From assembly GCA_049968235.1 (NCBI GenBank), contig JBMFRC010000001.1, positions 96,001-160,000 on the forward strand: 64,000 bases of DNA, read 5' to 3'. This DNA comes from Candidatus Hydrogenedens sp. (GTDB lineage: Bacteria; Hydrogenedentota; Hydrogenedentia; Hydrogenedentales; Hydrogenedentaceae). How positions within the stretch are numbered: the stretch's first letter is position 1; each line of letters opens with the position of its first letter. The notes beneath the pieces were generated by a model. The model searched no databases, had not been told where the DNA came from, and saw nothing but the letters and a program-made list of their open reading frames with translations. Made by a program: the position numbers and the translations under genes. Positions 1-64,000 of the stretch are shown piece by piece.

Positions 1-307
1 CTTTACCTGCACACGAACCCGAAGGATACATGCCTTCATCGTAAAGAATTATTTTTATGTCCTTTTCATGTGCAAATTCAATAATAATTTTTAAGAAATA
101 AAGCCAACGCTCTGACATAAAACCAATGCTTTTAGGAAGTCCCATACGGGGATGTGGAATAAGTCCATATACACCATGCTTTATAAAATCATTTAAATAT
201 TCTTGAATTTTTTCCTCTTTTAATTCGTCATTTAAAAACCAGAAAGGCATTAATGAATACTTATGAGGAGGTTCTTTAATCAATTGGAGTAGTGTTTCTT
301 TTTCCAT
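1..307 (-). CDS. Partial gene running off the window edge, encoding a glycoside-hydrolase-like protein. The N-terminal 102 aa begin MEKETLLQLIKEPPHKYSLMPFWFLNDELKEEKIQEYLNDFIKHGVYGLIPHPRMGLP...ILYDEGMYPSGS.
   Basis: Manual translation of the minus strand from the ATG at 305-307 shows an open frame to position 1 and no in-frame stop for 10 codons upstream. The PFWFLNDEL...GxxGLIPHPRxGL...LYDEGxYPSG pattern is typical of the N-termini of secreted glycosidase-like TIM-barrel proteins. The family cannot be assigned from this fragment. The gene is absent from the ORF track because it is truncated. Confidence 0.35.
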   Translation of the reverse strand, partial: MEKETLLQLIKEPPHKYSLMPFWFLNDELKEEKIQEYLNDFIKHGVYGLIPHPRMGLPKSIGFMSERWLYFLKIIIEFAHEKDIKIILYDEGMYPSGSCAGK

Positions 308-369
308 GATGAATGAAACTCGATTTTTAATTGTTATATTCACAATAAAATTTCACATTTGTATATCAT

Positions 370-395
370 TATAATGTAAAATAATATATGGAGGA
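370..395 (+). promoter_or_regulatory. Candidate -10 box TATAAT at 370-375 and Shine-Dalgarno GGAGGA at 390-395, 13 nt upstream of the ATG at 409.
   Basis: Read directly from the sequence: cattataatg...atatggaggagtaaaatgaaaaaATGgca. No convincing -35 box lies at 17 bp spacing. Confidence 0.35.
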
Positions 396-408
396 GTAAA
401 ATGAAAAA

Positions 409-1260
409 ATGGCATTTGACACAGAAATATCGGAAGAAACAGTAGGTCAGGCAAGGTTATTTTCTGCAGATGTATCCCCTGACCTATGTGATGAGTTATT
501 GCGACAGTACGGGATGACTCTTTATGAAATCATTTGGTTCGAAAAAAATATAAACGATACTCAGATATTTAAATTATTGAGGCAAATATTAGACCGTGGT
601 TGTGAGCAAATCAATTCACCATCTATTTTAACTCCTAAAGTATCTCTCTTCTTTACTGCCCACCAGATTCTTAGTGAGACAATAAAAGATATAACAAATA
701 AAATTGAGACGAAAGACGATAATACTATTTTTTCAAATCCGTTAGTTCATGCCATTCGACAACTTCCGTTTGAGAAAAGATTTGTTTATTTATTAAGAAC
801 GAAAGAGAATTTTACATACAGGGATTTAGAAACGGTATCCATTCGACATCGTGATGAAATAGGTTTATTTCTTACGGAAACAAGGGAATTTTTAAGAATC
901 CAATTATGTAAAGAGTCGTTATTACCCTTTTCTAATAGTTCTGACTTATGTTCGGAAACTTATAAATATCTATCTCCGTATTTAGATAACGAACTCAATG
1001 CTCTGAATATTATGGAAATAGAGAAACACCTTTATAAGTGTGAAAAATGTCTTCAAATTCTTGCAAACCATCAATATATTCATAAACAGGTTAATAATTT
1101 ACATCTGATATCTGATAGAGAACTGTTATCTCACTTTTGGGCAGAAACGAATATAAACAAAAAACAAAAAGAATCGGCCTCCCCCGAAAATAATCAGAGA
1201 AAAACACCTCATAAAAAACATTCTCGCCTTTTCTCCTGGATACGAAACTTGTTTGGGTAG
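409..1260 (+). CDS. Regulatory protein with an ECF-sigma-like region 4 followed by a C-terminal zinc-finger anti-sigma (ZAS/zf-HC2-like) motif.
   Basis: LPFEKRFVYLLRTKENFTYRDLETVSIRHRDEIGLFLTETREFLR matches the sigma-70 region 4 pattern LPxxxRxVxLLxxxEGxSYxEIAxxLGxxxGTVKSRLHRAR. The C-terminal LSPYLDNELNALNIMEIEKHLYKCEKCLQIL matches the anti-sigma zinc-finger signature (YLDGEL...HLxxCxxC). This is the only plus-strand gene in the window, and its Shine-Dalgarno lies 13 nt upstream. Confidence 0.5.
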   Translation: MAFDTEISEETVGQARLFSADVSPDLCDELLRQYGMTLYEIIWFEKNINDTQIFKLLRQILDRGCEQINSPSILTPKVSLFFTAHQILSETIKDITNKIETKDDNTIFSNPLVHAIRQLPFEKRFVYLLRTKENFTYRDLETVSIRHRDEIGLFLTETREFLRIQLCKESLLPFSNSSDLCSETYKYLSPYLDNELNALNIMEIEKHLYKCEKCLQILANHQYIHKQVNNLHLISDRELLSHFWAETNINKKQKESASPENNQRKTPHKKHSRLFSWIRNLFG

Positions 1261-1302
1261 AAAAGGTAATGATTCTGTCTTTCAATTTATAAACGAAAGG
1301 GG

Positions 1303-2244
1303 TTATTCTTTTTGTCTTTTTTCGTTATTCTTTTGAGGAATAGCAGGCAAGTAATTGTAAACCCATTCTAAAAATTCGGGGGTATCTTTTATAATTTCAA
1401 GATCGGGGTCATTTTTGGCATCATATCGAAAATCTGGGTTTTTGTCGAGTGCTTTTTTCAAATATTCTAATGCAGATTTTTTATCTCCCTGTAAGGCTTT
1501 AACACATGCAAGGTTATAATAGGGTTTCCCATGTTCAGGATAAATAGAAATGGCTTTTTTATAGTTCTCTTCGGCTTTTGTATATTCCCCTATTTCCACT
1601 AAAAAGTTTGCATAATTGTTGTAAGCATTCAAATCTTCGGGGTCTAATTTTAATGCCACCTCAAAATTTTCTTCAGCTAACTGACGGTATTGGTTATCCT
1701 TTGTATTTATATATTGGTGGCGATAGACCGTGGCTAAGAAAGAGTGATAACGGGCTTTTTGAGGATTACATTCTACTGCCCTTCTTAAATATTCTATTGA
1801 TTTTTCAATAGAGATGATATTGTATTTAAAACCAATATATCCCAGATAACAATAGGCTTCACACCAATTGGGATTTTTAGAAATAATTTCATAAAGTTGG
1901 TCAAAGGATTTAGCAAATTCCTGTTCGCGAATAAGTTGAACGGAAGAAATAAATAACGCTTCTAAAGAGGTATCCTGTTTTTTATCGATAGCAACACAGG
2001 CTTCCCGAACAATTTTTTTGGTTTGTTCATAGTATACAAGAGGGTCGTCATCCAGAGCCAATAGAGCCTTTTTTAATAAAGTGGAATAATCTTCCTGTTT
2101 CAACATATACACTGGTCGATAGATATGAAAAATATTCTGGAATTGCCTTGTTATTATTGAGAAAGGATTAAAATGTAATATAAGTGAAAGAGATAAAAAA
2201 CACAATATGAAAATAACTATGATATTTCTTACCCCTTTACTCAT
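1303..2244 (-). CDS. TPR-repeat protein with an N-terminal transmembrane anchor.
   Basis: The N-terminal hydrophobic segment is IIVIFILCFLSLSLILHF. At least five TPR-like units follow, for example AYCYLGYIGFKYNIISIEKSIEYLRRAVECNP, AEENFEVALKLDPEDLNAYNNYANFL and AEENYKKAISIYPEHGKPYYNLACVKALQGDKKSALEYLKKALDKNPDF. Confidence 0.6.
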   Translation of the reverse strand: MSKGVRNIIVIFILCFLSLSLILHFNPFSIITRQFQNIFHIYRPVYMLKQEDYSTLLKKALLALDDDPLVYYEQTKKIVREACVAIDKKQDTSLEALFISSVQLIREQEFAKSFDQLYEIISKNPNWCEAYCYLGYIGFKYNIISIEKSIEYLRRAVECNPQKARYHSFLATVYRHQYINTKDNQYRQLAEENFEVALKLDPEDLNAYNNYANFLVEIGEYTKAEENYKKAISIYPEHGKPYYNLACVKALQGDKKSALEYLKKALDKNPDFRYDAKNDPDLEIIKDTPEFLEWVYNYLPAIPQKNNEKRQKE

Positions 2245-2334
2245 ATTTTTTCTCCTTTTTTATGAATCCATTTTTTTACTACTACATTGGAAGGATATAC
2301 TATCATAATAATAAGTAAGATTCAAATAATGGGA

Positions 2335-2802
2335 TTAATATTTTTCGGCATATCCCAATTTTTTAAGAATTTCAATTACAAAAAAGAGAGGTCCAATTAA
2401 TAGTTGTATAAGATTATCTGTAAAAGCAGGCTTTCTTTTCTCAAAAACAGTATGTCCGATGAATTGGAGTATCCATCCTCCGATAAAGAGCGTCAAAAAA
2501 AGAAGTATATTAATTTTCCAGGATAAAAGACTAACCCAAAATGCAAGTATTAGCAGAGGAGTAATAACAATTGCCATAACAATCGCAATAGTTTTGTCGA
2601 GTAATAAATAGTAGATAAAAACCGCTATTGCAAAGACTAAAGAAGCATTAATCCACCATGGTAAAGAAGGATAACGAAACCATGAAAAGAAAAGAAGTAT
2701 GGAAAATATAATTACGGGAATTCCGAAATAATGGGTTAATCTGTTATATGGATTTTTATGATAACTGGCATATATATTCACTTGTTCTTTTAAGGTTTTC
2801 AC
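2335..2802 (-). CDS. DUF962/Mpo1-like small integral membrane protein.
   Basis: The N-terminus YHKNPYNRLTHYFGIPVIIFSILLF resembles the conserved Hx(N/Q)PxNxxxHxxGxPxIxxS start of the DUF962 family. Four predicted TM helices follow. The assignment is made from memory of the family signature. Confidence 0.4.
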   Translation of the reverse strand: MKTLKEQVNIYASYHKNPYNRLTHYFGIPVIIFSILLFFSWFRYPSLPWWINASLVFAIAVFIYYLLLDKTIAIVMAIVITPLLILAFWVSLLSWKINILLFLTLFIGGWILQFIGHTVFEKRKPAFTDNLIQLLIGPLFFVIEILKKLGYAEKY

Positions 2803-2859
2803 CGTAAATCCCTTCTTTTATTATTAGAACAAGTAACTTCGTAATTTTTATTTCATTTT

Positions 2860-4176
2860 TTAAGGCAGGTTAAGGATAGCATTTGCTTTTTTCTCAAGAT
2901 TGTGACAAACAATTTCCGGGGTATTCATTAGCGTTAACACTTCCAATTCTGCACTTTCTACCATATCACGCACCTGTTGCCAGCCCGATAGATTGGGTTC
3001 AGGTCTCGCAAATTTAAGGCAGTCAAAGGGAACTCGGGCATAAGGTTTTTCCTGCCAGAATTTTTGTAGTGTGGGGTTCTCTGCGGAAGAGTAACGAATA
3101 GGAACATATCCTGTTTCAATAGCCCAGTTAACTGTATTTTCTTTTGATGTCATGAAACGAACAAACAACCAGGCTCTTTTTTGTTGCTCTGGAGTCGTTT
3201 TGAATATTGTGATGTTAGGACCAAATAGAACTGTAACAGGGGAAAGACCTGTAGTATGGGGTAAGGGGGCTATTCCCCAATGAAAAGCCTTTTCTTTTTC
3301 CAGTAATTCTAATGCAATACGGAGAGAACTGGAACGAATCATATAAGCAATTTCACCACGGGCAAATGCAATTTGGTCATCAAATGTACCGGGGGTAATT
3401 ACATAAGCAAGGTCTTCTTTTATCAGTTGCTGTAAGAAAGAAAAAACACGAATAGTTTCTGAAGAATTAAATAAAGTTTGATGTCCATTCATAATTTCTC
3501 CGCCAAAACTATAAATCATAGCACTAACTGTGGAACAATCTACAGAAATTGCATATCCTTTCTTTCCTGTTTTATTTTTTATTATTTGCAGGTGTTTATA
3601 AAACTCGTCCCATGTTTCAGGTGCATGTGGAATTTCTGATTCGTTTAAGACATTCTGGTTATAATACAGAACAAGCACACTTTTGGCTAAGGGGAACGAA
3701 TATAATTTGTTATCAAAATCTGAATACCGATTAGCGGAAATAACCGCTGGGAAAAAATCTTCCAATTCATCTTTTGACAAACCTATTTCAGGGTCGTTTA
3801 AATACTCATCAATAGGGACTACTGCACCTGTAGGGATATATTCACTGGTCATACTTTCGTATGAAACTGCAAGGGCGGGTAATTTGCGTGCCTGAATGCT
3901 TGCGGATACCTTACGGAATATTTCTGCATAACCACCTGCTTTCTCTACTTTAATAGGTAGACCGGGGTACCGTTCATTGAATTCATTGGCTTTGGTTTTG
4001 ATAAATACGGCACTTTCCGCTGTTTGTCTGTCCCAGAACACAATTTGTGATGAATTTAATGGCATAAACTCTGCTATAGATGGGGAAAAGCAACCATTTC
4101 CAGAGATTAATATCAATATTAAAAGTATGTAATAAATTAAAACTCTTTTCTTTTTTTTAGGGGAATACATTATCAT
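2860..4176 (-). CDS. Extracellular solute-binding protein of a carbohydrate-type ABC importer (family 1 SBP).
   Basis: It has an N-terminal signal or lipoprotein-like segment, LILISGNGC. It is about 440 aa long and lies immediately upstream of two MalF/MalG-type permeases, with a 4-nt overlap to the next gene. Confidence 0.6.
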   Translation of the reverse strand: MIMYSPKKKKRVLIYYILLILILISGNGCFSPSIAEFMPLNSSQIVFWDRQTAESAVFIKTKANEFNERYPGLPIKVEKAGGYAEIFRKVSASIQARKLPALAVSYESMTSEYIPTGAVVPIDEYLNDPEIGLSKDELEDFFPAVISANRYSDFDNKLYSFPLAKSVLVLYYNQNVLNESEIPHAPETWDEFYKHLQIIKNKTGKKGYAISVDCSTVSAMIYSFGGEIMNGHQTLFNSSETIRVFSFLQQLIKEDLAYVITPGTFDDQIAFARGEIAYMIRSSSLRIALELLEKEKAFHWGIAPLPHTTGLSPVTVLFGPNITIFKTTPEQQKRAWLFVRFMTSKENTVNWAIETGYVPIRYSSAENPTLQKFWQEKPYARVPFDCLKFARPEPNLSGWQQVRDMVESAELEVLTLMNTPEIVCHNLEKKANAILNLP

Positions 4177-5054
4177 CCTTTTAACCCAACACGTATGGAT
4201 TCCTGGAAGAAGTATTTCTGTGCAACTAAATAAATAATAATTGTTGGTAATGCCACAATAGTAGATGCTGTCATCAGGAGGTTCACACGAATTCCTGCAT
4301 CACCCGAGAACACCGTTAAACCCACCTGCACAACTCGCTTTGCCTCGTCTGCGGTAATTATTAAAGGCCAGAGTAATGAGTTGTAACTGTTCAGAAATGT
4401 AAATAAAGCCACTGTAATCAGTGCTGGTTTAACAAAAGGAACGGATAAATATAATAGGAATGAAAAATGTCCACATCCGTCAATTTGTGCAGATTCATAA
4501 TAATCTTCTGGAAGAATCATAAATGCTTGTCGAAGTAAAAGAATTGAAAAGGCATTAGCACACCATGGGGCAATCAGTCCCGGGTAAGTATTATACCAAC
4601 CTAATTTGCTGATTAGAATAAAATTAGGGATTAATACAGATTCAAATGGTACCATCATTGTGGCCATGATAATTGCAAAAAGTATTGATTTTCCCGGGAA
4701 TTTTAATCGTGCGAAAACATATCCTGCCAATATTGAATTTACACAAACGGTAATCGTAACAATACCTGCAACAAGAAAAGAATTAAAAAAATATTTCCCG
4801 AAAGGAGCAAATTGAAAAACGCGAATCCAATTTTCCCATTGCCACTGTGATGGAAAAATCCATAACGAAGGAGTTGTTGCTTCTTCTAATGTTTTAAACG
4901 AAGCAGTAAACATCCACAAAAAGGGGAAACTCACGATTAGCCCCAGTAAGAGTAGAATAATATATATAATCCATTTATAGAAATAGCGCTGCAATAGGGG
5001 ATTAAAAAACAAATGATGTGATTTTGTATTTTGTGTATTATTGATAGAAGACAT
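4173..5054 (-). CDS. ABC transporter permease of the MalG/UgpE type.
   Basis: It has six TM segments and the EAA-loop signature YESAQIDGCGHFSFLLYLSVPFVKPALITVALFTFLNSYNSLLWPLIIT. Confidence 0.8.
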   Translation of the reverse strand: MSSINNTQNTKSHHLFFNPLLQRYFYKWIIYIILLLLGLIVSFPFLWMFTASFKTLEEATTPSLWIFPSQWQWENWIRVFQFAPFGKYFFNSFLVAGIVTITVCVNSILAGYVFARLKFPGKSILFAIIMATMMVPFESVLIPNFILISKLGWYNTYPGLIAPWCANAFSILLLRQAFMILPEDYYESAQIDGCGHFSFLLYLSVPFVKPALITVALFTFLNSYNSLLWPLIITADEAKRVVQVGLTVFSGDAGIRVNLLMTASTIVALPTIIIYLVAQKYFFQESIRVGLKG

Positions 5055-5988
5055 ATCGCCGGGTCCACTGCCATTGAATAAAAGTTAAGGTCATAATCAT
5101 AATACTTAAAAAGATAGCAACCGCCGAGCCATATCCCCAATAACCGTATTCATAGAATTGTGAATAGATATGGAGCATTAGATTCTCCGTTGTACCCATT
5201 GTTCTTCCGCCTGCGGGACTTAGGGCATAAAAACTACTGAAAGACTGTAAAGAACGAATTAATTGCACGGTGATGAGGAAAAGCCATGTAGGGGTTAATA
5301 AAGGTAATTCGATATGAAAAAGAATATGTAGAGGACGGGCTCCGTCTATTTGGGCAGACTCATAATATTCTTTGGGTATTGTACTCATACCTGCGAGGAA
5401 AACAACTACCGCAAAACCAAAGGTGTGCCAGGCATCAAATAAGGAGATGCAAACTAATGCGAGACTGGGTCCGTATTGTGGGGCAATTATCCCTCCTGTA
5501 AGTATATGTAGTATTCCACGTGGTTCTAAAAGCCACCTTTGCATGGGAAATCCTAAATAATCCAGGATAAAATTAAAAAGCCCTGCTTGAGGGTTATAAA
5601 ATATCCGCCAAACCATAGCAACGGCGACTGTTGATGTTACATAAGGGACAAAGAACAGGATTCTTAAAAATCCTCTTCCGCGTGTGATTTTTGTAAGTAA
5701 ATAGGCAATAATAAAGCCCGATATTAAAGTAGCGGGAACCGTCATCATGGCATAGTAAATAGTTACTTTTAAACTTTGCCAGAATAATGGATTCTGAAAG
5801 GCAATCTGATAATTCTTTAGACCTACAAATTCTCCTATATTTCTTTTTCCACCCCATAGACTTAACTGGAAAGCATAAAACAATGGGAAAATAAAGAAAG
5901 GAATAAGAATTACAAAGGAAGGTGTAAGCATAATAATAGCGGGAATTAAATGAGATGGTCCTTTATTTTTTTTATTAGAAAATAGCAC
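5038..5988 (-). CDS. ABC transporter permease of the MalF/UgpA type.
   Basis: It carries the EAA loop YESAQIDGARPLHILFHIELPLLTPTWLFLITVQLIRSLQSF and multiple TM helices. It overlaps the downstream permease gene. Confidence 0.8.
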   Translation of the reverse strand: MLFSNKKNKGPSHLIPAIIMLTPSFVILIPFFIFPLFYAFQLSLWGGKRNIGEFVGLKNYQIAFQNPLFWQSLKVTIYYAMMTVPATLISGFIIAYLLTKITRGRGFLRILFFVPYVTSTVAVAMVWRIFYNPQAGLFNFILDYLGFPMQRWLLEPRGILHILTGGIIAPQYGPSLALVCISLFDAWHTFGFAVVVFLAGMSTIPKEYYESAQIDGARPLHILFHIELPLLTPTWLFLITVQLIRSLQSFSSFYALSPAGGRTMGTTENLMLHIYSQFYEYGYWGYGSAVAIFLSIMIMTLTFIQWQWTRRYVFYQ

Positions 5989-6067
5989 TTATTCGTTCCT
6001 TTATTCTCAATTATTATGCTATTTTCATATAAAATGCCTTGAAAATAAAAATTGCAATAACGTTATT

Positions 6068-7330
6068 TTATTTTGAGATACACCTGGCTAAAAAATTAAT
6101 GGTTTTTAATACAGCCCCTTGATTCTGCAAAATAATCTTTCGTGCTCGTGTCCCATAGTTTATCGATTCGTAAGGAGAAGCAAATAATCTTTCCAATATC
6201 GAGGAAAGTTCGTTATAATCACTTAATTGAATAGCTCCATTATCTTTTAATAACCTATCCGCAGGCTCCTGAAAATTTCTCATGTAGGGACCGAAAATAG
6301 GCACAACACCCAATCCTGCAGGTTCAAGCGGATTATGTCCATCAACGCCAGGGAACCAAGTTCCACCGATTATTGCCACAGTAGCAATAGAATAAAATTG
6401 AATTAACTCACCTAAAGTATCCACAATAATTATTCGTTCTCCCTGATTCTTCTTACCCTTTAAGTTTTCACTTCGCAAGAGGACATCCTTAGAATCAAAG
6501 TGATTTAGAATAATATCTTTTTTATCAGGATGTCGTGGAGCAAGGATAAACCATAGGTCTGAATATTTTTCTTTGAGTTCATCCCAGATTTTTTTTGCGA
6601 CTTTTTCATCTCCATCTCGAAGACTACCAAAAACAATTATTTTCCCATCAGATGGAATATCCAGGGAAGTTCGGAGCCGATTTCTTTTCCGGAAATCTAC
6701 TTCTGTTGTAACCGCATCATATTTAATATTTCCGACAATATATACTTTTTCTGCATCGGCACCTAATTCGATAAATCGTTTTGCATATTCTTCAGTCTGG
6801 ACTAAAATGAGAGAAAAACATTGCAAGAGTTTTTGATAAATTTTCCTCCAGCGTCGATATGTATGAAGGAATTTGTCGCTGATTCGTCCATTGATGATTG
6901 CTATCGGGATATTGAATTTTTTCGTCTTTAGTATTAAGTTAGGCCAGAGTTCTGTCTCAACTAAAACCAGGATATGGGGAGATACCTGTTTTAAAAATAA
7001 TTCTACCGATTTCGGATGGTCAAAAGGGCACCACGTAATATAAACAGGCATGTCTTTATATTTTTTTTCTGCCTGTTGGTAACCACTAATAGTATTTACT
7101 GTCAACAGAAGTGGGATTTCCCGAAATTGTCGTATCCATTGTTCAATGATAGGAGATACCTGGTTTACTTCTCCAAGACTACAAGCATGTATCCATAAAG
7201 GGTTTTTAATATTTGGAATAGGCGGTGTAAATCTGTTTTTGAGAAGAGAATTTTTTTTACTGAATTGAAGATAAATTTTTGCTAAAGGGGTTAGAACTCG
7301 CCATAGGAAATTATATAAAAATAACCACAT
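6068..7330 (-). CDS. waaA: 3-deoxy-D-manno-octulosonic acid (Kdo) transferase.
   Basis: The N-terminal motif PLWIHACSLGEVNQVSPII corresponds to the WxHAASVGE signature of KdtA/WaaA. The size is about 420 aa and the C-terminal part has a GT-B-like pattern. Confidence 0.8.
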   Translation of the reverse strand: MWLFLYNFLWRVLTPLAKIYLQFSKKNSLLKNRFTPPIPNIKNPLWIHACSLGEVNQVSPIIEQWIRQFREIPLLLTVNTISGYQQAEKKYKDMPVYITWCPFDHPKSVELFLKQVSPHILVLVETELWPNLILKTKKFNIPIAIINGRISDKFLHTYRRWRKIYQKLLQCFSLILVQTEEYAKRFIELGADAEKVYIVGNIKYDAVTTEVDFRKRNRLRTSLDIPSDGKIIVFGSLRDGDEKVAKKIWDELKEKYSDLWFILAPRHPDKKDIILNHFDSKDVLLRSENLKGKKNQGERIIIVDTLGELIQFYSIATVAIIGGTWFPGVDGHNPLEPAGLGVVPIFGPYMRNFQEPADRLLKDNGAIQLSDYNELSSILERLFASPYESINYGTRARKIILQNQGAVLKTINFLARCISK

Positions 7331-7419
7331 ATGAAATTGAATAATATCCTTTTAACCCCTTTTCATAATTTATAAATTCAATTTCAATAATTTAGCAAAA
7401 ATAGGGTAAAACTATTTAA

Positions 7420-10400
7420 TTAAGAAGATTCTTTTCCAACATTGAAGAATCTGGCACCTGTAGTATCAATAATATCAGGAGTCACGAAGATTAACAAGCT
7501 GGATTGTTGAACCTCTTTTGATTTTCCACGGAAGAAAAATCCGATTAAAGGAATATCCGCAAGATATGGCATTTTTTGATTGTTATGGATGGTTTTATCT
7601 TGAACTAGACCGCCCAATACCAGAGTATCACCATCATGGACAATAACATTGGTCCATGCTGCCTGCCATGAAGTAGTTGGAAGAATAATTTCTGTTTTTG
7701 TTTCTGTTGTCCCAACAACATTTTTCTGTTCAAATTTCTTTTCTCCAATTCGTGCGCGTACTTCAGGGTTTAACCATAGACGCACCTGGTCATTATCACG
7801 AATTTGTGGAGTTACAGAAAGAGCAATACCGAAGTTGAATGGACTGAATTGGGGTTGTGTAATTACGGATTGTGTTTGAGAACCTCCAAAACCTCCTTCG
7901 GTTACATATACTTCATTATATACTTGCGTGAGATAATATTCTGTCTGGAAATCAGCCACTACTGCTGGTTTTCGGTTCATCGTTGTAACACGTGGAGCGC
8001 TTAACAATTCGGACTCTCTCAAACTATTTAGGTAATCAAATGCTACACTTAACTGGTCACCATCAGCATTATCAATTATTTTGGTTATTAAACTTAAAGT
8101 TGATGCGGCCGCAGCAGGAGCAGGTGGGTTAACTAACCCTGAAATGGTTCCTTGCGTTACTGAATTACGAACTACATTACTACCATCGGGTCGAACATAG
8201 AAAGGAACTTCTTCATCAACACCATCACCATTTATATCGTAACTGTAAGTTTGTTGAGATAGATAATCATTCTGACGAACTCTATTATTTAAATCACTTA
8301 GATTTCCCGTCCAGTTGAAACCTATTTTCTTCAAATCCTCAATACGCACCGTTAAAAATTTTGCTTCAATACTTACCTGTTTGGGGGTAACATCAATCTG
8401 TCCTAAAATCTGTTCAAATTTGTCCAGGTTTGTAGGAGTATTTGTTACGATTAACATATTTGTGGCTTCATTATAAGCAATTTTAGACAACACCTCACCT
8501 GTATAGGGTTCTTTCACAGGAGGGATGGCATCGGCAAGAATCTGTAATCCGGATAATTCCGTTTCTTCAAAACCAGCACCAGCACCTAACTGTGCTGTTC
8601 CCTGGGCACCACCATAACCTGTGGCTGTGGTTCCCGTTGCTAATGTTCCTCTACCCCCCAAACCACCTATGCCGGCACCTGTACCAACTTGAGTAATACC
8701 GATAGGACCTAATTCACCAACTATTTGGTCACTAATGGTAGAAAACATATCCGAAATATTGCTTAATGTTGTAACATCTCTTCCATAACCGCCGCCATAT
8801 CCACCCATTCCACCACCATACATTCCGCCACCATATCCGCCATATCCACCCATTCCACCACCATACATTCCGCCACCATATCCGCCATATCCGCCCATTC
8901 CACCACGATATCCGCCCATTCCACCACCATACATCCCTCCGCCATATCCACCGCCATACATTCCACCGCCATATCCACCACCATACATTCCACCGCCATA
9001 TCCACCACCATATCCGCCACCGCCATACATCCCACCGCCATATCCACCGCCATACATTCCACCGCCATATCCGCCACCATATCCGCCACCGCCATACATC
9101 CCACCGCCATATCCGCCCATTCTACCTCCATAACTTACGCCATATCCGCCACCATAACCTCCACCTACCCCGCCAACACCACCGAATGGATTTCTTAATA
9201 CTAATTTAAATAGACGGTCAGAACCGACATTTCTCATTTCATAAAATCGTGTTTCTAATGCTTCGAAAGTTTCCTGACGGATAATTTCAGGTTTACTAAT
9301 CCATACAAATCCTGGTTGAACAGAGAAATCCAAACCTAAGGGACGGAGTAAAGCTTTTAATGCTTCTCTCAAAGTAACATCTTTAAGACTGATATAAGGA
9401 ACAATACCATTGGATTTTGTTCCATAATATACATCTGGAGATACTGCATAACCTTGTTGTCCGGGAGCACCCAGAGGAGCACCCAAGCCACCACCTTGAA
9501 GGCCACCCGGCGGGGCTCCGCCAGGACCTCCTCTTAAACCAATACCTCCAGGAGCGACACCGGGCCCTGCCATGGGGGGACGTACTCCTCCGGGAGCACC
9601 GAAGGGCTGTCCTGGAGCACCGGGCATACCCATCGCACCGGGTTGGGCTGGCTGGCCTGGTGTTTGTTGAGGTTGCTGTTTAGAAGGAGGTTCTACGGCA
9701 CGATTATCAATAACTATGTTTACACCGTAACTATCAGAAATAAATGTTGTAATTTCACTGATATGAATATCTTCGAACTCGATACTAACGATGGAATCTA
9801 AGGACTTCTCTATTTCACTTACTTTGGTTACGGGAGCGGTTTCTTCTTCTATTTCAGGTACTGTAAATTTATAAGGTTTTATTCCTCGTGCATCGGCACC
9901 TTCAGGAATTTGTTTCGATTTTTCTATAAATTCCCTCACTCGGGCACGGTCTTCTGAAACTTTTCTCTCTGATTCTTTTACAGATTCCTGGTGAAGTTTT
10001 ATTGTTGCTTGATGCAATCCTTCACGAGCTGTATCATTTTTAGGGTCAATCAGTAAAATATTGTTATAAATCTCTACTGCAATATCAAATTTTTGTGCTT
10101 CCATATACCGCTGGGCATCGGAAAGTAATTTTTGAACTCTTTCTTTCTTTAATTCTTCTGCATTTTTTTCGGGCATCTCACCGGGTTGCGCTGGTTGAAA
10201 GGTTTCAAAAGCGGGGAGTGGAGTCATTTCTTTCTTTTCGCCAATAGATAATTGTAGTTGAGCATTACATTTTTGTTGATAAACCTGTGCCTCTTTATGA
10301 TTTGGGTCCAATGCGAGAGCACGATTAAATTCTGTAAGGGCTTCACGATAAAGTTCTTTCTTGTATAGTCCGACACCTCTACGGAAATATGTTTCTGCGT

Positions 10401-10677
10401 TTTCTTCTGTTGCTGTATTTTCCGTAGAAGCATCGGAAAGAACTGCTTCCTGAACAGTCACCGGTGAGACAGGTGGAGATTTCTCTGCTTCCGTTTGTGC
10501 GCGAGCACCATGTGTTGTCATAAGGAATATGACAGTTATCATTGATACGAACATCATAAACCCAAAATAGAATTTTTTCGTGGTACGCATTCGTAATTTT
10601 TCCTCCCGTGGTCTTTTAACCGTTTGGAAGTTGTTATTATATCTATAATTATCTACTAAATGACATTCCTTTTTCAT
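7420..10677 (-). CDS. pilQ: PilQ-like secretin (1,085 aa) with an N-terminal signal peptide, a TPR region, a coiled coil, a Pro/Gly-rich segment, a Gly-Tyr tandem-repeat low-complexity domain and a C-terminal secretin domain.
   Basis: Secretin signatures are QVSIEAKFLTVRIEDLKKIGFNWTG, LSVAFDYLNSLRESELLSAPRVTTMNRKPAVV and DGDTLVLGGLVQDKTIHNNQKMPYLADIPLIGFFFRGKSKEVQQSSLLIFVTPDII. N0/STN-like modules are SLDSIVSIEFEDIHISEITTFISDSYGVNIVIDN and SLKDVTLREALKALLRPLGLDFSV. The gene is the last in a pilM-N-O-P-Q order. The probable true start is the internal MRTTKKFYFGFMMFVSMITVIFLMTTHGARAQ. Confidence 0.8.
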   Translation of the reverse strand: MKKECHLVDNYRYNNNFQTVKRPREEKLRMRTTKKFYFGFMMFVSMITVIFLMTTHGARAQTEAEKSPPVSPVTVQEAVLSDASTENTATEENAETYFRRGVGLYKKELYREALTEFNRALALDPNHKEAQVYQQKCNAQLQLSIGEKKEMTPLPAFETFQPAQPGEMPEKNAEELKKERVQKLLSDAQRYMEAQKFDIAVEIYNNILLIDPKNDTAREGLHQATIKLHQESVKESERKVSEDRARVREFIEKSKQIPEGADARGIKPYKFTVPEIEEETAPVTKVSEIEKSLDSIVSIEFEDIHISEITTFISDSYGVNIVIDNRAVEPPSKQQPQQTPGQPAQPGAMGMPGAPGQPFGAPGGVRPPMAGPGVAPGGIGLRGGPGGAPPGGLQGGGLGAPLGAPGQQGYAVSPDVYYGTKSNGIVPYISLKDVTLREALKALLRPLGLDFSVQPGFVWISKPEIIRQETFEALETRFYEMRNVGSDRLFKLVLRNPFGGVGGVGGGYGGGYGVSYGGRMGGYGGGMYGGGGYGGGYGGGMYGGGYGGGMYGGGGYGGGYGGGMYGGGYGGGMYGGGYGGGMYGGGMGGYRGGMGGYGGYGGGMYGGGMGGYGGYGGGMYGGGMGGYGGGYGRDVTTLSNISDMFSTISDQIVGELGPIGITQVGTGAGIGGLGGRGTLATGTTATGYGGAQGTAQLGAGAGFEETELSGLQILADAIPPVKEPYTGEVLSKIAYNEATNMLIVTNTPTNLDKFEQILGQIDVTPKQVSIEAKFLTVRIEDLKKIGFNWTGNLSDLNNRVRQNDYLSQQTYSYDINGDGVDEEVPFYVRPDGSNVVRNSVTQGTISGLVNPPAPAAAASTLSLITKIIDNADGDQLSVAFDYLNSLRESELLSAPRVTTMNRKPAVVADFQTEYYLTQVYNEVYVTEGGFGGSQTQSVITQPQFSPFNFGIALSVTPQIRDNDQVRLWLNPEVRARIGEKKFEQKNVVGTTETKTEIILPTTSWQAAWTNVIVHDGDTLVLGGLVQDKTIHNNQKMPYLADIPLIGFFFRGKSKEVQQSSLLIFVTPDIIDTTGARFFNVGKESS
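8760..9180. repeat. Tandem DNA repeat with a period of about 21-45 nt. It encodes the Gly-Tyr-Met repeat (GGYGGGMYGGGGYGGGYGGGMYGGG...) of the secretin.
   Basis: Units such as ccaccaccatacattccgccaccatatccgccatatccaccc recur many times between about 8810 and 9130. The alternate-frame ORF 8763..9131 (MAV..DMAV.. repeats) is an artefact of the same periodicity. Confidence 0.8.
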
Positions 10678-10689
10678 TTTTTTCCTACC

Positions 10690-11202
10690 TTATTTTTGCA
10701 TTTCTAATGTGAATCTTCTTCCATATTGTTCCGAATATATAACAACTGTTTTATCTTCAGGATTAACCTGTTCAAGAATAAACTGTTCAAATTCTTCACC
10801 TTCATCATACCATTTTGTTGTAGACCGGGTACGAAGTTGTGCTCGCCTCCGTTCTCCCACCTGGCGAATATTAAGTAAAGTAATTCCAAGGTCTTTGGCT
10901 GTAATTTCTTTTGAACCCGTAGAACCTGTAGATTCACCGGCAAAATACCAGAAGGGATTTTCTCTCCATAGAGAGGCATAAGTCCCGGGTATTGATGAGA
11001 GAGGAGGTGAAGGTGGCACAGGTGGTTTAAGTTCATCGGGGACCTCCTTCCGAGGAGGAGAATAAACTTCTTCTTTTTCCGGTGGAGGTGGATATGCAAT
11101 TACATATACCCGGTATCCTAAAATTCCTACCAGAATAAGTAAAACAAATCTTTCTTTGTTCCACCAGAACCATATTCCTATTTTTTGTATTTTGTCTATC
11201 AT
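10690..11202 (-). CDS. pilP: PilP-like pilus assembly protein with an N-terminal TM helix, a proline-rich linker and a C-terminal beta domain.
   Basis: It sits between the pilO-like and pilQ genes. The TM helix is FVLLILVGILGYRVYVIAY and the proline-rich segment is PPPPEKEEVYSPPRKEVPDELKPPVPPSPP. The C-terminus LLNIRQVGERRRAQLRTRSTTKWYDEGEEFEQFILEQVNPEDKTVVIY resembles the PilP/GspC-HR fold pattern, in which an R-rich strand is followed by a 'G...F..V...D.VV.' motif. Confidence 0.45.
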   Translation of the reverse strand: MIDKIQKIGIWFWWNKERFVLLILVGILGYRVYVIAYPPPPEKEEVYSPPRKEVPDELKPPVPPSPPLSSIPGTYASLWRENPFWYFAGESTGSTGSKEITAKDLGITLLNIRQVGERRRAQLRTRSTTKWYDEGEEFEQFILEQVNPEDKTVVIYSEQYGRRFTLEMQK

Positions 11203-11211
11203 AGTATATAT

Positions 11212-12183
11212 TTAATTTGTATATAAAATATATCGTTTAAACCATTTCCATGCTTTTGCAAAAAAACCTGCTTGTTCAGCAGAAGTATCTTTATTTACGG
11301 ATTGTCGTCTTTGTCCACCTGCTCCCATTTGTGTCTGATATTGAAGTTGAATATCAATACTCACCTCCTGAGGAGGTTTGTAATTTGCTTGTGAAATAAC
11401 CATTTCTATCTGGAGCAAAGGCTCTACATTATAAGCGATATAGGGATACTGAATTCTAAGGGCATTGATATGAAAATAACGGTCCGCTAATCGTAATTTC
11501 TGCTCTACAAAATTTACGAAATCTTTCATTGTCATATTACAGCGGACTCCAAACACAAAAAACGATAATAATTTCTCAAAATCGGGATGCTGTGAAATAG
11601 GAGGCCAGAAAACAATATCATCTATACTTACCATTTTGGAATCCAAAAGGTATTCACACATCTTGATACCAAAGGCGAGTTTTGCCAACTGTCTATTTAC
11701 TAATTCTTCCGTAACATCTGTTCTTGATATTTCATCAAGACTAAGTACTCCTAAAGATTTTCGTATATCCTGAGGGAACAGGTCATACCGACCCATCTTT
11801 TCTCCTACTTTTTCATACAGTTGTTTTACCATTTTTTGTGCTTGTTCTTCATACCAGAATTTTAATATAACACCTTCTTTAGGGGGAACTTCATGGTCTG
11901 TCCAGTTACTCAGATTAAAGAAGGAAGACCTTTTCTTTAAGGCATCTTCCCAGGGTATTACTTGGGCTCGCCATTCACGAATTAATACTTCGGGGTCTGT
12001 TCGTGAAAAGGTCTGTTCTAAGTCTTTCAGTGCATTTTCATATGCTTTTTTTAAATCTTCATCTTTCTTATAGGCTGTGAGTTGTTTCTGTAAGAAGAAA
12101 TAGTAAACACCTGTAAAAAGGAGGAATGAAAGGAGTAGAACGGTAATATAGATAAGGGTGCCTCTTGAAATAGTTATATTCAT
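11212..12183 (-). CDS. pilO: PilO-like bitopic inner-membrane protein, assigned by position and topology.
   Basis: It has an N-terminal TM helix (LIYITVLLLSFLLFTGVYYFFL) and then a coiled-coil region. It lies between pilMN and the pilP-like gene and overlaps pilMN by 4 nt. No family-specific motif was recognised, and at 323 aa it is longer than a typical PilO. Confidence 0.35.
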   Translation of the reverse strand: MNITISRGTLIYITVLLLSFLLFTGVYYFFLQKQLTAYKKDEDLKKAYENALKDLEQTFSRTDPEVLIREWRAQVIPWEDALKKRSSFFNLSNWTDHEVPPKEGVILKFWYEEQAQKMVKQLYEKVGEKMGRYDLFPQDIRKSLGVLSLDEISRTDVTEELVNRQLAKLAFGIKMCEYLLDSKMVSIDDIVFWPPISQHPDFEKLLSFFVFGVRCNMTMKDFVNFVEQKLRLADRYFHINALRIQYPYIAYNVEPLLQIEMVISQANYKPPQEVSIDIQLQYQTQMGAGGQRRQSVNKDTSAEQAGFFAKAWKWFKRYILYTN

Positions 12184-14270
12184 GACCCTGCTCCTCCTCC
12201 GGTGGGTGCTAAATCTTTTGCAGACACCCGTTCAAACTGCACTGTGATTATAAAGGTAAACAAATTTTGGCCGGTTGCTGAAAATGCTGCTGTCTGTCCT
12301 GTCTGCTGGGATAATGCCCCCAATCGTTGTTGACCCCCAAAACTTCCTGTTCCTGGAGCAGAACTACCTTGAAACGCAGACTGTGCATTATATAAAGAAC
12401 TCCAGGGAGTTACCTGTACGCTGGCTTCAGAAAAGTAAACTTCTTTAATTCTTAAAACACCTTCCGAAAGATTTAACGAGGCTTTCTTCAAATTATCCAC
12501 AAAACTTTTAATGATAGTATCCGAAGTCGCTAACCCTGTTATACGAAATCCATTTGAACGAGGTAGAGGTGGTGCCTGTTGTGTTCCCGGTGATTGCTGT
12601 GTTGTTGGGGGGGGAGGAACGTTATCTCTTCTAAAAAGCCCTCCACCACCTGTTCCGCCCATTCCTACCATAGGTCCATGTGAACCTATTCCGGGGAAGC
12701 CTGAAATATTAACTGGAGTTTGTTGTTGCGTTGGTATACCCATAGCCGGGATATTCCTGCCTGCTGGCATAGGTTGCCCTGCTTGCGGTTGCTGGATAAA
12801 AACCGTTTCGATGGAACTAAACCATATTCCGTCTTTATCGGTTCGGGGAGGTCTTGCGGATAGAACCAGAGACATTTCATCCAACCAATATCTTCTATTA
12901 TAAACCGCTTTATCCAGTGCCTTTACTTTGTTTTCTAAGATTTTAATTTCTGCCTGTGCCTTACTCAATTCCTGTTTTAGAGGAGACACAATCGTTGGAT
13001 TCTGGGCTACTTCGGGGTCGTACATTCGCACATATCGGCGGAGTTCTTCTATTCTAGCCTTGACAAACTTATTCTGTGATGCATGTACAGGAATCACAGA
13101 TGCCATTATCAAGGCAAGGGTAATCATGGACAATGCCCAGTAAATGGCTTGTTCTTTTCTCCTTCGTATTTCTATGATACGCGGGGGAATAAGATTAATT
13201 TCTAATGCGGTTGTTTCCCAATTACGGAGTGCTAATCCCAAAACGACGCAACTTCTTTCAGGATGTTGAGCAATGGATTGTGCATCAGGACCGATTGTAA
13301 TACCACTGAGAGGCTGGGCAATTCGCACATCTATCCCTAAGGCACGCTGGAGGAATGGCACAATATTCCGAAGAGCACATCCTCCTCCACATAAATAAAC
13401 TCGTGTTACCTGTCCTCCACCGGGAAGTGAACGGAAATAGGAAAAAGAACGTTGAATTTCGTTTACAAGACGGTTCAATACGCGTCCAATGGCTTCTCCT
13501 CCTTTACCGTCAATTTGAGGATTCCCTGTAGGTGCGAAGCCTTTTTCACATTTAATTTTCTCCGCTTCCTCAAAAGGAATATTGAAAGTATCTGCAATAG
13601 CCTGAGTAATATCATTTCCACCGATATTTAATGTTCTTGTATTACGGAAAATGCCGTCGCGTTCTACAACAATATTTGTGGTGGAAGCACCAAGGTCAAT
13701 TACTGCGACGCATTCACTATGTGCATGAAGTTCCCCGTTATATTTGAGCCAACTATACGAAGCGAAAGGAATAACATCCACAATGTCAGGACTTAATTTT
13801 AACCCTTCCACAATAGATAAGTATTTATCAACCACATCTGTTTTGATGGCAACCATCAGAACTTCATAACCCCCTCCTTCTGGATGGTCTAATATCTGAT
13901 AATCAATGGCTATCTGTTTCAAATCAAATGGAATTTGTTGTTGAATTTCATATCTAACAATCTGGTCTACTTTCCTCTCCGCTACGGGAGGAAGCGAACG
14001 AACACGAACAAATACGGATTGACCCGGAACGGCTAACATTAATTTTCTGGTTTTTACTTTTGCCTGTTTTAATAGTTCTGCAACTGCTTTCTTTCGTAAA
14101 TCTTTTCGTTCCTCTTCATCCATCCGAAAATCATTCGTTACAGGTTTCTCAAAATATTTTATCAACTGCAGTCCACTTTTTGTTTTCTTAAATTCGCAAA
14201 GACGAACCGCAGAAGTTCCTATCTCAATGATTACTCTCTTTTTTCCTTTTCTTGTCGTATATACTGACAT
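12180..14270 (-). CDS. pilMN: Fusion of PilM (actin-like ATPase fold) and PilN, with a C-terminal Gly/Pro/Gln/Thr-rich low-complexity tail of about 250 aa.
   Basis: PilM hallmarks are RVIIEIGTSAVRLCEF, VAVIDLGASTTNIVVERDG and VYLCGGGCALRNIVPFLQRALGIDVRIAQPL. The PilN hallmark EINLIPPRIIEIRRRKEQAIYWALSMITLALIMASVIPV is followed by a coiled coil. The tail begins QPMPAGRNIPAMGIPTQQQTPV and ends ...GSFGGQQRLGALSQQTGQTAAFSATGQN. Confidence 0.75.
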   Translation of the reverse strand: MSVYTTRKGKKRVIIEIGTSAVRLCEFKKTKSGLQLIKYFEKPVTNDFRMDEEERKDLRKKAVAELLKQAKVKTRKLMLAVPGQSVFVRVRSLPPVAERKVDQIVRYEIQQQIPFDLKQIAIDYQILDHPEGGGYEVLMVAIKTDVVDKYLSIVEGLKLSPDIVDVIPFASYSWLKYNGELHAHSECVAVIDLGASTTNIVVERDGIFRNTRTLNIGGNDITQAIADTFNIPFEEAEKIKCEKGFAPTGNPQIDGKGGEAIGRVLNRLVNEIQRSFSYFRSLPGGGQVTRVYLCGGGCALRNIVPFLQRALGIDVRIAQPLSGITIGPDAQSIAQHPERSCVVLGLALRNWETTALEINLIPPRIIEIRRRKEQAIYWALSMITLALIMASVIPVHASQNKFVKARIEELRRYVRMYDPEVAQNPTIVSPLKQELSKAQAEIKILENKVKALDKAVYNRRYWLDEMSLVLSARPPRTDKDGIWFSSIETVFIQQPQAGQPMPAGRNIPAMGIPTQQQTPVNISGFPGIGSHGPMVGMGGTGGGGLFRRDNVPPPPTTQQSPGTQQAPPLPRSNGFRITGLATSDTIIKSFVDNLKKASLNLSEGVLRIKEVYFSEASVQVTPWSSLYNAQSAFQGSSAPGTGSFGGQQRLGALSQQTGQTAAFSATGQNLFTFIITVQFERVSAKDLAPTGGGAGS

Positions 14271-14304
14271 ATCTTGTTTTTATCTATTCCTTGTATGTAA
14301 TCAT

Positions 14305-14332
14305 ATTATTTTACTATATCTTTCAATTTCAA
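14305..14332 (-). promoter_or_regulatory. Candidate sigma70-like promoter for the pilMN-O-P-Q operon on the minus strand, with -35 TTGAAA and -10 AATAAT.
   Basis: The reverse complement of 14327-14332 (tttcaa) is TTGAAA. After a spacer of about 16 nt, the reverse complement of 14305-14310 (attatt) is AATAAT. The boxes lie in the 254-nt AT-rich intergenic region upstream of the pilMN start at 14270. The call is weak because AT-rich DNA yields many such matches. Confidence 0.25.
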
Positions 14333-14524
14333 GTAAATTCTTTTCAACATTTCATTTTTTACACTTCTAATATCCTATGTTAATAATTGTATTACAAATA
14401 ATCTTTAAAGTCAAGAAAATTATTGACAAAAATAATTTATTTTTTTACCTATCCAATTTTTCTTGACATATTATTTTAATACATTTTTAATGTATATTAC
14501 ATCAAATATATTGCTGGATGGAAA

Positions 14525-15922
14525 TTACTTCTTCTGTGCAGATAAATTTTGGGATAAGTCTTTTACACATCGGAAGCCATAATCTGAACGATTTGAATCC
14601 ATTCTGTCAAAATGACGACGGGCACATCTTGCGTCAAATTTTTCTGTCATAAAGGAACCTCCCCTTAACACACGATAAATTTGCCCATACTCTTTTCGGA
14701 TATACTGATTTCCTTCATATCGCTGATACCAGTCTGAAACCCATTCATATGCATTCCCTGCCATATCAAAACAGCCATAAGGTGAAACGCCTCCAATATA
14801 ACTACCAATAGGGACAGGCATGTCAAGATTTTTTTCTTTTGTGTTACATAAATCTAATGAGAATTCGTTTCCCCATGGGTATTCTCTACCATCTTCACCA
14901 CGAGCGGCTTTCTCCCATTCAATTTCGGTGGGTAATCTTTTCCCCACTCTTGTCGCATATGACACAGCCTGGTCCCATGAAACACCCGTTACAGGGTAGC
15001 GCTCTTGTCCTTTGGGGAAAGTATACTCTGGAAAAACTTTTTTAAATTCTTCATTTGTTACTTCGTATTTATCAATATAAAATGCAGGAACAAAAACTTT
15101 TTTTCTTGGTGCTTCATCGGGAGAACGTTCATTTTCACCAAAAATAAATTCACCTGCTGGGACCAATACCATTCCTGGGGGGGTTTCTCCTTCTTTTAAT
15201 ACAAGTGTAATAGTTTGCTCTTTGTTTGGTTGAATAACAACTTTTGAATGTTCTTCAATAAAACCATCTGCAGAAATTGTGATTAAATATTCACCCGGCG
15301 CAAGTTGCAATTGTAAGGGTGTCTTTTGTGATTGAGGGACATTATTAATCCGAACAGTTCCACCTGTGGGACGAGATAGAATATTTATCGTTCCTTCCAT
15401 AGGTTTCAAGATATATTTTATTGGGTAGTGAAAATCTTCACGGACTTCTAAATCACCCTCAACAGGATAGTAATCTGCCAGTTGCAATTTATATGTTTTA
15501 TGTCCAATTTCTACAGGATATCGGAAAATGGGGGTATTTCCTATCTTCACCCCATCCAGATAAACTTCGGCTCCTGAGGGTTCGGTTTCAAAATTAATAT
15601 ATCCCTGTAACGGCTTTAATTGTAATAGATATTGAGAATGTTCTCCGGGACGAAGAAGCAATGTTTCCACTGTTCGTTGATAATGTTCCTTTTTTAATAT
15701 TACTTCGAGAGAACCGGGAGGGAGATCTGTCAATGTCAGAGGAGTAACTCCTTTTTCCTCTCCAAATACAATAACCGTTGCTCCCTGTTCTGGTGCAGTG
15801 TCTATTGTAACACTGCTTAATTGTTGTCTTTTCTTTTCAGAGGAACACGATAAAACAAGAGATACAACGACAATCCAACCTATACCCCATACTACAGCCT
15901 GCTTCATATTACTGTTAACCAT
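14525..15922 (-). CDS. Lipoprotein with PEGA-like beta domains and a C-terminal formylglycine-generating-enzyme (FGE-sulfatase/SUMF1, DUF323) domain.
   Basis: The lipobox-like sequence is SLVLSCSS. The FGE signature is GEFIFGENERSPDEAPRKKVFVPAFYIDKYEVTNEEFKKVF...YPVTGVSWDQAVSYATRVGKRLPTEIEWEKAARGEDGREYPWGNEF...LRGGSF. The N-terminal half has repeated PEGA-type modules (GATVIVFGEEKGVTP..., AEVYLDGVKIGNTP..., GTVRINNVPQSQKTP). Confidence 0.7.
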   Translation of the reverse strand: MVNSNMKQAVVWGIGWIVVVSLVLSCSSEKKRQQLSSVTIDTAPEQGATVIVFGEEKGVTPLTLTDLPPGSLEVILKKEHYQRTVETLLLRPGEHSQYLLQLKPLQGYINFETEPSGAEVYLDGVKIGNTPIFRYPVEIGHKTYKLQLADYYPVEGDLEVREDFHYPIKYILKPMEGTINILSRPTGGTVRINNVPQSQKTPLQLQLAPGEYLITISADGFIEEHSKVVIQPNKEQTITLVLKEGETPPGMVLVPAGEFIFGENERSPDEAPRKKVFVPAFYIDKYEVTNEEFKKVFPEYTFPKGQERYPVTGVSWDQAVSYATRVGKRLPTEIEWEKAARGEDGREYPWGNEFSLDLCNTKEKNLDMPVPIGSYIGGVSPYGCFDMAGNAYEWVSDWYQRYEGNQYIRKEYGQIYRVLRGGSFMTEKFDARCARRHFDRMDSNRSDYGFRCVKDLSQNLSAQKK

Positions 15923-15948
15923 TCATTATGAGCCTATAATTTATGAAT

Positions 15949-15971
15949 ACAATAATAATAATAATAATAAT
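15949..15971. repeat. (AAT)n / (ATA)n trinucleotide microsatellite of about 7-8 units in the 75-nt intergenic region upstream of the FGE-domain gene.
   Basis: The sequence reads acaataataataataataataatatac. It lies 27-50 nt upstream of the start codon of the FGE-domain gene on the minus strand. Confidence 0.8.
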
Positions 15972-15997
15972 ATACTAATAAATTGTGTATCTTATTT

Positions 15998-18900
15998 TCA
16001 TTCTCGCTGGAACATTTTTATTCTTTGCTCTTCTTTGGGTTGAGAAGGTGCAGTAATAGATCTTTCACTACTTCCTGCAGGAGGATATATTGTTACTGTA
16101 ACTTTTGCAGGAGTAGTATCCGCTACTAACGCTCCTGTTGTCGTATCCTGAACAAAGGCACGAACTACAAAATCATATTTCACTTCTCGTTTTCTAAATC
16201 CACCTTCAGGAGAGCCTTCATCTCCCAATCGGTCATTAAATACACCTGAACCACACTGAGTCGGTGGTAAATTTAAAAATTCAGGAGTTGATGTATACCA
16301 ATTTAAGTTGAATCGAGTACTTGCCTCATTGGGAGATAAGAAATCGGATGGGATACAAATCTCTGCAGTAGTATCTCCATATAACATCGATGCTGTTCCG
16401 CCTGCTACTAAATTAGAATCCTCAAATATTTGTATATCAAACCCTATTCTTCCAGAAACAAATCCTTCTGAAGGCAGGATACAAGACATATTTAATTTTA
16501 CTTCAATACGATAATCACAGGCATTTTCTAATGCAGGCAAAGGAACTCTTCGTGAGGAGCCAAATTCTCTTTCTCCAAAGTTATAATTTATAAATCTCCA
16601 TGTAGTTGGGTCAGCGGTAGAACGGTTCCACCAGGAGTTTATATCTAATTTAGTATCAATATCGAATTCACAGGGGTTACGCCAGATACAGAATGGGACA
16701 TTGTTCCCCGTTATTGTGCCTAATGAGTTAAATCTATTTCCGAACAAAATATTTGGGATTGGTTGGACATTTCCAGCTTCATCTGCACCAATAATTGTTG
16801 CCATTAAGAGGGCGCCACAATACCGTTTATCACTCAGAATATCATTAAGTGTTGTGATTGAGCCATCAGCGAACACTATTGGGGTATTCTTATCCATACT
16901 TTCACGATTAATAATCCAACCCCATCGACCTACAAATCTATCTACAGCCTCCCAGATAGAAGTTTCATAATTGAATGGGTCTATCGCAGACCATATACGA
17001 ATACCAAAAATAGGAAGGCAGGGGTCAGAATTTACAGGTTTATCCGATACACTTCTTGTCAACTTCCATTGTATATGTGGGTCCTTGTCCCACGCACCTA
17101 TCCGTGGAGCGGAGATAATTTCTATGACAGGGTCTCTCATCCACCATAATTCGAGAGCATCCTGTTGAGCAGGATTTTCTACCACTAAATTGCCCGACAA
17201 ATCTTTAACTAAAAACTTCATACGAATATGCCAATCCAAACCGAAACCAAGATTGAACCATCTCCATTTAACTAACGCAGACTGCCATGGTTGTGTATAT
17301 TCTGTTTGAGATGGGTCTGTTGTAGCAAAATATTCAACACCTGGATTCGATGTGTATGAAAGAACCCGACCTATATCGTTTAATGGAGCAATAAACGCAC
17401 ATCCCAGTCCTCTAAAAGGTTCAAGTCCTGTATATACAGGTCCATTTGTGAGTAAATCTATTATTGGCGTAACAGTAGTTGTAGATACATTGGACCTATT
17501 TGTAATAAATCCAGCAACTTCGACAATCCTCGGCGAGCCATTATATTCTGGATATGGGTCAGAGTAACCTGCTTGCAATATATATTCAAGAGGTGATTGA
17601 GGTAGATTATTGAAAAACATTTGTGCTGTCGGTGAAGTTTGATTACTTATTGTCCCATAAGAATATGCCAGAGGATTAAGAACTGCAGGACCCCAATTGG
17701 GTGGATAACTAAATTGAGATGGTGGAGAGATAACATCATTATTTTGTATAACGAATCCTACTGCAGTAGCATCATACAAATCATTTCTTAAACGCGGTGG
17801 GACCGTATCAATTACGAATTCTGTATCTTCTAAATAAAAGTTTATTCTATATTCTTGATTGGTTCCAATACCCATCAAAGTTTGATTTACTCGTAAATAA
17901 ATTCTCGCTCTACCATTTGTTGTGGATAGCACTCCATCTGTATCTGTTACAAATAATGAATCCATTGTGAACACACTTCTTCCTCTTTGACGAGTAGTAT
18001 CTATCGGGACAACCACTTGTTTTAATTCTGTTGGAAGTTTATTTAATTGTGATAACGGATTAGGATTATTTTTAACCAGAGGGACATATTCTTCGGGTAC
18101 GAGGTATAAGGTAGCATCATCAAGAGTTTCTCCCTGAATTCCTACTTCTACGGTAAATTCATTTCCGATACCTATATCTCTTTCCCTACCAGTAGCGCTA
18201 CGAGGAACTGTAGGACTTACATTACAATAACTCCACAAAAGTTCTGCACCTCCAATAATTACTTCATCGGCACTTACTTGAATGTTACGGATATCCCGAA
18301 CTTCATTTTCAAAGTCCGTATAAGGGGAGGGACTGGCACAACTTGTGAGACTTAAATAGGGTATAAATATATTTGGGACATAATTCAGAACTGCTTCGAG
18401 AGAGACCCGTGACGGGATAGGAGTTATCAATTTTCCTATCCATGGGCTATCATAGAAATGAACGGAAAGAGGGTCTATCGTTATAGGCGTTCCTACTTCT
18501 GTAACGCCCGTAATGATTGGAGGATACACAAGATTCCACCCACTTATTAGACTGGCTCCTGGCTCACATACCAATCCACCACCGGTGTTGTTCCAGACTA
18601 AGGTTGCCATAACATAGGTGCTTCCCGTTCCTTTGCTTTCAACACCTATACCTCCATTAGAATAAATTGTGCTTTGTACTATTGCAGTGGTTCCATTATT
18701 CAATACACCATCGTTCAAACTCCCATAGATAACCGTTTGTAAAATGGAAGCCTTTCCATCTGGCATAACCACAACGCCATCATCAAGTTTAGGACCTATA
18801 AAAGAACGACTCACTTTACTCATTCCTTGTATATTTAGGATACCAGCACTACCCTGGGTAAGGGAAAGGTTCTCAATGCATAAATTACCATTGAGGTGAA

Positions 18901-21900
18901 CTTCTATCAATGGGAATTTATCTCTTGCAATTGCAATATCATCGACCATAAATATAGATTGGTCAAGAAACCTACAATTTTCGTAAACGAAATACAGAGT
19001 ATGGGGATTCGGTAATACTAATAACAATGGGATTTCCTGCAGAGACCAATCTCCTTCTTCAATACTTCCGGCATCCTTAACCCATACAGGTGTTCCCGTT
19101 GTGTCATCCCAGTAAACTTTTAACTTCGTTTGCTCGGGCGAAGTTCCTTTTTCAACACGGACATAAAATTGGAGTTTTGTTGCACTGGGAGGAATGTTTA
19201 TCCCTGTTTGCCATAGCATACGTTTATCGAGTTTTGGACTCTTTAATTGAGCATACCACACACCGGTGTGAGCATCAATAAAACCTGTTGGACCGCCCTG
19301 AATTATCTGGCTTTTATCGGGAGTAGCATCCCATGGTGTTGCTAATCCGGATTCAAATCCGGGGTCTAACAGTATGTTATCCAAACACACTATTGGAATA
19401 GCAGGCATAAGTATTTCATAACCTAAACATACATCATCAATAAGAAAACGCACAGGAGTTTTATCACACTCTGTCATTGCCACTCGAATTGTAAGACTAT
19501 GCGGTTGCATATCCAAGTAGGGTAATAATTCATTATCTACCATTACCAATGTATAGTTATTCCAGTAGAAAGTATCATTGGCTCTTATTTTCTTTATGAC
19601 ATGGTCATCCACTAAAATTTCTAATTCTGTGTTTGATGTACTGGTTGCATCAAGGATTTTTAACCAAAAACTCAATACAGGTAATGGATTAACAGCACCA
19701 AATCGTAAGGCTCGTGTTCCTGTTATAGGGGGTTCTGGCAGAATGCAATCAACAGGATATGCTTTGTCATAACAATGAATAGGTCCCATAAGTAAAGCGG
19801 TAGCATTTTTGTTCCATGCGGAATCGGGATTCGTTTCAAATGAAGGATTCTGCACTGCATTATCAGGACATACCCCAAATGGGTCTATCAGGACTCCTAA
19901 TTCACCATAAGGGCTTACGCAGAAATCATCAAATAGAATAGATGAGCCTGGATTTAATGAAAAGATTCTTGCTTTTATATGAATTGAAAAACTACTAATA
20001 CTCTCTTCCAGTAACGGAGGAACTAACCATCTCTCTATTTTTGTCCAGACTCCATCTACTGGCATCCCTGAAACCCGAGAGTCATAAACAATTTTCGTTA
20101 CTATGTTCTCATCATCATCTAACCATACCTTAAAGAAATCTTGACTTCCGTCTACATTTACAGGTTTAACTTGAAAGGAAATCTTTGCTGGAGGAACTCC
20201 TCCCAATTCTGCACAGAAAGGAGCCTTATTTCCGCCTGTGGGTTTAATTATAGTTGCGATAGTTCTTTCGGGTATAGGAGGGTTGGTAACTAATACCCAG
20301 GACTCATCATTTCCTGCTTCAAAATTTCCATTGGGAACACTAATGCCATTCTCAGGCAACCTTAAATTCATTAAAGGACCCACAAGAAAACGGACATCAT
20401 CTATATCAAAAGTGGTCGTATTAAAATCAACACTATCGGGTGTAAGAGCACAGGGAGAAACGGTGCTTTCAATATGAAAAGTATGTTTCGCATTATCATT
20501 TGTTAAAGGTGATGGTATTTTAACTAAAATACGGGTGTATTCTCCGGCGTTTGGAATTAAATCGGGTCTATATTCAGGGATAGGTATCCAGTTACCAGGG
20601 CTAATCTCCGCAAATATCTCTGAAGCCATTAACATACTATCAAAATAAAACCTTAATATATCTGTTGTTTTTCCACTGAATATTTTTATTTTTATGAACA
20701 TCTCTACCCAGACTTCCCTCGGGGATATAGGAGAAGGACCTAAAATAAGGCATCTATCAGGAGGGAGACCCAACGGGTCATTTCCAATAGACCAATTCCC
20801 TTCGCCTGACCAGCCGATACATCCAACATCATCAAAGCTACCACAGACAATTGGAATTTCGGCAGTACTCATTCCCATATCTAAAAATATACGGAAATCA
20901 TCCAGATAAACAGTATTTTCACCTATACCCAATTTTGAAATCCGAAGCACAACGATAGGTACATCTAATGGATTATACTGTTGAATTAATGAAGTAACAT
21001 CGATATTCCATGTTATCCAATTCATTGGATTGGGTATTGCGGACAAAGGAATGGTATAAGTAGTAGATTCGTTCAACATTTCAATATATATTTCGACTTT
21101 ATCTCCGGAATCCACAGGGTCCGCACTACGCATAATTTCAAATTTCAGTTGTGCGGAAACAAGGTTCGGAAGGTCAATAGGCAATTGAGCAGAAAGAGAA
21201 AGGGTATTCTCCATATAGGAGATACCTGTTGGTTCTGTGCCTTTAGGGAAATCTATAGGTTGTGTCTGAAGTATATCTATAGCAGAGAGAACCTTAGGAA
21301 AAGTAATATCTTGCCAGACTTCCGGATAACCTGCTATGAGATAGGGGTCTCCTGATAAAGGGTCTTCTGTGAACTGGAAATTTTGATATATCTGGTCAGG
21401 TTCAAAGGGTTCATTTATTCCCTTAAACGAGGCTAAATGTGTGGGACTTAAAGCAAGAGTATTTTCCTCAATAATAGAGTAGGCCGGGTCATCCGGGTCT
21501 GGTGGGTCTACAAGTATATTCCAATCTGTCGAAGGAGATAGTTCAAAATTACTATTTTTTATAACTCCTTTGAATATATTATTTCCCATGATAATGACAT
21601 CCGTAGGTAAGATAGCAGAAGAAGGAGTTGTAGGGTTAGGAACACCTTTAAGCGTAATATCGCGATTGATGATAATCGGTTGTTTAATTTCATAAATGGT
21701 AGGAGTAGTAGTATCTGCCTCAATATGAAAAGTAGTTTCTAATGGGTTATTTAAAATAATATCAATGATATTATCTCCGGGATGTATAATAGTCTCTGCT
21801 TTTATACTTGAATGTAATGTTATGAATAGCAGTAGGAAAAATAAAGGGATATTTTTTGATAACTTCTCATTTACAGAATCCGTTTTATAACCCCTTTTTC

Positions 21901-21919
21901 GTCTTATTTGTTTTTTCAT
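15998..21919 (-). CDS. Giant secreted protein (1,973 aa) at the pilY1 position of the minor-pilin operon. It is a candidate pilus-associated adhesin.
   Basis: It has a Sec-type signal peptide (NIPLFFLLLFITLHSSIKAETI) and a long uninterrupted ORF immediately downstream of the PilX_N-type giant gene, separated by a 3-nt gap. No catalytic motifs were recognised. The PilY1-like role is inferred from synteny only. Confidence 0.5.
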   Translation of the reverse strand: MKKQIRRKRGYKTDSVNEKLSKNIPLFFLLLFITLHSSIKAETIIHPGDNIIDIILNNPLETTFHIEADTTTPTIYEIKQPIIINRDITLKGVPNPTTPSSAILPTDVIIMGNNIFKGVIKNSNFELSPSTDWNILVDPPDPDDPAYSIIEENTLALSPTHLASFKGINEPFEPDQIYQNFQFTEDPLSGDPYLIAGYPEVWQDITFPKVLSAIDILQTQPIDFPKGTEPTGISYMENTLSLSAQLPIDLPNLVSAQLKFEIMRSADPVDSGDKVEIYIEMLNESTTYTIPLSAIPNPMNWITWNIDVTSLIQQYNPLDVPIVVLRISKLGIGENTVYLDDFRIFLDMGMSTAEIPIVCGSFDDVGCIGWSGEGNWSIGNDPLGLPPDRCLILGPSPISPREVWVEMFIKIKIFSGKTTDILRFYFDSMLMASEIFAEISPGNWIPIPEYRPDLIPNAGEYTRILVKIPSPLTNDNAKHTFHIESTVSPCALTPDSVDFNTTTFDIDDVRFLVGPLMNLRLPENGISVPNGNFEAGNDESWVLVTNPPIPERTIATIIKPTGGNKAPFCAELGGVPPAKISFQVKPVNVDGSQDFFKVWLDDDENIVTKIVYDSRVSGMPVDGVWTKIERWLVPPLLEESISSFSIHIKARIFSLNPGSSILFDDFCVSPYGELGVLIDPFGVCPDNAVQNPSFETNPDSAWNKNATALLMGPIHCYDKAYPVDCILPEPPITGTRALRFGAVNPLPVLSFWLKILDATSTSNTELEILVDDHVIKKIRANDTFYWNNYTLVMVDNELLPYLDMQPHSLTIRVAMTECDKTPVRFLIDDVCLGYEILMPAIPIVCLDNILLDPGFESGLATPWDATPDKSQIIQGGPTGFIDAHTGVWYAQLKSPKLDKRMLWQTGINIPPSATKLQFYVRVEKGTSPEQTKLKVYWDDTTGTPVWVKDAGSIEEGDWSLQEIPLLLVLPNPHTLYFVYENCRFLDQSIFMVDDIAIARDKFPLIEVHLNGNLCIENLSLTQGSAGILNIQGMSKVSRSFIGPKLDDGVVVMPDGKASILQTVIYGSLNDGVLNNGTTAIVQSTIYSNGGIGVESKGTGSTYVMATLVWNNTGGGLVCEPGASLISGWNLVYPPIITGVTEVGTPITIDPLSVHFYDSPWIGKLITPIPSRVSLEAVLNYVPNIFIPYLSLTSCASPSPYTDFENEVRDIRNIQVSADEVIIGGAELLWSYCNVSPTVPRSATGRERDIGIGNEFTVEVGIQGETLDDATLYLVPEEYVPLVKNNPNPLSQLNKLPTELKQVVVPIDTTRQRGRSVFTMDSLFVTDTDGVLSTTNGRARIYLRVNQTLMGIGTNQEYRINFYLEDTEFVIDTVPPRLRNDLYDATAVGFVIQNNDVISPPSQFSYPPNWGPAVLNPLAYSYGTISNQTSPTAQMFFNNLPQSPLEYILQAGYSDPYPEYNGSPRIVEVAGFITNRSNVSTTTVTPIIDLLTNGPVYTGLEPFRGLGCAFIAPLNDIGRVLSYTSNPGVEYFATTDPSQTEYTQPWQSALVKWRWFNLGFGLDWHIRMKFLVKDLSGNLVVENPAQQDALELWWMRDPVIEIISAPRIGAWDKDPHIQWKLTRSVSDKPVNSDPCLPIFGIRIWSAIDPFNYETSIWEAVDRFVGRWGWIINRESMDKNTPIVFADGSITTLNDILSDKRYCGALLMATIIGADEAGNVQPIPNILFGNRFNSLGTITGNNVPFCIWRNPCEFDIDTKLDINSWWNRSTADPTTWRFINYNFGEREFGSSRRVPLPALENACDYRIEVKLNMSCILPSEGFVSGRIGFDIQIFEDSNLVAGGTASMLYGDTTAEICIPSDFLSPNEASTRFNLNWYTSTPEFLNLPPTQCGSGVFNDRLGDEGSPEGGFRKREVKYDFVVRAFVQDTTTGALVADTTPAKVTVTIYPPAGSSERSITAPSQPKEEQRIKMFQRE

Positions 21920-21922
21920 TTT

Positions 21923-24900
21923 TTAATCCTCCTCATATCGGGCTGTGGGCACGCTCCTTTCATATATAACACTTGCTCTTGCTTCTGATTGAACAACAAA
22001 TTCGTCATTTGTCCGATAGCTATAACAACCGTCATTATTTCCATCTACACCGTAACCTAACTGTACCAGTGCTGTTATTTTGAAGACATCGGACCGTAGA
22101 CTAACATGGTCTGCAACAGATTCATATCTCGGGAGAACATCTGCTATCCTGCCGTTATAGTTTGTATTTACACTTAAAGGTAATAGATATTTAGAATTGA
22201 TTGTATTTGCAAGTTCTATGGGTGACAAATAATAGCGACCATCCGCATATTCCGGACGGTTTGTCATTAATAGATAAGATAATTGGAAAGCAGATAAAAT
22301 TGTGTCACTTACATTGTCAGCATAAACGGCATTGGTTGGTGGAATTGGGTTAACTCCATAAACAGGATTATTCAGGTCTTGATTTTTAGGGAGGATATTT
22401 GACCTATAATAGAAGCCTGGTAGACACATGGAAGATGCGAATATTCTCTTCTGACTTCCATCTGTATAGATATAGGGTCCGATGGTATTTACATTAATTT
22501 TGTGAAGGGAAGATTTCGCAGGGACTAAAGTAATATGTGTAAGAAAACACGGAGTATCACCTATGTTTCTTACTCGCAATGCTACAAATTTTTGTGTAAC
22601 TCGAACCATCTGGGGCTGCCAGCTGGCTGCGGCTTGCTGCCCATATAATATTATACCATCTTCATTCGGAGAAAAGTCAACAACATCTTCGTAATACCCC
22701 CCAACTTCTGTCCGATACCAGTCATCTGGATGTGTCAAACCTGTCTCAATTGTAGAACCTCTGGGCTTTAATCCTCTTGCTTTTGCAGGGTCTGTAATTA
22801 TTTCAAGAGCCAATCGTACCCTTGTTGTGTCATATTCTTTATTAATCCATAATTTGCCAAATTCTTGAGAGAATAATTCGTAAGGTGGATTACCCGAAGC
22901 ATGTAGTTGTTCATCATATTGTTGTAGTCGTCTTAATTGTTTTTCATTTACTACATTAATATAGACATAATAATCTCCATTTTCTAATCCATCATTAACA
23001 TCCCATACGAACAGTGCCTCAGGACGATTTTGTTCGGGATAAACGCTTCTATAACTACTTACATAGGCAAAAATGCGTTTAGGAATTTCCCATCGCTGAG
23101 CAATATCATTAATGTCTATTTGAGGTCTACCAAAGGCACTGTTGTTATTAAATAACCAACTGCCATTAGGTTGTGCATTGAATAAAGTGTTATATGGTGT
23201 AGGAAATGTTCCATTCCATAATGAGCCATCAACAAATCGGGGATAATTATATATTTCGCCTGGAAGCATAAATAGAAATAATGGGACCCATGCCTCAGGA
23301 TAGGTATTGCTGGCTAACTCACAGCGTAGTATATCTGTAAGGTTCGAACCGGAAGGGAAAACATCTGTTTCCGCAGGATTAGGTCTTATCGGAATAAAAT
23401 CTGCGGTTCCGACAGTAAGGATTTTTTCTGCTATTGTTATCATTGAAGAAGCACCCTTCAGAACTCTGCTTAATTCGTCCTTACCTTGAAGTTGACAGGC
23501 AAGGACATTTGCACTTGTCCATACCTGACGCCAGAATGTTTCACCTCCAACAACGGGATACAACGTTAAGTTCTGACGGTTTAAATCAAACAAGTATCTG
23601 TAATCTGGATTTGGGAATACCTGCCTTAATCGGTATAAGGAGTATAAGTATTCTCTCTGGATTGGTATTCCAACCTGGCTTAATGTCCCTGTATAGATTG
23701 TTCCTACATCTCGCCTCTGTTCTATATTCCAGTAAGGATACAATAGAGTGATGCTCCTGCCATTAATTACAGGAGAATCAGGTAAGGAGACGATTGGGAA
23801 TGAAAAATCTTTTCCTGATAGAGCAATTTCTGTATACGATTTGCCTAAGGGTGTCCCTCGATATGTATTGACAACAAAATCAATGTCCCTCTTATCACGA
23901 TAGGGATTATTATTCGTATACTGGAACAACGGGAAATTATTGGGTGCCACATTATCCAACATAACCAGTACGAGTTGTTCCAGATAGTGAGGTGATTCTT
24001 CCCAATCATCATAGAATCCATCTGTTGCCTCCCAACGGTTCGATAATCCAAAACGGTCTCCACTTAATTCTGGACTCTTGCGATTCAGGGAACGATAGAA
24101 ATCCCATAACATACAATCGGGTATCCACCAGGAAGAAAAATCGGCATTTAATTGCATACTACTATTGGGTGCAGGAAGTATGTCATCGATACAGCGGTTT
24201 ATAACATCATATTCATTATAAGAAACTCCATCTACCTGATTACCCTTAGTATCATATAAAGCCACGACGACACAATCGCCGGGATTCCATCGTCTTTCTA
24301 CAAAATATTTCCATTGGGGAGGGTCGTTGTCTGTTCCGAAGTAAGGCTCTATAAGATTGGGATTGCCAATATAATTGAACCCTGTTGTTATATTAATAGG
24401 TTGAACCTGGTCGTAAGGGTCAGTTATAAAGTCAACATCTACATTTCCTCCTATAACAGACATGTCTTTCAAATGGAAAATCGGCATCATACCTTGCTCA
24501 TAAGACCCATATCCATAAACCCTACCGTTAGTATAGGTGGTACCAGGTTCTACTCTACCTTCGTCAACTCCTTCGTTAAAGAAAACATTTAAAGGATTAT
24601 TAAAATCTGTCGGTCTATCGTCAATAACACCGTTTTGATTATTATCCACACCATCTTTTTCCAATGTCCCTAATATATAACTTCCCATACCTGTTAAATA
24701 ACCACCATCTCCATCATTGTCGTATCCATCATGCTCTGGATAATCCGGTAACATGCCTCCTTGCAGGACCAATTTAGCAAGGTCATTTAGCGTGGTTATT
24801 TCTTCTGTTTTTCTGCGTTCTGTATTTTCTCCATCAATAAGCGGAAACTCAACAGCATATAATGGGACAATCCTATCCCATGCTTTTCTGGGTCCAACTA

Positions 24901-27900
24901 TATTAAAATTGTTATCATTAGGAGTACTTCGTATTTCATTATCCGCAGGATTGTCTCCCGGTGTTCCATCTCCATTATAATCTGTAAAATCCTCTTCAAG
25001 ACCATTATTTATATATTCCCTGTGGAATACATTATTTGTTTCGTTCAGGGCCATAAACGGCGTCGTTATACCTACAAGGGGTTCTAACTCTGGAGGTACA
25101 GGAGCGGTAGGAATCACATCACAAAGTCCTATACCATTCCTTTTTATCAGAGATGCAGGGGTTAAATTGGGGTCCCGATAATGGTCAAATTTATCTCCAA
25201 TAAGATCTGAAGAAGAATCAAATGTCAGTAATAATCTCCCTTTGGGAGCAATAATATATCTATTATTTACATCATTTTCATCACCTATTTTAGCTGTTAC
25301 TTTAAAGGGGTCTGTGCGAACCCCTGAGTTATCTCGGGGAATACCAATCTCAATAGTATAGCCCGTTAAATCGATAGGATTATTTGAAATATTAGTAATT
25401 TCGATATACTCATGGTCGGGTTCCTGGCTGAAATCGAGAAAGTTTAATGCAATAGGTTCGTTATTAGGATTCTGTTCTAACCAAAAAGCAATACATACTG
25501 CATAATCGTTGGCTTGTCCATCAGCAGGGGTATATGGAGGAACTGTAATTGTAAAGGTCTTTCCACTAAGAGGTTGATTTTCAGGTAGAATTCCATCCAT
25601 CCAATAATAGTTAGGTGGAATTAATGTTCCTGATTCTAATTGTCCGGGTAAAAATACCATGCCTGTAGTCTCTCCACGAGCATTAACACCTATCCAGGTA
25701 TCCTGAACTCGCTGGAATACTGCATCATTAGTAACAATGGTGGGGTCTGCAAAAACATCGTCGAGAATAGAAGGTTCTATTAAAGTATCATCTGTGGTAT
25801 CCGCAGGATTATTTACATTGATAGGACAATATTTAATTGCGTATTTTATTCGTTTATTACTTCCACGTTGTAATGTTGGCTCTCCTGAAAGGTTTTGGGT
25901 ATTCAACATAAGATAATATCGACCTGCAGGTAAAGAATTTGTAGCACGGATTCGATACTCTACCACATTCGGAACACTAATTGTTTGTGGAGGAACTGTT
26001 GTCCTATCAATATATTGGAAAACAGGTAAGTTTGTTTCATAATAATTCCCTTTTCCCAATACATTATTATTGGCTAAATTCCATGGATTTGCTGGAATAA
26101 TGTCATGATTATTATCATCAGGGAAACGGTTACTCAGAGGTTCAAAATCAGTAAGGAATAAAGGGATTCCAGGTGGATAATTGGACCTATATGAATTATA
26201 AATGCTTTGATAAACAGGCACCTCCGCTTCTACTCTACGAACAGGTCTTACCATCAACTCGGTAATACGAATAGAGTCAACTCCAGCAACAGTATAGCTA
26301 ATAGAACGAAGGTCTTTCATAGGTGTTCCATCTTCACTGTTGGTCCCATTTTGTACTCGTTCTGACCACCAATAATCATTAATTACCCAATCAATATTAA
26401 ATTCTCCCAAAGTATTCTTAGCATATTGTTCTATTTCACGAAGTGAGAAATTCGATGGATGATAGCCTTTTTCATACGGGGACAATGAATTTATATTTTG
26501 GCTGGGAAGATAGACTCGTTTTTCTATTGAAGTCATCGGGTCGGGGACTTTTTCCGTAGTTAATCTTGTCTGTGCGACATCGGTATCACGTATATCTATC
26601 AGATTTACAGCTAACTGCATTGTTTTTAATACTGCATCCACAGGGAATACATAATTCGTTGTTGAATTGATTGCGGATATAGGTTCATTTGTGCCGTCAT
26701 CATAGTAAAAGAGGAAACCTACTTCATTTTTATCAGCACCAAACCATGTGTTCCATTCATGTTCATAACTCCGCAATCCTTGTGCGAAGTAATAAGCATC
26801 TTCTCCCATCGGCATTCTCCACGACATTGTATTGATACTGGGTACAGGTTTTTCTGATAAAAATATCGTTGATGCTAATTGCTGTGGAGTTGTGTAATTT
26901 ACATTCACCGGATTAATTCCTCTTAAAGAGGTGCCAAACTTCCGAATTTGAGTATTTTTTGATAAACCCATTGTGGTTATTACAGGCTTTACCTTTTCAA
27001 ATGCCTTTGTTCCTGGTGTCCCATAATCCGATAACTCACTAATCTGGTCGAGCGTGCTAATAATTCTGTCCCCTAATTCTCCGCTTTCATCTACATTGTT
27101 ATTGGTATTATTATCAACACGGTCTCTCTCTGCTAATTTGTTAACATAAGGCAATGTGTACTGAAATTCACCGGGTTCATCTATACCTTCCAAAATTCCC
27201 AGCAGGTCATTCACGCCATTATCAATAATTCCGTCTCCATCATCATCCAGTCCATTGGTAAATAGAAGAAACGCATTGGCATTGTCATCCACTGCCCCAT
27301 AACCCGGAAAAGCCACATCGTAATATAGGGCATTGGAATTCGTATTAAGAATATAGTCTGATTGCGAACTATCTATCTGCCCTCCGGGAGCACCGGTTAA
27401 TAAATTCCATAGTTTCCGCGCACGAATAACACCCATATCCGGTAAGTATCGAGTGTCCAGACCATAACCTATCAACCACGGAGATGAAATGCCCGGAATA
27501 AAATACGAATGAAACAATCTACTGGCAAGTAATGGATTCGGAGCAGAAAAATTAAAATCTATTGGATAATGCCCACCTGCAATATTTAGATTTACCTTTT
27601 TACTCTCATCCTCAATGTAAACAGCCATTCTTCCAACAAGGTCACAAACAGGTTCTCCAGTGTGTGTTATATGGATATAAGGAATTAGTCTTGTATAGTT
27701 TATAGTTCGAGTAATTCCTGCTATACCATCTCTATAAATCCCACGACCGGGAAAAACCTGCACACCGGGAAGAAATGGATTTCCCCCGGAATCTTTAAAT
27801 TTATTAATTTCTATGTAACTTGCTTCTCGAACAGCAGAAAATTTGGATTTATCTGCAGGGTTCCAATTACCGGGCATTGCAAACTTGGCAAAGCTATAAT

Positions 27901-29533
27901 CATAATTTTGGGTGTCCTCTTGATTCTTTTTGGTACGGTCATACATGGGGACACCCTGGTAAGGACCGCTGGGAACGAACCCTCTCAGCACAAACGGAGG
28001 TCCTGGTAACTGAATCGGTTCTGTATCTACTGATTCTTTAATTGTAAAGAAATCTATTATATTATTGGGACCTATATATGCGTAAGATTCAAAATTATTT
28101 ACTAACAAATCATAATCGTTGTCCAGACAATCTACATCATCCGCAGTTAAGGTATACCGCATTGAACCTGAAGGAGTATATCGAACCACATCTATAGAGG
28201 AAGGCATAATCACTTCCAGATACACTAAGTTTCCATTTTCATCGGGCACCATATCATTACGGTCTATTATCCCATCAGCATTCCAATCAACTTTCATCCG
28301 TAAACCCGGCAAAGGTGCTGTAAAAAAAACCTTTTGTTCGGCACTATCATCTACAATTCCATCACAGTTATTATCTAATCCATCATCACCTCCCCAATAT
28401 ACAAAAGCACCTACTTCAAACATTTCTTCGGGGTCCACTGTTTCATCGGGGGATTTATCTGTTGGGTCTTCTTGTGGTAATGCTTCATTCTGGAGGAAGA
28501 AAGGTCCCATTTCTTCATTAATCCCATTATCCGGTGTTTCGTCAATCAAACCATTTAAATTATTGTCCAAACCATCATTATGGCTCTGATGAATCTCTCC
28601 TGCAGAATCATAGACAACACCACTAAACAATTTATCTCCTGCCATTGGCATCCACACTGCATCTTTATAACCGTCACCATCTAAATCTACATCTGCCCAT
28701 GCATTTACCCATTCGGGAGTATACAAACTACTTGTAGCATAAGAATTTCCATTTCTGTCAAAACCTGTAAAAACAGGAGTACCATCCGGATTACGGACTG
28801 TTCCAAACATTGAGGGGAGAAGAAATGGTGCAGAACTTTTGGGAATGTCTCCTTCGCGAGTAATATCATCAAAAGTTTCTGCATTTACATTAAAACGGTA
28901 ATACAGAAAATTAGAGCCATCTTTTTGTGGAACCGAAACCCAACTGGATGAATTGGGTCCGGGAACAACTAATTCTGCATTTAAATCATAAAGAATAGGA
29001 GCATTGAAATCTTCAAGGCGTGGATAAAATAACCATTCTCGACTACGCGGTCCATTATATAACATTTCTGAGTAACCATCGGCAAAACGGACATACAAGA
29101 AACGATTTTCCGGGGGTAAACTTAACATAAACCCTTGCAAATTGGGGAAATTAATCCATAACCGTGCAATGTCAACATGCGGAATACTTCCCTTCCACTG
29201 CATTGAAGAACGGAGTGCAAAATATCCCCTACCTGCACCGGAATTTCTAAGTGCCCAGGGTTTGCCCGCAACCCAGGCACCGCTAAAAAAAGAACGCCAT
29301 ACATGGTCAGTCGAAGAAGCATAAGGGTGCTGATTTATATCGTTGTTCAATACAGAAATACCGATATTTAGTGCTCCTCTTAAAAGTTGGTCCGCCTGTG
29401 CTTGACGGAGCGATAATTCCGCTGTGTATAATTCACCCCTTGTTACAAAATAAAAAGTAAAACCGATGGCAAGAAGAATGGCAATAATTCCAATAGCAAG
29501 GACTAATGCCGCGCCCGTTTCAGGTTTTCGCAT
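21923..29533 (-). CDS. pilX: Giant protein (2,536 aa) with a PilX_N-type N-terminal domain (type IV pilus minor-pilin PilX-like) and multiple DxDxDG calcium-binding-loop motifs.
   Basis: The N-terminus MRKPETGAALVLAIGIIAILLAIGFTFYFVTRGELYTAELSLRQAQADQLLRGAL matches the PilX_N pattern, in which a hydrophobic helix is followed by 'A...AE.GL'. Repeated loops include DVDLDGDGYKD, DGLDNNCDGIVDD, NGLDDDGDGIIDNG, DGYDNDGDGGY and DGVDNNQNGVIDD. An AAGGAGAG Shine-Dalgarno lies 7 nt upstream of the ATG. The gene sits directly after the PilW-like gene, which is the canonical pilX slot. Confidence 0.6.
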   Translation of the reverse strand: MRKPETGAALVLAIGIIAILLAIGFTFYFVTRGELYTAELSLRQAQADQLLRGALNIGISVLNNDINQHPYASSTDHVWRSFFSGAWVAGKPWALRNSGAGRGYFALRSSMQWKGSIPHVDIARLWINFPNLQGFMLSLPPENRFLYVRFADGYSEMLYNGPRSREWLFYPRLEDFNAPILYDLNAELVVPGPNSSSWVSVPQKDGSNFLYYRFNVNAETFDDITREGDIPKSSAPFLLPSMFGTVRNPDGTPVFTGFDRNGNSYATSSLYTPEWVNAWADVDLDGDGYKDAVWMPMAGDKLFSGVVYDSAGEIHQSHNDGLDNNLNGLIDETPDNGINEEMGPFFLQNEALPQEDPTDKSPDETVDPEEMFEVGAFVYWGGDDGLDNNCDGIVDDSAEQKVFFTAPLPGLRMKVDWNADGIIDRNDMVPDENGNLVYLEVIMPSSIDVVRYTPSGSMRYTLTADDVDCLDNDYDLLVNNFESYAYIGPNNIIDFFTIKESVDTEPIQLPGPPFVLRGFVPSGPYQGVPMYDRTKKNQEDTQNYDYSFAKFAMPGNWNPADKSKFSAVREASYIEINKFKDSGGNPFLPGVQVFPGRGIYRDGIAGITRTINYTRLIPYIHITHTGEPVCDLVGRMAVYIEDESKKVNLNIAGGHYPIDFNFSAPNPLLASRLFHSYFIPGISSPWLIGYGLDTRYLPDMGVIRARKLWNLLTGAPGGQIDSSQSDYILNTNSNALYYDVAFPGYGAVDDNANAFLLFTNGLDDDGDGIIDNGVNDLLGILEGIDEPGEFQYTLPYVNKLAERDRVDNNTNNNVDESGELGDRIISTLDQISELSDYGTPGTKAFEKVKPVITTMGLSKNTQIRKFGTSLRGINPVNVNYTTPQQLASTIFLSEKPVPSINTMSWRMPMGEDAYYFAQGLRSYEHEWNTWFGADKNEVGFLFYYDDGTNEPISAINSTTNYVFPVDAVLKTMQLAVNLIDIRDTDVAQTRLTTEKVPDPMTSIEKRVYLPSQNINSLSPYEKGYHPSNFSLREIEQYAKNTLGEFNIDWVINDYWWSERVQNGTNSEDGTPMKDLRSISYTVAGVDSIRITELMVRPVRRVEAEVPVYQSIYNSYRSNYPPGIPLFLTDFEPLSNRFPDDNNHDIIPANPWNLANNNVLGKGNYYETNLPVFQYIDRTTVPPQTISVPNVVEYRIRATNSLPAGRYYLMLNTQNLSGEPTLQRGSNKRIKYAIKYCPINVNNPADTTDDTLIEPSILDDVFADPTIVTNDAVFQRVQDTWIGVNARGETTGMVFLPGQLESGTLIPPNYYWMDGILPENQPLSGKTFTITVPPYTPADGQANDYAVCIAFWLEQNPNNEPIALNFLDFSQEPDHEYIEITNISNNPIDLTGYTIEIGIPRDNSGVRTDPFKVTAKIGDENDVNNRYIIAPKGRLLLTFDSSSDLIGDKFDHYRDPNLTPASLIKRNGIGLCDVIPTAPVPPELEPLVGITTPFMALNETNNVFHREYINNGLEEDFTDYNGDGTPGDNPADNEIRSTPNDNNFNIVGPRKAWDRIVPLYAVEFPLIDGENTERRKTEEITTLNDLAKLVLQGGMLPDYPEHDGYDNDGDGGYLTGMGSYILGTLEKDGVDNNQNGVIDDRPTDFNNPLNVFFNEGVDEGRVEPGTTYTNGRVYGYGSYEQGMMPIFHLKDMSVIGGNVDVDFITDPYDQVQPINITTGFNYIGNPNLIEPYFGTDNDPPQWKYFVERRWNPGDCVVVALYDTKGNQVDGVSYNEYDVINRCIDDILPAPNSSMQLNADFSSWWIPDCMLWDFYRSLNRKSPELSGDRFGLSNRWEATDGFYDDWEESPHYLEQLVLVMLDNVAPNNFPLFQYTNNNPYRDKRDIDFVVNTYRGTPLGKSYTEIALSGKDFSFPIVSLPDSPVINGRSITLLYPYWNIEQRRDVGTIYTGTLSQVGIPIQREYLYSLYRLRQVFPNPDYRYLFDLNRQNLTLYPVVGGETFWRQVWTSANVLACQLQGKDELSRVLKGASSMITIAEKILTVGTADFIPIRPNPAETDVFPSGSNLTDILRCELASNTYPEAWVPLFLFMLPGEIYNYPRFVDGSLWNGTFPTPYNTLFNAQPNGSWLFNNNSAFGRPQIDINDIAQRWEIPKRIFAYVSSYRSVYPEQNRPEALFVWDVNDGLENGDYYVYINVVNEKQLRRLQQYDEQLHASGNPPYELFSQEFGKLWINKEYDTTRVRLALEIITDPAKARGLKPRGSTIETGLTHPDDWYRTEVGGYYEDVVDFSPNEDGIILYGQQAAASWQPQMVRVTQKFVALRVRNIGDTPCFLTHITLVPAKSSLHKINVNTIGPYIYTDGSQKRIFASSMCLPGFYYRSNILPKNQDLNNPVYGVNPIPPTNAVYADNVSDTILSAFQLSYLLMTNRPEYADGRYYLSPIELANTINSKYLLPLSVNTNYNGRIADVLPRYESVADHVSLRSDVFKITALVQLGYGVDGNNDGCYSYRTNDEFVVQSEARASVIYERSVPTARYEED

Positions 29534-29639
29534 AAGAAAAACTCTCCTTAAAAATTTAATCTCTCTTTGTTCTAAACTTTCTATTCAGAACAAAGTTTAT
29601 TAAATTTTACGATAGATTGAGTTGTTTAATAAAATTTCT

Positions 29640-31427
29640 TTACATTCCTGCGGGCATTCTCCTTGGTTGAGGAGTTCGTAGTCCGCACGGAATATCAATA
29701 GATTGACTAAACCAGCGCCTGAAATCAGAAACACCGGGCTGCGGCTTTTCGGTACAAACCCAGGCACTGACAGTGATTCTAACTGGTAAACGCTCAAAGA
29801 AAACAGTTGCAAAGGGTGATGTCTGACTGGGGTCTGTCCCTTTCATCTCGGTCCAGACCCTGTCTAAAAAGGCTGTTAAACATTCTGCTTGAGGAACCGT
29901 TAAAGATTCTGGTGGCAAAGAGAGGTAATGGGAGAAAAGAGGGATACTTCGTATATCATTAAAATACATTACGGTCTGGTTTTCTTCTGATTGATACGAA
30001 AAAATATTTCCGGGGAAAAGCATATCTGTTGAAGTTATTAAGCCATTGATTTCATCAATCCAGTAGGCATGAGCCCCAAAGCCATCTGCTAACACATAAT
30101 CCAGCGGGTTCTGTCCATTTGTTTCCCAGAAATTGTATAAGACTTCTGTGTTCGGGTATGGATTACCTGTCCCTCCGGTTAGTAGTTGATACAAATACAT
30201 CTGGTCTCGCCGTGCAATAGATAGGTCATAACTCCAGATATAAGGAGACAAATTTAATATACCTCCCTGACCTGTAATTGCGAGAACATTGGTTGGATTT
30301 CTTAATAGATTAAACCACTCGTTACAGAATTGTCGTGAATTATAAACTTGCATTAATAAAAGTCGTAATTCCGCTTTTCGGATGGTTATTAAATCATTTA
30401 CAAAATTTGTATCAATCGTTTGATAATTAGGATTATTTATGTAATTTCTTAAATCTTTAACAACATTCACAGAAGGGGTCTGAGTTTCTACCGGACTGAC
30501 CATACTCACACCGCTTTGTGTACCCGTTCCTTCAATTATAAAAGCATGTAATAGAGCATCAATAGTCGAATAACCTGTATAGGAAAACGGATTTTCAACC
30601 GTAGACAAATCAGGGTCGGGCATTGATTGGATTGCTGTTCCTGAAGAATCTATAAAACCTTTCTTTAATTCTATATCGATAATGTTTGCTTTTGTAGTTT
30701 CTTCGATACGGAATAAAGCCATTGGTTGAACACGAACGCGATATGCCTGTTCTTCTGATGACAATTGACCAATTACATTTGCCTCAGATTGCACTTCTGG
30801 AAATGGGTCTCCTGTGGTGAGCAGACTATCCAGATTGTTTACGATTGTAGTTACATCACAACCCGCGGGCAAACCCGCCTGAATTTTGGGAAGAATATCA
30901 TCAAAGAAATAAACGGCACTTTCATTGGGAATTTTATTGGCTTCTCGCTTCATTCCCTTTTCTTTGGAAATCCTATCCGGCAAATTATCCTTTGGTCCTA
31001 TTGGTAACCATGTTTCAAATACCGGGATGGATGGACTTGGAGCAAAGAAGTATGTTACTCTTCCTACCTGTCCATTATCCAGCATAGTTACAAAAGTTAA
31101 AGCGGTAGGAGTCCCATAAAATTGGACTTTTTCTCCGCGATTAGCAAGTGTACAAGCCCGTTCCAGATCGCGAGATAATATTTCCATAGCAGACCGTGCA
31201 TTCCCATAACTCTCTTTTACCATGTATCCCTGATGGGTAGATTCGATAGCCGAAACAAACATTGTAACCAGCCCTGTCAAAATAATGGATAATATAGCCA
31301 TCGCCACCACAAGTTCGATAAGTGTCATACCTGTTCTATATTTCGTATCACTTGTATATAACAACTCTACTTGTTTTTTATTGTTGTTCTGTAACATAGG
31401 TAACGAACCTTTCTTCTCTCCCATCAT
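29640..31427 (-). CDS. pilW: PilW/GspJ-family minor pilin (type IV prepilin-like N-terminus), enlarged to about 560-595 aa.
   Basis: The prepilin motif is YRTG|MTLIELVVAMAILSIILTGLVTMFVSAIE, with Glu at +5 after the Gly cleavage site. It continues ...ARSAMEILSRDLERA, as in the PilW family. The real start is probably the internal MLQNNNKK..., since the annotated start overlaps the upstream gene by 50 nt. Confidence 0.55.
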   Translation of the reverse strand: MMGEKKGSLPMLQNNNKKQVELLYTSDTKYRTGMTLIELVVAMAILSIILTGLVTMFVSAIESTHQGYMVKESYGNARSAMEILSRDLERACTLANRGEKVQFYGTPTALTFVTMLDNGQVGRVTYFFAPSPSIPVFETWLPIGPKDNLPDRISKEKGMKREANKIPNESAVYFFDDILPKIQAGLPAGCDVTTIVNNLDSLLTTGDPFPEVQSEANVIGQLSSEEQAYRVRVQPMALFRIEETTKANIIDIELKKGFIDSSGTAIQSMPDPDLSTVENPFSYTGYSTIDALLHAFIIEGTGTQSGVSMVSPVETQTPSVNVVKDLRNYINNPNYQTIDTNFVNDLITIRKAELRLLLMQVYNSRQFCNEWFNLLRNPTNVLAITGQGGILNLSPYIWSYDLSIARRDQMYLYQLLTGGTGNPYPNTEVLYNFWETNGQNPLDYVLADGFGAHAYWIDEINGLITSTDMLFPGNIFSYQSEENQTVMYFNDIRSIPLFSHYLSLPPESLTVPQAECLTAFLDRVWTEMKGTDPSQTSPFATVFFERLPVRITVSAWVCTEKPQPGVSDFRRWFSQSIDIPCGLRTPQPRRMPAGM

Positions 31428-31803
31428 TGAGCCTTACCTTAAAGGTTACCCGATACAACCCTTTACCCATAGGAACGCGTGATGCAGAAGCCCCATAATG
31501 TTGATATAGTTCATAAGCACTGGCGGTTGTTTCTATTTGCTGAAAGGCATTATCTTTTAACCATGAATTTAGACCTGTGGATAAAGCCCCGCCTACACGA
31601 ACACGACTCATTTCTGTTCGTGCTAAATTGGATATATTAGCATTTGCAGATGCATCAATTAATAATTTTTGTGCTGAGGGAAACAATGTGAATATTGCCA
31701 CCAATCCACCTGCAATAATAGCAAGGGCAATAACAATCTCTAAAATAGAGAAGCCTAATTCTTTATTTCTATAATTATTTGTATGTATTATATTTTTTTT
31801 CAT
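31378..31803 (-). CDS. pilV: PilV/GspI-like small minor pilin (141 aa).
   Basis: The prepilin N-terminus is ELGFSILEIVIALAIIAGGLVAIFTLF. It has the small size typical of PilV/GspI and sits between the FimU-like and PilW-like genes. Confidence 0.55.
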   Translation of the reverse strand: MKKNIIHTNNYRNKELGFSILEIVIALAIIAGGLVAIFTLFPSAQKLLIDASANANISNLARTEMSRVRVGGALSTGLNSWLKDNAFQQIETTASAYELYQHYGASASRVPMGKGLYRVTFKVRLNDGREERFVTYVTEQQ

Positions 31804-32684
31804 ATTTCTATCTTTATCCTGCCTGTTACCCGAAACAGATTCAACAAACTCATTTTATGCGTTACCCACAAACTATCCCCAGGGATTTGTCCTTGAATGT
31901 TTTCAGGGAGAATCATAGGTTCTGAGTTAGTCGTATCTACTAATGCAAGAATATATCGTTCTTTTATCATCGTATTAGAAGTGGGAAGAAGTTTTCCATC
32001 CGGTCCAAAAATATGGGCATACCATGAAAATTTAGCACCGGAGTTTAAATATGTTATAGGGGCTTGTGCCGTTTGTTCTAAGTCTAAAAATGGAACTTTC
32101 ACTATGGATAATCCGAGCAAACTCATGGAATTTCCCTCGTCAATAGAACGCAAAATAGGAACTGTCACTGTAAGAGAATTGGGGACAATAACATTTTCTC
32201 GAAACTCTACATTACAAAGAATTACACCCTCTTCAAATCGTTTATTCATACCGTATTCTGATTTAGCCTCAATAGGGACATAAATACTATCCCAATCACT
32301 GGGAAATCCCAATCTATCACGAATATCATCAAAACCTTCATTATTCTTCTTACTAATTTCATACATTACCGCCGCAGAGACCAATGCATGTATATGTCTC
32401 TCCCCTGGAATAACTCCTTGATTTGTTTCTACATTCGTTGTAGGAACGGGCACGAATACATCTCCATATACAACGGCGGTATTCACACGATAGGTCGTAG
32501 CATAGATTTTTGCCACCTGCATAATTTGAGCCAGTTCTCTTGCTGTGCGTTTTACCGGGTCTGTTGCGTCTTTATAAAAGCGGAAAATAGAAGGAATGGA
32601 AATGAGAGTTAACATTCCCACAATTCCCATTACAACCAGTAGTTCCGTTAATGTGTAACCTTGTTTTCTTTTTCTGGCAAACAT
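31800..32684 (-). CDS. fimU: FimU/FimT/GspH-family minor pilin (294 aa).
   Basis: The prepilin N-terminus is KQGYTLTELLVVMGIVGMLTLISIPSIFRFYKDATDPVKRTARELAQIMQVAKIYA. The leading helix followed by 'AR..A..........A' is typical of GspH/FimU. It is the first gene of the minor-pilin set. Confidence 0.5.
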   Translation of the reverse strand: MFARKRKQGYTLTELLVVMGIVGMLTLISIPSIFRFYKDATDPVKRTARELAQIMQVAKIYATTYRVNTAVVYGDVFVPVPTTNVETNQGVIPGERHIHALVSAAVMYEISKKNNEGFDDIRDRLGFPSDWDSIYVPIEAKSEYGMNKRFEEGVILCNVEFRENVIVPNSLTVTVPILRSIDEGNSMSLLGLSIVKVPFLDLEQTAQAPITYLNSGAKFSWYAHIFGPDGKLLPTSNTMIKERYILALVDTTNSEPMILPENIQGQIPGDSLWVTHKMSLLNLFRVTGRIKIEI

Positions 32685-32766
32685 TTTATAACAAGTCTTT
32701 CATATTTAGAAGGGCAATGTATGTTCTACCTTCCCATACATTGCCCTTATATTAGTCAAATATTCA

Positions 32767-33639
32767 TTAACTATAGAAACGCATCCAACTCTGACCGGGG
32801 TCCCAATTATTAATATCATCTCCACCCCCTTTATATTCTTCTTCTTGGTCTGCGTAGTTTGCAGAACCTTGATAATTTCCACCGGGGAGTGGATTTGCCA
32901 AATTAGGATCGTAAACAGCCTGACCTGAAATCATATTAGCACCATTAGACCAGATAAAAGCCAATTTCCCTTTATCTGCGGGGAAACCTACTTCTATTGG
33001 TAAATTGGTTTCCGGGTCTGTTGTTGAAAATGTTAAAGTATCACTTCTTCTCCCACCTGACACACCTGGTAAAGTTTTTTCTTTTTCTCCTAACATATAA
33101 ATACGGAAGGGAATGGGTCCATTTCTTGGAGTCCAGGGACCCGGATAAATATTATACAAATTTCCCCATGGGTCAAAAGCAATATCTTCAAGATAACCAA
33201 CACCAAGTCTCATTACAACATCCTTATCTAAAATATCTGCATATATGATATTTAAATCATTGTCCGTTCTGCCATCCAGTACCCTACGACCTTCTCTTAA
33301 TAATGCGTACAGGGTATTTGTATATAATTTAATAACGGATTGAAATTGCTGGGAGGTCATAATATAAGGTGTATTATCTGCAAAATTAAAAATACTTCTG
33401 CGAATATAATCTGCATCAAACAGATAATTTAAGTTCTGCACATTGGCATCGGTAACCATTTTTGTTAGTGCAAGTTCAATACTTTTAATGTCCCCTAAAG
33501 CCCGTGTAGCTCTCCCTCGAGCAATATACCGGGCAACATTGGGAACTATGATAGCAGCAAGAATTGAGATAATTGCCATCACGACCAATAGTTCTACGAG
33601 TGTAAATCCTTTGTTTCTTTTCATACTGTCTTCCTCCAC
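32767..33639 (-). CDS. Type IV pilin (290 aa). It is a candidate major pilin or an additional pseudopilin.
   Basis: It has the classic class III signal-peptide motif MKRNKGFTLVELLVVMAIISILAAIIVPNVARYIARGRATRALGDIKSIELAL. It lies between pilC and the minor-pilin genes. Confidence 0.6.
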   Translation of the reverse strand: MEEDSMKRNKGFTLVELLVVMAIISILAAIIVPNVARYIARGRATRALGDIKSIELALTKMVTDANVQNLNYLFDADYIRRSIFNFADNTPYIMTSQQFQSVIKLYTNTLYALLREGRRVLDGRTDNDLNIIYADILDKDVVMRLGVGYLEDIAFDPWGNLYNIYPGPWTPRNGPIPFRIYMLGEKEKTLPGVSGGRRSDTLTFSTTDPETNLPIEVGFPADKGKLAFIWSNGANMISGQAVYDPNLANPLPGGNYQGSANYADQEEEYKGGGDDINNWDPGQSWMRFYS

Positions 33640-33763
33640 TCAGGTTTGTAGACGAACTTGTTTTTAATCTCGTCCTTTCTGTTATGAGTTCTTGTAAATA
33701 ATTTAACTGTTACTATATTTATACCACAAATACAGCTTTTGTTGCCGTATTTTTGTCTTATTT

Positions 33764-35005
33764 TTATTGTGTACCATTGATGGTATCTCCGAGTGTAAAT
33801 ATCGGTAAGTATAAGGATACTACAATAAAACCGATAATACCACCTAAAACGATAATAATTGCGGGTTCCATTAATGACAACATAGCCTCGACAGCCGCTT
33901 CTACCTCTGCATCGTAGATGTCTGCTACCTTATGGAGCATAGCATCAAGGCTACCCGTTTCTTCACCTACATCAATCATATTAACGACCATTGCTGGAAA
34001 TACTTTGGTCTGGTCCAGCGGTGCAGCAATTGTATCTCCTTCTTTTACACTATCATGGACTTTATCAACGGCGTCCTGAATAATTTCGTTTCCGATGGTT
34101 TCCTTTGTAATTTTTAATGCCTGTAAAATAGGTACACCGGAAGTAATTAGCGTTCCTAATGTTCGGGCAAATCGTGCCACAGCTACTTTAGTAACCAAAT
34201 CCCCAATTAAAGGCAATTTTAGAACAACCCGGTCCCGAAATCGTCGAACTGCATGAAATTTAAAAAGAATTTTTATAAAAATAATCGTCCACGATACAAT
34301 GGCAATAAGCATCCACCAGTTATATATCATAAAGTCCCCGGCTTTCATAAGAAATTGTGTTGGCCAGGGTAATTGTCCTCCGAATTCTTTGAAAATGTCT
34401 GCAAAAACAGGGACGACTTTTATTAACAGAAACATCACAATGGCCGAAGCGATAATAAGAACGGCAATAGGATAAATCATGGCGGATTTTACACGTCGTT
34501 TTAATGCTTCTCTTCGTTCCATAAATTGTGCTATTCGTTGAAGCACAATTTCTAACATACCACCAACTTCACCCGCTTTAACCATATTTACAAAAAGGCG
34601 GTCAAATTGCTTGGGATGTTTTGCCAATGCTTCGGAAAATGTGCTACCTGACTGAATATCCGTTGATATTTCTCGTAAAATATCCTTTAATTTACTGGGT
34701 TTCATTTGCGCAATCAGCACATTCAGGCTTCGTAGTAACGGCAAACCTGCATCAATCAGGGTAGATAATTGGCGTGTCATAACCACAAGTTGTTTGGTCT
34801 TTACGCCACCGAAATAGAGTTCGCTTAATCCTTTCTTCTCACCTCTTGCCCTTCGCTCATCACTCCGACGGGCTTCACGGACGTGTGTGGGAAACAGTCC
34901 TAAACTTCTTACATCATTAATCGCAAGGGCAACACTATCCGCTTGGATAATACCAAAGATTTCTTTTCCTTCACGATTAATTGCTCGATAAGCATATTTA
35001 GGCAT
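33764..35005 (-). CDS. pilC: Type IV pilus inner-membrane platform protein PilC (GspF family).
   Basis: It has two T2SSF repeats (LSTLIDAGLPLLRSLNVLIAQ... and LGTLITSGVPILQALKITKETIGN...) and three TM segments. Its 413-aa size is typical. It follows the PilB gene. Confidence 0.85.
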   Translation of the reverse strand: MPKYAYRAINREGKEIFGIIQADSVALAINDVRSLGLFPTHVREARRSDERRARGEKKGLSELYFGGVKTKQLVVMTRQLSTLIDAGLPLLRSLNVLIAQMKPSKLKDILREISTDIQSGSTFSEALAKHPKQFDRLFVNMVKAGEVGGMLEIVLQRIAQFMERREALKRRVKSAMIYPIAVLIIASAIVMFLLIKVVPVFADIFKEFGGQLPWPTQFLMKAGDFMIYNWWMLIAIVSWTIIFIKILFKFHAVRRFRDRVVLKLPLIGDLVTKVAVARFARTLGTLITSGVPILQALKITKETIGNEIIQDAVDKVHDSVKEGDTIAAPLDQTKVFPAMVVNMIDVGEETGSLDAMLHKVADIYDAEVEAAVEAMLSLMEPAIIIVLGGIIGFIVVSLYLPIFTLGDTINGTQ

Positions 35006-35022
35006 GGTTCCAATTCCTTTTT

Positions 35023-36801
35023 TTAATCTTCATAATAGTCTGTATGGGCTATCACTTCTTTTGCAGAAGTAACACCCTGAACACATTTTATTATACCTTC
35101 CTCGCGTAATGTTCGCATACCTAATTTCTTTCTCGCATATCTACGAATATCATACGCCATTGCACGGTCTAAAATCATTTCACAAACAGTTTCATCTACC
35201 TGTAAAATTTCAAATAAACCTGTTCTGCCCATATAACCAATATAATCACATGCGGGGCATCCTTTGGGTCGGAACAATTGAAGTTTCGGGTCATCCTGCC
35301 AATTTTTCGGTAAGCCTAATTCTTGCATCTCTTCTTTTGATGGACGATACCGTTCTCTGCAATGCCTGCAAAGACAACGCACCAACCGTTGTGCCAATAC
35401 CGCCTCTAAGGAAGCGGTTATCAGGTAGGGTTCAACATCCATATCCAGTAGACGGGTAATTGTTTCAGGAGCACTATTGGTATGCAAGGTACTTAACACA
35501 AGGTGCCCTGTTAATGATGCCTCTACTGCAATTTGTGCCGTTTCAAGGTCACGGATTTCACCGACCATTACAATATCCGGGTCCTGACGCAAGATAGAAC
35601 GCAAACCTGCTGCGAAGGTTAGTCCTACTTCTTCATTTACCTGACATTGCATTACCCTATCTATTTGCAATTCTACGGGGTCTTCCATCGTAATAATTTT
35701 TACTTCTTCGCTATTTAATTTTGCAATACACCCATATAAGGTAGTTGTCTTTCCTGAACCCGTAGGACCTGTAACTAACAAGATACCATTAGGACGGGCT
35801 AAAACATCATCCAACTTTGCTTTTACATTTTCACTTAACCCTAAACGGTCTAAATCGATACGGACCGCAGTTCGGTCCAAAATACGCATTACCACTCCTT
35901 CACCATACAATGTAGGAAGTGTCGCAACACGGATATCTATAATACTATCCCCAACTTTCAATTCAATACGCGAGTCTTGTGGTAATCGTCGTTCACCAAT
36001 ATCCATATTACACATAATTTTTACACGGGATACTAATGCAATTGCTAAAGTCTTGGGAGGATTGACAATTTCATGCAGAACGCCATCTACACGGATACGA
36101 ATACGAAAACGGTCTTCATATACTTCAAAATGAATGTCGGACGCCCTTTTCTTTACCGCTTCTAAAAATACCAGATTAACGATTTTAATAACTTCGGGCA
36201 ATTGTGCCAATTCCACCAAATTTTCAGTATCTTTGACAATTTCCTGTGTTCCCAATTCTTCAAGAGATAAATCTGAAGAACCTACTTTATCCTGCAATTC
36301 GGAAATCATCTCATGGATAGAATCGGTTTCGAAGGAATAATTATTTTTCCATGCGATGGCAATATCCTGCGGATTGCTAATAGCCCCCCGAACAGGCTGA
36401 CCGGTAATATGTCGTAAATCATCTAAAATTTGTAAATTTAAGGGGTCTGCCATTGCCACTACAAGGACACCATCTACCTCTTTGATAGGAATAACATTGT
36501 AAAAGCGAGCCACATCAGACGAAATTTTTCGTATAATATTTTCGGGGATTTTCAGTCGGGTAACATCAATCTTTTCCATCCCCAGTTGTGTTCCCAGCGC
36601 CTCGACAATTGCTTGCTCATCGCAATAGCCCATAGATACCAGCACACGACCTAAGAAATCGCCTGTTAATCGCTGTCGCTGGAGTGCTTCGTCCAATTGA
36701 AGTGGAATAATTATTCCCTGTTCTACCAGAATATCACCTAATCGACGCTGGTTAATTTGTGTGGTCTTTGTTTGACTGTGTTTCGCTAATGCACTTGACA
36801 T
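35023..36801 (-). CDS. pilB: Type IV pilus extension ATPase PilB (GspE family), with an N-terminal T2SSE_N domain.
   Basis: It has the Walker A motif [16 protein letters not shown], Asp and His boxes (DPDIVMVGEIRDLETAQIAVEASLTGHLVLSTLHTNSA), and the tetracysteine motif CRHCRERY...CPACDYIGYMGR. Confidence 0.85.
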   Translation of the reverse strand: MSSALAKHSQTKTTQINQRRLGDILVEQGIIIPLQLDEALQRQRLTGDFLGRVLVSMGYCDEQAIVEALGTQLGMEKIDVTRLKIPENIIRKISSDVARFYNVIPIKEVDGVLVVAMADPLNLQILDDLRHITGQPVRGAISNPQDIAIAWKNNYSFETDSIHEMISELQDKVGSSDLSLEELGTQEIVKDTENLVELAQLPEVIKIVNLVFLEAVKKRASDIHFEVYEDRFRIRIRVDGVLHEIVNPPKTLAIALVSRVKIMCNMDIGERRLPQDSRIELKVGDSIIDIRVATLPTLYGEGVVMRILDRTAVRIDLDRLGLSENVKAKLDDVLARPNGILLVTGPTGSGKTTTLYGCIAKLNSEEVKIITMEDPVELQIDRVMQCQVNEEVGLTFAAGLRSILRQDPDIVMVGEIRDLETAQIAVEASLTGHLVLSTLHTNSAPETITRLLDMDVEPYLITASLEAVLAQRLVRCLCRHCRERYRPSKEEMQELGLPKNWQDDPKLQLFRPKGCPACDYIGYMGRTGLFEILQVDETVCEMILDRAMAYDIRRYARKKLGMRTLREEGIIKCVQGVTSAKEVIAHTDYYED

Positions 36802-36831
36802 ATTACAAACTTTCTTTTATGTCTTCTTAAA

Positions 36832-37941
36832 CTATGCAACTTCTCCTTCTTTCTTGGGAGCAGGTCCACCTTCAATACCCAAAGCACGCGCAGCCGCTTC
36901 AAATTCATCCGGCATCTGTGCTTTGGCAAGGCAGTCTTCATATTTGCAAATACCCTTACGATACAGGGCAAGTAGATGTTCATCCAGCAAATTCATACCA
37001 TACTTATGTCCCGTCTGAATAGCGGATGTAATACGATAGGTTTTATTTTCACGAATTAAGTTTTGAATAGCAGGGGTACAATACATAATTTCATACGCAG
37101 CCACACGACCAAAACCACTTTTCCGGGGGACAAGAGTCTGGGAAATCACTGCTTTTAAGTTACCTGCTAACTGGGTCCGAATTTGTTCCTGCTGGTTTGA
37201 TGGGAAAGCGTCCACGACACGGTCTACCGTTCTCACCGCACCTGTGGTGTGAAGGGTTGCGAATACAAGGTGCCCCGTTTCGGCTGCGGTAATTGCCGCT
37301 TCGATAGTTTCGAGGTCACGCATTTCCCCGACGAGAATTACATCCGGGTCCATACGCAATGCTCTTCTCAAAGCCTCTGCGAAAGTCGGTACATCTACAC
37401 CTACTTCACGCTGGGTAATAATTCCTTTTTTATGGGTGTGATAGTATTCTATTGGGTCTTCAATAGTAATAATATGAGAATCTAAATTAGTATTAATCCA
37501 ATCAAGCATGGTAGCCAATGTTGTTGTTTTTCCGGAACCCGTGGGTCCTGTAATCAGAACCAATCCACGCGGTTGTCGGAGTAAGTTTTCTATATGTCGG
37601 GGCAAACCTAATTCTTCAAAAGTTAGTATTTTGCGAGGGATTAGTCGCAATACGATACCTACATACCCCTTTTGTTTAAAAATAGCCACACGGAAACGTG
37701 CAATATCCTCAAATGCGAAACCGAAGTCAGAACCACCTACTTCTTGCAATTCTTGTTGATTATCTACAGAAGCAATACTTTTCATTAATCGTTCGGTATC
37801 TTCGGGCGTTAATGGGTCTTCACCAAAGAAAACCAATCGACCGTGAACTCTTCCCACAGGAGGATTATCCACCGCAAGATGTAAGTCAGAGCCTTCACGG
37901 TCTATCAACATCCGCAATAAACTTACCATTTCATAAGCCAT
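36832..37941 (-). CDS. pilT: Twitching-motility retraction ATPase PilT.
   Basis: The whole 369-aa protein is close to canonical PilT: [77 protein letters not shown] and AIQNLIRE. The size is typical. Confidence 0.9.
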
Positions 37942-37963
37942 ATATGTATCTCCTTATATTCAA

Positions 37964-39805
37964 TTATACTGCAACAGCAGGTTTGCGAAGAGGTTCATCA
38001 ATTCGTGTCCGTTTATTAACTTCTTCGACTGTAGTAATACCCATAGTCGCTTTACGCCATGCATCTTCACGCATGGTGGACATTCCCGATAAGCGGGCTT
38101 CTCTTCGAATTGCCGTCGCGGACTCTCCTCGCATGACCATTTCACGAATACGGTCTGTCGTTTGTAACAATTCATAAACGCCCAATCGTCCTTGATAACC
38201 CGTCTGATTACAATTGTCACAGCCCGCACCATGATATAACTCAATTGTAGAGAGGTCTACAGGAAAACCCAATCGGCGAATTTCAAATTCCGGAGGAACG
38301 CAGGGTTCTTTACAAACAGTGCAAATTGTTCTCACCAATCGTTGAGCAAGTATTGCGCGAATACCGGATGCCACAAGGAACGGTTTCACGCCGATATCCA
38401 CCAATCGGGTAAATGCGGTAGCGGTATCATTGGTGTGTAATGTTGAGAAAACCAGATGCCCTGTTAATGCGGCTTTAATAGCAATTTCAGCAGTCTCTAA
38501 GTCACGGATTTCACCGACCATTACAATATCGGGGTCCTGGCGGAATATAGCACGCAAAGCCCGGGCAAAATCCCAGCCAATTTCATGGTTGATTTGCACC
38601 TGATTAATCCCTGTAATTTGATACTCCACAGGGTCTTCTAAAGTAATAATTTTTACATCGGGCTGATTTAGATTATGGAGAGAAGCATAAAGGGTGGTGG
38701 TCTTCCCTGAACCTGTAGGTCCCGTAACCAGAACAACACCTGTAGCATGCTGAATTATTCGCTCCCAATTGTTTTGGACCTCTGGACTAAAGCCTAACTG
38801 CCCCAAACCTAACATAAGCCCGCTTTTGTCAAGAATACGCATAACGACACTTTCACCGAACACAGCTGGCAGAGAACTCACACGAAGGTCTATCACTTTA
38901 TTCCCTAATGTCATTTTGATTCGTCCATCCTGTGGAACCCGCCTTTCGGAAATATCCATCCCTGCCATAATTTTAAGTCGGGATATAATAGCTGCCTGTG
39001 CCCGTTTGGGGGGTAACGGCATTAAATGCATTACACCGTCTATACGATACCTTACTTTTACATCGGTTTTTCCAGGTTCGATATGTATATCACTTGCTCG
39101 TAAACGAAATGCTTCTAATATCATCTGATGAACATACTTTACCACAGGATTATCTGCATCCCCTTCTTCCATACCTTCTGTTGTTATGGATGTAGAAGGA
39201 AGATTCGCATCATCCATACTAACACTGCTTAAAGAAATATCGCTGGCACTAAAACTTGATGAAGAAGCCAAGGAACTATCAAACGAACTTACATTGGACA
39301 TCGAAGATAAGGAACTTACACTGCTGGCACTACTCGCAGAACTTAACAAGCTCTCTACTGTGGCTTCATGAACTCCATAATATTTCCCTAAAGCCATCGT
39401 TATTTCCTCAGGAGAAGCAAGAACTGGCTCTATGGGACGGTCAAGAAGTCGGGAAATATTATCCAGATTATTGACATTGGTCGGGTCCGATGTCGCAATA
39501 ATAACTTTATCCCCTCGCACTTCCACAGGCACTACTTTATAAAGTGTCGCTATGCTTCCATCCATAATATTACGAACACGCTCCGGCACATCCCTCTCAC
39601 TTAATTTTATTATAGGAATACCTAATTGTTCCGATAATGTCTCGATAATATGACTTTTGCTGATATACCCTAAACGAACAAGGATTTCTCCTATTTTTCG
39701 ATGCGACATCGTTGTTTGCTGGCGATGTATTGCTTCTCGAAGTTGCTCTTCGGATATTATTTTCTTCTCAACAAGTATCTGACCGAATAACTTATAAGTA
39801 CTCAT
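37964..39805 (-). CDS. pilB: Second PilB/GspE-family ATPase. It carries a serine-rich low-complexity linker between the T2SSE_N domain and the ATPase core.
   Basis: It has the Walker A motif [17 protein letters not shown], the core DPDIVMVGEIRDLETAEIAIKAALTGHLVFSTLHTND, and the Cys motif CTVCKEPC...CDNCNQTGYQGR. The insert reads SLLSSASSASSVSSLSSMSNVSSFDSSLASSSSFSASDISLSSVSMDDANLPSTS. Confidence 0.85.
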   Translation of the reverse strand: MSTYKLFGQILVEKKIISEEQLREAIHRQQTTMSHRKIGEILVRLGYISKSHIIETLSEQLGIPIIKLSERDVPERVRNIMDGSIATLYKVVPVEVRGDKVIIATSDPTNVNNLDNISRLLDRPIEPVLASPEEITMALGKYYGVHEATVESLLSSASSASSVSSLSSMSNVSSFDSSLASSSSFSASDISLSSVSMDDANLPSTSITTEGMEEGDADNPVVKYVHQMILEAFRLRASDIHIEPGKTDVKVRYRIDGVMHLMPLPPKRAQAAIISRLKIMAGMDISERRVPQDGRIKMTLGNKVIDLRVSSLPAVFGESVVMRILDKSGLMLGLGQLGFSPEVQNNWERIIQHATGVVLVTGPTGSGKTTTLYASLHNLNQPDVKIITLEDPVEYQITGINQVQINHEIGWDFARALRAIFRQDPDIVMVGEIRDLETAEIAIKAALTGHLVFSTLHTNDTATAFTRLVDIGVKPFLVASGIRAILAQRLVRTICTVCKEPCVPPEFEIRRLGFPVDLSTIELYHGAGCDNCNQTGYQGRLGVYELLQTTDRIREMVMRGESATAIRREARLSGMSTMREDAWRKATMGITTVEEVNKRTRIDEPLRKPAVAV

Positions 39806-39880
39806 ATTCTATATCCATGTTTTCTCTATATACTTTAACATAATTTTAAACAAAAATCAATGTTAAAAATGCGGATTTAG

Positions 39881-39914
39881 TTATAATTACATAAAAAATA
39901 TATTTTGATGTCAA
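39881..39914 (-). promoter_or_regulatory. Candidate promoter for the pilB-pilT-pilB-pilC-pilin operon on the minus strand. The -35 box is a perfect TTGACA.
   Basis: Reverse-complementing 39880-39914 gives TTGACAtcaaaatatattttttatGTAATTATAAc. TTGACA is followed, after a 17-nt spacer, by TGTAAT, and TATAAC follows after 23 nt. These lie in the 213-nt intergenic gap between the gspM-like stop and the pilB start at 39805. The -10 box is ambiguous. Confidence 0.3.
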
Positions 39915-40018
39915 TAATTTATTACAAATCTTTGTGACCCCTATTTATTTTTATATCTTCTATTATATATTATAAAAGTCAGGCGAACCTTTTTTACAAT
40001 ACGAAAATATGGTTTTTC

Positions 40019-40531
40019 TTATTTTAATGTTACAAGGGTTAATTCGCAATCAATGCCTTTCCCGCTTTGATTGGGTTTTAATTTATCCATTTTATACACA
40101 GCTAATAAATAGGAATCGTCATAAATACGCTTTAAGAATTCGGAAAACCGTTTTAAGGACACCCCTTCTAGTTTAATTTGCACCATCGGTTGGCGGGAAC
40201 TACTTGCTCGTGCACGATAATTATCAAGTTTGGCTCTATCGGTTAATTGAGTTTCTTTGAGTAATTGGTTCACATAGGAAAAGAAGTCAAAATTTGGAGG
40301 TCTCTTTTCTATTATACGAAGTAACATTTCCTGAGTTTTTAAACTTTCTTCTTGTTCTTTCTTTAGTTTCTCTACCATTTGCAATTGATTATATGATTGA
40401 GTTAGTTCATTTCTGGATTGCAAAAATTTTCGATAAGGTCCTCTATGGAGATATATTGCCATGCTTATAACAGCGATAAAACTCACAATCATTGTAATTA
40501 AATAAATTCGATCAAGAAGAGTTTGGTTCAT
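40019..40531 (-). CDS. gspM: GspM-like bitopic inner-membrane protein, assigned by position and topology.
   Basis: It is 170 aa long, with one N-terminal TM helix (IYLITMIVSFIAVISMAIYL) and a periplasmic coiled-coil/alpha-beta region. It is the last gene after the gspL-like gene in an otherwise canonical gspC-M array. No family-specific motif was recognised. Confidence 0.35.
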   Translation of the reverse strand: MNQTLLDRIYLITMIVSFIAVISMAIYLHRGPYRKFLQSRNELTQSYNQLQMVEKLKKEQEESLKTQEMLLRIIEKRPPNFDFFSYVNQLLKETQLTDRAKLDNYRARASSSRQPMVQIKLEGVSLKRFSEFLKRIYDDSYLLAVYKMDKLKPNQSGKGIDCELTLVTLK

Positions 40532-40548
40532 TTTCTCTACCTCATTTG

Positions 40549-42108
40549 TTATTTTTTCTCTGCACTGGTTTGAGGTGAAGCATTATTTTTTTGTGGGAGC
40601 GAAGACTTTTGTACTTTTTGTATTCGTATTGCAAAACTGGTTTGATTTCCTTGAGCACTTAATTCTGGCTCATCCACAATATTAAAATAACTTACCTTCT
40701 TTAATTCAGAAATCGCCTGATTTATAAAAGCGGAATCGCCGGTTGTTCCCTGTATTCGAATCCACCAACTTTGCACATCAGGCGAACTTAATTTAATTTC
40801 TGTAATATTCACTTTATCCGAGGGCAGTTTTTCGGCAATGGTATTTAGTATATCCAGAAGAGGGGGGTCAAAGAAGGGAGATAAATCTATATTCTCATCC
40901 AGCCCTTTCTCCTGATTAACTCGATCTATTTCCTGGGTTAATTCATTTGCCTTTGCTTTATATAGATTACTATAAACAAGATTATTTAGTGTTAATTGTT
41001 GAAGGAAAAAGGCACCGCATACAAGCCCGGTCAGGATAAGACAATTGGTAAATATCAAATGACGGGATAAAGAGGATAAATAGGAATATAAGGATTGGTT
41101 TTCTTTTAGCAAATTAAATGAAAAGTAGGGGTCTAATGTTATTCCTGCTATACCCATGAGAGGATACCAGCGGGAAAGTGATTCCTCGGATTCTGCTTTC
41201 ATAGTATTTGGGAAAAGTAAAGATTGAGATAAAGAAACAGGCTCCACTTCCATCTTTACCAATCGTGAAAAAACACCTATCTCTTCATCGGATAAAGATA
41301 ATCCACTAATTTCTAATTTTTCTATTCCTTCTTTACTTTTCCATCGGGCAAGAAATGCTCTTAGGCTATTTTGTACTTCCCGGGCAAAAATTTCAGGATT
41401 CTCATAATAATTCTGAACACCTAATACCAGATGCCGTATAAAAACGAGTTTTCCTTCGTAAAGAACAGCAAGCGTAGAGAAATCTTTATGAACCACCAAA
41501 GCAGATTTTAATTTTTTTGTTTCTTTGCTTGCCTTTTCCCAGAGATATACTAAACCGAGTGAATTAATAACTGCAGTTTCGGGTTCTACAGAAAATTCCC
41601 GTAGGTATTGGATATAGTTTTGTATATGCTGTTTGCGGACACCCATCGTCAATACTTCTGTCTCTTTTTTTGTTTCATTCACCACAGTAAAATCAAGCAT
41701 TAACTCTTCAATGGGGAAAGGAATATGGGGTTCTAATTCAAAGCGAAGAGCAGACACTACTTTCTTCATTCCCCGAAATGGAACTGTTAATGACCGCACG
41801 ATACTTACAGAACACGGAACGGAAAGGGCAAAACATGTTGGTTTATGTTTTAATTGTTTAAAGGCTTCCTCTAATGCATTCAATACAGGTTCATCTTTAT
41901 TGGGCGTTTCTTCTGCTGAAATTACAGGCACTTCAATATCTTGAAGTAATTCAAGATTTTTACCTTTTTTTCGAACGGTTGCTAATCGAACCACATTTTC
42001 GCAAATCTCAATTGTTGTTACCAAATTTCCCATGTGTCTTTCTTTCGTTTTTATGGCTTTTATGGCTATATATTTTTTATTTTTCCCTATTATTTTATAA
42101 CTTTCCAA
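40549..42108 (-). CDS. gspL: GspL-like protein. It has a cytoplasmic actin-like domain, a single TM helix and a periplasmic domain, and may be a PilM/PilN-type fusion.
   Basis: The topology matches. The N-terminal about 300 aa are soluble (LVTTIEICENVVRLATVRKKGKNLELLQDIEVPV...). The TM helix is LIFTNCLILTGLVCGAFFLQQL and a C-terminal domain of about 170 aa follows. It sits between gspK and the gspM-like gene. The annotated start overlaps gspK by 19 nt, so the alternative start MGNLVTT (about 42033) is plausible. Confidence 0.5.
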   Translation of the reverse strand: MESYKIIGKNKKYIAIKAIKTKERHMGNLVTTIEICENVVRLATVRKKGKNLELLQDIEVPVISAEETPNKDEPVLNALEEAFKQLKHKPTCFALSVPCSVSIVRSLTVPFRGMKKVVSALRFELEPHIPFPIEELMLDFTVVNETKKETEVLTMGVRKQHIQNYIQYLREFSVEPETAVINSLGLVYLWEKASKETKKLKSALVVHKDFSTLAVLYEGKLVFIRHLVLGVQNYYENPEIFAREVQNSLRAFLARWKSKEGIEKLEISGLSLSDEEIGVFSRLVKMEVEPVSLSQSLLFPNTMKAESEESLSRWYPLMGIAGITLDPYFSFNLLKENQSLYSYLSSLSRHLIFTNCLILTGLVCGAFFLQQLTLNNLVYSNLYKAKANELTQEIDRVNQEKGLDENIDLSPFFDPPLLDILNTIAEKLPSDKVNITEIKLSSPDVQSWWIRIQGTTGDSAFINQAISELKKVSYFNIVDEPELSAQGNQTSFAIRIQKVQKSSLPQKNNASPQTSAEKK

Positions 42109-43364
42109 TCCAAAATACGGAATGGCTCTGGAGGTAGCCCTCCTTGATTTTGGACTGTTGTGGAATTATTGTTTGTTCGTTGCATATTTCGAGTTAAATT
42201 TTGTTGATTTGTTTTGTTGGTAGCAGGGTTTATGTTGGGGTTCAGTCCTGAGTTACTGACATCACCTAACTCCATAGGATTACGGAAGACATACGTTTCA
42301 ATTCGCACCATTCTTTTTTGATAAAGCCCATCACCATATATTCGAAAAGCATTGCTCTGGAGAGTAAAAATTTGTCCTGACATAACATAGCGTTGAGTGC
42401 GATTATCCGGTCTTTCGGCAGGTGTAATAACTGGTTTCCCTGCTTGTTGGGGAGTATTTCTTCTCTGTGTTGTCGGTGGTTTGGGTAAAATACCATAGGC
42501 ATCTAGTTGGCTTAAATCTGTAAACGGTTGTGTATGTGCATCATCAAAAATTCGCTGTCCTAAACCTAAATCTGCGGGATTTCCTGTATAACCACTGACA
42601 ATTGCTGCTATTACTTCAGGTTGGGCAGAATTAATGTTTACCCTACCCAGCCAATCTCCATGAACAGTAAAATATTCCGATAGAGGTAACTGATTCTTCT
42701 CCGGGTCACCAAAATATATTTCCGGTGTAATTCCTTTAATCAACAGCAATTCCTCGATTGAATCCATAGGACCATTCTTACATGAGTATGGATTTTCCAA
42801 TCCCATATAATAATCGTTCTCTGCTCCTTGAGGTCTTTCAGAATCGCCCTCATTGTAATCTAACCAGTCGAGAATAGAATCAACAATAATATCCGGACTG
42901 GCACCTTTTCCTGTATCACGTAAGGCAAAAAATTCTTTTAAAGCATTAACTAGAGGTGTCCGTTCTTGAGGTTCTCCTCCAGATTGTGGAACCAGTAAAG
43001 CATTCAAATTTATTTTCCCATATTCATCTGATATTGAAGCATGCATAAGAGCATTATTTAATGGCTCTGTTCCTGCACTCATATTAAAAGAAAGAAGGTC
43101 AAAATCGCTATCTATGGGTGGAGCACCACTCATCATGGTATTTAAATTATCCTCTGCAAGATATGCAATTGCTTTAGCCACTGCAGATTTCGCAGCCAGA
43201 TACGCTTCCAGGTCTCCCTGTTGACTATATGCTAAAGAAGCCTCAACTTCTGCCTCATATAAAAATTCAACTACAATAATGGACAGTAAAGCGATAAATA
43301 CTAATGCAAGAATAATGGCTACTCCTGTCCTTTTGCAAAGTTGAATTTTCGATTTTAATTTCAT
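42090..43364 (-). CDS. gspK: Type II secretion minor pseudopilin GspK.
   Basis: The N-terminus KRTGVAIILALVFIALLSIIVVEF matches the GspK 'RGxALxxVLxxxALL' start, which lacks the +5 Glu. The C-terminal GITPEIYFGD...VNINSAQPEVIAAIV corresponds to the GspK helix-hairpin-helix 'iNiNtA' motif. It lies between the gspJ-like and gspL-like genes. Confidence 0.7.
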   Translation of the reverse strand: MKLKSKIQLCKRTGVAIILALVFIALLSIIVVEFLYEAEVEASLAYSQQGDLEAYLAAKSAVAKAIAYLAEDNLNTMMSGAPPIDSDFDLLSFNMSAGTEPLNNALMHASISDEYGKINLNALLVPQSGGEPQERTPLVNALKEFFALRDTGKGASPDIIVDSILDWLDYNEGDSERPQGAENDYYMGLENPYSCKNGPMDSIEELLLIKGITPEIYFGDPEKNQLPLSEYFTVHGDWLGRVNINSAQPEVIAAIVSGYTGNPADLGLGQRIFDDAHTQPFTDLSQLDAYGILPKPPTTQRRNTPQQAGKPVITPAERPDNRTQRYVMSGQIFTLQSNAFRIYGDGLYQKRMVRIETYVFRNPMELGDVSNSGLNPNINPATNKTNQQNLTRNMQRTNNNSTTVQNQGGLPPEPFRILDWKVIK

Positions 43365-43372
43365 GGTAATTT

Positions 43373-44260
43373 TTACCTTCTATTTCTGAACTTATCGCGT
43401 GCAGTAGTATTCGGAGTTGCACCTTTGGTTTTATTGCTATCCATCTTAAACAGGGAACCGACATCCCGGAAATGATTGGGGTCATCCATAGGTTGGACTG
43501 TTCCTACTGTTGTAGGTAGAACAATCACAAGGTCTATATCTCCTTCCCCATTTGCAGAGGCGTTGTTGACATCTCCATATTCATCAAATAGGTTCGCAAT
43601 AATATGTACCGCCCATGGCATCTGTTGAACTGATAGCGAATCCCATTCTTCTACCCAATCCTGTTTAATGGGGTCATAATAATAGATGTCTAACGAAGCA
43701 AGCGGAACTTTTATTACATTTACAGGCAGAGAATTAATATCGCTCGAAAAGCCACCGGATTCTTCATCCAGAATAAGTGGTGATTCTGTAATAGTCAAAA
43801 ATTGGGGAGCGTTATTTGAAATACCATATATATCTGTGGCAAAGCCCGACAGACCTTCAGGTGGAGATGTATCCTCAAAAGAATAGGTAACTACCCTACG
43901 AATACCCGGTAAGGCAGTGGGTCCTGGCATCGGTAATGAAGTGCAAAAACGGATGGAATCCGCAGGTCCATACTGTCCTGATTCGTTTTTTCCTATAAAT
44001 TGATAACCCGAAGAGGAATAGGAAGAGTCGATATACAGGGCATTAAAAGAATTGAAAAAATGATTTACTAAGAATCGTTGTATCCTCATTTTTTCCGCCG
44101 ATAACCGTGCTAAATCAGTCCCTTTTGATATAGAATCCAACCCTAAATAAACAATGATTACGATAATAGACATTATGGTAAAAGCAATGAGCAACTCCAG
44201 AAGTGTGAAACCATTGGCTTTTTTAGGGTAAGGATATTTATTTTCTTTTTTAATCCACAT
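43373..44260 (-). CDS. gspJ: GspJ-like pseudopilin (295 aa).
   Basis: The prepilin motif is KANGFTLLELLIAFTIMSIIVIIVYLG. It is followed by ...LARLSAEKMRIQRFLVNHF, typical of GspJ/PilW-family minor pseudopilins. It lies between gspI and gspK. Confidence 0.55.
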   Translation of the reverse strand: MWIKKENKYPYPKKANGFTLLELLIAFTIMSIIVIIVYLGLDSISKGTDLARLSAEKMRIQRFLVNHFFNSFNALYIDSSYSSSGYQFIGKNESGQYGPADSIRFCTSLPMPGPTALPGIRRVVTYSFEDTSPPEGLSGFATDIYGISNNAPQFLTITESPLILDEESGGFSSDINSLPVNVIKVPLASLDIYYYDPIKQDWVEEWDSLSVQQMPWAVHIIANLFDEYGDVNNASANGEGDIDLVIVLPTTVGTVQPMDDPNHFRDVGSLFKMDSNKTKGATPNTTARDKFRNRR

Positions 44261-44263
44261 AAA

Positions 44264-44827
44264 TTAATTTCCCAACAGGGAATTCCTTCTTGCAGAGAAG
44301 CCACTGGCAGGGGCTTTCATAGGGTTTGTAGTTCCTCCTCGATTGGTTTTATTGGTATCACCGGTTAAATCATTTGTTTGATTTTCCATAGTCAGGTCAT
44401 AACACAAAAAGGTCAAGTTTTTGCTTTCATTCTCCGGAGTGTATAAGGTTACATTTACAGAATATAAGAGAATAGATGGGTCAGAACCTATTGCAGTGGC
44501 AGAATAACTCCATGAGTAGCCTTCATAACTTGTTCCGAAATCGCCATTTCCTTCCAGTGTCCCCGTCAGCACTCCTATTTCTGCACGGGAGCAAGCCGCA
44601 TAAACCAATTGATTTTCATCTGTCTGATTTATAGTAATCTGGTGAAGTTTCATTGCATTAAAGTAGACATTAAACAGAATAAAAGCGGAACCTCCTAAGA
44701 TGGCTAATGCCGTCAAAATCTCCATCAGCGTGAAACCAACTTTTGTTTTTTTATCTTTTATAGCGAATAAAAATATTTTCATTGGGCTCCTTCCAGCACA
44801 TAAGCACCTGCGGAAACAGGGTCCCAT
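44264..44827 (-). CDS. gspI: GspI-like pseudopilin. The probable true start is MKIFLF... at about 44782, which gives about 172 aa.
   Basis: The prepilin motif is KTKVGFTLMEILTALAILGGSAFILFNVY. With the internal start, the overlap with the upstream gene is 4 nt, indicating translational coupling. It lies between gspH and gspJ. Confidence 0.5.
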   Translation of the reverse strand: MGPCFRRCLCAGRSPMKIFLFAIKDKKTKVGFTLMEILTALAILGGSAFILFNVYFNAMKLHQITINQTDENQLVYAACSRAEIGVLTGTLEGNGDFGTSYEGYSWSYSATAIGSDPSILLYSVNVTLYTPENESKNLTFLCYDLTMENQTNDLTGDTNKTNRGGTTNPMKAPASGFSARRNSLLGN

Positions 44828-45597
44828 ACAACGGTATAATAATCATTATTTGCGTTTCTTACATAAAAACCAATTGATTCTGTTAACCCGAGAGGTGTTA
44901 CAGGTATTTCTACAAGACCTCTGGAAAACTTATTTCCACCGATAAAAACGCTTTCAATCGTTATATTTTCGGACAAACGAACCGGAGATAGACCCGGTTC
45001 ATTGACTTCTTCTATTACTGGCTCTATATTAAATATATCCACATTATTCTTTTTATCAAAAAGAGGTCCTATCTCATCCATTAGGCTATCTTCATGTTTC
45101 ACATTTTTTGCTTGTTCTATTAATTTCCTTTTTGCCAATTTTTCAAATCGGTCATTAATCTGTCGGTTCATGGCTTCTGTATCAAAACCTCCTGGAGCAG
45201 GAGTGTTTCTCGTGTTTTTTGTAGTGCCTGTTCCCGTAGCAGAATTCATAAAAAGTTCTGCCATTTGTTCCGGGGACATGCCCTGCTCTTTCATACTTTC
45301 AAACAGCCCTAATTGGTCTTGTTCTCCCTCATTTGCCTCAGGATAAGTAACTTTTAAACAATAATATTTCTGTTGGTCTAAATCAATTTCTACATAGAAT
45401 TCATCTCCCAATAAAGCGGATGTTGACATTACTGCTCTACCGAAATATGCTAATCGCCTGGCTTCGCTTTCCAACTCCGAAGATAATGCAAGGGGAAGCA
45501 AATAAGGAACAGTAATAGTTGCCATTAAGGCAATAATAAAAATAACAATCCCCAATTCAAGCAATGTAAAGCCATCTTTTCCCCGTAAAGCAACCAT
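44779..45597 (-). CDS. gspH: GspH-like pseudopilin (272 aa).
   Basis: The prepilin motif is GKDGFTLLELGIVIFIIALMATITVPY. It continues ...ESEARRLAYFGRAVMSTSA (GspH/FimT 'AR..A' helix). It lies directly after gspG. Confidence 0.55.
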   Translation of the reverse strand: MVALRGKDGFTLLELGIVIFIIALMATITVPYLLPLALSSELESEARRLAYFGRAVMSTSALLGDEFYVEIDLDQQKYYCLKVTYPEANEGEQDQLGLFESMKEQGMSPEQMAELFMNSATGTGTTKNTRNTPAPGGFDTEAMNRQINDRFEKLAKRKLIEQAKNVKHEDSLMDEIGPLFDKKNNVDIFNIEPVIEEVNEPGLSPVRLSENITIESVFIGGNKFSRGLVEIPVTPLGLTESIGFYVRNANNDYYTVVWDPVSAGAYVLEGAQ

Positions 45598-45642
45598 AAT
45601 TTTAATATTTATACCTCATGCAAAAAATAATATCCTGCGGAA

Positions 45643-46038
45643 TTAATCTTCGCTGGAAATGTCCGCATTGACTCCACTCCCCCCGGGACTTCCATCTCCA
45701 CCATAGGACATAATCTTATAAGAAGAGTTTCCTTCTTTTTGATAGACATATGCGTTACCCCACGGATCTAACGGAACTTTGGGTGGGTCAAGAAATGGAG
45801 CAATTTCTTCTAAAGTGTTCGGCAAACGTTTGTTTTTTATCCGATACATCTGGATGGCAGTCTTCATATTACTGATTTCTGCTTTTGCTTTTGCCTGGTC
45901 CGCATCATCCAACGCACCAAATACATAAATACCGACGGTCGTGGCAAGAATTGCAATAATGGCTATAACTACCATTAGTTCTACCAGTGTAAAGCCCAAT
46001 AAATTCTTTATTTTTTTCTTCGTTTTTTCTTGTGTCAT
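45643..46038 (-). CDS. gspG: Type II secretion major pseudopilin GspG.
   Basis: It is near-canonical: LLGFTLVELMVVIAIIAILATTVGIYVFGALDDADQAKAKAEISNMKTAIQMYRIKNKRLPNTLEEI...DPWGNAYVY. The DPWGNxYxY calcium-loop motif is present and the 131-aa size is typical. Confidence 0.9.
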   Translation of the reverse strand: MTQEKTKKKIKNLLGFTLVELMVVIAIIAILATTVGIYVFGALDDADQAKAKAEISNMKTAIQMYRIKNKRLPNTLEEIAPFLDPPKVPLDPWGNAYVYQKEGNSSYKIMSYGGDGSPGGSGVNADISSED

Positions 46039-46041
46039 GTT

Positions 46042-47280
46042 TCATCCTCCAACATGTGTACTCATTTTTAGTATAGGCAATAAAATCGCCAGAACCAGAA
46101 ATCCGACGAAAATACCCATTACTACTATTATAACGGGTTCTATCAGTCCAACGATAGCATCAACGGTCAAACGAACATCTTCATCATAGGTATCTGCTAT
46201 CTGAATTAACATATTTTCCAGTTCACCACTTCGTTGCCCTAATTCAACCATATGAATCATCATAGATGGAAATATTCCGGAATCTTTCATAGGCTGAGCC
46301 AGGTCTCTACCTCTACGGACACCTGCTTTTATATCATCCAGATGCATTTGAATGAACCGATTATCCATAATACTATAAACAACATCCAGAGCAGGAAGCA
46401 TGGTTAAACCGCTTTGAAGCATTGTCCCCAATGTCCGTGAGAATCTTGCACAAAGTAATTTTTGAAGTAAAGTACCATAGAGCGGAATTTTAAATTTCCA
46501 TCGGTCCCATTTTTTTTTGCCTTCTTCGCGACTAACCCATATCCGCCATATTATTATCAGAAAAAATAAAAAGCCTATGAAGAATATGCCGTATTTCCCT
46601 AAAAAGGAGCTTACCCCTATAAGCACATCGGTAATGAAAGGTAGTTCTGATTGTTGTTTCTTAAAAATAGTCGTGATTCGAGGGACAATAACAGTCATCA
46701 TAAAAGTAATAACCGTAATAGCAAAAACGGTCATAAAAGCAGGGTAGGCAATGGATGATAGTATCTGTGCTTTTATCTTTGCCTGTCGGTCTAAAACATC
46801 TGCCAGACGATTTAATACCTGCTCTAATGTTCCACTGGCTTCTCCAGCACGAACCATATTTACATAAAGAGAACTAAAAATACGGGGATGCTCTGCCAGT
46901 GCGTCTGCGAGATTTTTCCCGGCATTTACTTTATCACGGACATCCAGTATTGCGGTTTTTAATCGTTGACGGGATGTTTGATTTATTAATGCATTCAGGG
47001 CTTCTACCAGAGGCATACCGGCACGGAGTAGCACTGCAAACTGTCGTGTCATTAAGGCTACGTCTCTTGTTGAAACACCGCCACCAAACAGGAAAAACTG
47101 CGATTTTCCTTTCCCTCCTTCTTTTAAACTAACACCATCTGTAACTTCTTTTAGTTCGGTGGGATAAAGGTCTAACTCCCGTAATTTCATTCGTGCTAAT
47201 GCAGGTGAATCCGCGTCAATTACGCCACGCGTTGTTTTTCCACTATCTTTTATTAGTGCTTTATATTGATAAACAGGCAT
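46042..47280 (-). CDS. gspF: Type II secretion platform protein GspF.
   Basis: It has two T2SSF repeats (FAVLLRAGMPLVEALNALINQT... and LGTMLQSGLTMLPALDVVYSIMDN...) and three TM segments. It is 412 aa long and follows gspE. Confidence 0.85.
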   Translation of the reverse strand: MPVYQYKALIKDSGKTTRGVIDADSPALARMKLRELDLYPTELKEVTDGVSLKEGGKGKSQFFLFGGGVSTRDVALMTRQFAVLLRAGMPLVEALNALINQTSRQRLKTAILDVRDKVNAGKNLADALAEHPRIFSSLYVNMVRAGEASGTLEQVLNRLADVLDRQAKIKAQILSSIAYPAFMTVFAITVITFMMTVIVPRITTIFKKQQSELPFITDVLIGVSSFLGKYGIFFIGFLFFLIIIWRIWVSREEGKKKWDRWKFKIPLYGTLLQKLLCARFSRTLGTMLQSGLTMLPALDVVYSIMDNRFIQMHLDDIKAGVRRGRDLAQPMKDSGIFPSMMIHMVELGQRSGELENMLIQIADTYDEDVRLTVDAIVGLIEPVIIVVMGIFVGFLVLAILLPILKMSTHVGG

Positions 47281-47327
47281 ATTTTCTCAAAATATTATAA
47301 AGGGGTGTTTTTTTTCTTGCTTTCTTT

Positions 47328-49067
47328 TTAATAGGTTTCTTCAAATACATCGTCTCTGGTTACCCGAAGGACTTCTTCCAATGTTGTTAATCCTTTCAAC
47401 ATTTTTTCTGCTCCGTCTTCACGGAGGGTACGCATTCCTTCTTTATGTGCTTCTCGTTTAATTACATTTGAGTCCGCTCCTTCAAGAACTAATTCTTGTA
47501 TCCTCGGACTCATCATTAATAGTTCAAATATTCCCGTTCTGCCATAATAACCCCGTTCCATACACTTTTGACATCCTTTACCTCGCCATAAAGTTTCTGC
47601 TCGTGGGTCGGGCTTTTTTATACCTAATTCTTCTAATGGATTTCGGTCAGGTTTATATGGTTCCTTACATTGGGTACAAATTTTACGCACCAATCGCTGG
47701 GCTTGAATTGCAATACAGGAAGAGGTAACAAGAAAAGGTTCAATTCCCATATTCGTAAGTCGGGTGATAGCACCTGCACTATCATTTGTATGTAATGTTG
47801 CAAAAACGAGATGTCCTGTTAAAGATGCTTGAACTGCCATTTCGGCTGTTTCTAAATCACGAATTTCACCTACAAGAATAATATCCGGGTCCTGTCTCAA
47901 AATACTTCTTAAACCTGCTGCAAAGGTCAATCCTATTTTGGGACGAACCTGTATCTGTCCAATCCCCGCAATTAAATATTCTATAGGGTCTTCTAAGGTA
48001 ATAATATTTTTGTCGGGAGAATTAACCCTCTGCAAGGAAGCATATAAAGTTGTAGATTTTCCAGAACCAGTAGGTCCTGTAACTAAAATAATTCCGTGGG
48101 AGACTGTAATAATGCGGTCAAACATCTTGTGGTCGCGTTCATCCATTCCCAAATCTTCCAGGCTGAACAGGAAATTCCCTTTTTCAAGGATACGTAAAAC
48201 CACGCGTTCACCAAAAGCGGTTGGGAGTATGGACACACGAATATCAATTTCTTTGCCACTTAACTTAATTTTTATACGTCCATCCTGTGGTAAACGATGC
48301 TCTGCAATATTGAGATTGGACATGATTTTAATACGCGAAATCACCGCTGCCTGCTGAGATTTGGGTATTGTAAATTTCTCATACAGAACGCCGTCAATAC
48401 GATAGCGGACACGGACTTCGCGTTCAAATGGCTCAATATGAATATCCGACGCCCTTTCTTTAACCGCTCCTGTAATAAGTAAGTTGATAAGTTTAATAAT
48501 CGGTGCTTCATTAGCAAGGTCCAGCAGGTCCTTTTCGGTCTCTGTTCCATCTAAGGTATGGATGGTTGTCGCACCGTCTTCTTCTGCCATTGCTATTGTA
48601 TCTATCATCTCAGCGGTATTTTGCGTTTGACTGTCAAAATAAGAATCTACAATTTTTTGTATATCTGATTTACGGCATAAAACGGGCTGAACTGAACCAC
48701 CGAGAAGTACCCGTAGGTCATCCAGAGGCAGGAGATTTATAGGGTCATTTAAGGCAACCAGATAACCGTTCCCGTTTTGTTTAAACGGAACCATAAAATA
48801 TTCGCGAATAAAATTTATTGGAACTTTCGTAATCAGGTTCATATCCACCTGTTGTGAAAGATTTAATTCCATTGGGATTCCAAACTGTTCGCTTAATGCT
48901 TCCAGAACATGTTCTTCTTCTACAAAACCGAGGTCCAGCAAAATCTCTCCTAACCGGCGCGGTTTAATCTTCTGGAGTTCTAAAGCCTCCGTTATTTGCT
49001 CCGGATGAACATATCCTTTTTGGAGTAAAATTTCTCCAAACTGCATTTCAGCGAGTAACTTATCCAT
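47328..49067 (-). CDS. gspE: Type II secretion ATPase GspE.
   Basis: The N-terminal T2SSE_N motif is GEILLQKGYVHPEQITEALELQ. It has Walker [19 protein letters not shown], the core [39 protein letters not shown], and the tetracysteine CTQCKEPY...CQKCMERGYYGR. It overlaps the gspD stop by 1 nt. Confidence 0.85.
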   Translation of the reverse strand: MDKLLAEMQFGEILLQKGYVHPEQITEALELQKIKPRRLGEILLDLGFVEEEHVLEALSEQFGIPMELNLSQQVDMNLITKVPINFIREYFMVPFKQNGNGYLVALNDPINLLPLDDLRVLLGGSVQPVLCRKSDIQKIVDSYFDSQTQNTAEMIDTIAMAEEDGATTIHTLDGTETEKDLLDLANEAPIIKLINLLITGAVKERASDIHIEPFEREVRVRYRIDGVLYEKFTIPKSQQAAVISRIKIMSNLNIAEHRLPQDGRIKIKLSGKEIDIRVSILPTAFGERVVLRILEKGNFLFSLEDLGMDERDHKMFDRIITVSHGIILVTGPTGSGKSTTLYASLQRVNSPDKNIITLEDPIEYLIAGIGQIQVRPKIGLTFAAGLRSILRQDPDIILVGEIRDLETAEMAVQASLTGHLVFATLHTNDSAGAITRLTNMGIEPFLVTSSCIAIQAQRLVRKICTQCKEPYKPDRNPLEELGIKKPDPRAETLWRGKGCQKCMERGYYGRTGIFELLMMSPRIQELVLEGADSNVIKREAHKEGMRTLREDGAEKMLKGLTTLEEVLRVTRDDVFEETY

Positions 49068-51724
49068 TATTTTCTATAAATTGTCCCACGGTTAAATTCT
49101 TCTTGTTCTACCTGTCCGGTTAACGCTTCTGTCCTATCTAAAGTAGGACGATAATTTTTTCGCATATCTGCCTTTGCCTTAACTTTTTTGAAAAACCCGC
49201 CCTTGAATAACTCTTGTATATTTACATCTTGATATTCTGTAACCTTATACTGTGTAACCCGCTCCATATCACTGGATTCTTTTACAATATGTGGTGTAAC
49301 CAGAACTACCATATTACGTTTTTCTCGCGATACGGATTTATTACGAAATAGGAAACCTAATAAAGGAATATCTCCCATAATTGGAACTTGTGTCCTATTC
49401 CGGTCTGCGGTATCTCTTATTAAACCGGCTAAAACTGCTGTTGAACCATCTTTTACAAGCACTTGATTTTTAAATAGAGATTTATTTGTTGTCGGACCTA
49501 AAATATTTACATCCCCTACAGATTGAGTACCTCCAGCCACTGCAGATACTTCTATCTCAATTTTCATCAAAACATTATCGCCCTCACTGATTTGAGGGGT
49601 TACCGTGAGTTTGATACCTACCTCATGTCGTTCTACACGAGTATAACCGCCCCATGTGCTTCCTATAACCTCTCCCGTCGTTGTGCGTTGAGGACTTGCT
49701 GTGCTTGTAATGAATGGGACTTCCTGACCTACGACTATGGATGCCTCTTCATTATCTACCGTAACCAAACTGGGTTGAGAAAGCACTTCTAAATCGGAAA
49801 CAGTCTCTATTGCTTGTAACAGGAGTGGGACAAAAGGAACCCGTAACCGCTGGGTCTTGCTGATTGGAATAACAATGTCGTCATATATCCCTGTTGTGAG
49901 ACCTCCTCCGGAACCTAAACTTAACGCTCCTAACATACGATTCAGTCGGCTCGGGCTGGTAATTTTATTCGCCGCATCTGCTGCAGGTTTTAAGGAATCT
50001 ACAATTTTTTGTATATTTTGTGTTCCTGTAACAGCAAATCCGGAATTTCCACTAATACTTGCGGAATCTACTTTGACCCCATAATCATTGTTCAATCGCA
50101 CGTCCATGACTACTGCATCAACAAGCACCTGTCTTTGGGGTACATCCAGACGGGCAATAAATGCTTCTAACACTTTATAATCCTGTGGGGAAGCAACAAC
50201 AAGCAGTGAATTGGTCTGGTCATATCTTGTAATTTGAACTCGCTGTTCAAACGGTTGCACATCTCCCGGAGCAGAAGACATGGTTGAAGGGGCTATTGTT
50301 CCACCAGCACCTGGCACCGCACCCCCTGGAGTTGTTCCGGCACCTGTAGGTCGTCTTGTTGAACCAGAACCACCAATGAGTGGTTGTAATGCCTGCTCTA
50401 CTTTCTCTGCATCGGCATTTAGTAGTTCATAAATATGCAAATTATTGGCTTCATAAGGAGTAGGACAGTCTAACCGTTTTATCAGGTCACGAACTTTTTC
50501 CATCATACCTTCAGTTGCAACAACGATTAACGCATTCAATCTCGTATCGGGAACCATACGAAGGACTTCCTGTCGCGAACCAATAATTTGCATGGACGGC
50601 GCACCTGGTACAGAACGTGTCGGAGGTCTTACCACAGGTTGTGGGGTCATAGGAGTTCCCGGAACTCTACCACCCGCAGTTGTGGTTTTCGTTTCGGATA
50701 AAACTTGTTCAATCTGTTGGGCTAAGGCTTCTGCACGGGTATATTCGAGCATAAATATTTCCATTTCCGTTTCATTTCCGGAAACATCTATTTCTTGTAG
50801 AAATGAAAATATGCGTTTTAGCCCATCTGCAGTGTCTGTAATAATCAATGTATTTGTAGGTGCGTAGGCAGAAATACGACATGATTTGGAACCCAATACC
50901 TGTAAAGCGGTAGATACTTCGGAGGCATCTGCATACTTTAAGGTAATAATATGAGTAGCAAATTTGTCATACCCTTCTGGAAGTTTTTCGGTTCCTCTGA
51001 TTAAGGGTGTTTTTTCAGAGGCAACAGCGTCGGGAGTTGCAATTATCTTGATTAATTTTCCATCTAGCGTCTCAACCATAGAGAAGCCTCGAGATGCCAG
51101 TATAGATTCAAGAACCTGATATGCCATTTCAGGGGGAATTTTATCATGAGTTATAACAGTAACAGTTGTCGCTCCAATGTTCGGGTCAACATCAAAGTTT
51201 CTGCCCGTTAAACGAGCAATTGCTGCTATAACATCATATAAAGGGGCATCGTGAAAATCGAAGGAAATCGGTTCGGAAGGAGTTTCACCTGTTTTGGGTC
51301 CTGTTTCTGCGGCAATACCGATAGGGGTCTTTCCCGATGTATCACCTCCCGGAGGAGTTTTCCTTGGTCCAGGAGGGAGGGGGGGGTGATTTCCTCTTCT
51401 CATTGTGGGGAAAGAAGGTATAGGTGGTCTTGAGGAACCTGGAGGGGAGACAGGTTCCGGCATTGTAATAGGAGGGCGAACTGCTTCTGGTGCGGTTTGA
51501 GGAGGCATTTCTGGAGGATTTTCTGGAACCGAAGGTGCATCCACAATCTGCGGTATTTCGATATTTGTCGGAGGAGCATCCTGCGGAACCTGCTCTACAT
51601 CCTGACCATAGCCAGAATATACAAACATATTAACAAACAGTAATAAAAAAATAATTATTCTTTTCCCAGAGAAAAAGAAACAGCGATTCTTATAGTTTGA
51701 TATAAACTCAATTGGATTTCGCAA
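49067..51724 (-). CDS. gspD: Type II secretion secretin GspD with a proline-rich N-terminal extension of about 120 aa.
   Basis: The N0 domain is FDFHDAPLYDVIAAIARLTGRNFDVDP. The secretin domain includes QRVQITRYDQTNSLLVVASPQDYKVLEAFIARLD...VLVDAVVMDV and AVLAGLIRDTADRNRTQVPIMGDIPLLGFLFRNKSVSREKRNMVVLVTPHIV. The proline-rich stretch begins PQDAPPTNIEIPQIVDAPSVPENPPEMPPQTAPEAVRPPITMPEPVSPPGSSRPPIPSFP. Confidence 0.85.
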   Translation of the reverse strand: MRNPIEFISNYKNRCFFFSGKRIIIFLLLFVNMFVYSGYGQDVEQVPQDAPPTNIEIPQIVDAPSVPENPPEMPPQTAPEAVRPPITMPEPVSPPGSSRPPIPSFPTMRRGNHPPLPPGPRKTPPGGDTSGKTPIGIAAETGPKTGETPSEPISFDFHDAPLYDVIAAIARLTGRNFDVDPNIGATTVTVITHDKIPPEMAYQVLESILASRGFSMVETLDGKLIKIIATPDAVASEKTPLIRGTEKLPEGYDKFATHIITLKYADASEVSTALQVLGSKSCRISAYAPTNTLIITDTADGLKRIFSFLQEIDVSGNETEMEIFMLEYTRAEALAQQIEQVLSETKTTTAGGRVPGTPMTPQPVVRPPTRSVPGAPSMQIIGSRQEVLRMVPDTRLNALIVVATEGMMEKVRDLIKRLDCPTPYEANNLHIYELLNADAEKVEQALQPLIGGSGSTRRPTGAGTTPGGAVPGAGGTIAPSTMSSAPGDVQPFEQRVQITRYDQTNSLLVVASPQDYKVLEAFIARLDVPQRQVLVDAVVMDVRLNNDYGVKVDSASISGNSGFAVTGTQNIQKIVDSLKPAADAANKITSPSRLNRMLGALSLGSGGGLTTGIYDDIVIPISKTQRLRVPFVPLLLQAIETVSDLEVLSQPSLVTVDNEEASIVVGQEVPFITSTASPQRTTTGEVIGSTWGGYTRVERHEVGIKLTVTPQISEGDNVLMKIEIEVSAVAGGTQSVGDVNILGPTTNKSLFKNQVLVKDGSTAVLAGLIRDTADRNRTQVPIMGDIPLLGFLFRNKSVSREKRNMVVLVTPHIVKESSDMERVTQYKVTEYQDVNIQELFKGGFFKKVKAKADMRKNYRPTLDRTEALTGQVEQEEFNRGTIYRK

Positions 51725-51768
51725 GTTTCAACTCCTAATATATAAATATTTGTTGTTCATATCTATAA

Positions 51769-52731
51769 CTAATCTTGTATTCTATAGATTATTTCCATCG
51801 GGTTTCCATTTCTAAGGATGGATACTTTAACAGAGGGAAGTGTAACATCACTGTATTTTTTTATCAAGTCTATTACCTTTTCATCACTATCAATAATATC
51901 GTCGTTTACTGCGGTAAGGACATCTCCTTCCTTAAACCCTAATTTTACTGCAATCGGAATTTCACTAATATTTTTTGCAGTAATGCCGAGTACTTTGCCT
52001 TCCGCATCTTTATACAATTCCGGCTTAACACGCGTAACCAAATCTGCATAACTTGCAAAAAAGTCCTGTACGATTTCATCTCGATTTAAATCTACTTGCT
52101 TTTTCTCAGGCTCATTCGTTTTTGCAGGTTTCGAATCAGTTTTACTGGGTGGTTTTTCCTCTTTTGCTTTTAATAATTCTAAAGATTTATCTTCTAATTT
52201 CAATCGTTCTCTTTTAGGGGGATGGGTTTTTTTATTTAACAATATCACTTCTTTAGGATATACCTCTTCTAAAACTACCTGCTCAACGACTTCCTGTCCA
52301 ATAGCAAAAGCAGCGGTAATTCTTTTGTCGGAATTTTCAATGAAAGCGGATGCAAATCGGTCTTTAGGAGACAGGGCAATGGTCCCTATTAATTTTAAGT
52401 TTAATTGAGTATCTTCAAGAGTATCCTGAGGAGACAGTTGTTCTGTTTTTTCTTCTTTTTTAGGAACTGTATCCTCTGTCCATCTACCTGCATTTCCAAA
52501 TAAACCTGATTGTGTTATTTTGTTGAAAAGACTTTTAGCATCAATATTTATTAACTCATTCTGCACAGTTCCTTCTTCCTCACCGGCTATACCTGTTTTT
52601 TTGGCTATTTTCTGGGCAGGATTGTAGGTATAAATAATAAAAAAGAAAACTCCAAGTGCAATAAGTATTGAAAAAATCAGTATGATATGAATAAGAAAAA
52701 ATAGTCTTTTAATTTCTAACGAATGAACCAT
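51769..52731 (-). CDS. gspC: GspC-like protein with an N-terminal TM helix, an HR (secretin-interacting) domain and a C-terminal PDZ-like domain.
   Basis: The TM helix is FFLIHIILIFSILIALGVFFFII. The HR-like segment is LNLKLIGTIALSPKDRFASAFIENSDKRITAAFAIGQEVVEQVVLEEVYPKEVILLN. The PDZ-like C-terminus is ITAKNISEIPIAVKLGFKEGDVLTAVNDDIIDSDEKVIDLIKKY. It is the first gene of the gspC-M array. Confidence 0.6.
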   Translation of the reverse strand: MVHSLEIKRLFFLIHIILIFSILIALGVFFFIIYTYNPAQKIAKKTGIAGEEEGTVQNELINIDAKSLFNKITQSGLFGNAGRWTEDTVPKKEEKTEQLSPQDTLEDTQLNLKLIGTIALSPKDRFASAFIENSDKRITAAFAIGQEVVEQVVLEEVYPKEVILLNKKTHPPKRERLKLEDKSLELLKAKEEKPPSKTDSKPAKTNEPEKKQVDLNRDEIVQDFFASYADLVTRVKPELYKDAEGKVLGITAKNISEIPIAVKLGFKEGDVLTAVNDDIIDSDEKVIDLIKKYSDVTLPSVKVSILRNGNPMEIIYRIQD

Positions 52732-52914
52732 ACTGCCCTTTCATAGGAAAAATAACTCCTTGCAGTAAATCATGAATTGAACGGAATTTAGCCATTATTA
52801 GTTGACTAAATTCTCATGATAAGTTTAAACGAAATATCCTCCCTTTCGCAAAGTCTATTTACTATTGTAAGAAGTTTTTATAGTAATGGCTAACAGGTTA
52901 ATAAATTGAGAATC

Positions 52915-55332
52915 TTATTGTTTCTTTCTCACAAGGCTTTTGAGATATAACAAATAGTCTTCAAGCGATATATTCGTATTGGTTTCATCCATTTTCTGAA
53001 CAGAAGACATGGATTGAATTGCCTTTTTATCTGTATTATAGAAAATGCTGTCATACTCACTATAGGGTTTTACAAATTGTTTGCCCGTTTGAGGATTTTC
53101 TGTAACTACAGTTACACTTCTTGTTCCTGCATATAAAGTCCATTTACTGCTTTTAGGCAAATAACGCAAATAAATAATGGCTTTGTCTCCGACTTTAAAT
53201 TCGGGCATCTCCGAGCAAACCATAGCATAGCCATTCACTCTACCCCCGGGGATGGTAAAGATTACAGAACTATTCTCGTTAACAGGTCCTTTTATTGTTT
53301 CTATCACTTTAACTTCAACATCTGTGTATATTCTCATATTTTCTGTCATATAACTGTTTAGCGAAAGGACTTCTGCATTGACTACTGCATCGGATTGGTT
53401 CGTAAGTTCGTCTGTATTAAGAAAGGCGATTCTCGCAGAAGCATTAGAAAGAAATCCAAAAATAGACACTGCAATAATAATGAAAAGTATTGTGGTTTTT
53501 GCTTTTGTTTTAACAGATTGCATTTTCTTTATCTTCCTCCATATAACAAGCAGAATCATAATTGCTATGAGGGAACTCCAGATATTATTTTTAACTAACC
53601 ATGCAAGACTATATACGGTGCCGGCAAATATATATCGCATCATTTCTGATCTTAATATTACCTTAGAAATCATCGGAGCCATTGTATAATATATATCAAC
53701 AAAGGCAATTCCCATACCTGAATTCATCAAATAATTATCTCTAAAAATTCTCAAATCGTTAGACAAAGAAATCGAACCTAATGTGCCAGTAGTCGTTGTC
53801 GTTGTAGTAGTTCCTGTTGGGACTTCAATAATATTCATAGGACAGACATCATTGGGGTCTCCAAACATAGGTTTTCGATTTGTCCTCATTTGAGGGAGTG
53901 TTTTACCTGTAGTACTACTTACAACCACATTTTTTGTAAAACTCCATACCAATCCGGTACCTGCATCTTTACTGCTTACATCCAGTACATTTTCAACTTC
54001 GTGAAACACCTCTGACATAAAGTTCGTTTGATAATCTGTATCAGCACGAGTTGTTACAGAATAACTATTGGGTCCCTGAATACTATCTACATCAGAGGGG
54101 GGTATTCCTTCTGGAGCCTGACGGTCTAATCCCGTTCCGTTCAAAGCATTTAAGGTTAATGTGTAGGAAGGGGTAAACAATTCGCCATCTTTACCGGGAA
54201 CTTCCATGGTTTTCCATAAACCGATGAGATTAAATTTACCTTGAAGTTGCTTATTAATGAGTGGCTCGTATAAACCTACCATTGTACTGAATAAAGGCAC
54301 ACGCGAGGTATTGGGATTATTATCTACATCTGCCCAGGCGACAACATGTCCACCGGGGAGTGGAATAGAAGGAATTCCAGACCCTCTTCGTGTTCTGCTT
54401 CTTGCTTCATGTTTTATATCAAAGAAATTTTCCTGAGCACCCCTTGGATAAAGCCATGAAATACCTGAAATATCATCCGGAGCAAGGTCTTTCCCGCCAT
54501 CTTCTCGTTGACCATTCGGTAGTTCTACTTCAAAATAAATAGGGAACATAGTCGGTGTTGCTCCGATATACTGATGCAGACCATCGGGCATTGTCCTCCA
54601 CACGACAGGATTTTCTATAAGGTAAGAAGGTAATTCATCCCCTTCATTTAAATAAATAGCTCTTAAATTGTTCAAGGGGGTATGGTCTAATCCTAAAAAA
54701 TGCCCCAATTCATGAACAAGTGTTCCTTTTAAATCTGCTAATGGTTCATCACCGGATTCTGAATTATATCGGTGTGCCGTTGCAGATATAACAATATCAC
54801 GGTCAACAACTGTCCCCGCAGAAATAGGGTATATCTGCCCGTTATGTTCGTATACTGTATCGGTAACTGTAAAAAGTGTGAGTGTTACTCCCAATATTCC
54901 TCCACCCACATCCACTGTTTCCGGGTCCGGTTCAACATTCTCACCGGTATCATCTGCTTCGGTAACATACATGGATATCGTGGGCAGGGAATCGGGCACT
55001 GTCAGGGAAATAGGGTCTTCGTAATAACCTATAATCCGAAAGCAGGCGTAGGAAGTTGTAACTTCCTCCCAGACCTTTAATGCTTCTTTAACTTTTTCTA
55101 TTTCATCATCGGTAAAGCCTCTTTTCCCTCTTTCTATATAAATACCGATACCTTCTCCTGTGGTTATTTTACCATCGTTGTTCGTATCAAATTCGTAGAA
55201 GGGCCATCGTGCCAATCGTAATACATTAAATGCATCAAATCCACCGGAGGGGAAAAATGCATAACTATTCCATTGGCAAATAGAAATAATTAATAATGTT
55301 AATGAATATACAAATAATAGTTGTTTTTTCAC
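52915..55332 (-). CDS. Secreted metzincin-type zinc metalloprotease (805 aa; probable GTG start). A C-terminal region contains two hydrophobic segments and a domain of about 180 aa.
   Basis: It has the signal peptide MKKQLLFVYSLTLLIISICQWNSYA and the zinc motif LVHELGHFLGLDHTP (HExxHxxGxxH, M10/serralysin-like). A Thr-rich linker (TTTTTTTTGT) follows. The C-terminal hydrophobic segments are ...IWSSLIAIMILLVIWRKIKK followed by MQSVKTKAKTTILFIIIAVSIFGFLSNASA|RIA. An AAAGGAGT Shine-Dalgarno lies 7 nt upstream of the GTG. Confidence 0.65.
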   Translation of the reverse strand: MKKQLLFVYSLTLLIISICQWNSYAFFPSGGFDAFNVLRLARWPFYEFDTNNDGKITTGEGIGIYIERGKRGFTDDEIEKVKEALKVWEEVTTSYACFRIIGYYEDPISLTVPDSLPTISMYVTEADDTGENVEPDPETVDVGGGILGVTLTLFTVTDTVYEHNGQIYPISAGTVVDRDIVISATAHRYNSESGDEPLADLKGTLVHELGHFLGLDHTPLNNLRAIYLNEGDELPSYLIENPVVWRTMPDGLHQYIGATPTMFPIYFEVELPNGQREDGGKDLAPDDISGISWLYPRGAQENFFDIKHEARSRTRRGSGIPSIPLPGGHVVAWADVDNNPNTSRVPLFSTMVGLYEPLINKQLQGKFNLIGLWKTMEVPGKDGELFTPSYTLTLNALNGTGLDRQAPEGIPPSDVDSIQGPNSYSVTTRADTDYQTNFMSEVFHEVENVLDVSSKDAGTGLVWSFTKNVVVSSTTGKTLPQMRTNRKPMFGDPNDVCPMNIIEVPTGTTTTTTTTGTLGSISLSNDLRIFRDNYLMNSGMGIAFVDIYYTMAPMISKVILRSEMMRYIFAGTVYSLAWLVKNNIWSSLIAIMILLVIWRKIKKMQSVKTKAKTTILFIIIAVSIFGFLSNASARIAFLNTDELTNQSDAVVNAEVLSLNSYMTENMRIYTDVEVKVIETIKGPVNENSSVIFTIPGGRVNGYAMVCSEMPEFKVGDKAIIYLRYLPKSSKWTLYAGTRSVTVVTENPQTGKQFVKPYSEYDSIFYNTDKKAIQSMSSVQKMDETNTNISLEDYLLYLKSLVRKKQ

Positions 55333-55398
55333 GGTCCGAACTCCTTTCTTTCGTCCGGAATTATCAATCTTTGTTTTTTCATTTATAATTTCATCTCC

Positions 55399-58300
55399 TT
55401 ATGTTGTCTGTTTTTTCTTTGCAGACAGGAGAAACAGCAAAACTGCAATTACCAGACCTATATCAAAGGCATAAGCACTGAAACTTGATTGTTGAGTATC
55501 TTGTCTTTCAGCACAACCAAACATATAAAAACGTTTTTTAGGTGTCTGGGCATCATTTGCATATTCGAAACCTCCTACGAGCGTTTTTTCTGTCCCCTGG
55601 TCTATATTTTTCACAGTAACATCCAGAGATCCTACTGTTGGAATACCGCCCAATGGGAAAGTTATCAGGATGGATGTCCCGTCTGCTGATACAGATTGGA
55701 CAGGCATTAATGTATTTCCGAAATATACCTGTATATTTTCAATCGTTGAGAAATTGGATCCTTGTATGGTTACCGGAAATTCTTTTGATGTACCTTTGTT
55801 CGGATTTATGGAATTGATAATAGGTATCCGTCCCACAGGCTTCGATGTAAGTGTAAATAAATCGGTCCGTGAGGCTTCATCTCCGTTAGAAGTGTTCCGT
55901 ACCAATAAAACTATAGGCTCCATAGGAACAACTCCGGGCATTGTACTAACGGCTATAGTTATGCTGGTATCCGTTGCCTGAATAACACGAACTTGATAAC
56001 CGGATAAACGCACTACAGGGTTGTTTCCAAAATTCCTTCCATATATAACCAATGTAATTTCCTGCCCTTCAAGGGTCTGTATGGGTAATTCAGAGATAGA
56101 TGTGGATTCTATTACCAGTGAAGATGGGGCTATGATTCTATTTATAGAATTAATTACACCGGTTCTCCGTTTCTTGGTGCAATGGGAACGAACCCAGTTT
56201 ACACCCGAATTATCGGCTTTTGCTCCTGCTTTTTTCCCATCCATATAATATCGAACAGGAGGCTCTTTGAAATAGGTAATGAATCCCAGTCCTCTAACGC
56301 CCCATGGAAATTCTCTAAATTTACGGAAATCATTTCTTTGCTCACCTGACAGACGAGCCCAGGTATCGGGGTCAGGTTCTGTTGGTGTATTAGGTCCCCA
56401 GTTAACCACTCCAATTCTGAAATTCACACCGGTTCTCATTTTATCTGAGGCACGTAATATAACAAAGAAATCGGGACCATAAAAAGGATTCTTGTTATTT
56501 GAACCAAACGATGTAGGTATCCATTGACGATTACGAGATTGTTGCACACGAGGAATAGGCACATCATCTGTACCCGGACTGGAAAACACAAATTTAACCT
56601 GGGTGGCTTCACCTGTTTGACCGATATAATAAGGTGTTGCATCTAAGGGTATTGGAATATCTATGTCTGCATCAAAGATGCCATTCCTGTTTCTTGGGTC
56701 AGCGTCATTATCTCGATATAAAGCAATACCACTAATCTGTGGGTCAATATGAAGAGGTAACAAATCATTCAATGGATTAAAGTTCGCATTTGTACCTTCA
56801 TCATAAAATTCCAATGTAACTTCTTCTAAGAAACTGGGATTGCGTTCAATCCGCCAGGAACCATTGCGTGGAGTCCCGCTCAGTAAATACACCTGATTCG
56901 TTGTATTCCCCACAATTTCATAAGATTCAAAAGCAGAATCTATCAAGAAATCTCCAATAAGTGAGTTCGGTTCAAAAGTCACACCGGATACTGTAAATGT
57001 TTTTTCAGAACCTACACCATTTGTTCCTTGATAAAGACTATCTTCGGGTCTGTTCGTTGAAATATCAAATCCCATTACACAAAAGGAGGGACCTCCGGGA
57101 ACAATTGCTTGTTGTTGACTTGTAAAGTCATATATTTGCACGGGTATATTTGTCTCAAGCATATCGTTCCCGTAGAAGTCCTGGACAGGGTCTTCTTCCG
57201 GACTTGATTTAATATATGCAGTGGAACTAGTATTAACCTGTGGGAAGAATTGAATACCTGCTTTTTTCTCCGAATCGCTTCTTCCGGGTAGTGTTGCTGG
57301 TATTACCGCTCTGAAGGATTGGAATCGTTTCCCTTTATCATTCAGTCGAACAGTAATGAAGAGGTCATCTCCGGGATTATTTCCGGTTTCATTCGTTATT
57401 TGTTTCTCTAAGGATTGATTTGTGGTATTTGTCTCTTCGCTCGATTTCTCTTTTATATTCTTTTCAAATATGACATCGCTGAAATCTATATTTCCACATT
57501 CTATTGGAACAGTACCAAAAAGGAAATTCATAAAATCATCCGTAGGTAATCGCCACTTTTCTTTTGGATACATGGTAAGAACCCATGCATAATCTCGCTG
57601 GTCGATTAGACCATTACCATCCATATCATCCGGAGAACCATCTCCATCAATATCAATAGGTTCAGGCCAAGAACTCCATTGTAAATTATTCAATGGGACA
57701 GGCTTATCTCCTATATTTGGCATTGGCAAATCCCAGTAGGTTGCCAATAGTTTGGGTTCAAAGAAAATTCCATTCTGGTCGGTATCTTCCCAAAGCAAGA
57801 CACCCGAGTCGTAACTCTTACCATCCGGGTCCAGTGGCATAAGTAAATCCGGAGAGAAATCAGGTCCCCAGAACGCAACAACAATTTTTGCTACAGATGG
57901 GGCTTCCTGCCCTTCATTGTTTACGACATAATCACCCGAACCTACCAAATTAATACCTAACATAGCGGTATGTTCCGAGTTAATATCTGTTTTTTGTGTA
58001 AGTAATCTTGCTCGATTAAACTCCGAAGCCCACTGACTTGCCCGCGGATATTCATTAGGACCTATATTGCGAGACCATGTAGTATAATCCGGTAAGGCAG
58101 GTTGGTCTAAGGGATTTACATACGCAGAGGAACGCGTGTCCGGACCCAAAATATTCACATGGTCAAACGGAACTGTCTCATAAGCATATTGCCCTCTACT
58201 ATGAGTATAGTCAAAACTAACGGTAAATGTGTTATTATCTGTAATAGAATAAGTAAATCCACCAAATTCACGCCATCTTGTTACACCTACCGAATGTAAA

Positions 58301-61300
58301 TTCAAGAATTGTGTCCTTATCTTTCCTTCGGGGTCCATCCACTTATCAAAATCTTTTGGATAATCGTATAATCCGACGGAATAGCCAAGACAATTTCCTA
58401 AATTAATAGAACCGGAACCATAGAATATATCTGATTCAAATTTATAAGGGGAATCGGATGTATAAGTTAACACTAAGTCATGGACATCCAACCCTACTTT
58501 CATAGGTTTTGTAGATTTTTCATTTACTGTTCGTTGATTCCACCACGGTTCTTGTTGTCCCCATCTCAAATCTGATTGCCAGGGAGGACCTCCCCCATCC
58601 AAAAGTCCGCCTAATGGAGGAATCTGGGAATCTACATAAATACCTCCTGTAGGTTTACCATTATTATCAACCCGTCTTGGCTCTATAAAGACGCGGAAAT
58701 CTGCACCCATCATAACACCATTACCATCAGGTACGGTCTGAGAAACATCCTTAAATCCACTGTCTGTTCTTATTACAACGAAGTAATCACTCGCATATTC
58801 ACTTCCTGTAGCCACACCAACATAATTATCCGGTATCGGCTCAACAAAACCGGAGACATCGTTATCACTGGGAGTAACATATCTCCTTCGTCCATAGAAG
58901 AAACGAAGATTTATCTTCCACCATGGGTCTCCTCCTCCCGGTGGGAATGGTATGTATTCCCAATTGAGTAGTTGACCTGTAGGCAAAATAAAACCTTCAG
59001 ACAGATTAATTCCGATTACCGTCTCGGGTAATAATGGATAGTCACCGTTTAACTGGACTCCTTGTCCATCAGGAAGTGGTGTCGGTGGGTCAAATTTACC
59101 GTTATTATTTGTATCATGCCACACCCAAACACCATTAAAAACAATATCCTGGAATAACACCTTGTCACTATTTATCAAAAGTCCATTTATTTGAGTAGAA
59201 ACTTTATCCAAAGATTCACGAGGGTCAAAACCTCCATTGCCGGGAGGACCGTATGGGTCTGCTCCAATATCTGTAAAAATAACATTTACCTCTCGAAGTT
59301 GTGACCATATCCTCTTCTCTGCGGTATAACGCGGTCCTACTAACGTGTCATATCCATCTGCATGCACAGATTTTGTAGAATGGACATTTATTCCTATCAC
59401 AGGTTTCCATGTATCCATAGCAACCAGGCGACGGAACGACAATAGTTCTCCGGCATACATATATAACAGTTGGTTAAACTTTGACCACTTGGGGCGTGTA
59501 TGTTCTGCAAGAGGTGTATATAACCGCGTCGGATAATTCCATGCATCAAAACCACTATACTCCCATTGCTCAGGATTGATAATACCGTTCAAATCCCAAA
59601 CAGTAAAACTGGCAGAATAGCCTGTGTCGGATATCATTTTTTCTGGTTTTTTCGCATCATAGAAGTTTGGGTCATACTCATCTATTGCATCTCCATCTGT
59701 ATTTCTTGGAAAGATACCATTAAGTTTTATCATCTCCGCACGAAGAACATCACAAGCCATAGTAATCTGGCTTCGCCATGTGGCAGATGTTCGAACGGCG
59801 ACAATATAGGAATTTCCATCAAATCCTTCATCTTGATTGGGAGCCGTTACAACAGGATAATCCGGTTTATCTGGTGTTCCACTCCCAATAAAGTTCAGCC
59901 TATAAGTAATACCCTCCGGAGAATATGGATTTTGCGTCAGAATTTGTGCTAATGGCGTTCCATCCGAATTCCACTTAAATAACAATTCATCATAATAGGG
60001 GTCTAATTGATTATTATATTCTTCTTTCTTTGAATAGTTTTCCCTGAATAAGGCAAATTCTAATAAATCAGAAATATTGGGACCTCCCTGATTCCCATAA
60101 TTTAACTCACCTTGACTTCTTTTATCCGCTCGAATTCGATATACTAACGATTTCAAAACTCGTGGAGCCGGATTTTCCGGGTCATAGCCCATTGTAAAAT
60201 TAAATAATGGAACCCAGTCTGTCAAGGGCAAAAGTGCTTCTTTATCTTTGATTATAGATTGGACAGAGAATTTGGCACTTGGCTCCTCTTGATTTTCACC
60301 TTCTGTTGTTCCTTCTGTTTGCCCTTCTCCTTCTGTCGTTGATGGACAACCAATACATGGACCTACAGTTATATAATTAGGTATCAGATAACATAGTTTC
60401 ATGGTCTCATTAGTATTTACATTTTTAAATGTTACTTCAAGAGTGACAGAATAGAATCCTTCTTTAGTGTATCTATGTATCGGGTTCTGTTGTGTGGATT
60501 CTATAGCAGGGACATTATCTCCAAAACTCCAGGACCATGCAGTAACTTTCCAGATATCTGTTCCGACGGACATATCCCTAAACTGCACATCCAGGCCCGG
60601 TTCTTTTTCACCCATAGCATCCGGCGTTATGTATCCTGAATTGGGTTGGGCAGTGAAGCTAACATAGGGAGCACTTAATATTTCTATATAATCTCTTTTA
60701 ATTTTAGATGCACTTAATCCATTCTTATCTTTTATAACGACGCTGACGGTATATGTTCCTGCCTGGGAATATGTATGTGTTGGATTTCTATCTGTGGATT
60801 GTGTACCATCTCCGAAATCCCACTGAACGGAAGCCAGCGTTATTCCACTACCCGGAACTAATGTAAATTTAATTTGTCCTCCGGGTATCTGTCTCTGTCT
60901 ATCCGCCGTAAAATCAACGGTTGGTACCTGCAAAGCCACTATTGTCTTGGTACGACCGGAAGCAACCGGATTTGTGCGAATCCAGTTTAATCCCAATCTG
61001 TCCGATTGAGCCTGGCTCATGTCCACTTCCGCTCGTGCTGTCCATTTGCGGAGTCTATCATTATATGCCCAATAACGATAAATAAGTGGGTCCTTAAAGA
61101 AACTAATAAACCCTAATGCACGATTTCCCCATGGGAATTCGGAATATAGGTAGAACAATCCATCGTTAATATCACCGGCACCCGGATATATACGAACAAA
61201 ATTATCCGGGTCGGGTTCCGTAGGGGTATCTCCACCAAACGAGACTATTGCTGCCTGGAATGCATCTCCTGCACTTATTGCAGATGATGTTCGGATTACC

Positions 61301-64000
61301 ACAAAGAAGTCGGGACCGTATCCATTTTCACTGGGACAATCTCCAAAGCATACCGGAATAGGTTGCCGGAGCCGAGGCTGAGAAATATACGGTGTTCCTC
61401 CTTGTGTTGGGTCTCGTCCAACACTATTATCGGTACCGGGTGAAGAGAACACAAAGCGAACCTGATAACGTGGGTCTCCCGGACGGGAATACCACACTGG
61501 TGAATTATCCAATCGTAATGGCAAATCAATATAATCAACAGTTCCATCATTATTAATAATCGGTGGGTCAAATACTCCATTTGTATTTCTCGGGTCCCAA
61601 TCATTGTCCCGCCAGATTGAAACACCACTTTCTTTCCCATTTGCAGGGTCTTCTTCATTTAACGGTAATAAATCGTTATATGGGTCAAATCCACGAACTG
61701 TTGTTTGCGTATTCGCATTATAAAATTCAACAATTACCTGCTCTAAGAAGGTAGGGTCTTTAACCACATACCAGGGACTACCATTCTTCGGAGTTCCTGC
61801 TCTTAGCCGTAAAGTCCTTCCCTGAGCACCTGTAATTTCAAAGGCTTCCACCCGTTTATTTACTTCCTGGTCCGCCTGACCATAAGCGATCAGCCACATA
61901 CCCACTATATTCTGTGTCCATGCACCATTAGAATAGAAATCTTTAAGGCTCGTTTCAGGAATAATAATATCTCGAGCATCAGGACTGAATGCCTTATCTC
62001 CAGCAGATGCACCGGTACCATTTCCGTAAGCAATTAAATTTTCAACACGGTTCATTGATGCGTCAATACCTAAAATAGCAATAGGCTGTCCACCGGGAAT
62101 TATAACCGGTGTTGTAATACCACTGGTTGAAGGAGGAAGTAATGCATCCGTCATATCTACAATTCGTGACGGTACACTCACCTGCAACATATCATGTCCA
62201 TAGAAATCCTGCAAACCACCTTCTTCCGGATTTGTCTTAACAACAGCTCCTCGCGATGTTAAACCACCCTGAGAAAACACAACCCCTGCGAATTGTGCTG
62301 TTGTAGGAGTTCTATCCGGTAACCGTGCAGGAACTAAACAACGAAACTCCTCAAAAGCACTTACTGTATCGGATGTTCGGATTACCACAAATAAATCATC
62401 TCCCCTATGTCCTCCTGCTGTAAGTGCCTTTGCATCCTTTTCCATCGGGACAACATTTGCAACACCTTCATCATCATATTCTGGAGATACTATATCCAAA
62501 AGCAAAGATTTCTTTGCCGAAGATGTTATCTTTTCTGTATCTTTAACATCTTTTATTATTTCCGGAGATAACGGAAGTGATAAATTGCTATTTGCTTCTA
62601 AACTCTTTGCAGTTATAGGTGGATTGGCTCCTCCGGAGCGTATATCGGATTGAGGCACTGTCCATGGCTGTGCAGGTGTTAATTTTAATACCCATGCAAG
62701 GTCTTTTAATCCATCCCATGCTTTCTTCTGGGCAGAAGTAAGTTGCGGTCTTTCCAGGTCAGATAAATCAACATTTCCATCTGTTACAATACCGTCACCA
62801 CTCAAATCATCTGGAATATTATCTCCATCTAAATCTACAGGTTCCGGTTTAATACCCCATTCTAAGGAGCCCGGAACCAGAGGGACGATTCTATCCGTAA
62901 AGACAGGAACAGATACAGTATCTAAAAACACAGGACCTGTAAACACCCCATCCGCATTTGTATCCTCATAAAGCAAGACACCTGAAGATGGGAGTGTTCC
63001 ACCTGTGCTATCCAATGGAGTTAAGTCAGATGGGTCAAATTCCGGTCCCCAGAACGCAACATATATGCTATTTAAAGCTACGGGACCTGAACGATTTACT
63101 ACGGGGTCATCTGCACCGGATAAGTTAAATCCTAACACTGCTACGGGTTGCGATTTATATTCTACCTTCTGTCTCAAAATTCGAGCGGAACGGGACTCAC
63201 CATTGGGTCCTGAACTTACTGTGTTATTGCCCCATCCTGCTGGCCAATCTGCCATTTGCGGATAACGATTGCGAACCATTGTGTTTTGTGTAACTAACCA
63301 GGGACCCCGTTCTACCGCATTGGCTCGTCCTCCTCTAACACCATAAGGATACTGAGAGACCGATAATTTGTTCCCATTCATCATATAAGGAGATATATAG
63401 GCTGAATGTCCATTCTCAAGTTCTAATATATTCCCACTGTTACTCTTTATATAGTATCTACCTCCATTATTATCTATAAACCACCAGCCCGATAAATCTA
63501 CTCCTGCGAAATTACCATCTAATAATTCTGCATAATAGACATCATCCTTGTATCCTGCCCAGACACCTTGCCATGTTTCTATAACATTAGGGTCTTCGCT
63601 TGGGTCGAAATGATAGTATTCAAGGTTATCCCCAAGTGTCCCTTCATCTGCATATACAATACAACGCGAACCAAAGTTTACAAGACCTAATCTCATGGGC
63701 CATGTATAATAATCCGGTAAAGTTGGTTGAATAAATGGTTTAGGATATGCTGTACTTCGTGGAGTTAAAGAACGAGGTAATAATGGGTCATCAAAGGTAG
63801 GTTCAAAAGGTACGGTTTCAAAAGCATACTGAAACGATGTTAACTCATCTAAATTAGGAACAGGCTGACCTGTCCAGAAAATCGCCTCTGAATAGTCCGG
63901 TAAGATACCCGGATTATATAAATATCCTAGCGCAGAACTGGAATTTAATAAAGGATTCGTATTGGGGTCAAGAATCAGGTCAGAAGGAGGTGCTAATCCC
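55399..64000 (-). CDS. Giant surface protein, 5'-truncated at the window edge and longer than 2,860 aa. It contains PKD domains, IPT/TIG domains, internal super-repeats and a C-terminal TM helix plus Lys-rich tail.
   Basis: Manual translation shows the reading frame stays open from the annotated Met (63696) to the window end at 64000, where the protein reads ...NPGILPDYSEAIFWTGQPVPNLDELTSFQYAFETVPFEPTFDDPLLPRSLTPRSTAYPKPFIQPTLPDYYTWPMRLGLVNF.... The PKD domains are WDFGDGTQSTDRNPTHTYSQAGTYTVSVVIKDKNG and WSFGDNVPAIESTQQNPIHRYTKEGFYSVTLEVTF. IPT-like modules lie near the C-terminus. The C-terminal tail is FGCAERQDTQQSSFSAYAFDIGLVIAVLLFLLSAKKKQTT*. Confidence 0.75.
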   Translation of the reverse strand, partial: GLAPPSDLILDPNTNPLLNSSSALGYLYNPGILPDYSEAIFWTGQPVPNLDELTSFQYAFETVPFEPTFDDPLLPRSLTPRSTAYPKPFIQPTLPDYYTWPMRLGLVNFGSRCIVYADEGTLGDNLEYYHFDPSEDPNVIETWQGVWAGYKDDVYYAELLDGNFAGVDLSGWWFIDNNGGRYYIKSNSGNILELENGHSAYISPYMMNGNKLSVSQYPYGVRGGRANAVERGPWLVTQNTMVRNRYPQMADWPAGWGNNTVSSGPNGESRSARILRQKVEYKSQPVAVLGFNLSGADDPVVNRSGPVALNSIYVAFWGPEFDPSDLTPLDSTGGTLPSSGVLLYEDTNADGVFTGPVFLDTVSVPVFTDRIVPLVPGSLEWGIKPEPVDLDGDNIPDDLSGDGIVTDGNVDLSDLERPQLTSAQKKAWDGLKDLAWVLKLTPAQPWTVPQSDIRSGGANPPITAKSLEANSNLSLPLSPEIIKDVKDTEKITSSAKKSLLLDIVSPEYDDEGVANVVPMEKDAKALTAGGHRGDDLFVVIRTSDTVSAFEEFRCLVPARLPDRTPTTAQFAGVVFSQGGLTSRGAVVKTNPEEGGLQDFYGHDMLQVSVPSRIVDMTDALLPPSTSGITTPVIIPGGQPIAILGIDASMNRVENLIAYGNGTGASAGDKAFSPDARDIIIPETSLKDFYSNGAWTQNIVGMWLIAYGQADQEVNKRVEAFEITGAQGRTLRLRAGTPKNGSPWYVVKDPTFLEQVIVEFYNANTQTTVRGFDPYNDLLPLNEEDPANGKESGVSIWRDNDWDPRNTNGVFDPPIINNDGTVDYIDLPLRLDNSPVWYSRPGDPRYQVRFVFSSPGTDNSVGRDPTQGGTPYISQPRLRQPIPVCFGDCPSENGYGPDFFVVIRTSSAISAGDAFQAAIVSFGGDTPTEPDPDNFVRIYPGAGDINDGLFYLYSEFPWGNRALGFISFFKDPLIYRYWAYNDRLRKWTARAEVDMSQAQSDRLGLNWIRTNPVASGRTKTIVALQVPTVDFTADRQRQIPGGQIKFTLVPGSGITLASVQWDFGDGTQSTDRNPTHTYSQAGTYTVSVVIKDKNGLSASKIKRDYIEILSAPYVSFTAQPNSGYITPDAMGEKEPGLDVQFRDMSVGTDIWKVTAWSWSFGDNVPAIESTQQNPIHRYTKEGFYSVTLEVTFKNVNTNETMKLCYLIPNYITVGPCIGCPSTTEGEGQTEGTTEGENQEEPSAKFSVQSIIKDKEALLPLTDWVPLFNFTMGYDPENPAPRVLKSLVYRIRADKRSQGELNYGNQGGPNISDLLEFALFRENYSKKEEYNNQLDPYYDELLFKWNSDGTPLAQILTQNPYSPEGITYRLNFIGSGTPDKPDYPVVTAPNQDEGFDGNSYIVAVRTSATWRSQITMACDVLRAEMIKLNGIFPRNTDGDAIDEYDPNFYDAKKPEKMISDTGYSASFTVWDLNGIINPEQWEYSGFDAWNYPTRLYTPLAEHTRPKWSKFNQLLYMYAGELLSFRRLVAMDTWKPVIGINVHSTKSVHADGYDTLVGPRYTAEKRIWSQLREVNVIFTDIGADPYGPPGNGGFDPRESLDKVSTQINGLLINSDKVLFQDIVFNGVWVWHDTNNNGKFDPPTPLPDGQGVQLNGDYPLLPETVIGINLSEGFILPTGQLLNWEYIPFPPGGGDPWWKINLRFFYGRRRYVTPSDNDVSGFVEPIPDNYVGVATGSEYASDYFVVIRTDSGFKDVSQTVPDGNGVMMGADFRVFIEPRRVDNNGKPTGGIYVDSQIPPLGGLLDGGGPPWQSDLRWGQQEPWWNQRTVNEKSTKPMKVGLDVHDLVLTYTSDSPYKFESDIFYGSGSINLGNCLGYSVGLYDYPKDFDKWMDPEGKIRTQFLNLHSVGVTRWREFGGFTYSITDNNTFTVSFDYTHSRGQYAYETVPFDHVNILGPDTRSSAYVNPLDQPALPDYTTWSRNIGPNEYPRASQWASEFNRARLLTQKTDINSEHTAMLGINLVGSGDYVVNNEGQEAPSVAKIVVAFWGPDFSPDLLMPLDPDGKSYDSGVLLWEDTDQNGIFFEPKLLATYWDLPMPNIGDKPVPLNNLQWSSWPEPIDIDGDGSPDDMDGNGLIDQRDYAWVLTMYPKEKWRLPTDDFMNFLFGTVPIECGNIDFSDVIFEKNIKEKSSEETNTTNQSLEKQITNETGNNPGDDLFITVRLNDKGKRFQSFRAVIPATLPGRSDSEKKAGIQFFPQVNTSSTAYIKSSPEEDPVQDFYGNDMLETNIPVQIYDFTSQQQAIVPGGPSFCVMGFDISTNRPEDSLYQGTNGVGSEKTFTVSGVTFEPNSLIGDFLIDSAFESYEIVGNTTNQVYLLSGTPRNGSWRIERNPSFLEEVTLEFYDEGTNANFNPLNDLLPLHIDPQISGIALYRDNDADPRNRNGIFDADIDIPIPLDATPYYIGQTGEATQVKFVFSSPGTDDVPIPRVQQSRNRQWIPTSFGSNNKNPFYGPDFFVILRASDKMRTGVNFRIGVVNWGPNTPTEPDPDTWARLSGEQRNDFRKFREFPWGVRGLGFITYFKEPPVRYYMDGKKAGAKADNSGVNWVRSHCTKKRRTGVINSINRIIAPSSLVIESTSISELPIQTLEGQEITLVIYGRNFGNNPVVRLSGYQVRVIQATDTSITIAVSTMPGVVPMEPIVLLVRNTSNGDEASRTDLFTLTSKPVGRIPIINSINPNKGTSKEFPVTIQGSNFSTIENIQVYFGNTLMPVQSVSADGTSILITFPLGGIPTVGSLDVTVKNIDQGTEKTLVGGFEYANDAQTPKKRFYMFGCAERQDTQQSSFSAYAFDIGLVIAVLLFLLSAKKKQTT

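Follow-up and report, generated by a model that had tools for sequence, protein, structure and literature searches.

Gene organization of the locus

The window (the whole stretch of 64,000 nucleotides that was analysed) originates from a MAG of Candidatus Hydrogenedens sp., a genus that belongs to the phylum Candidatus Hydrogenedentota. Near its beginning, an ATG-initiated open reading frame (ORF) of 283 aa was found in the ORF list, and the following features of the window were assigned around it.

409..1260, plus strand: whole ORF (283 aa and the stop codon; ORF list), encoding a soluble sigma-like/ZAS anti-sigma fusion
308..408, no strand assigned: divergent intergenic region common to the ORF and the GH106 gene (alignment of four orthologous loci; L008 sequence)
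2..307, minus strand: 5' end of a GH106 glycoside hydrolase gene, divergent from the ORF
1303..2244, minus strand: gene for a membrane-anchored TPR protein, convergent on the ORF
7420-10677 and 49067-51724, minus strand: secretins
12180-14270 and 40549-42108, minus strand: PilM-like genes

The encoded protein was 100% identical to the NCBI entry 'zf-HC2 domain-containing protein [Candidatus Hydrogenedens sp.]', and this zf-HC2 assignment, which makes no mention of a sigma factor, was its only annotation in NCBI. Both the ATG at position 409 and the ribosome-binding site GGAGGAG (390-396) were conserved in the orthologous loci; an upstream mini-ORF with an out-of-frame ATG at position 401 was dismissed because it had no such conservation. 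The ORF diverges from the neighbouring gene, namely from the 5' end of the GH106 gene, and no other plus-strand gene of the window is credible (two further plus-strand ORFs reach 150 aa or more, but both sit within long minus-strand genes), as the initial annotation had noted on both points.

The same gene neighbourhood was found in all the orthologous loci inspected, the conserved neighbours being the divergent GH106 and symporter pair and the convergent TPR gene. In none of the five distinct neighbourhoods of orthologs, the most diverged at 39% identity, did a sigma gene adjoin the ORF, and no partner gene was conserved beside the ORF except the TPR gene. In the most distant ortholog locus (L008), the sigma-ZAS protein was 39% identical to that of the window, whereas the neighbouring housekeeping genes were 65-70% identical. 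The convergent TPR protein has an N-terminal hydrophobic anchor and shares 38% identity with its counterpart in L008, thus diverging as fast as the sigma-ZAS gene; this equal divergence might reflect a functional pairing of the two genes, or two genes that are both weakly constrained. A terminator-like hairpin was also found on the minus strand at 1178-1203, inside the 3' end of the sigma-ZAS ORF and approximately 100 nt downstream of the TPR stop codon; from this position, the two convergent transcripts may overlap.

In the divergent intergenic region, the boxes TATAAT (370-375) and TAAAAT (377-382) were conserved, as judged from the alignment of the four orthologous loci and from the L008 sequence, and these upstream elements resemble the -10 box of the housekeeping type. 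An ECF-type (autoregulatory) promoter was not evident in 308..408 from the alignment of the orthologous loci, the promoter scan or the L008 sequence. The sites detected by the promoter scan were no more numerous than those in shuffled sequences or expected by chance, and in the regulon search the conserved upstream box ATTATAATGTAAAATAA recurred within the window no more than by chance. The protein had been proposed to regulate the adjacent envelope or secretion genes; this link was not borne out, as no common motif was found and the conserved neighbours are the GH106-symporter pair and the TPR gene. If there are local targets at all, the GH106-symporter pair or the co-evolving TPR gene would be, speculatively, the more natural candidates.

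The rest of the window is filled by two type II secretion/type IV pilus-like gene sets on the minus strand (7420-14270 and 29640-52731), which include, in addition to the secretins and PilM-like genes listed above, two T2SSF genes, four genes for T2SSE-family ATPases, several N_methyl pseudopilins, T2SSK and T2SSC. Two adjoining giant ORFs of 1973 and 2536 aa (15998-21919 and 21923-29533) lie on the same minus strand, directly downstream of the genes for pseudopilins and type II secretion (29640-39805). One of them lacked any Pfam match at E<=1e-5, and a weak match to the Lamin Tail Domain was all that was obtained with the other. A further minus-strand ORF of 2765 aa (55399-63696) has PKD and IPT/TIG domains, and its product is probably associated with the secretion cluster, as a surface or secreted protein. 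Another minus-strand ORF (14525-15922) is unusual in its domain combination: an FGE-sulfatase (formylglycine-generating enzyme-like) domain comes after three PEGA domains.

Anti-sigma domain, linker and tail

The 283-aa protein was divided into the following parts (all on the plus strand).

478..693: three long helices (residues 24-95), sigma-2-like in the model only, with region 2 motifs unrecognisable
724..912: homologue of sigma-70 region 4 of the ECF type (residues 106-168) with an acidic recognition helix (hhalign; weak NCBIfam matches)
913..948: linker (residues 169-180) with the invariant P173-F174 (alignments; pLDDT 73-89)
949..1179: class I anti-sigma domain of the ZAS type (residues 181-257; zf-HC2, TIGR03988, hhalign and model helices)
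1180..1257: basic tail (residues 258-283) of low confidence (pLDDT below 50) and net charge +5 (charge count)

The family of this protein is small: it consists of 14 proteins at 90% clustering, and of only two 50%-identity clusters among 1.84 billion representatives. The zf-HC2/ZAS signature that the initial annotation had placed at the C-terminal side was recovered with Pfam at residues 181-214 (E 2.3e-5), where the score of 24.8 bits passes the gathering cutoff of 22.2 bits, and zf-HC2 was detected above the gathering score in 13 of the 14 family members (best E, 7.6e-9). Examination of the Cys/His pattern, as had been suggested, revealed the full ligand set of the RsrA type: the motif H-x3-C-x2-C corresponds to H207-x3-C211-x2-C214, and a fourth, upstream ligand, C181, is located 26 residues before H207 and is shared by family members and aligned fusions alike. 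The set C181-x25-H207-x3-C211-x2-C214 is thus kept across the family, and the same four residues were invariant in the mixed alignment with true sigma-ZAS fusions, whereas the cysteines outside the ZAS motif (C27, C65 and C167) were not conserved in the family. The ligands of RsrA (C11, H37, C41 and C44) have identical spacing. Note that redox sensitivity does not follow from a ZAS motif by itself (RsrA and ChrR-type proteins).

The best NCBIfam match was also to the RsrA model (TIGR03988; residues 181-228, E 8e-8), with a score of 32.2 bits that does not reach the equivalog cutoff of this model (62.5 bits). Profile-profile comparison of residues 176-250 with hhalign gave a score of 36.6, against 10.5 ± 2.1 with shuffled columns. 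In the structure model described below, four helices were predicted in the anti-sigma domain (185-192, 198-210, 212-229 and 236-257; pLDDT 86-94), in a succession that would suit a class I anti-sigma domain. At the level of sequence, therefore, the presence of a complete ZAS-type anti-sigma domain at the C-terminal side is confirmed, and zinc binding by it is predicted.

The linker that precedes this domain is equal in length, in the alignment, to that of the actinobacterial sigma-ZAS fusions. The tail that follows it ends with the short amphipathic segment LFSWIRNLF, the pattern of which is kept in the family with a variable sequence. A transmembrane segment was absent from the 283-aa protein (the top 19-residue Kyte-Doolittle mean was 0.76), and a membrane-anchored anti-sigma factor was rejected as a reading of the protein because no hydrophobic segment was present.

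Profile comparisons with sigma region 4

The initial annotation had likened the central part of the protein to an ECF sigma region 4 and proposed an hmmscan of the domains; in that search zf-HC2 was found, and Sigma70_r2 and Sigma70_r4/r4_2 had no match in this protein. More generally, no sigma domain of the 283-aa protein was matched in Pfam; Sigma70_r4_2 appeared only at E 0.12, in two of the 14 family members, and the NCBIfam matches of the region-4 part to sigma and PhyR models were weak. The PDB sequence searches performed with the full profile, the region-4 piece and the ZAS piece yielded noise only, plus RsrA (E ~0.6-0.9), which was the best anti-sigma match in these searches.

Region 4 was, in contrast to the Pfam result, supported by profile-profile comparison. 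The family sub-profile of residues 106-172 was compared with hhalign against two different ECF sets: 120 ECF-ZAS fusions, which were gathered independently, and 53 independent canonical ECFs, which were not picked via the zinc finger of the family. The score was 34.2 with the fusions (shuffled columns, 10.6 ± 1.7) and 39.1 with the canonical ECFs (probability, 91.5%; shuffled columns, 10.2 ± 1.8), i.e. the region-4 signal was approximately 14-16 standard deviations over the shuffled controls, and the sub-profile aligned in register with region 4 in both comparisons. With the family profile, a single collinear alignment with the ECF-ZAS fusions was obtained, in which residues 24-222 corresponded to positions 27-244 (probability, 96%; E 3.8e-9).

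In an exhaustive profile search of the 1.84 billion representatives, ten proteins were matched via one continuous stretch (residues ~115-225). All ten of these database proteins carry Sigma70_r4_2 and align in register, and nine have zf-HC2 directly after it; a complete set of Sigma70_r2 and r4_2 was found in three (P0031, P0049 and P0063), two of which (P0031 and P0063) also have zf-HC2. When the region-4 sub-profile was run on the database matches in a local HMM test, the ten region-4-carrying proteins ranked at the top; this test is partly circular, and the ranking was discounted because the same profile had picked those proteins, the test with the 53 canonical ECFs being used instead. The homology of residues 106-168 to region 4 is thus confirmed at the sequence level, by profile-profile comparison only. 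Absence of any sigma-70 profile hit had been named as the result that would make the protein a simple anti-sigma-like or unrelated one; such absence was formally observed with Pfam, and for region 4 it was overturned by the profile-profile comparisons together with the fold evidence.

Many residues within region 4 are invariant across the family. The segment that aligned to the -35 recognition helix (residues 149-163, DEIGLFLTETREFLR) has a net charge of -2, and the charge of this helix ranges from -2 to 0 across the family; the corresponding helix has a mean charge of +3.5 (minimum, +1) in the 53 canonical ECFs and a charge between +2 and +4 in 23 actinobacterial fusions. The -35 contact positions reported for sigmaE (R171, S172, R173, F175 and R176; Lane and Darst 2006) read G, L, F, T and E here in our own alignment.

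Region-2-like part and structure models

The stretch preceding region 4 had been described as weakly region-2-like, and this was not confirmed by sequence: hhalign of residues 1-105 against the two ECF alignments gave scores of 10.6 and 10.9, equal to the shuffled level (10.3 ± 2). Sigma70_r2 of Pfam matched neither the 283-aa protein nor any of the 14 family members, the putative region 2.2 was set in three different registers by three aligners, and the canonical motifs D-x2-Q-x2-F and W-L-x2-I-A-x-N were unrecognisable in this part. As the region-2 test was not significant, no sigma-2 domain is claimed from the sequence. What speaks for a region-2-like part is the number, length and order of the helices, the collinearity with true sigmas, and the structure model.

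AlphaFold prediction with the 14 family sequences alone was unusable (pLDDT 38). When 44 ECF and ECF-ZAS sequences were added, the best model had a mean pLDDT of 79 and a pTM of 0.75 with residues 24-257 confident, whereas scores no higher than 58-65 were reached by three of the five. In the best model, all the helices of sigma-2 and sigma-4 and their spacing are kept, and the sigma-like domains of PhyR were among the fold matches. The sigma fold in this model is compatibility and not an independent proof, because the alignment held true sigmas; on the basis of the model, we infer a sigma-2 fold for residues 24-95. The loop INSPSxLTPK, located where the -10 specificity loop would be, hardly varies in the family.

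Comparison with known systems

Fusions of a sigma factor with a zinc-finger anti-sigma domain are known in the groups ECF48, ECF52 and ECF53 of Actinobacteria and in some ECF270 (PMC8999054); SCO4117 of Streptomyces coelicolor is a studied example (PMC5826349), and the fused sigma-ZAS form is an accepted mode of ECF regulation (PMC8999054; SCO4117, PMC5826349). Our search for fusions also found more than 100 proteins with Sigma70_r2 and/or r4_2, many of them with zf-HC2 in addition. Since sigma-ZAS fusions have been described and were found by the search, the fusion as such is of a known kind, and the novelty implied in the initial annotation does not hold. The distinctive point here is the combination: a soluble protein of 283 aa, from Hydrogenedentota, with a region 2 past detection and an acidic recognition helix.

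The likeness to ECF52, ECF48 and ECF53 (e.g., SCO4117) lies in the arrangement, in one chain, of an ECF sigma core, a short linker and a zinc-finger anti-sigma domain. The actinobacterial proteins differ in that the zinc finger is followed by a membrane-spanning part of one or two helices and by large portions outside the cytoplasm (proline-rich, carbohydrate-binding, CARDB and NPCBM_assoc), their activation being thought to be proteolytic; this membrane-spanning and extracytoplasmic extension is missing in the window protein, the chain of which ends 26 residues past the anti-sigma domain. They also have a Pfam-detectable region 2 and a recognition helix of +2 to +4, whereas the window protein has neither (helix, -2). 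In SigR-RsrA, SigH-RshA and SigW-RsiW, the sigma and the anti-sigma are separate, co-transcribed proteins with an N-terminal ZAS motif, whereas here there is one chain and no partner gene; as for SigW-RsiW, the modelled arrangement of sigma-2 and sigma-4 equals that of SigW bound to RsiW. Soluble ZAS anti-sigmas occur with ECF270 and ECF271, and some ECF270 appear in the lists of sigmas that bear a regulatory extension (PMC8999054; PMC7826278); to ECF270 the window protein is likened by description, as a case of soluble ZAS regulation outside Actinobacteria with the regulator as an extension (PMC8999054).

Two further systems were considered. PhyR, which acts by sigma mimicry in the general stress response of Alphaproteobacteria, has a degenerate sigma-2/sigma-4 body that binds an anti-sigma and not DNA, and a likeness to it is suggested by the weak sequence and fold matches (NCBIfam PhyR, E 0.045); PhyR differs in having a C-terminal receiver domain, absent from the window protein, and in binding NepR in trans, and PF22233 (PhyR_sigma-like) of Pfam matched none of the 14 family members. 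ECF238 (former ECF44/ECF24; CorE and CorE2) consists of ECFs with a Cys-containing C-terminal extension and no separate anti-sigma (PMC7826278), and an ECF44-like protein had been offered as the alternative to a sigma/anti-sigma fusion. The C-terminal extension of the window protein is approximately 115 aa long and contains the zf-HC2 domain; in place of a Cys-rich extension of ~20 residues as in the CorE type, it has an anti-sigma domain of ~80 residues, predicted to form four helices, with H-x3-C-x2-C, followed by the 26-residue tail. Both the motif and the size of this full domain, where the CorE type has a short Cys-rich tail, led to the rejection of the ECF44/CorE-like reading.

Two other groups of proteins were noted in the searches. 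A second fusion lineage (P0061 and P0195-P0201; ~260-410 aa), some members of which are named Solirubrobacterales by source, has an intermediate recognition helix (0 to +2), and several of its members have region 4 and zf-HC2 with no Pfam region 2, a pattern suggesting that sigma bodies, once fused, may decay repeatedly. Five proteins of 300-390 aa (P0016, P0018, P0025, P0034 and P0053), which were the best matches to the ZAS part from outside the family, have three zf-HC2 in tandem. We know of no description of such a triple tandem zf-HC2 anti-sigma architecture.

Interpretation of the fusion

A homologue of sigma region 4 is followed by a complete ZAS domain in one polypeptide, and the idea of a covalently linked sigma and anti-sigma in the initial annotation therefore holds as architecture. 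We tentatively favour, at somewhat short of an even chance, a self-inhibited ECF-derived regulator in which the anti-sigma domain, with its zinc, would clamp the sigma-like body in cis. The protein, which lacks a membrane anchor, would descend from an ECF sigma fused C-terminally to its own class I ZAS anti-sigma domain. At rest, the predicted four helices of this domain would hold zinc via C181, H207, C211 and C214 and would dock in cis on the sigma-2-like and sigma-4 domains, giving a closed arrangement, as in the sigma/anti-sigma crystal complexes, that could not engage RNA polymerase; loss of zinc, oxidation or alkylation of thiols, or proteolysis of the C-terminal part might then open it and free the sigma-like body. 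The domain order, the homology to region 4, the conserved ZAS motif, the solubility of the protein and the lack of a separate sigma gene nearby belong to what was found at the locus, and the cis docking, the trigger and, above all, the sigma function of the freed body are inferred from them. It is doubtful that the sigma part works as a sigma and reads promoters, because the region-2 motifs are unrecognisable and the recognition helix is acidic. Against a self-inhibited sigma are also the lack of a sigma match in Pfam and PDB, the score of region 2 at the shuffled level, and the lack of an ECF-type promoter upstream.

The main rival reading, which we regard as less likely, is that the sigma body has lost promoter recognition, and perhaps the binding of RNA polymerase, its only role being to offer the ZAS domain an internal docking site or decoy. 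In that case the protein would be a partner-switch module in a single chain, a mimicry like that of PhyR without the receiver domain, which could titrate or release another factor depending on the state of zinc or thiols. Undetectable region-2 motifs, the acidic recognition helix with its changed contact positions, the housekeeping-type look of the upstream promoter and an evolution faster than that of the neighbours (39% versus 65-70% identity) all fit such a loss of function, and the PhyR matches in NCBIfam and in the fold comparison fit the mimicry. On the other hand, all the helices of sigma-2 and sigma-4 and their spacing are kept in the model, many residues of region 4 are invariant and the INSPSxLTPK loop is nearly so, no family member has a match to the PhyR_sigma-like domain in Pfam, and no partner gene except the TPR gene is conserved alongside. 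It is slightly less probable still, in our estimate, that the sigma body, having given up promoter recognition, survives only as the intramolecular partner of the zinc-thiol domain. This would be sigma mimicry in a soluble form that needs no receiver, and the output of the single-chain switch would be a protein-protein interaction in place of transcription initiation; the partner might be RNA polymerase, the TPR neighbour that co-evolves with it, or a different sigma or anti-sigma.

The protein could also be a soluble ZAS anti-sigma that acts in trans on an ECF encoded elsewhere, the N-terminal 175 residues being an accessory or sensor part with a sigma-4-like helix-turn-helix. This would agree with the NCBI annotation as a zf-HC2 protein only, with the ZAS domain being the sole part over curated thresholds, and with the existence of soluble ZAS anti-sigmas, e.g., those with ECF270/271. 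Such domains are, however, normally N-terminal in a protein encoded beside the sigma gene; we consider this explanation improbable because the domain is C-terminal here and a partner gene is absent, and the preceding part is, moreover, homologous to region 4 and collinear with the ECF-ZAS fusions, with a linker of the same length. Finally, a chance resemblance, i.e. a helical CxxC protein unrelated to sigma factors, would accord with the lack of Pfam sigma matches and the noise of the PDB sequence searches. For region 4 and the ZAS domain, the shuffle-controlled profile-profile scores effectively exclude it, and zf-HC2 in 13 of 14 members and the in-register alignment of the ten region-4 database matches also speak against it.

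Meaning for the family and the phylum

The fusion protein opens no long-standing question. Its annotation in terms of zf-HC2 only misses sigma-derived domains that have drifted under the Pfam thresholds, and its value is that of a compact model of how an anti-sigma clamps sigma-2 and sigma-4, and of a case study in the decay of sigma domains. If the sigma part is dead, PhyR would be joined by a second and independent case of sigma mimicry. If, in turn, the inhibition in cis is true, it would be a minimal, soluble sigma/anti-sigma switch made of one protein, from a candidate phylum without cultured, genetically tractable members, and would extend the 'one-component' ECF theme past the membrane-anchored fusions of Actinobacteria.

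Follow-up and report, generated by a model that had tools for sequence, protein, structure and literature searches.

A co-directional array of type II secretion and type IV pilus genes with two giant proteins, conserved in the phylum Hydrogenedentota

When the genes for a type II secretion system (T2SS) and those for a retractable type IV pilus (T4P) lie in one unbroken row, do they encode one surface apparatus or two machines? The question is raised by a stretch of 64,000 nucleotides (hereafter the window) from Candidatus Hydrogenedens, phylum Hydrogenedentota, in which 28 consecutive ORFs, from position 7420 to the window end, all occupy the minus strand. They are spaced by -50 to +254 nt, with several overlaps of 1-4 nt, and make up an array of about 57 kb in which T2SS and retractable-pilus genes are adjacent and co-directional. 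T4aP genes are usually multi-locus (Denise et al., 2019, PMC6668835), and the contrast with that organization drawn in a first-pass annotation of this DNA holds. The same annotation proposed a single integrated, co-regulated apparatus, with a conjectured role in attachment to particles, hosts or prey. We consider it fairly probable instead, from sequence comparison, that the array comprises two separable type-IV-filament modules placed head to tail, the giants of the tip block included, and that their adjacency is ancestral. Two well-known machines are present here in a lineage-specific variant, and the gene identities, the gene order and the conservation of both across the phylum are direct observations.

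The secretion module and its neighbors

Along the minus strand, on which all features described here lie, the array runs from a 5′-truncated PKD/TIG giant and a metzincin-motif protein through gspC-M to pilB-pilT-pilB-pilC and on to a pilin and three minor pilins. Two giants and an FGE-like lipoprotein come next, and a pilM-N fusion, a pair of small genes and a secretin close the array. This order, as first annotated, is real by ORF layout and by Pfam and NCBIfam, which support most of the Gsp and Pil assignments, while GspM, “PilO” and “PilP” are placed by position only. Five proteins of the array have prepilin N-termini supported by Pfam or NCBIfam. The contig belongs to Candidatus Hydrogenedens: the GspL homologues carry Hydrogenedens or Hydrogenedentes names, and of 71 genome loci, 66 come from Hydrogenedentota or from unclassified MAGs that have this cluster too (among them Ca. 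H. terephthalaticus, at 90% identity). The GC content is 0.38-0.42 in the array, compared with 0.32-0.36 over the window's first 8 kb, and scanning the window for tRNA genes and Rfam families returned no matches. Both machines are present, but the earlier description of each as complete is strictly untrue, given that no prepilin peptidase (PilD/GspO) was found in the window (no Peptidase_A24 match among the ORFs scanned). GspO/PilD is presumably encoded elsewhere in the genome; prepilin peptidases are often encoded apart from their systems (PMC6668835).

The first module, gspC-D-E-F-G-H-I-J-K-L-M, would form an ordinary-looking T2SS, and its gene order is conserved across Hydrogenedentota loci. 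GspC (51769..52731) combines T2SSC (1.6e-11) with a PDZ domain, its GspC_delta match (8.9e-18) falling under the cut-off. The secretin GspD (49067..51724) has Secretin, three Secretin_N and N0 domains and scores 451 bits with TIGR02517 (cut-off 351). The assembly ATPase GspE (47328..49067), with an MshEN N-domain, scores 692 bits with TIGR02533 (cut-off 630) and 64 bits with the c-di-GMP motif model NF053729 (cut-off 38), with two 24-residue motifs. It is followed by the platform protein GspF (46042..47280; two T2SSF domains, 1.3e-60) and the major pseudopilin GspG (45643..46038; T2SSG at 3e-20, plus N_methyl). GspH, GspI and GspJ are assigned from prepilin N-termini and gene order. The GspH-position pseudopilin (44779..45597; 272 aa) matches N_methyl weakly and keeps its position in all relatives; the GspI-position pseudopilin (44264..44827), with the N-terminus GFTLME, likely starts at 44782 (172 aa), and a 172-aa gene is called at this position in relatives; the GspJ-position pseudopilin (43373..44260) matches N_methyl at 2.5e-8. 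GspK (42090..43364) matches T2SSK_1st (7.6e-16) and, with 113 bits and thus under the cut-off of 130, NF037980. The GspL-type protein (40549..42108; start likely at 42033) matches PilM_2 (1.8e-13), PilN (1.7e-4) and T2SSL (2.4e-4), is laid out as a PilM-like cytoplasmic domain, a TM segment and a PilN-like domain, and has homologues almost only in Hydrogenedentota. The 170-aa protein at the GspM position (40019..40531) has no profile match; its role is assigned from position and architecture (TM segment, coiled coil, small C-terminal domain), and its place is kept in 58 loci.

Upstream of gspC lie two genes whose products are likely exported. The first encodes a giant secreted or surface protein with PKD and IPT/TIG domains (55399..64000; PKD_4 7.7e-26, TIG 1.1e-9), of at least 2,866 aa, as its frame has no stop up to base 64000 and its 5′ end lies beyond the window. 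The second encodes an 805-aa protein (52915..55332) with a signal peptide, a perfect metzincin motif (HELGHFLGLDH), a Thr-rich linker, about three hydrophobic helices (aa 540-630) and a C-terminal domain; it scores 23 bits with Peptidase_M10, slightly under the cut-off, and 40.4 with CFI_box_CTERM (cut-off 40), and weakly matches the MXAN_2677/2678 metalloprotease. At the related locus L019 a homologous giant and metzincin-motif pair follows gspM on the opposite strand. Linkage makes both proteins candidate T2SS cargo, a linkage seen in just two arrangements, that of the window and that of loci L015 and L019.

The pilus module and its giant proteins

The second module would encode, at a single locus, a type IVa-like pilus that can retract. 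It has two PilB-type ATPases flanking PilT, a PilC, a large major pilin and H-I-J-K minor pilins, together with a PilM-N fusion, a pair of small bitopic proteins and a secretin. PilB1 (37964..39805; T2SSE 1.9e-135) has an MshEN domain, a c-di-GMP motif (61 bits) and as its best NCBIfam match type_IV_pilB (635 bits, under the cut-off of 676). The retraction ATPase PilT (36832..37941) scores 461 bits with TIGR01420 (cut-off 319) and is present and conserved in every T4P cluster. PilB2 (35023..36801), also with an MshEN domain and a c-di-GMP motif (63.5 bits), is 40-44% identical to PilB1 and GspE and scores 602 bits as type_IV_pilB (cut-off 676) and 594 bits as GspE, both under cut-off. The platform protein PilC (33764..35005) has two T2SSF domains (9.4e-67).

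At the far end of the module, a 696-aa protein (12180..14270) fuses PilM to a TM segment and periplasmic PilN-like tail (PilM_2 5.1e-47; TIGR01175 174 bits, cut-off 133; Amuc_1101 family 277 bits, under the cut-off of 650). Next come a 323-aa protein at the PilO position (11212..12183; TM segment, coiled coil, globular domain), a position kept in about 50 loci, and a 170-aa protein at the likewise conserved PilP position (10690..11202; TM segment, Pro-rich linker, small beta domain). The labels “PilO” and “PilP” denote position and architecture only; five tests (Pfam with E-values up to 5, NCBIfam, hhalign comparison with GspM and GspL, family profiles against PDB, and per-member Pfam) did not support PilO or PilP identity. 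The PilQ-type secretin (7420..10677; 1,085 aa; Secretin 1.8e-35, TPR_2, weak STN) carries an N-terminal TPR and a low-complexity insert of about 140 aa rich in Gly, Tyr and Met. Its NCBIfam matches to PilQ, GspD and Amuc_1098 are all under cut-off, and it scores 144 bits with TIGR02515 (cut-off 284), the same as its GspD score. The Gly-rich run occurs in PilQ of all T4P-cluster relatives and not in GspD.

A lipoprotein with three PEGA domains and an FGE-sulfatase-fold domain (14525..15922; Pfam) precedes the pilM-N fusion, a position that its gene holds widely in related loci. Its best NCBIfam match is GldK/PorK (94 bits, under the cut-off of 350). Catalysis by FGE involves a Cys-x4-Cys pair after an RGGS motif. 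The lipoprotein reads RGGSFMTEKFDARCARRH, and across 38 family members a single Cys is partly conserved, at a spacing that does not fit; with the catalytic CxxxxC pair absent, true FGE activity is ruled out.

Between PilC and this lipoprotein lie the pilins and the two giants. The candidate major pilin (32767..33639; 290 aa; KGFTLVELLVV; N_methyl 1.2e-10) aligns to GspG in hhalign at 99.5%, over its N-terminus only. Minor pilin mp294 (31800..32684; N_methyl) belongs to the GspH/FimU class (hhalign 97.4% to the phylum GspH family), and mp141 (31378..31803) to the GspI/PilV class (98.1% over 114 columns to the GspI family, with weak PilV and XpsI matches). A 595-aa minor pilin at the GspJ/PilW position (29640..31427; N_methyl) weakly matches Verru_Chthon cassette C, HpsC and GspJ. 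The fourth member of this series is a 2,536-aa protein of the GspK/PilX class (21923..29533), which hhalign connects to GspK at both ends. Its N-terminus (TG|AALVLAIGII...) is a prepilin-like hydrophobic helix lacking Glu5. At first pass this was called a PilX_N protein; no Pfam PilX_N match exists, but the class survives, as the N-terminus matches GspK both in NCBIfam (NF037980, E=0.008) and in hhalign (96.3%, vs. 39% for GspJ and 13% for GspH). The C-terminus (...RSDVFKIT...) matches GspK 324-343 at 90% over 20 columns, and other families at less than 6%. The middle part of about 2,300 aa contains some ten DxDxDG motifs and an LTD-like domain. Thirty homologues of 2,095-3,296 aa were found, all source-named ones being from Hydrogenedens or Hydrogenedentes, and the T4P block from pilB through the giant and the FGE-like gene to pilMN-O-P-Q is kept in relatives whose giant is as little as 26% identical. 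Support for a pilin fold is confined to profile alignments of 67 and 20 columns; an AF2 model of the first 700 aa has a pLDDT of 59 and no Foldseek match in PDB at E<0.7.

Directly after the K-class minor pilin gene lies that of a secreted 1,973-aa protein in the PilY1/MshQ position (15998..21919). It has an ordinary signal peptide, a variable N-terminal part and a conserved C-terminal module of about 780 aa, predicted to fold as Ig-like domains, and ends in ...EEQRIKMFQRE; in its family the conserved peptide at the extreme C-terminus is (D/E)EQP(I/V)K..RE. No C-terminal beta-propeller is predicted, and homology to PilY1 was rejected for that reason. The family is rare: a word-indexed search for homologues of the C-terminal 784 aa was empty, and among 1.84 billion proteins exhaustive HMMER gave 43 representatives. 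Every full-length member (~950-2,500 aa) carries the module at its C-terminus, the remaining matches being short fragments. Neither giant matched PDB sequences in phmmer searches.

These features suggest a model of the pilus tip, to which both giants would belong. In the K-position subunit, a pilin N-helix and a C-terminal strand region would flank ~2,300 presumably adhesive residues rich in Ca motifs. The 1,973-aa protein would be an Ig-like stalk whose terminal peptide docks in the tip complex via beta-strand addition, and the pilus would thus present an adhesin of several hundred kDa at its tip and pull on the bound target. Two points speak against this model. The C-terminal match suggests that the 2,536-aa protein provides its own last strand in cis, which makes the role of the 1,973-aa protein's terminal peptide less clear. 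Furthermore, it is not obvious how tip proteins of ~270 and ~215 kDa would pass a secretin.

One apparatus or two modules

The T2SS-to-T4P junction is present in 26 of 44 assessable species-level genomes, in which pilB-pilT-pilB-pilC-pilin starts 0.2-1.4 kb after gspM. These genomes are spread over deep branches, and the fused state is found on most major branches of a neighbor-joining tree of GspF, GspK and GspL, a crude and midpoint-rooted tree. This distribution argues for long retention, and the adjacency is probably ancestral in the phylum. In the other 18 genomes the T2SS is followed by unrelated genes, and in one metagenome assembly an intact T4P cluster and a T2SS lie on separate contigs. 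The adjacency appears to have been broken repeatedly with neither machine lost. The first-pass annotation had asked whether the layout might be the common, conserved one of an already well-described clade: it is common, but its clade is an uncultured and barely described phylum.

The 213-nt gap between gspM and pilB1 (39806..40018) contains a conserved promoter- or operator-like stretch. Its last ~110 nt are nearly invariant in six relatives and include a TTGACA box, an inverted repeat (GGATTTATAACTAAATCC), which is degenerate in the window copy, and TTAACA-18-TATGTT. A 43-aa ORF is called here in relatives, but stops interrupt it in the window, and the conservation of the gap is therefore taken to be non-coding. 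Further copies of the inverted repeat were searched for, with none above chance. Upstream of pilMN there is a promoter-like TTGACT-17-TACAAT (14414-14386), in scans whose consensus matches are no more frequent than in shuffled sequence, and a terminator scan found none in the key gaps. With the stretch in the gap and the site before pilMN, several transcription units with separate promoters are more likely than one, which runs counter to the single co-regulated array of the first-pass annotation.

That annotation's larger claim is that T2SS and pilus form one integrated surface apparatus. The linkage would then have been selected through mutual dependence (the T2SS exporting giant adhesins or enzymes, for example, that the pilus positions or uses), a reading that is in our judgment unlikely. 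The co-directional array with its short gaps, the giants flanking both modules and the recurrence of the junction on deep branches would fit it. Moreover, GspE, PilB1 and PilB2, all three assembly ATPases of this genome, each carry the tandem MshEN c-di-GMP-binding motif, so a shared signal, and with it c-di-GMP co-control of both modules, is possible. Both strict motifs are present, however, in only 4 of 40 GspE sequences across the phylum. The junction is missing in 18 of the 44 genomes and split between contigs in one assembly, the modules have separate ATPases, platforms, pilins, alignment proteins and secretins, and a conserved promoter-like stretch lies between them. All of this agrees better with two separable modules.

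A more elaborate version, to which we give a rather low probability, makes the linked modules a ‘grapple-and-digest’ organ under common c-di-GMP control. The retractile pilus, with a ~270-kDa Ca-dependent GspK-type adhesin and a docked Ig-stalk protein, would capture particles or other cells, onto which the T2SS would release the PKD/TIG giant and the metzincin-motif protein. If this were true, the K-class protein would be the largest known pilin, and tip licensing by a cis strand (CpaL-like) and by a trans strand (PilY1/MshQ-like) would coexist in one filament.

More doubtful again is the reading of the second module as another secretion machine or a DNA-uptake machine, with the two giants as cargo and not tip subunits. 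PilM with a PilN-like tail has a GspL-like architecture, PilB2 scores nearly equally as GspE and PilB, the secretin equally as GspD and PilQ, and the 1,973-aa protein carries an ordinary signal peptide. Against this stand a bona fide PilT conserved in every cluster, an N-terminus of the 2,536-aa protein that is pilin-class and not a Sec signal, and an H-I-J-K-Y1 synteny that is that of pilus tip operons. Finally, a horizontally acquired genomic island is highly improbable and was rejected: the GC content is slightly above that of the first 8 kb and TFF systems encoded at one locus are transferred more often than those spread over several (PMC6668835), but the cluster is conserved across the phylum with kdtA directly downstream of pilQ even in distant relatives, homologues of the GspL-type protein and of the giant are almost restricted to Hydrogenedentota, and no tRNA, integrase or repeat boundary was found in the window.

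The favored reading, two separable modules with a long-kept junction, gives an uncultured phylum a concrete, conserved surface machinery, as predicted from its genomes; searchable genome papers on Hydrogenedentota make no mention of pili or secretion systems. The cluster would fit a particle- or cell-attached life in the digesters and sludges from which close relatives come. The many cases of retention or loss of the junction inside a single phylum make it a natural experiment on linkage. The K-class pilin with ~2,300 inserted residues, next to a non-propeller protein with a terminal peptide, would be an extreme test case for tip licensing, and the secretin with its conserved, disordered Gly/Tyr-rich insert is of interest for pilus biology.

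Comparison with known systems

In its components and their order, gspC-M is the same as the canonical Gsp/Pul/Eps T2SS operon. It differs in that GspL matches PilM and PilN better than T2SSL, GspM is without a profile match, GspE has an MshEN N-domain of the c-di-GMP type, and the window contains no GspO, GspN or pilotin.

In P. aeruginosa the T4aP genes are fimU-pilVWXY1E, pilMNOPQ, pilBCD and pilTU. The window shares with them the PilB/PilT/PilC motor, H-I-J-K minor pilins followed by a large non-pilin, and a PilM-to-PilQ block. Here, in contrast, the genes occupy one locus, two PilB paralogues surround PilT, PilM and PilN are fused, and PilD is absent from the locus. Additionally, the PilX counterpart has 2,536 aa, the protein in the PilY1 position lacks the propeller, an FGE-fold lipoprotein is inserted, and the secretin has TPR and a Gly/Tyr-rich insert in place of AMIN domains. 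GldK/PorK, a ring lipoprotein of the T9SS, resembles the inserted protein: both are lipoproteins containing an FGE-sulfatase-fold domain, and a fold known elsewhere from such ring lipoproteins is found here within a pilus cluster; the window protein differs in its three N-terminal PEGA domains and in that location.

The PilM-N fusion and the secretin resemble the pilus-like cluster Amuc_1098-1102 of Akkermansia, with Amuc_1101 (277 bits) as the best NCBIfam match of the fusion and an Amuc_1098 match of 142 bits for the secretin. Weak matches link the four minor pilins, in gene order, to proteins D, B, C and A of the Verrucomicrobial Verru_Chthon cassette; cassette protein A is itself large (a model of 1,296 positions, matched in the window at E=0.044). 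All these scores are far under cut-offs, and membership in either system was rejected in favor of an architectural resemblance only.

The closest parallels to the giants come from work on strand addition, MshQ synteny and CpaL architecture (PMC13533445), although no sequence homology of the giants to CpaL or MshQ is detectable. In Caulobacter CpaL/TadG the N-domain is pilin-like, the large middle part is dispensable and a strand at the C-terminus returns to the pilin sheet (PMC13533445); the 2,536-aa protein has this layout and is about four times as large. In the Vibrio MSHA system, MshQ (~1,200 aa) is encoded right after the I-J-K homologues, and its C-terminal strand is predicted to join the K subunit (PMC13533445); the 1,973-aa protein shares this position, is ~1.6 times larger and belongs to a family with a conserved terminal peptide. 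What sets the window apart from both is that the two types of tip protein would occur together, with docking that is here predicted from sequence.

Gene content of the array

On the minus strand, 28 ORFs succeed one another from base 7420 to the end of the window, spaced by -50 to +254 nt and overlapping by 1-4 nt at several places. The most upstream encodes the PKD/TIG giant (55399-64000, -) and, because its frame is open through base 64000, is clipped by the window edge; at least 2,866 residues are present. The first-pass annotation had described a complete type II secretion system (T2SS, gspC-M) joined to a complete type IV pilus (T4P) system, and checks against Pfam and NCBIfam bore out most of its labels. 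GspC has T2SSC and PDZ domains (Pfam), GspD matches TIGR02517 (451 bits, cut-off 351; NCBIfam), GspE matches TIGR02533 (692, cut-off 630; NCBIfam), GspF and GspG are recognised, GspK matches T2SSK_1st, and the GspL-type platform protein combines PilM_2, PilN and a weak T2SSL match. For the pilus, the motor proteins (two PilB-type ATPases and PilC) and the secretin are recognised, PilT matches TIGR01420 (461, cut-off 319; NCBIfam), prepilin N-termini occur in five proteins, and PilM (TIGR01175, 174, cut-off 133; NCBIfam) has a membrane/periplasmic tail fused on, forming PilMN (12180-14270, -). A lipoprotein carries three PEGA domains and an FGE-sulfatase domain, while an 805-aa protein (52915-55332, -) contains HELGHFLGLDH, a perfect metzincin motif.

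The labels for the 170-aa 'GspM', 323-aa 'PilO-like' and 170-aa 'PilP-like' proteins found no profile support of any kind tried; these roles fit a bitopic architecture and a conserved position, and nothing beyond. No prepilin peptidase is encoded within the 64-kb window, and both systems therefore fall short of being strictly complete there.

The PilB pair flanks PilT (35023-39805, -), with 40% identity to each other and 44% to GspE, and the pilB-pilT-pilB order is retained in all related clusters seen. Outside the array, the flank has a plus-strand gene for a zf-HC2 anti-sigma-like protein (409-1260, +), and its minus-strand genes (1303-5988, -) encode a TPR protein, an Mpo1-like protein and the solute-binding protein and two permeases of a three-gene sugar ABC transporter.

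The T2SS-T4P junction across the phylum

GspE occurs with identical sequence on a contig of assembly GCA_049969095.1, and GspL-type homologues carry the names Candidatus Hydrogenedens or Hydrogenedentes. A locus scan with one genome per species gave 71 loci, nearly all from Hydrogenedentota MAGs, with Ca. Hydrogenedens terephthalaticus among them (90% identity), onto which the window proteins were placed by tblastn. The gspC-M order was constant over the Hydrogenedentota loci. In 26 species-level genomes, with GspL identities of 26 to 90%, gspM is followed at 0.2-1.4 kb by pilB-pilT-pilB-pilC-pilin; unrelated genes follow it in 18 genomes, each with at least 3 kb of downstream sequence, and about 22 loci were too short to score. 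In one metagenome relative (L004), an insert of 3.8 kb interrupts the junction. The fusion is thus not peculiar to this genome. In a crude neighbour-joining tree of GspF, GspK and GspL, fused genomes occur on the majority of major branches, interleaved with unfused ones, and the simplest reading is that the adjacency is old and was lost several times. In one metagenome assembly the T2SS contig continues with an OEP gene and housekeeping genes, and a separate contig carries the pilus cluster, intact and similarly diverged; both systems therefore persist unlinked. In the locus of the Ca. Hydrogenedens terephthalaticus reference assembly (AWNW01000041.1; L008 12276-19680), pilT is broken off after ~135 codons, and the giant and minor pilins that come next are inverted, reflecting a rearrangement or, with greater likelihood, a join made in assembly.

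T4aP genes are mostly multi-locus, while MSH and Tad systems are single-locus (PMC6668835), making a T2SS-joined, single-locus T4aP-like system unusual. It is made of known parts, and we rate the adjacency as a lineage trait and not as a new machine. The searchable Hydrogenedentota literature makes no mention of pili or of this cluster.

The gap between gspM and pilB1 (the first pilB) is 213 nt long, and its final ~110 nt are near-invariant in six relatives with proteins of 78-90% identity. A TTGACA box lies in this stretch, together with an inverted repeat (of which the window has a degenerate copy) and a TTAACA-18-TATGTT match; stop codons occur in all frames, so the conservation is non-coding. 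The gap is more than a neutral spacer. Upstream of pilMN, in a gap of 254 nt, TTGACT-17-TACAAT is the best promoter-like match of its region; promoter scans returned sites no more numerous than in shuffled sequence, and consensus matches fall short of proof. Several transcription units appear more likely than one. In this genome, a tandem 24-residue MshEN motif, labelled c-di-GMP-binding by NCBIfam (61-64 bits, cut-off 38), occurs in GspE, PilB1 and PilB2 alike, and its presence in all three ATPases counts in favour of a shared signal. Phylum-wide, the strict double motif is common in PilB1 (21/24) and PilB2 (14/23) but rare in GspE (4/40).

In the window, gspC is preceded by the genes for the PKD/TIG giant and the metzincin-motif protein. 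In one related locus (L019) the pair instead follows gspM on the opposite strand, as does the metzincin-motif gene in another (L015). Linkage in two arrangements, in this small sample, hints at a functional tie of these candidate cargo proteins to the T2SS. The metzincin-motif protein (52915-55332, -) is unusual in architecture: its protease region continues into a poly-Thr linker, some three hydrophobic helices (aa 540-630) coinciding with a borderline CFI-box-CTERM match, and a further 170-aa domain.

The pilus module

Homologues of the 2,536-aa giant (21923-29533, -) span 2,095-3,296 aa, and all source-named ones come from Hydrogenedens or Hydrogenedentes. Three homologue contexts, at 26-33% identity, share one gene order, in which pilB-pilT-pilB-pilC-pilin is succeeded by three minor pilins and the giant, then by a second large protein (1,005-1,717 aa), a PEGA/FGE-like protein and pilMN, and lastly by two small genes and the secretin. 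A PilMN-seeded metagenome scan yielded 80 loci, the majority with the giant, second large protein, FGE-like protein, PilMN-O-P-Q and kdtA in order. Seven more distant metagenome contigs (L095, L096, L104, L105, L107, L110 and L128) retain pilMN-O-P-Q and lack the FGE-like gene and giants in the 10 kb upstream of pilMN, where L105 encodes a fucosidase, HEAT/F5_F8 proteins and TPR proteins. The T4P block, too, can be split. In the window, kdtA (waaA, Kdo transferase; 6068-7330, -) lies directly downstream of pilQ, a position shared by ~20 related loci down to 35% identity.

True formylglycine-generating enzymes have a Cys-x4-Cys pair. The FGE-like lipoprotein lacks it, reading RGGSFMTEKFDARCARRH, and its top NCBIfam match, far below cut-off, is the T9SS ring lipoprotein GldK/PorK; a role in the envelope, structural or binding, is more likely than catalysis. 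The position of its gene between the giants and pilMN is widely conserved.

The pilus secretin carries a ~140-aa Gly/Tyr/Met low-complexity run (GGYGGGMYGGG...; 8790-9115, PilQ aa ~497-635) encoded by imperfect tandem repeats of 21-69 nt, which accounts for a local GC and GC-skew anomaly, and also a Pro/Gly/Ala-rich run at aa ~330-410. All T4P-cluster relatives examined have a Gly-rich insert in PilQ, of GYM, GYR or GQ type, and their GspD has none. Among named families, PilMN comes closest to Akkermansia Amuc_1101 and the secretin to Amuc_1098, both well below cut-off, and the four minor pilins show a faint echo, well below NCBIfam cut-offs, of the Verrucomicrobial Verru_Chthon cassette D-B-C-A.

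The putative tip block and its giant proteins

The features most worthy of follow-up are the giant and its partner. In profile-profile comparisons (hhalign) with the phylum's own T2SS pseudopilins, the 294-aa minor pilin best matched GspH (97% probability) and the 141-aa one GspI (98% over 114 columns). The N-terminal helix of the giant best matched GspK (96%; GspJ 39%, GspH 13%), as did its C-terminal ...RSDVFKIT... segment (GspK 324-343, 90%; GspH, I and J below 6%). With a 595-aa protein in the J position, the block therefore retains H-I-J-K synteny, which is near-universal in type IV filament tip operons (PMC13533445). By these profile matches the giant is a putative K-class minor pilin with ~2,300 residues, including about ten DxDxDG-type motifs and an LTD-like domain, between two pilin-fold ends.

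Its partner, the 1,973-aa protein encoded by the next gene (15998-21919, -), has a signal peptide, and its phylum-wide conservation is confined to the last ~780 residues. A word-indexed search with the C-terminal 784 aa (16001-18352, -) gave no match despite the existence of 59%-identical relatives, which an exhaustive search recovered; indexed-search negatives are therefore unreliable for such fragments. Among 1.84 billion proteins, the exhaustive search found 43 representatives of the module, C-terminal in all full-length members (about 950-2,500 aa), the remaining matches being short fragments. At the extreme C-terminus, family members share the peptide (D/E)EQP(I/V)K..RE, which is disordered in the monomer model.

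Both proteins resemble known tip components. Caulobacter CpaL (~600 aa) has an N-terminal pilin-like domain onto which its C-terminal strand folds back (Ellison et al., PMC13533445), a layout equal to that of the giant. In PilY1/PilC and MshQ, the final ~10 residues supply the K subunit with an additional strand (PMC13533445); the 1,973-aa protein is like them in gene position and terminal peptide, and this peptide may dock on the K subunit in the same way.

What the first reader, a model, noticed from the sequence alone, without database searches (positions are those of the whole stretch)
7420..10677. PilQ-like secretin carrying a collagen-like Pro/Gly segment and a prion-like Gly-Tyr-Met tandem repeat domain
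Between the N0/STN-like modules and the conserved secretin C-domain the protein has two long low-complexity inserts. The first is about 80 aa of PxG-rich sequence (PGQPAQPGAMGMPGAPGQPFGAPGGVRPPMAGPGVAPGGIGLRGGPGGAPPGGLQGGGLGAPLGAPGQQG). The second is about 120 aa of near-perfect GGYGGGMYGGG repeats. Gly-Tyr-rich repeats of this kind are characteristic of phase-separating or prion-like domains (FUS-like) and of structural proteins such as silk, cuticle and loricrins. They are very unusual in an outer-membrane secretin. Possible roles are a flexible spacer through a thick or unusual periplasm or peptidoglycan layer in place of AMIN domains, or a self-associating or adhesive mesh around the pilus exit pore. 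A third possibility is a hypervariable region, given the perfect DNA tandem repeat.
Basis: seen in the sequence. Interest (0 to 1): 0.75.

Follow-up and report, generated by a model that had tools for sequence, protein, structure and literature searches.

The report
Secretin with rubber-like glycine-rich linker
A type IV pilus outer-membrane pore protein from an uncultured Hydrogenedentota bacterium carries a long, uncharged, floppy glycine/tyrosine/methionine array where known pores have a rigid connector; the array is conserved across the phylum, recurs in a second phylum, and has not been described in the literature searched.

Summary
ORF 7420-10677 (minus strand, 1085 aa) is a type IV pilus secretin. 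It closes a conserved pilM-X-PilP-like-secretin cassette in a close relative of Ca. Hydrogenedens terephthalaticus. It has an 83-aa Pro/Gly/Ala/Gln insert inside the N0 domain. That insert is not collagen-like. After N0 comes a 136-aa array (G 64%, Y 19%, M 9%), part of about 210 disordered residues before N3. Every Hydrogenedentota orthologue has an array at this site, but only composition is conserved: about 62% Gly, regularly spaced Y/F/M/L, almost no charge, Pro or Ala. Three quarters of the non-Gly residues are not one mutation away from Gly, so the composition looks selected. A very distant Planctomycetota secretin family carries the same kind of array at the same site. An unbiased sample of other secretins almost never does. 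The array is not an assembly artefact, but it breaks short-read assemblies, so copy numbers are unreliable. My best reading, about 40% likely, is a compliant, self-cohesive, elastomer-like sleeve. It would join the N0/PilP ring to the N3/barrel and replace the rigid helix of canonical PilQ. Function is inferred, not shown. New variant of a known kind; interest about 0.6.

The parts
7420..10677 (-). Secretin ORF, 1085 aa as listed. The probable true start is M30 at nt 10590, giving 1056 aa.
   Evidence: ORF list. Pfam Secretin 1.8e-35. M30 is nearly invariant in 49 homologues. A Shine-Dalgarno-like GGGAGGA lies upstream of M30.
10498..10590 (-). Signal peptide, aa 30-60: MRTTKKFYFGFMMFVSMITVIFLMTTHGARA, with an A-x-A site.
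   Evidence: Read from the sequence. AF2 predicts a helix at 34-54. Cleavage is inferred from the -3/-1 rule.
9913..10407 (-). N-terminal TPR/helical module, aa 91-255. It takes the place of the AMIN domains of classical PilQ.
   Evidence: TPR_2 9.3e-09 and TPR_1 4.2e-07. AF2 helices with pLDDT about 90. No AMIN hit at E <= 1.
9694..9816 (-). N0/STN-type domain, first half (beta-alpha-beta), aa 288-328.
   Evidence: Matches V. cholerae PilQ N0 residues 148-190. AF2 pLDDT about 83. The GspD_N0 and FecR_C profiles start here.
9445..9693 (-). Pro/Gly/Ala/Gln-rich disordered insert in a loop of N0, aa 329-411.
   Evidence: Composition. pLDDT 33-42. Deleting it in silico extends the GspD_N0 profile match from positions 2-28 to 2-55 of 71. 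Family-wide it is 46-102 aa with G25 P19 A17 Q10.
9268..9444 (-). N0/STN-type domain, second half, aa 412-470.
   Evidence: STN profile 18-51/52. AF2 strands and helix with pLDDT 81-85.
9187..9267 (-). Conserved pre-array motif (F)EALETRFYEMRNVGSDRLFKLVLRNP, aa 471-497. It may be the beta1-alpha1 of the N3 domain.
   Evidence: Invariant E472, R477, Y479 and N483. AF2 predicts a strand at 475-480. hhalign places it on the beta1-alpha1 register of an out-group N-domain profile, but only weakly, P = 0.036. A similar motif, ET.VYD.TDL, precedes the array in the Planctomycetota family.
8779..9186 (-). Gly/Tyr/Met array, aa 498-633: imperfect GGY/GGGMY repeats, uncharged and Pro-free.
   Evidence: pLDDT 28-32. 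An array is present at this site in all family members.
8701..8778 (-). Conserved acidic island DVTTLSNISDMFSTISDQIVGELGPI, aa 634-659. It is the only conserved sequence within the disordered stretch.
   Evidence: N640, I641, S642, F645, D650, V653, G654 and E655 are nearly invariant. Family comparison.
8554..8700 (-). Second Gly-rich (G/A/T/Q) disordered stretch, aa 660-708.
   Evidence: pLDDT 26-37. Family-wide it is 34-84 aa with G37 A15 T10 Q7.
8338..8553 (-). N3 (Secretin_N-type) domain, aa 709-780.
   Evidence: Secretin_N profile 34-69/69 at aa 732-767. hhalign to the out-group N-domain gives 97% probability. Matches V. cholerae PilQ residues 289-347.
7465..8337 (-). Secretin beta-barrel domain, aa 781-1071, including a conserved 48-57-aa insert at aa 837-891.
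   Evidence: Pfam Secretin at 885-1071. Foldseek top hits are PilQ, GspD and InvG. Insert statistics.
10690..11202 (-). PilP-like partner, 170 aa: TM helix, Pro-rich linker and an HR-type beta domain.
   Evidence: AF2 with a 17-sequence alignment gives the beta domain at 108-168 with pLDDT about 86. The Foldseek top hit is the GspC HR domain from the GspC-GspD N0 complex 3oss_C (TM 0.79, rmsd 2.0 A), followed by PilP structures 2ivw, 2y4y and 3jc8. Conserved synteny.
11212..12183 (-). 323-aa membrane-anchored protein, PilO-like by position only.
   Evidence: No Pfam, NCBIfam or PDB sequence hit. Conserved between pilM and the PilP-like gene in 33 of 35 loci.
12180..14270 (-). PilM fused to a C-terminal membrane/periplasmic part, 696 aa.
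   Evidence: PilM_2 5.1e-47. TIGR01175 pilM scores 174 bits, above its cut-off of 133. The Amuc_1101 family scores 277 bits, below its cut-off.

Best explanation
What it is (high confidence): the outer-membrane secretin of a retractile type IVa-like pilus machine of Hydrogenedentota. Canonical PilQ has a rigid helix between the N0 ring and the N3 ring. This protein has instead about 210 intrinsically disordered residues there. The core of that stretch is a 136-aa uncharged, Pro-free Gly array studded every 3-5 residues with Tyr and Met.

How it most likely works (inferred): N0 docks on the inner-membrane-anchored PilP-like protein. N3 and the barrel sit in the outer membrane. In the 12-15-mer, the 12-15 arrays are held side by side at more than 100 g/L, so their Tyr/Met/Phe 'stickers' associate weakly. 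Together they would form a compliant, self-cohesive, elastomer- or gel-like sleeve around the pilus path. This soft substitute for stacked rigid rings would let the inner- and outer-membrane halves of the machine stay coupled while distance and load change. It could also help close gaps around the conduit.

The P/G-rich loop in N0 and the G/A/T stretch would add non-cohesive flexibility. The conserved acidic island is a tethered docking or folding element.
For: Shown:
- Secretin identity and T4aP context.
- A PilP/GspC-HR-fold partner is encoded next door. Its top structural match is the HR domain crystallised on a secretin N0.
- Residues 484-708 have AF2 pLDDT 26-44, flanked by confident N0 and N3.
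- An array is present at the same anchored site in all 56 unique family segments, length 27-154 aa (median 118), with G 61%, YFW 11%, MLIV 13%, R+K 2.3%, D+E 1.1%, P 0.6%, A 1.1%. Sticker spacing is mostly 3-5 residues.
- Sequence is not conserved. Flanks are 94-99% identical in close relatives, but the array is only 63-77% identical, near its compositional floor. The sticker changes from Y to M, F, L or Q across the phylum.
- 75% of non-Gly residues are not single-nucleotide neighbours of Gly codons. Among non-Gly residues M is 19x, Y 6x and F 2.7x enriched, K, H and E are about 0, and D, A and P are 3-4x depleted. The array runs against the genome's AT bias, GC 0.56 against about 0.36. This points to selection on composition.
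- The same kind of array (G 61, M 17, Y 7, almost no charge or Pro, median 118 aa) occurs at the same site in 90 of 112 members of a very distant Planctomycetota secretin family. A sub-clade there has an acidic loop instead.
- It is rare elsewhere: 9 of 88 unbiased out-group secretins, all 25-58 aa and mostly G/A/D/S/P. The T2SS GspD of the same window has none.

From the literature:
- Canonical PilQ links N0 to N3 by a rigid 32 A helix (PMC7545093).
- PilP binds N0 (PMC3441751).
- Gly/Met/Phe-rich, Pro-poor abductin (GGFGGMGGGX) is a random-coil elastomer (PMC13052691).
- Regularly spaced aromatics in Gly-rich disordered protein drive condensation and gelation (PMC11794139).

Inference: 14 x 12.7 kDa gives about 150-460 g/L, depending on the assumed volume.
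Against: - No experiment or multimer model places the array. It is unknown whether it lies inside, within or outside the vestibule wall.
- The topology is unresolved. If the pre-array motif is beta1-alpha1 of N3 (weak hhalign support, P = 0.036), the whole stretch is a closed loop of N3. It then could not act as an N0-N3 tether, although a cohesive collar would still be possible.
- Healing tests for N3 gave no gain.
- A few deep-branching members have almost no hydrophobic stickers: P0044 is G/T/A, and P0050-54 are nearly pure Gly with sparse L/Q. Cohesion may therefore not be the ancestral requirement.
- Array length varies about five-fold.
- Repeat amplification can multiply a residue without selection on each copy.
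- The oligomeric state and periplasmic location are taken from the secretin family, not tested here.
Confidence: 0.4

Rival explanations
1. Passive flexible linker. The Gly-rich stretch is only an entropic tether or spacer that gives the N0/TPR module freedom relative to the barrel. The Tyr/Met/Phe residues have no cohesive role. They are tolerated, or only tune chain dimensions or protease resistance.
For: Very high Gly content is the one universal property. Some members have few or no hydrophobic stickers (P0044, P0050-54). Length is poorly constrained at 27-154 aa. The Planctomycetota sub-clade manages with a 45-aa acidic loop. T2SS and T3SS secretins link N-domains by unstructured loops (PMC7545093).
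Against: Ordinary periplasmic linkers are rich in P, E, K, S, T and A. Here P, A, D, E and K are strongly depleted, while M, Y and F are enriched 3-19x and are two mutational steps from Gly. The same chemistry arose or persisted in a second phylum. The same protein uses a chemically different P/G/A/Q linker elsewhere, so composition is site-specific. A canonical T2SS in the same cell argues against an unusually wide periplasm.
Confidence: 0.25
2. Lumenal FG-nucleoporin-like plug. The 12-15 arrays project into the periplasmic vestibule and form a cohesive mesh. The mesh seals the large channel when no pilus is present and closes around the pilus when it passes. This would be an in-cis equivalent of trans-acting plug proteins.
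For: Sticker-and-spacer chemistry on chains anchored to a ring. If confined to a 9 x 10 nm vestibule, the density would be about 400-500 g/L. Secretins leak and need periplasmic plugs, SlkA/B, before the inner-membrane complex docks (PMC13392014). (GGM)n tails fill the GroEL cavity floor (PMC11978752). If the stretch is a closed loop of N3, a mesh or brush is the natural reading.
Against: No evidence on orientation. 14 arrays occupy about 200 nm3 (my estimate from about 178 kDa), which leaves little room next to a 6-nm pilus in a 9-nm vestibule. The conserved VLGGL region of the secretin domain is invariant in the alignment, so a gate is presumably present. Sticker-poor members exist.
Confidence: 0.15
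3. Order on assembly. The array folds only in the multimer, for example into polyglycine-II bundles, kinked beta (LARKS-type) stacks or an amyloid-like collar. It would rigidly staple protomers together.
For: Gly-rich repeats can form PGII or kinked-beta assemblies (own knowledge). GroEL tails sample PPII (title of PMC12571646). Secretin multimers are notoriously stable (own knowledge).
Against: There is no fixed period; sticker spacing ranges from 1 to 12 residues. Length, register and sticker identity all turn over quickly, even between 97-98% identical orthologues. AF2 gives pLDDT of about 30 with a 49-sequence alignment.
Confidence: 0.07
4. Contingency or hypervariable locus. The repeat exists to generate rapid length variation by slippage, for phase or antigenic variation, or as a selfish expansion.
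For: Internal exact DNA repeats of 41-56 nt. Array length differs (102-142 aa) among orthologues with 94-99% identical flanks. Neisseria PilQ has polymorphic repeats that affect piliation (PMC3441751).
Against: All periods are multiples of 3, so slippage does not switch the frame. The region is periplasmic by secretin topology, so it is not exposed to antibodies or phage. Composition is conserved across two phyla. Length estimates from short-read MAGs are unreliable, because 33 contigs break inside the array.
Confidence: 0.05
5. Assembly artefact or pseudogene.
For: Repeats are hard to assemble. 43 of 80 related contigs run off at the 5' side and 33 of them start inside the array. One MAG (L007) has a frameshift there.
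Against: The ORF is intact. The array is in frame in 35 independent full-length loci, including complete or long contigs of 1.6, 5.1 and 7.9 Mb. Gly-rich length does not correlate with contig length (rho -0.12, P 0.48). The flanking domains are under strong conservation.
Confidence: 0.01

Closest known systems
Type IVa pilus secretin PilQ (V. cholerae 6w6m; P. aeruginosa 6ve2; M. xanthus 3jc8)
   Same: N0 + N3 + secretin barrel. The best sequence and fold match is 6w6m. Encoded with pilM, a PilP-like gene, pilB, pilC, pilT and pilins.
   Different: No AMIN domains; an N-terminal TPR module instead. N0 is split by an 83-aa P/G loop. The rigid 32 A N0-N3 helix (PMC7545093) is replaced by about 210 disordered residues. 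TIGR02515 scores 144 bits, well below its cut-off of 284.
Neisseria PilQ small basic repeats (SBR)
   Same: The only low-complexity, polymorphic repeat documented in a secretin. It lies in the periplasmic N-terminal part and affects piliation efficiency. It was called 'unprecedented within the secretin family' (PMC3441751).
   Different: The SBRs lie between the two AMIN (B1/B2) domains, not at the N0-N3 junction. They are short and basic, whereas the array here is long and uncharged Gly/aromatic/Met. SBRs are genus-specific rather than phylum-wide.
Akkermansia-type pilus cluster (Amuc_1098 secretin / Amuc_1101 PilM-like families of NCBIfam)
   Same: Gene order pilM-like, two small proteins, secretin. 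The PilM fusion scores 277 bits to Amuc_1101 over 482 of 608 positions. The secretin C-half scores 142 bits to Amuc_1098.
   Different: Both scores are far below the curated cut-offs of 650 and 750. The N-terminal half of the Amuc_1098 model is not matched. I did not check whether Amuc_1098 proteins have Gly-rich arrays.
TPR-secretin family of Planctomycetota (Phycisphaerae/Sedimentisphaerales), found here and undescribed in the literature searched
   Same: TPR/helical N-terminus, N0-like domain, the ET.VYD.TDL motif, then a G/M/Y(L,F) array of 34-192 aa, then a helix, N3 and secretin.
   Different: Only 51 bits to the query overall. No pil genes within 8 kb of P0096; it lies next to a 7393-aa ORF. 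A sub-clade lacks the array.
Abductin, the molluscan hinge elastomer
   Same: Gly/Met/Phe-rich, very low Pro, random-coil rubber with consensus GGFGGMGGGX (PMC13052691). The composition is very close to the family pool of G 62, M 8, Y 6, F 5, P 0.6.
   Different: Not homologous. Abductin is extracellular and covalently cross-linked. The exact decapeptide core is absent from the Hydrogenedentota arrays (0 of 56) and occurs in 1 of 120 Planctomycetota proteins.
FG-nucleoporin domains, FUS-type LC domains and tick glycine-rich cement protein
   Same: Disordered chains with regularly spaced aromatic stickers in Gly/Ser/Gln/Asn spacers. This orthologue has 17 [G/S]Y[G/S] motifs. Spaced aromatics in a Gly-rich context drive condensation and gelation (PMC11794139). 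FG domains are likewise grafted on a ring-shaped channel (own knowledge).
   Different: Much higher Gly (about 62%). Met is a major sticker. There is very little Arg, and Q/N are nearly absent in this orthologue. No experimental evidence of cohesion here.
GroEL C-terminal (GGM)4M tails
   Same: Gly-Met repeats on every subunit of a ring, disordered, projecting into the cavity and functionally important (PMC11978752). (GGM)3 occurs in 6 of 56 Hydrogenedentota arrays and 20 of 120 Planctomycetota proteins.
   Different: The GroEL tails are 13 residues, cytoplasmic and C-terminal. Here the arrays are 100-150 residues, internal and periplasmic.
SlkA/SlkB secretin plug proteins of P. aeruginosa
   Same: They address a problem a cohesive array could also address: leakage through T4P secretins before the inner-membrane complex docks (PMC13392014).
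   Different: They are separate folded periplasmic proteins acting in trans near the gate. No sequence relation was tested or expected.

Membership tests
Secretin superfamily (PF00263) | C-terminal secretin beta-barrel domain | tested here: met
   122.5 bits against a cut-off of 27.5, E 1.8e-35. Foldseek E 3e-14 to 1e-11 to PilQ, GspD and InvG.
Secretin superfamily (PF00263) | N3 (Secretin_N, ring-building) domain directly before the barrel | tested here: inconclusive
   Only the second half of the profile (34-69/69) matches, at 23.8-27.9 bits against a cut-off of 28.2. hhalign gives 97% probability for that half. The first half may be the pre-array motif, P = 0.036.
Secretin superfamily (PF00263) | N0 domain that binds an HR-domain partner (PilP/GspC) | tested here: inconclusive
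   STN, FecR_C and GspD_N0 all score below their cut-offs (18-23 bits). After in-silico removal of the insert, GspD_N0 coverage extends to 2-55 of 71. AF2 gives a confident beta-alpha-beta / beta-alpha-beta-beta fold. A partner with an HR fold is encoded upstream. Binding itself was not testable.
Secretin superfamily (PF00263) | 12-15-mer ring in the outer membrane | not testable with these tools
   Assumed from the family. No multimer prediction was available.
Type IVa pilus secretin PilQ (TIGR02515) | Score above the curated family cut-off | tested here: not met
   143.7 bits against a cut-off of 284.35. The GspD, MshL and Amuc_1098 models score about the same, 137-147 bits.
Type IVa pilus secretin PilQ (TIGR02515) | AMIN domain(s) at the N-terminus | tested here: not met
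   No AMIN hit at E <= 1. TPR repeats are present instead.
Type IVa pilus secretin PilQ (TIGR02515) | Encoded last in a pilM-N-O-P-Q type cassette, with PilB/PilC/PilT and pilins in the genome | tested here: met
   pilM is above its cut-off at 174 against 133, and PilT at 461 against 319. PilB, PilC and N_methyl pilins are present. The PilP-like fold is confirmed. The cassette is conserved in 30-33 of 35 loci. The PilN/O equivalents are assigned by position only.
Amuc_1098 family type IV pilus outer membrane protein (NF042912) | Full-length match above the cut-off | tested here: not met
   142.5 bits against a cut-off of 750. Only model positions 425-803 are matched.
Collagen-like (Gly-X-Y)n | Long uninterrupted Gly at every third residue | tested here: not met
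   The longest run is 4 triplets in segment 1 and 6 in the whole protein. Gly-Gly spacing is spread over 1-7 residues.
Prion-like / FUS-type low-complexity domain | Polar Q/N/S/G/Y-rich composition with multiple [G/S]Y[G/S] motifs | tested here: inconclusive
   This orthologue has 17 [G/S]Y[G/S] motifs. However, Q/N are nearly absent, Met is 9%, and Tyr is not conserved in relatives. No PLAAC-type predictor was available.
Prion-like / FUS-type low-complexity domain | Self-association, phase separation or templated conversion | not testable with these tools
   Requires the purified segment.
FG-nucleoporin-like cohesive barrier | Hydrophobic/aromatic stickers in uncharged flexible spacers, many copies grafted on a channel ring | tested here: met
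   Stickers make up 24% on average, spaced mostly 3-5 residues apart, with R+K 2.3% and D+E 1.1%. Grafting on a ring follows from secretin architecture and is inferred.
FG-nucleoporin-like cohesive barrier | Chains face the channel lumen and form a selective barrier | not testable with these tools
   Orientation and permeability are unknown.
Abductin-type elastomer | Gly/Met/Phe-rich, Pro-poor random coil | tested here: met
   Pooled composition G 62, M 8, Y 6, F 5, P 0.6. pLDDT about 30. Reference description in PMC13052691. This is a resemblance of material, not homology.
Abductin-type elastomer | Decapeptide consensus GGFGGMGGGX | tested here: not met
   0 of 56 Hydrogenedentota arrays and 1 of 120 Planctomycetota proteins contain it.
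Neisseria-type PilQ small basic repeats | Short basic repeats between the two AMIN/beta domains | tested here: not met
   No AMIN domains. The array is uncharged and lies after N0. Description in PMC3441751.

The most novel reading that the evidence does not exclude
The 12-15 Gly/aromatic/Met arrays of one secretin ring form a true cohesive condensate, an FG-nucleoporin-like or rubber-like gel, inside or around the periplasmic vestibule. This would give a bacterial outer-membrane channel a self-sealing, elastic, selectively permeable 'soft gate' that the pilus (or giant cargo) pushes through. The solution would have evolved or persisted in at least two phyla, Hydrogenedentota and Planctomycetota. 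It would be the first natural pore-grafted phase-separating barrier known in bacteria.
Probability: 0.2. Interest if true: 0.85.

Novelty: new variant of a known kind. Interest (0 to 1): 0.6.

Why it matters
Secretins are the largest gated pores of Gram-negative outer membranes, and they are thought of as stacks of rigid rings. Here a whole phylum, plus an unrelated secretin family in Planctomycetota, replaces one rigid connector with 100-150 residues of uncharged Gly/aromatic/Met polymer. The chemistry matches natural elastomers and phase-separating domains.

If the arrays are cohesive, this would show that the stickers-and-spacers principle is used in the bacterial periplasm to build a soft channel wall, gasket or shock absorber. 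It would also offer a second answer, in cis, to the recently recognised secretin-leak problem.

It is directly testable with recombinant fragments and PilQ chimeras, even though the organisms are uncultured.

There is also a practical point. The array systematically breaks short-read assemblies of this gene, which probably explains why it has gone unnoticed and why many database entries are truncated at this point.

Tried and rejected
(1) Collagen-like reading: rejected, because there is no Gly-X-Y periodicity.

(2) Assembly artefact or pseudogene: rejected.

(3) Phase-variation switch: rejected, because all repeat periods are multiples of three.

(4) 'Unusually wide periplasm' spacer: weakened. 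The same window encodes a canonical T2SS with an ordinary N0 plus three Secretin_N domains and a normal GspC.

(5) Split-N3 hypothesis, in which the array is a loop inside N3. I tested it by deleting the insert in silico and rescanning against Pfam, against my own N-domain HMM built from out-group GspD/MshL secretins (only 7 constructs matched my anchors), and by hhalign. The fused constructs gave no extension. There was only a weak hit in the right register for the isolated motif (P = 0.036). This remains unresolved.

(6) AF2 coordinates are not exposed to the sandbox, so strand pairing could not be read.

(7) Sequence searches for the 323-aa and 170-aa neighbours in Pfam, NCBIfam and the PDB gave nothing. 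Only the fold search identified the 170-aa protein. The 323-aa protein remains unassigned.

(8) Met-rich Cu(I)-binding motif idea: dropped. There is no MxxM in this orthologue, and Met is replaced by Y, F or L in relatives.

(9) Estimating how common Gly-rich arrays are from the word-indexed searches is biased towards Gly-rich candidates. I therefore used the index-free search with the low-complexity-free C-terminal 385 aa.

(10) Literature searches for prior descriptions found none. The searches covered secretin with glycine-rich or low-complexity terms, Hydrogenedentes with pili, Planctomycetes secretin, and periplasmic phase separation. The library lacks most subscription journals.

(11) Pfam on the giant neighbouring ORFs was uninformative.

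Full report
**1. The observation**

The window contains an intact 1085-codon ORF on the minus strand at 7420-10677. Its C-terminus is an unambiguous secretin domain: Pfam PF00263 scores 122.5 bits against a cut-off of 27.5. The best solved relative is the V. cholerae type IVa competence-pilus secretin PilQ, 6w6m. That holds by sequence profile (E 6.7e-34) and by fold (Foldseek E 3.4e-14).

- Residues 329-411 are 31% Gly, 23% Pro, 12% Gln and 12% Ala.
- Residues 498-636 are 64% Gly, 19% Tyr and 9% Met.

Long ORFs of the same strand average 7.5% Gly, 3.9% Tyr and 2.2% Met. No other ORF in the 64 kb has a Gly-rich stretch. The DNA under the array is 56% GC in a genome of about 36% GC.

The repeats are not perfect. 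Tandem Repeats Finder reports periods of 21, 27, 42, 45 and 69 nt with 64-97% matches. The longest exact internal repeats are 56 and 41 nt. Gly codons are mixed: GGT 32, GGA 28, GGC 25.

Segment 1 is not collagen-like. The longest uninterrupted Gly-X-Y run in it is four triplets.

The translation start is ambiguous. M30 is nearly invariant across homologues and opens a signal peptide.

**2. Anatomy**

An AlphaFold2 model built on 49 homologues gives the layout below, supported by profile matches.

| Residues | Element | Support |
|---|---|---|
| 30-60 | signal peptide | sequence, helix 34-54 |
| 91-255 | TPR/helical module | pLDDT about 90 |
| 288-328 | first half of an N0/STN-type domain | pLDDT about 83 |
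| 329-411 | disordered P/G insert | pLDDT 33-42 |
| 412-470 | second half of N0 | pLDDT 81-85 |
| 471-497 | conserved strand-helix motif | invariant residues |
| 484-708 | disordered stretch | pLDDT 26-44 |
| 709-780 | N3 | pLDDT 63-76 |
| 781-1071 | secretin barrel | Pfam, Foldseek |

The disordered stretch holds the Gly/Tyr/Met array (498-633), a conserved acidic island DVT.ISNISDLF.TI.D..VGE (634-659) and a G/A/T/Q stretch (660-708).

Removing the P/G insert in silico extends the GspD-N0 profile match across the junction, from positions 2-28 to 2-55 of 71. The first insert is therefore a loop inside N0, not a spacer after it.

The array occupies the place where V. cholerae PilQ has a rigid 32 A helix joining N0 to N3 (PMC7545093).

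I could not settle whether the pre-array motif is the missing beta1-alpha1 of N3, which would make the whole 498-708 stretch a closed loop. The fused constructs gained nothing in Pfam, in my own HMM or in hhalign. The isolated motif did align in the correct register, at P = 0.036.

**3. Genomic context**

The secretin is the last gene of a cassette on the minus strand:
- a PilM fusion at 12180-14270, with the pilM model above its cut-off;
- an unassigned 323-aa membrane protein at 11212-12183;
- a 170-aa protein at 10690-11202;
- the secretin.

The 170-aa protein has no sequence-family hit. Its AF2 model is a TM helix, a Pro-rich linker and a confident six-stranded beta domain. The best structural match is the GspC HR domain crystallised on GspD N0 (3oss_C, TM 0.79, rmsd 2.0 A). 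PilP structures from Neisseria, Pseudomonas and Myxococcus follow. It is therefore a PilP-like partner for N0.

Further upstream lie pilins, PilC, two PilB paralogues and a PilT above its curated cut-off. This indicates a retractile T4a-type pilus.

The cassette, flanked by an FGE-sulfatase/PEGA gene and a Kdo transferase, is conserved in 30-33 of 35 full-length related loci.

The window also encodes a complete T2SS at about 40.0-52.7 kb. Its GspD has a normal N0 and three Secretin_N domains and no Gly/aromatic array. It serves as an internal control and argues against an unusually wide periplasm.

**4. Relatives**

The closest genome is Candidatus Hydrogenedens terephthalaticus, 97-98% identical over the C-domain. 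All 134 confirmed loci in the species-representative genome collection carry Hydrogenedentota names or placeholder names.

Every orthologue has a Gly-rich array between the same invariant anchors...ETRYYELRN.G..LFK.VLRN and DVT.ISNISDLF.

Across 56 unique arrays:
- length is 27-154 aa, median 118;
- Gly is 61%, aromatic residues 11%, Met/Leu/Ile/Val 13% and Ser/Asn/Gln/Thr 10%;
- Arg+Lys is only 2.3%, Asp+Glu 1.1%, Pro 0.6% and Ala 1.1%;
- hydrophobic or aromatic residues recur mostly every 3-5 positions.

The sequence itself is not conserved.
- The Hydrogenedens clade uses GGY/GGM units.
- Other clades use GGGQF, GGNSGGF, GGGGF, GGGGL, GMGMG or SYGSSGSRSG units.
- A few deep branches are nearly sticker-free, such as P0044 (G/T/A) and P0050-54.

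Between orthologues whose folded parts are 94-99% identical, the array is only 63-77% identical, close to its compositional floor. Its length differs (102-142 aa). It even shifts from Tyr-dominant in this window to Met-dominant in relatives. The P/G insert evolves like an ordinary disordered loop and is 95% identical to the closest relative.

**5. Is the composition selected?**

Single-nucleotide changes of Gly codons yield R, A, V, S, C, D, E and W. However, 75% of the non-Gly residues in the arrays are other residues, led by Met (22% of non-Gly), Tyr (17%) and Phe (15%).

Relative to the folded C-terminal part of the same proteins, Met is enriched about 19-fold, Tyr 6-fold and Phe 2.7-fold among non-Gly residues. 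Lys, His and Glu are essentially absent. Asp, Ala and Pro are depleted 3-4-fold.

Repeat amplification can multiply a residue without selection on each copy. Even so, independent expansions across the phylum always amplified uncharged units with hydrophobic, aromatic or amide side chains, against the genome's AT bias.

**6. How unusual is it?**

The word-indexed searches are biased towards Gly-rich candidates. I therefore searched 1.84 billion cluster representatives with only the low-complexity-free C-terminal 385 residues.

The family forms about 28 representatives. After a sharp drop come secretins at 30-40% identity.
- Of 88 out-group secretins of at least 600 aa, 9 have any stretch of at least 50% Gly. 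All are 25-58 aa and mostly G/A/D/S/P.
- Of 17 family representatives of at least 800 aa, 15 have such a stretch.

One very distant hit, P0096 (51 bits), belongs to a family of at least 266 TPR-secretins from Planctomycetota, with Phycisphaerae and Sedimentisphaerales names.
- 90 of 112 full-length members carry an array of 34-192 aa (median 118).
- Its composition is G 61%, M 17%, Y 7%, R 0.7%, D 0.5% and P 0.4%.
- It lies directly after a motif, ET.VYD.TDL, that resembles the Hydrogenedentota pre-array motif, and before a helix-N3-secretin unit.
- A sub-clade has a 45-aa acidic loop there instead.

The same kind of segment at the same architectural site thus exists in two phyla, by convergence or from a very old ancestor.

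In the library searched I found no description of this. The only documented low-complexity repeats in a secretin are the Neisseria PilQ small basic repeats, described as 'unprecedented within the secretin family' (PMC3441751).

**7. Artefact check**

Of 80 related contigs, 43 run off at the 5' side of the gene. 33 of these begin inside the array, and one MAG has a frameshift there. The array therefore breaks short-read assemblies, and copy numbers from MAGs should not be trusted.

Its existence is secure. It is in frame in 35 independent full-length loci, including contigs of 1.6, 5.1 and 7.9 Mb. The amount of Gly-rich sequence does not correlate with contig length (rho -0.12, P 0.48).

**8. 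Mechanism**

Shown:
- the protein is a T4P secretin;
- N0 has a PilP-like partner encoded next door;
- the N0-N3 junction is about 210 disordered residues;
- the core array has a selected, uncharged, sticker-and-spacer composition.

Taken from established knowledge:
- secretins are 12-15-mers with periplasmic N-domains;
- PilP/GspC HR domains bind N0 (3oss; PMC3441751).

Inferred:
- Fourteen arrays of 12.7 kDa held on one ring reach about 150-460 g/L, depending on the assumed volume.
- This is a regime in which Gly-rich chains with spaced aromatics condense and gel (PMC11794139).
- It is also a regime in which Gly/Met/Phe-rich, Pro-poor chains such as abductin behave as random-coil rubber (PMC13052691).

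My best explanation, at about 0.4, is a compliant and weakly self-cohesive sleeve. It would couple the N0/PilP ring to the N3/barrel and stand in for rigid connectors.

The main rivals are:
- a purely passive linker (0.25), favoured by the sticker-poor members and the loose length constraint;
- a lumenal FG-like plug (0.15), attractive in view of the secretin-leak problem solved in trans by SlkA/B in Pseudomonas (PMC13392014) and of the (GGM)n tails in the GroEL cavity (PMC11978752);
- order on assembly (0.07);
- contingency variation (0.05);
- artefact (0.01).

**9. Verdict**

The protein is a new variant of a known kind: a secretin with a conserved elastomer- or FG-like disordered module. 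It is not a member of the collagen, prion or abductin families.

It is more interesting than a one-off oddity, because it is phylum-wide, compositionally selected and recurrent in a second phylum. Its function rests on analogy. Interest is 0.6.

Noticed in passing
window 40019-52731 (minus strand): A complete type II secretion cluster: GspC (51769-52731), GspD (49067-51724, 885 aa), GspE, GspF, GspG, pseudopilins, GspK (42090-43364) and a PilM/N- or GspL-like protein (40549-42108). Its GspD has a 150-aa Pro-rich N-terminal extension but no Gly/aromatic array.
   Followed up: partly
window 15998-21919 and 21923-29533 (minus strand): Two giant ORFs of 1973 and 2536 aa lie between the pilin genes and the FGE/PEGA-pilM cassette. 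They have essentially no Pfam domains, only a sub-threshold lamin-tail hit. They could be pilus-associated adhesins or cargo.
   Followed up: partly
window 55399-63696 (minus strand): A 2765-aa ORF with PKD and IPT/TIG domains lies upstream of the T2SS cluster, next to an 805-aa protein with a weak matrixin-like hit (52915-55332).
   Followed up: partly
window 14525-15922 (minus strand): A protein with three PEGA domains and an FGE-sulfatase domain lies immediately upstream of pilM. It was seen in that position in 16 of 35 related loci, and in the others the fetched flank often ended before it. Its role in the pilus system is unknown.
   Followed up: partly
L004, L005, L017-L019, L022, L025, L027-L029 and others (33 loci): Public MAG contigs very often begin inside the Gly-rich array of this gene. 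The array is a systematic short-read assembly breakpoint, and many database copies of the secretin are 5'-truncated at about residue 634.
   Followed up: yes
L007 (CAZJTZ010000005.1), locus about 7514-8200: The orthologue in this MAG is frameshifted within the array. The upstream part reads as an out-of-frame 'GILLVVLVEEVVV...' peptide. This is either an assembly error or a real pseudogene.
   Followed up: no
L081 (ENA ERZ27256798 k141_889315), gene 8001-11252: The Planctomycetota TPR-secretin P0096 carries a GGY/GGM array and is followed by a 7393-aa ORF. PA14 and Laminin_G_3 proteins lie upstream, and there are no pil genes within 8 kb. Array-bearing secretins may be linked to giant proteins in both phyla.
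   Followed up: partly
window 8701-8778 (aa 634-659): A conserved acidic island, DVT.ISNISDLF.TI.D..VGE, sits between two Gly-rich stretches. It is the only conserved sequence in about 210 disordered residues. It may be a tethered binding motif or a displaced helix of N3.
   Followed up: partly
window 8212-8244 (aa 812-822): The motif YDINGDGVDE (D814 and D818 invariant, G817 and G819 nearly so) in the secretin domain looks like a DxNxDGxxD calcium-binding loop.
   Followed up: no
window 7765-7929 (aa 837-891): A conserved 48-57-aa acidic insert with low pLDDT in the secretin domain is present in all family members.
   Followed up: no
window 8763-9131 (minus strand, other frame): A 122-aa ORF made of MAV/DMA/ECM repeats is the out-of-frame reading of the array. 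It is a by-product of the repeat, not a gene.
   Followed up: yes
window 35023-39805 (minus strand): Two PilB-type assembly ATPases (592 and 613 aa, both with MshEN domains) flank one PilT (369 aa). The 592-aa one also matches a c-di-GMP-binding MshE-related motif.
   Followed up: no
window 10591-10677: The listed ORF starts 29 codons upstream of the family-conserved Met30. The closest relative, L001, keeps the extension, so the true start is uncertain.
   Followed up: partly
P0088, P0089, P0093 (distant GspD-type secretins): Some GspD-type secretins of other lineages carry shorter Gly + Phe/Met/Leu stretches. In P0088 the stretch lies in the alpha1-beta2 loop of an N-domain. That site may be a generally permissive spot for such inserts.
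   Followed up: partly
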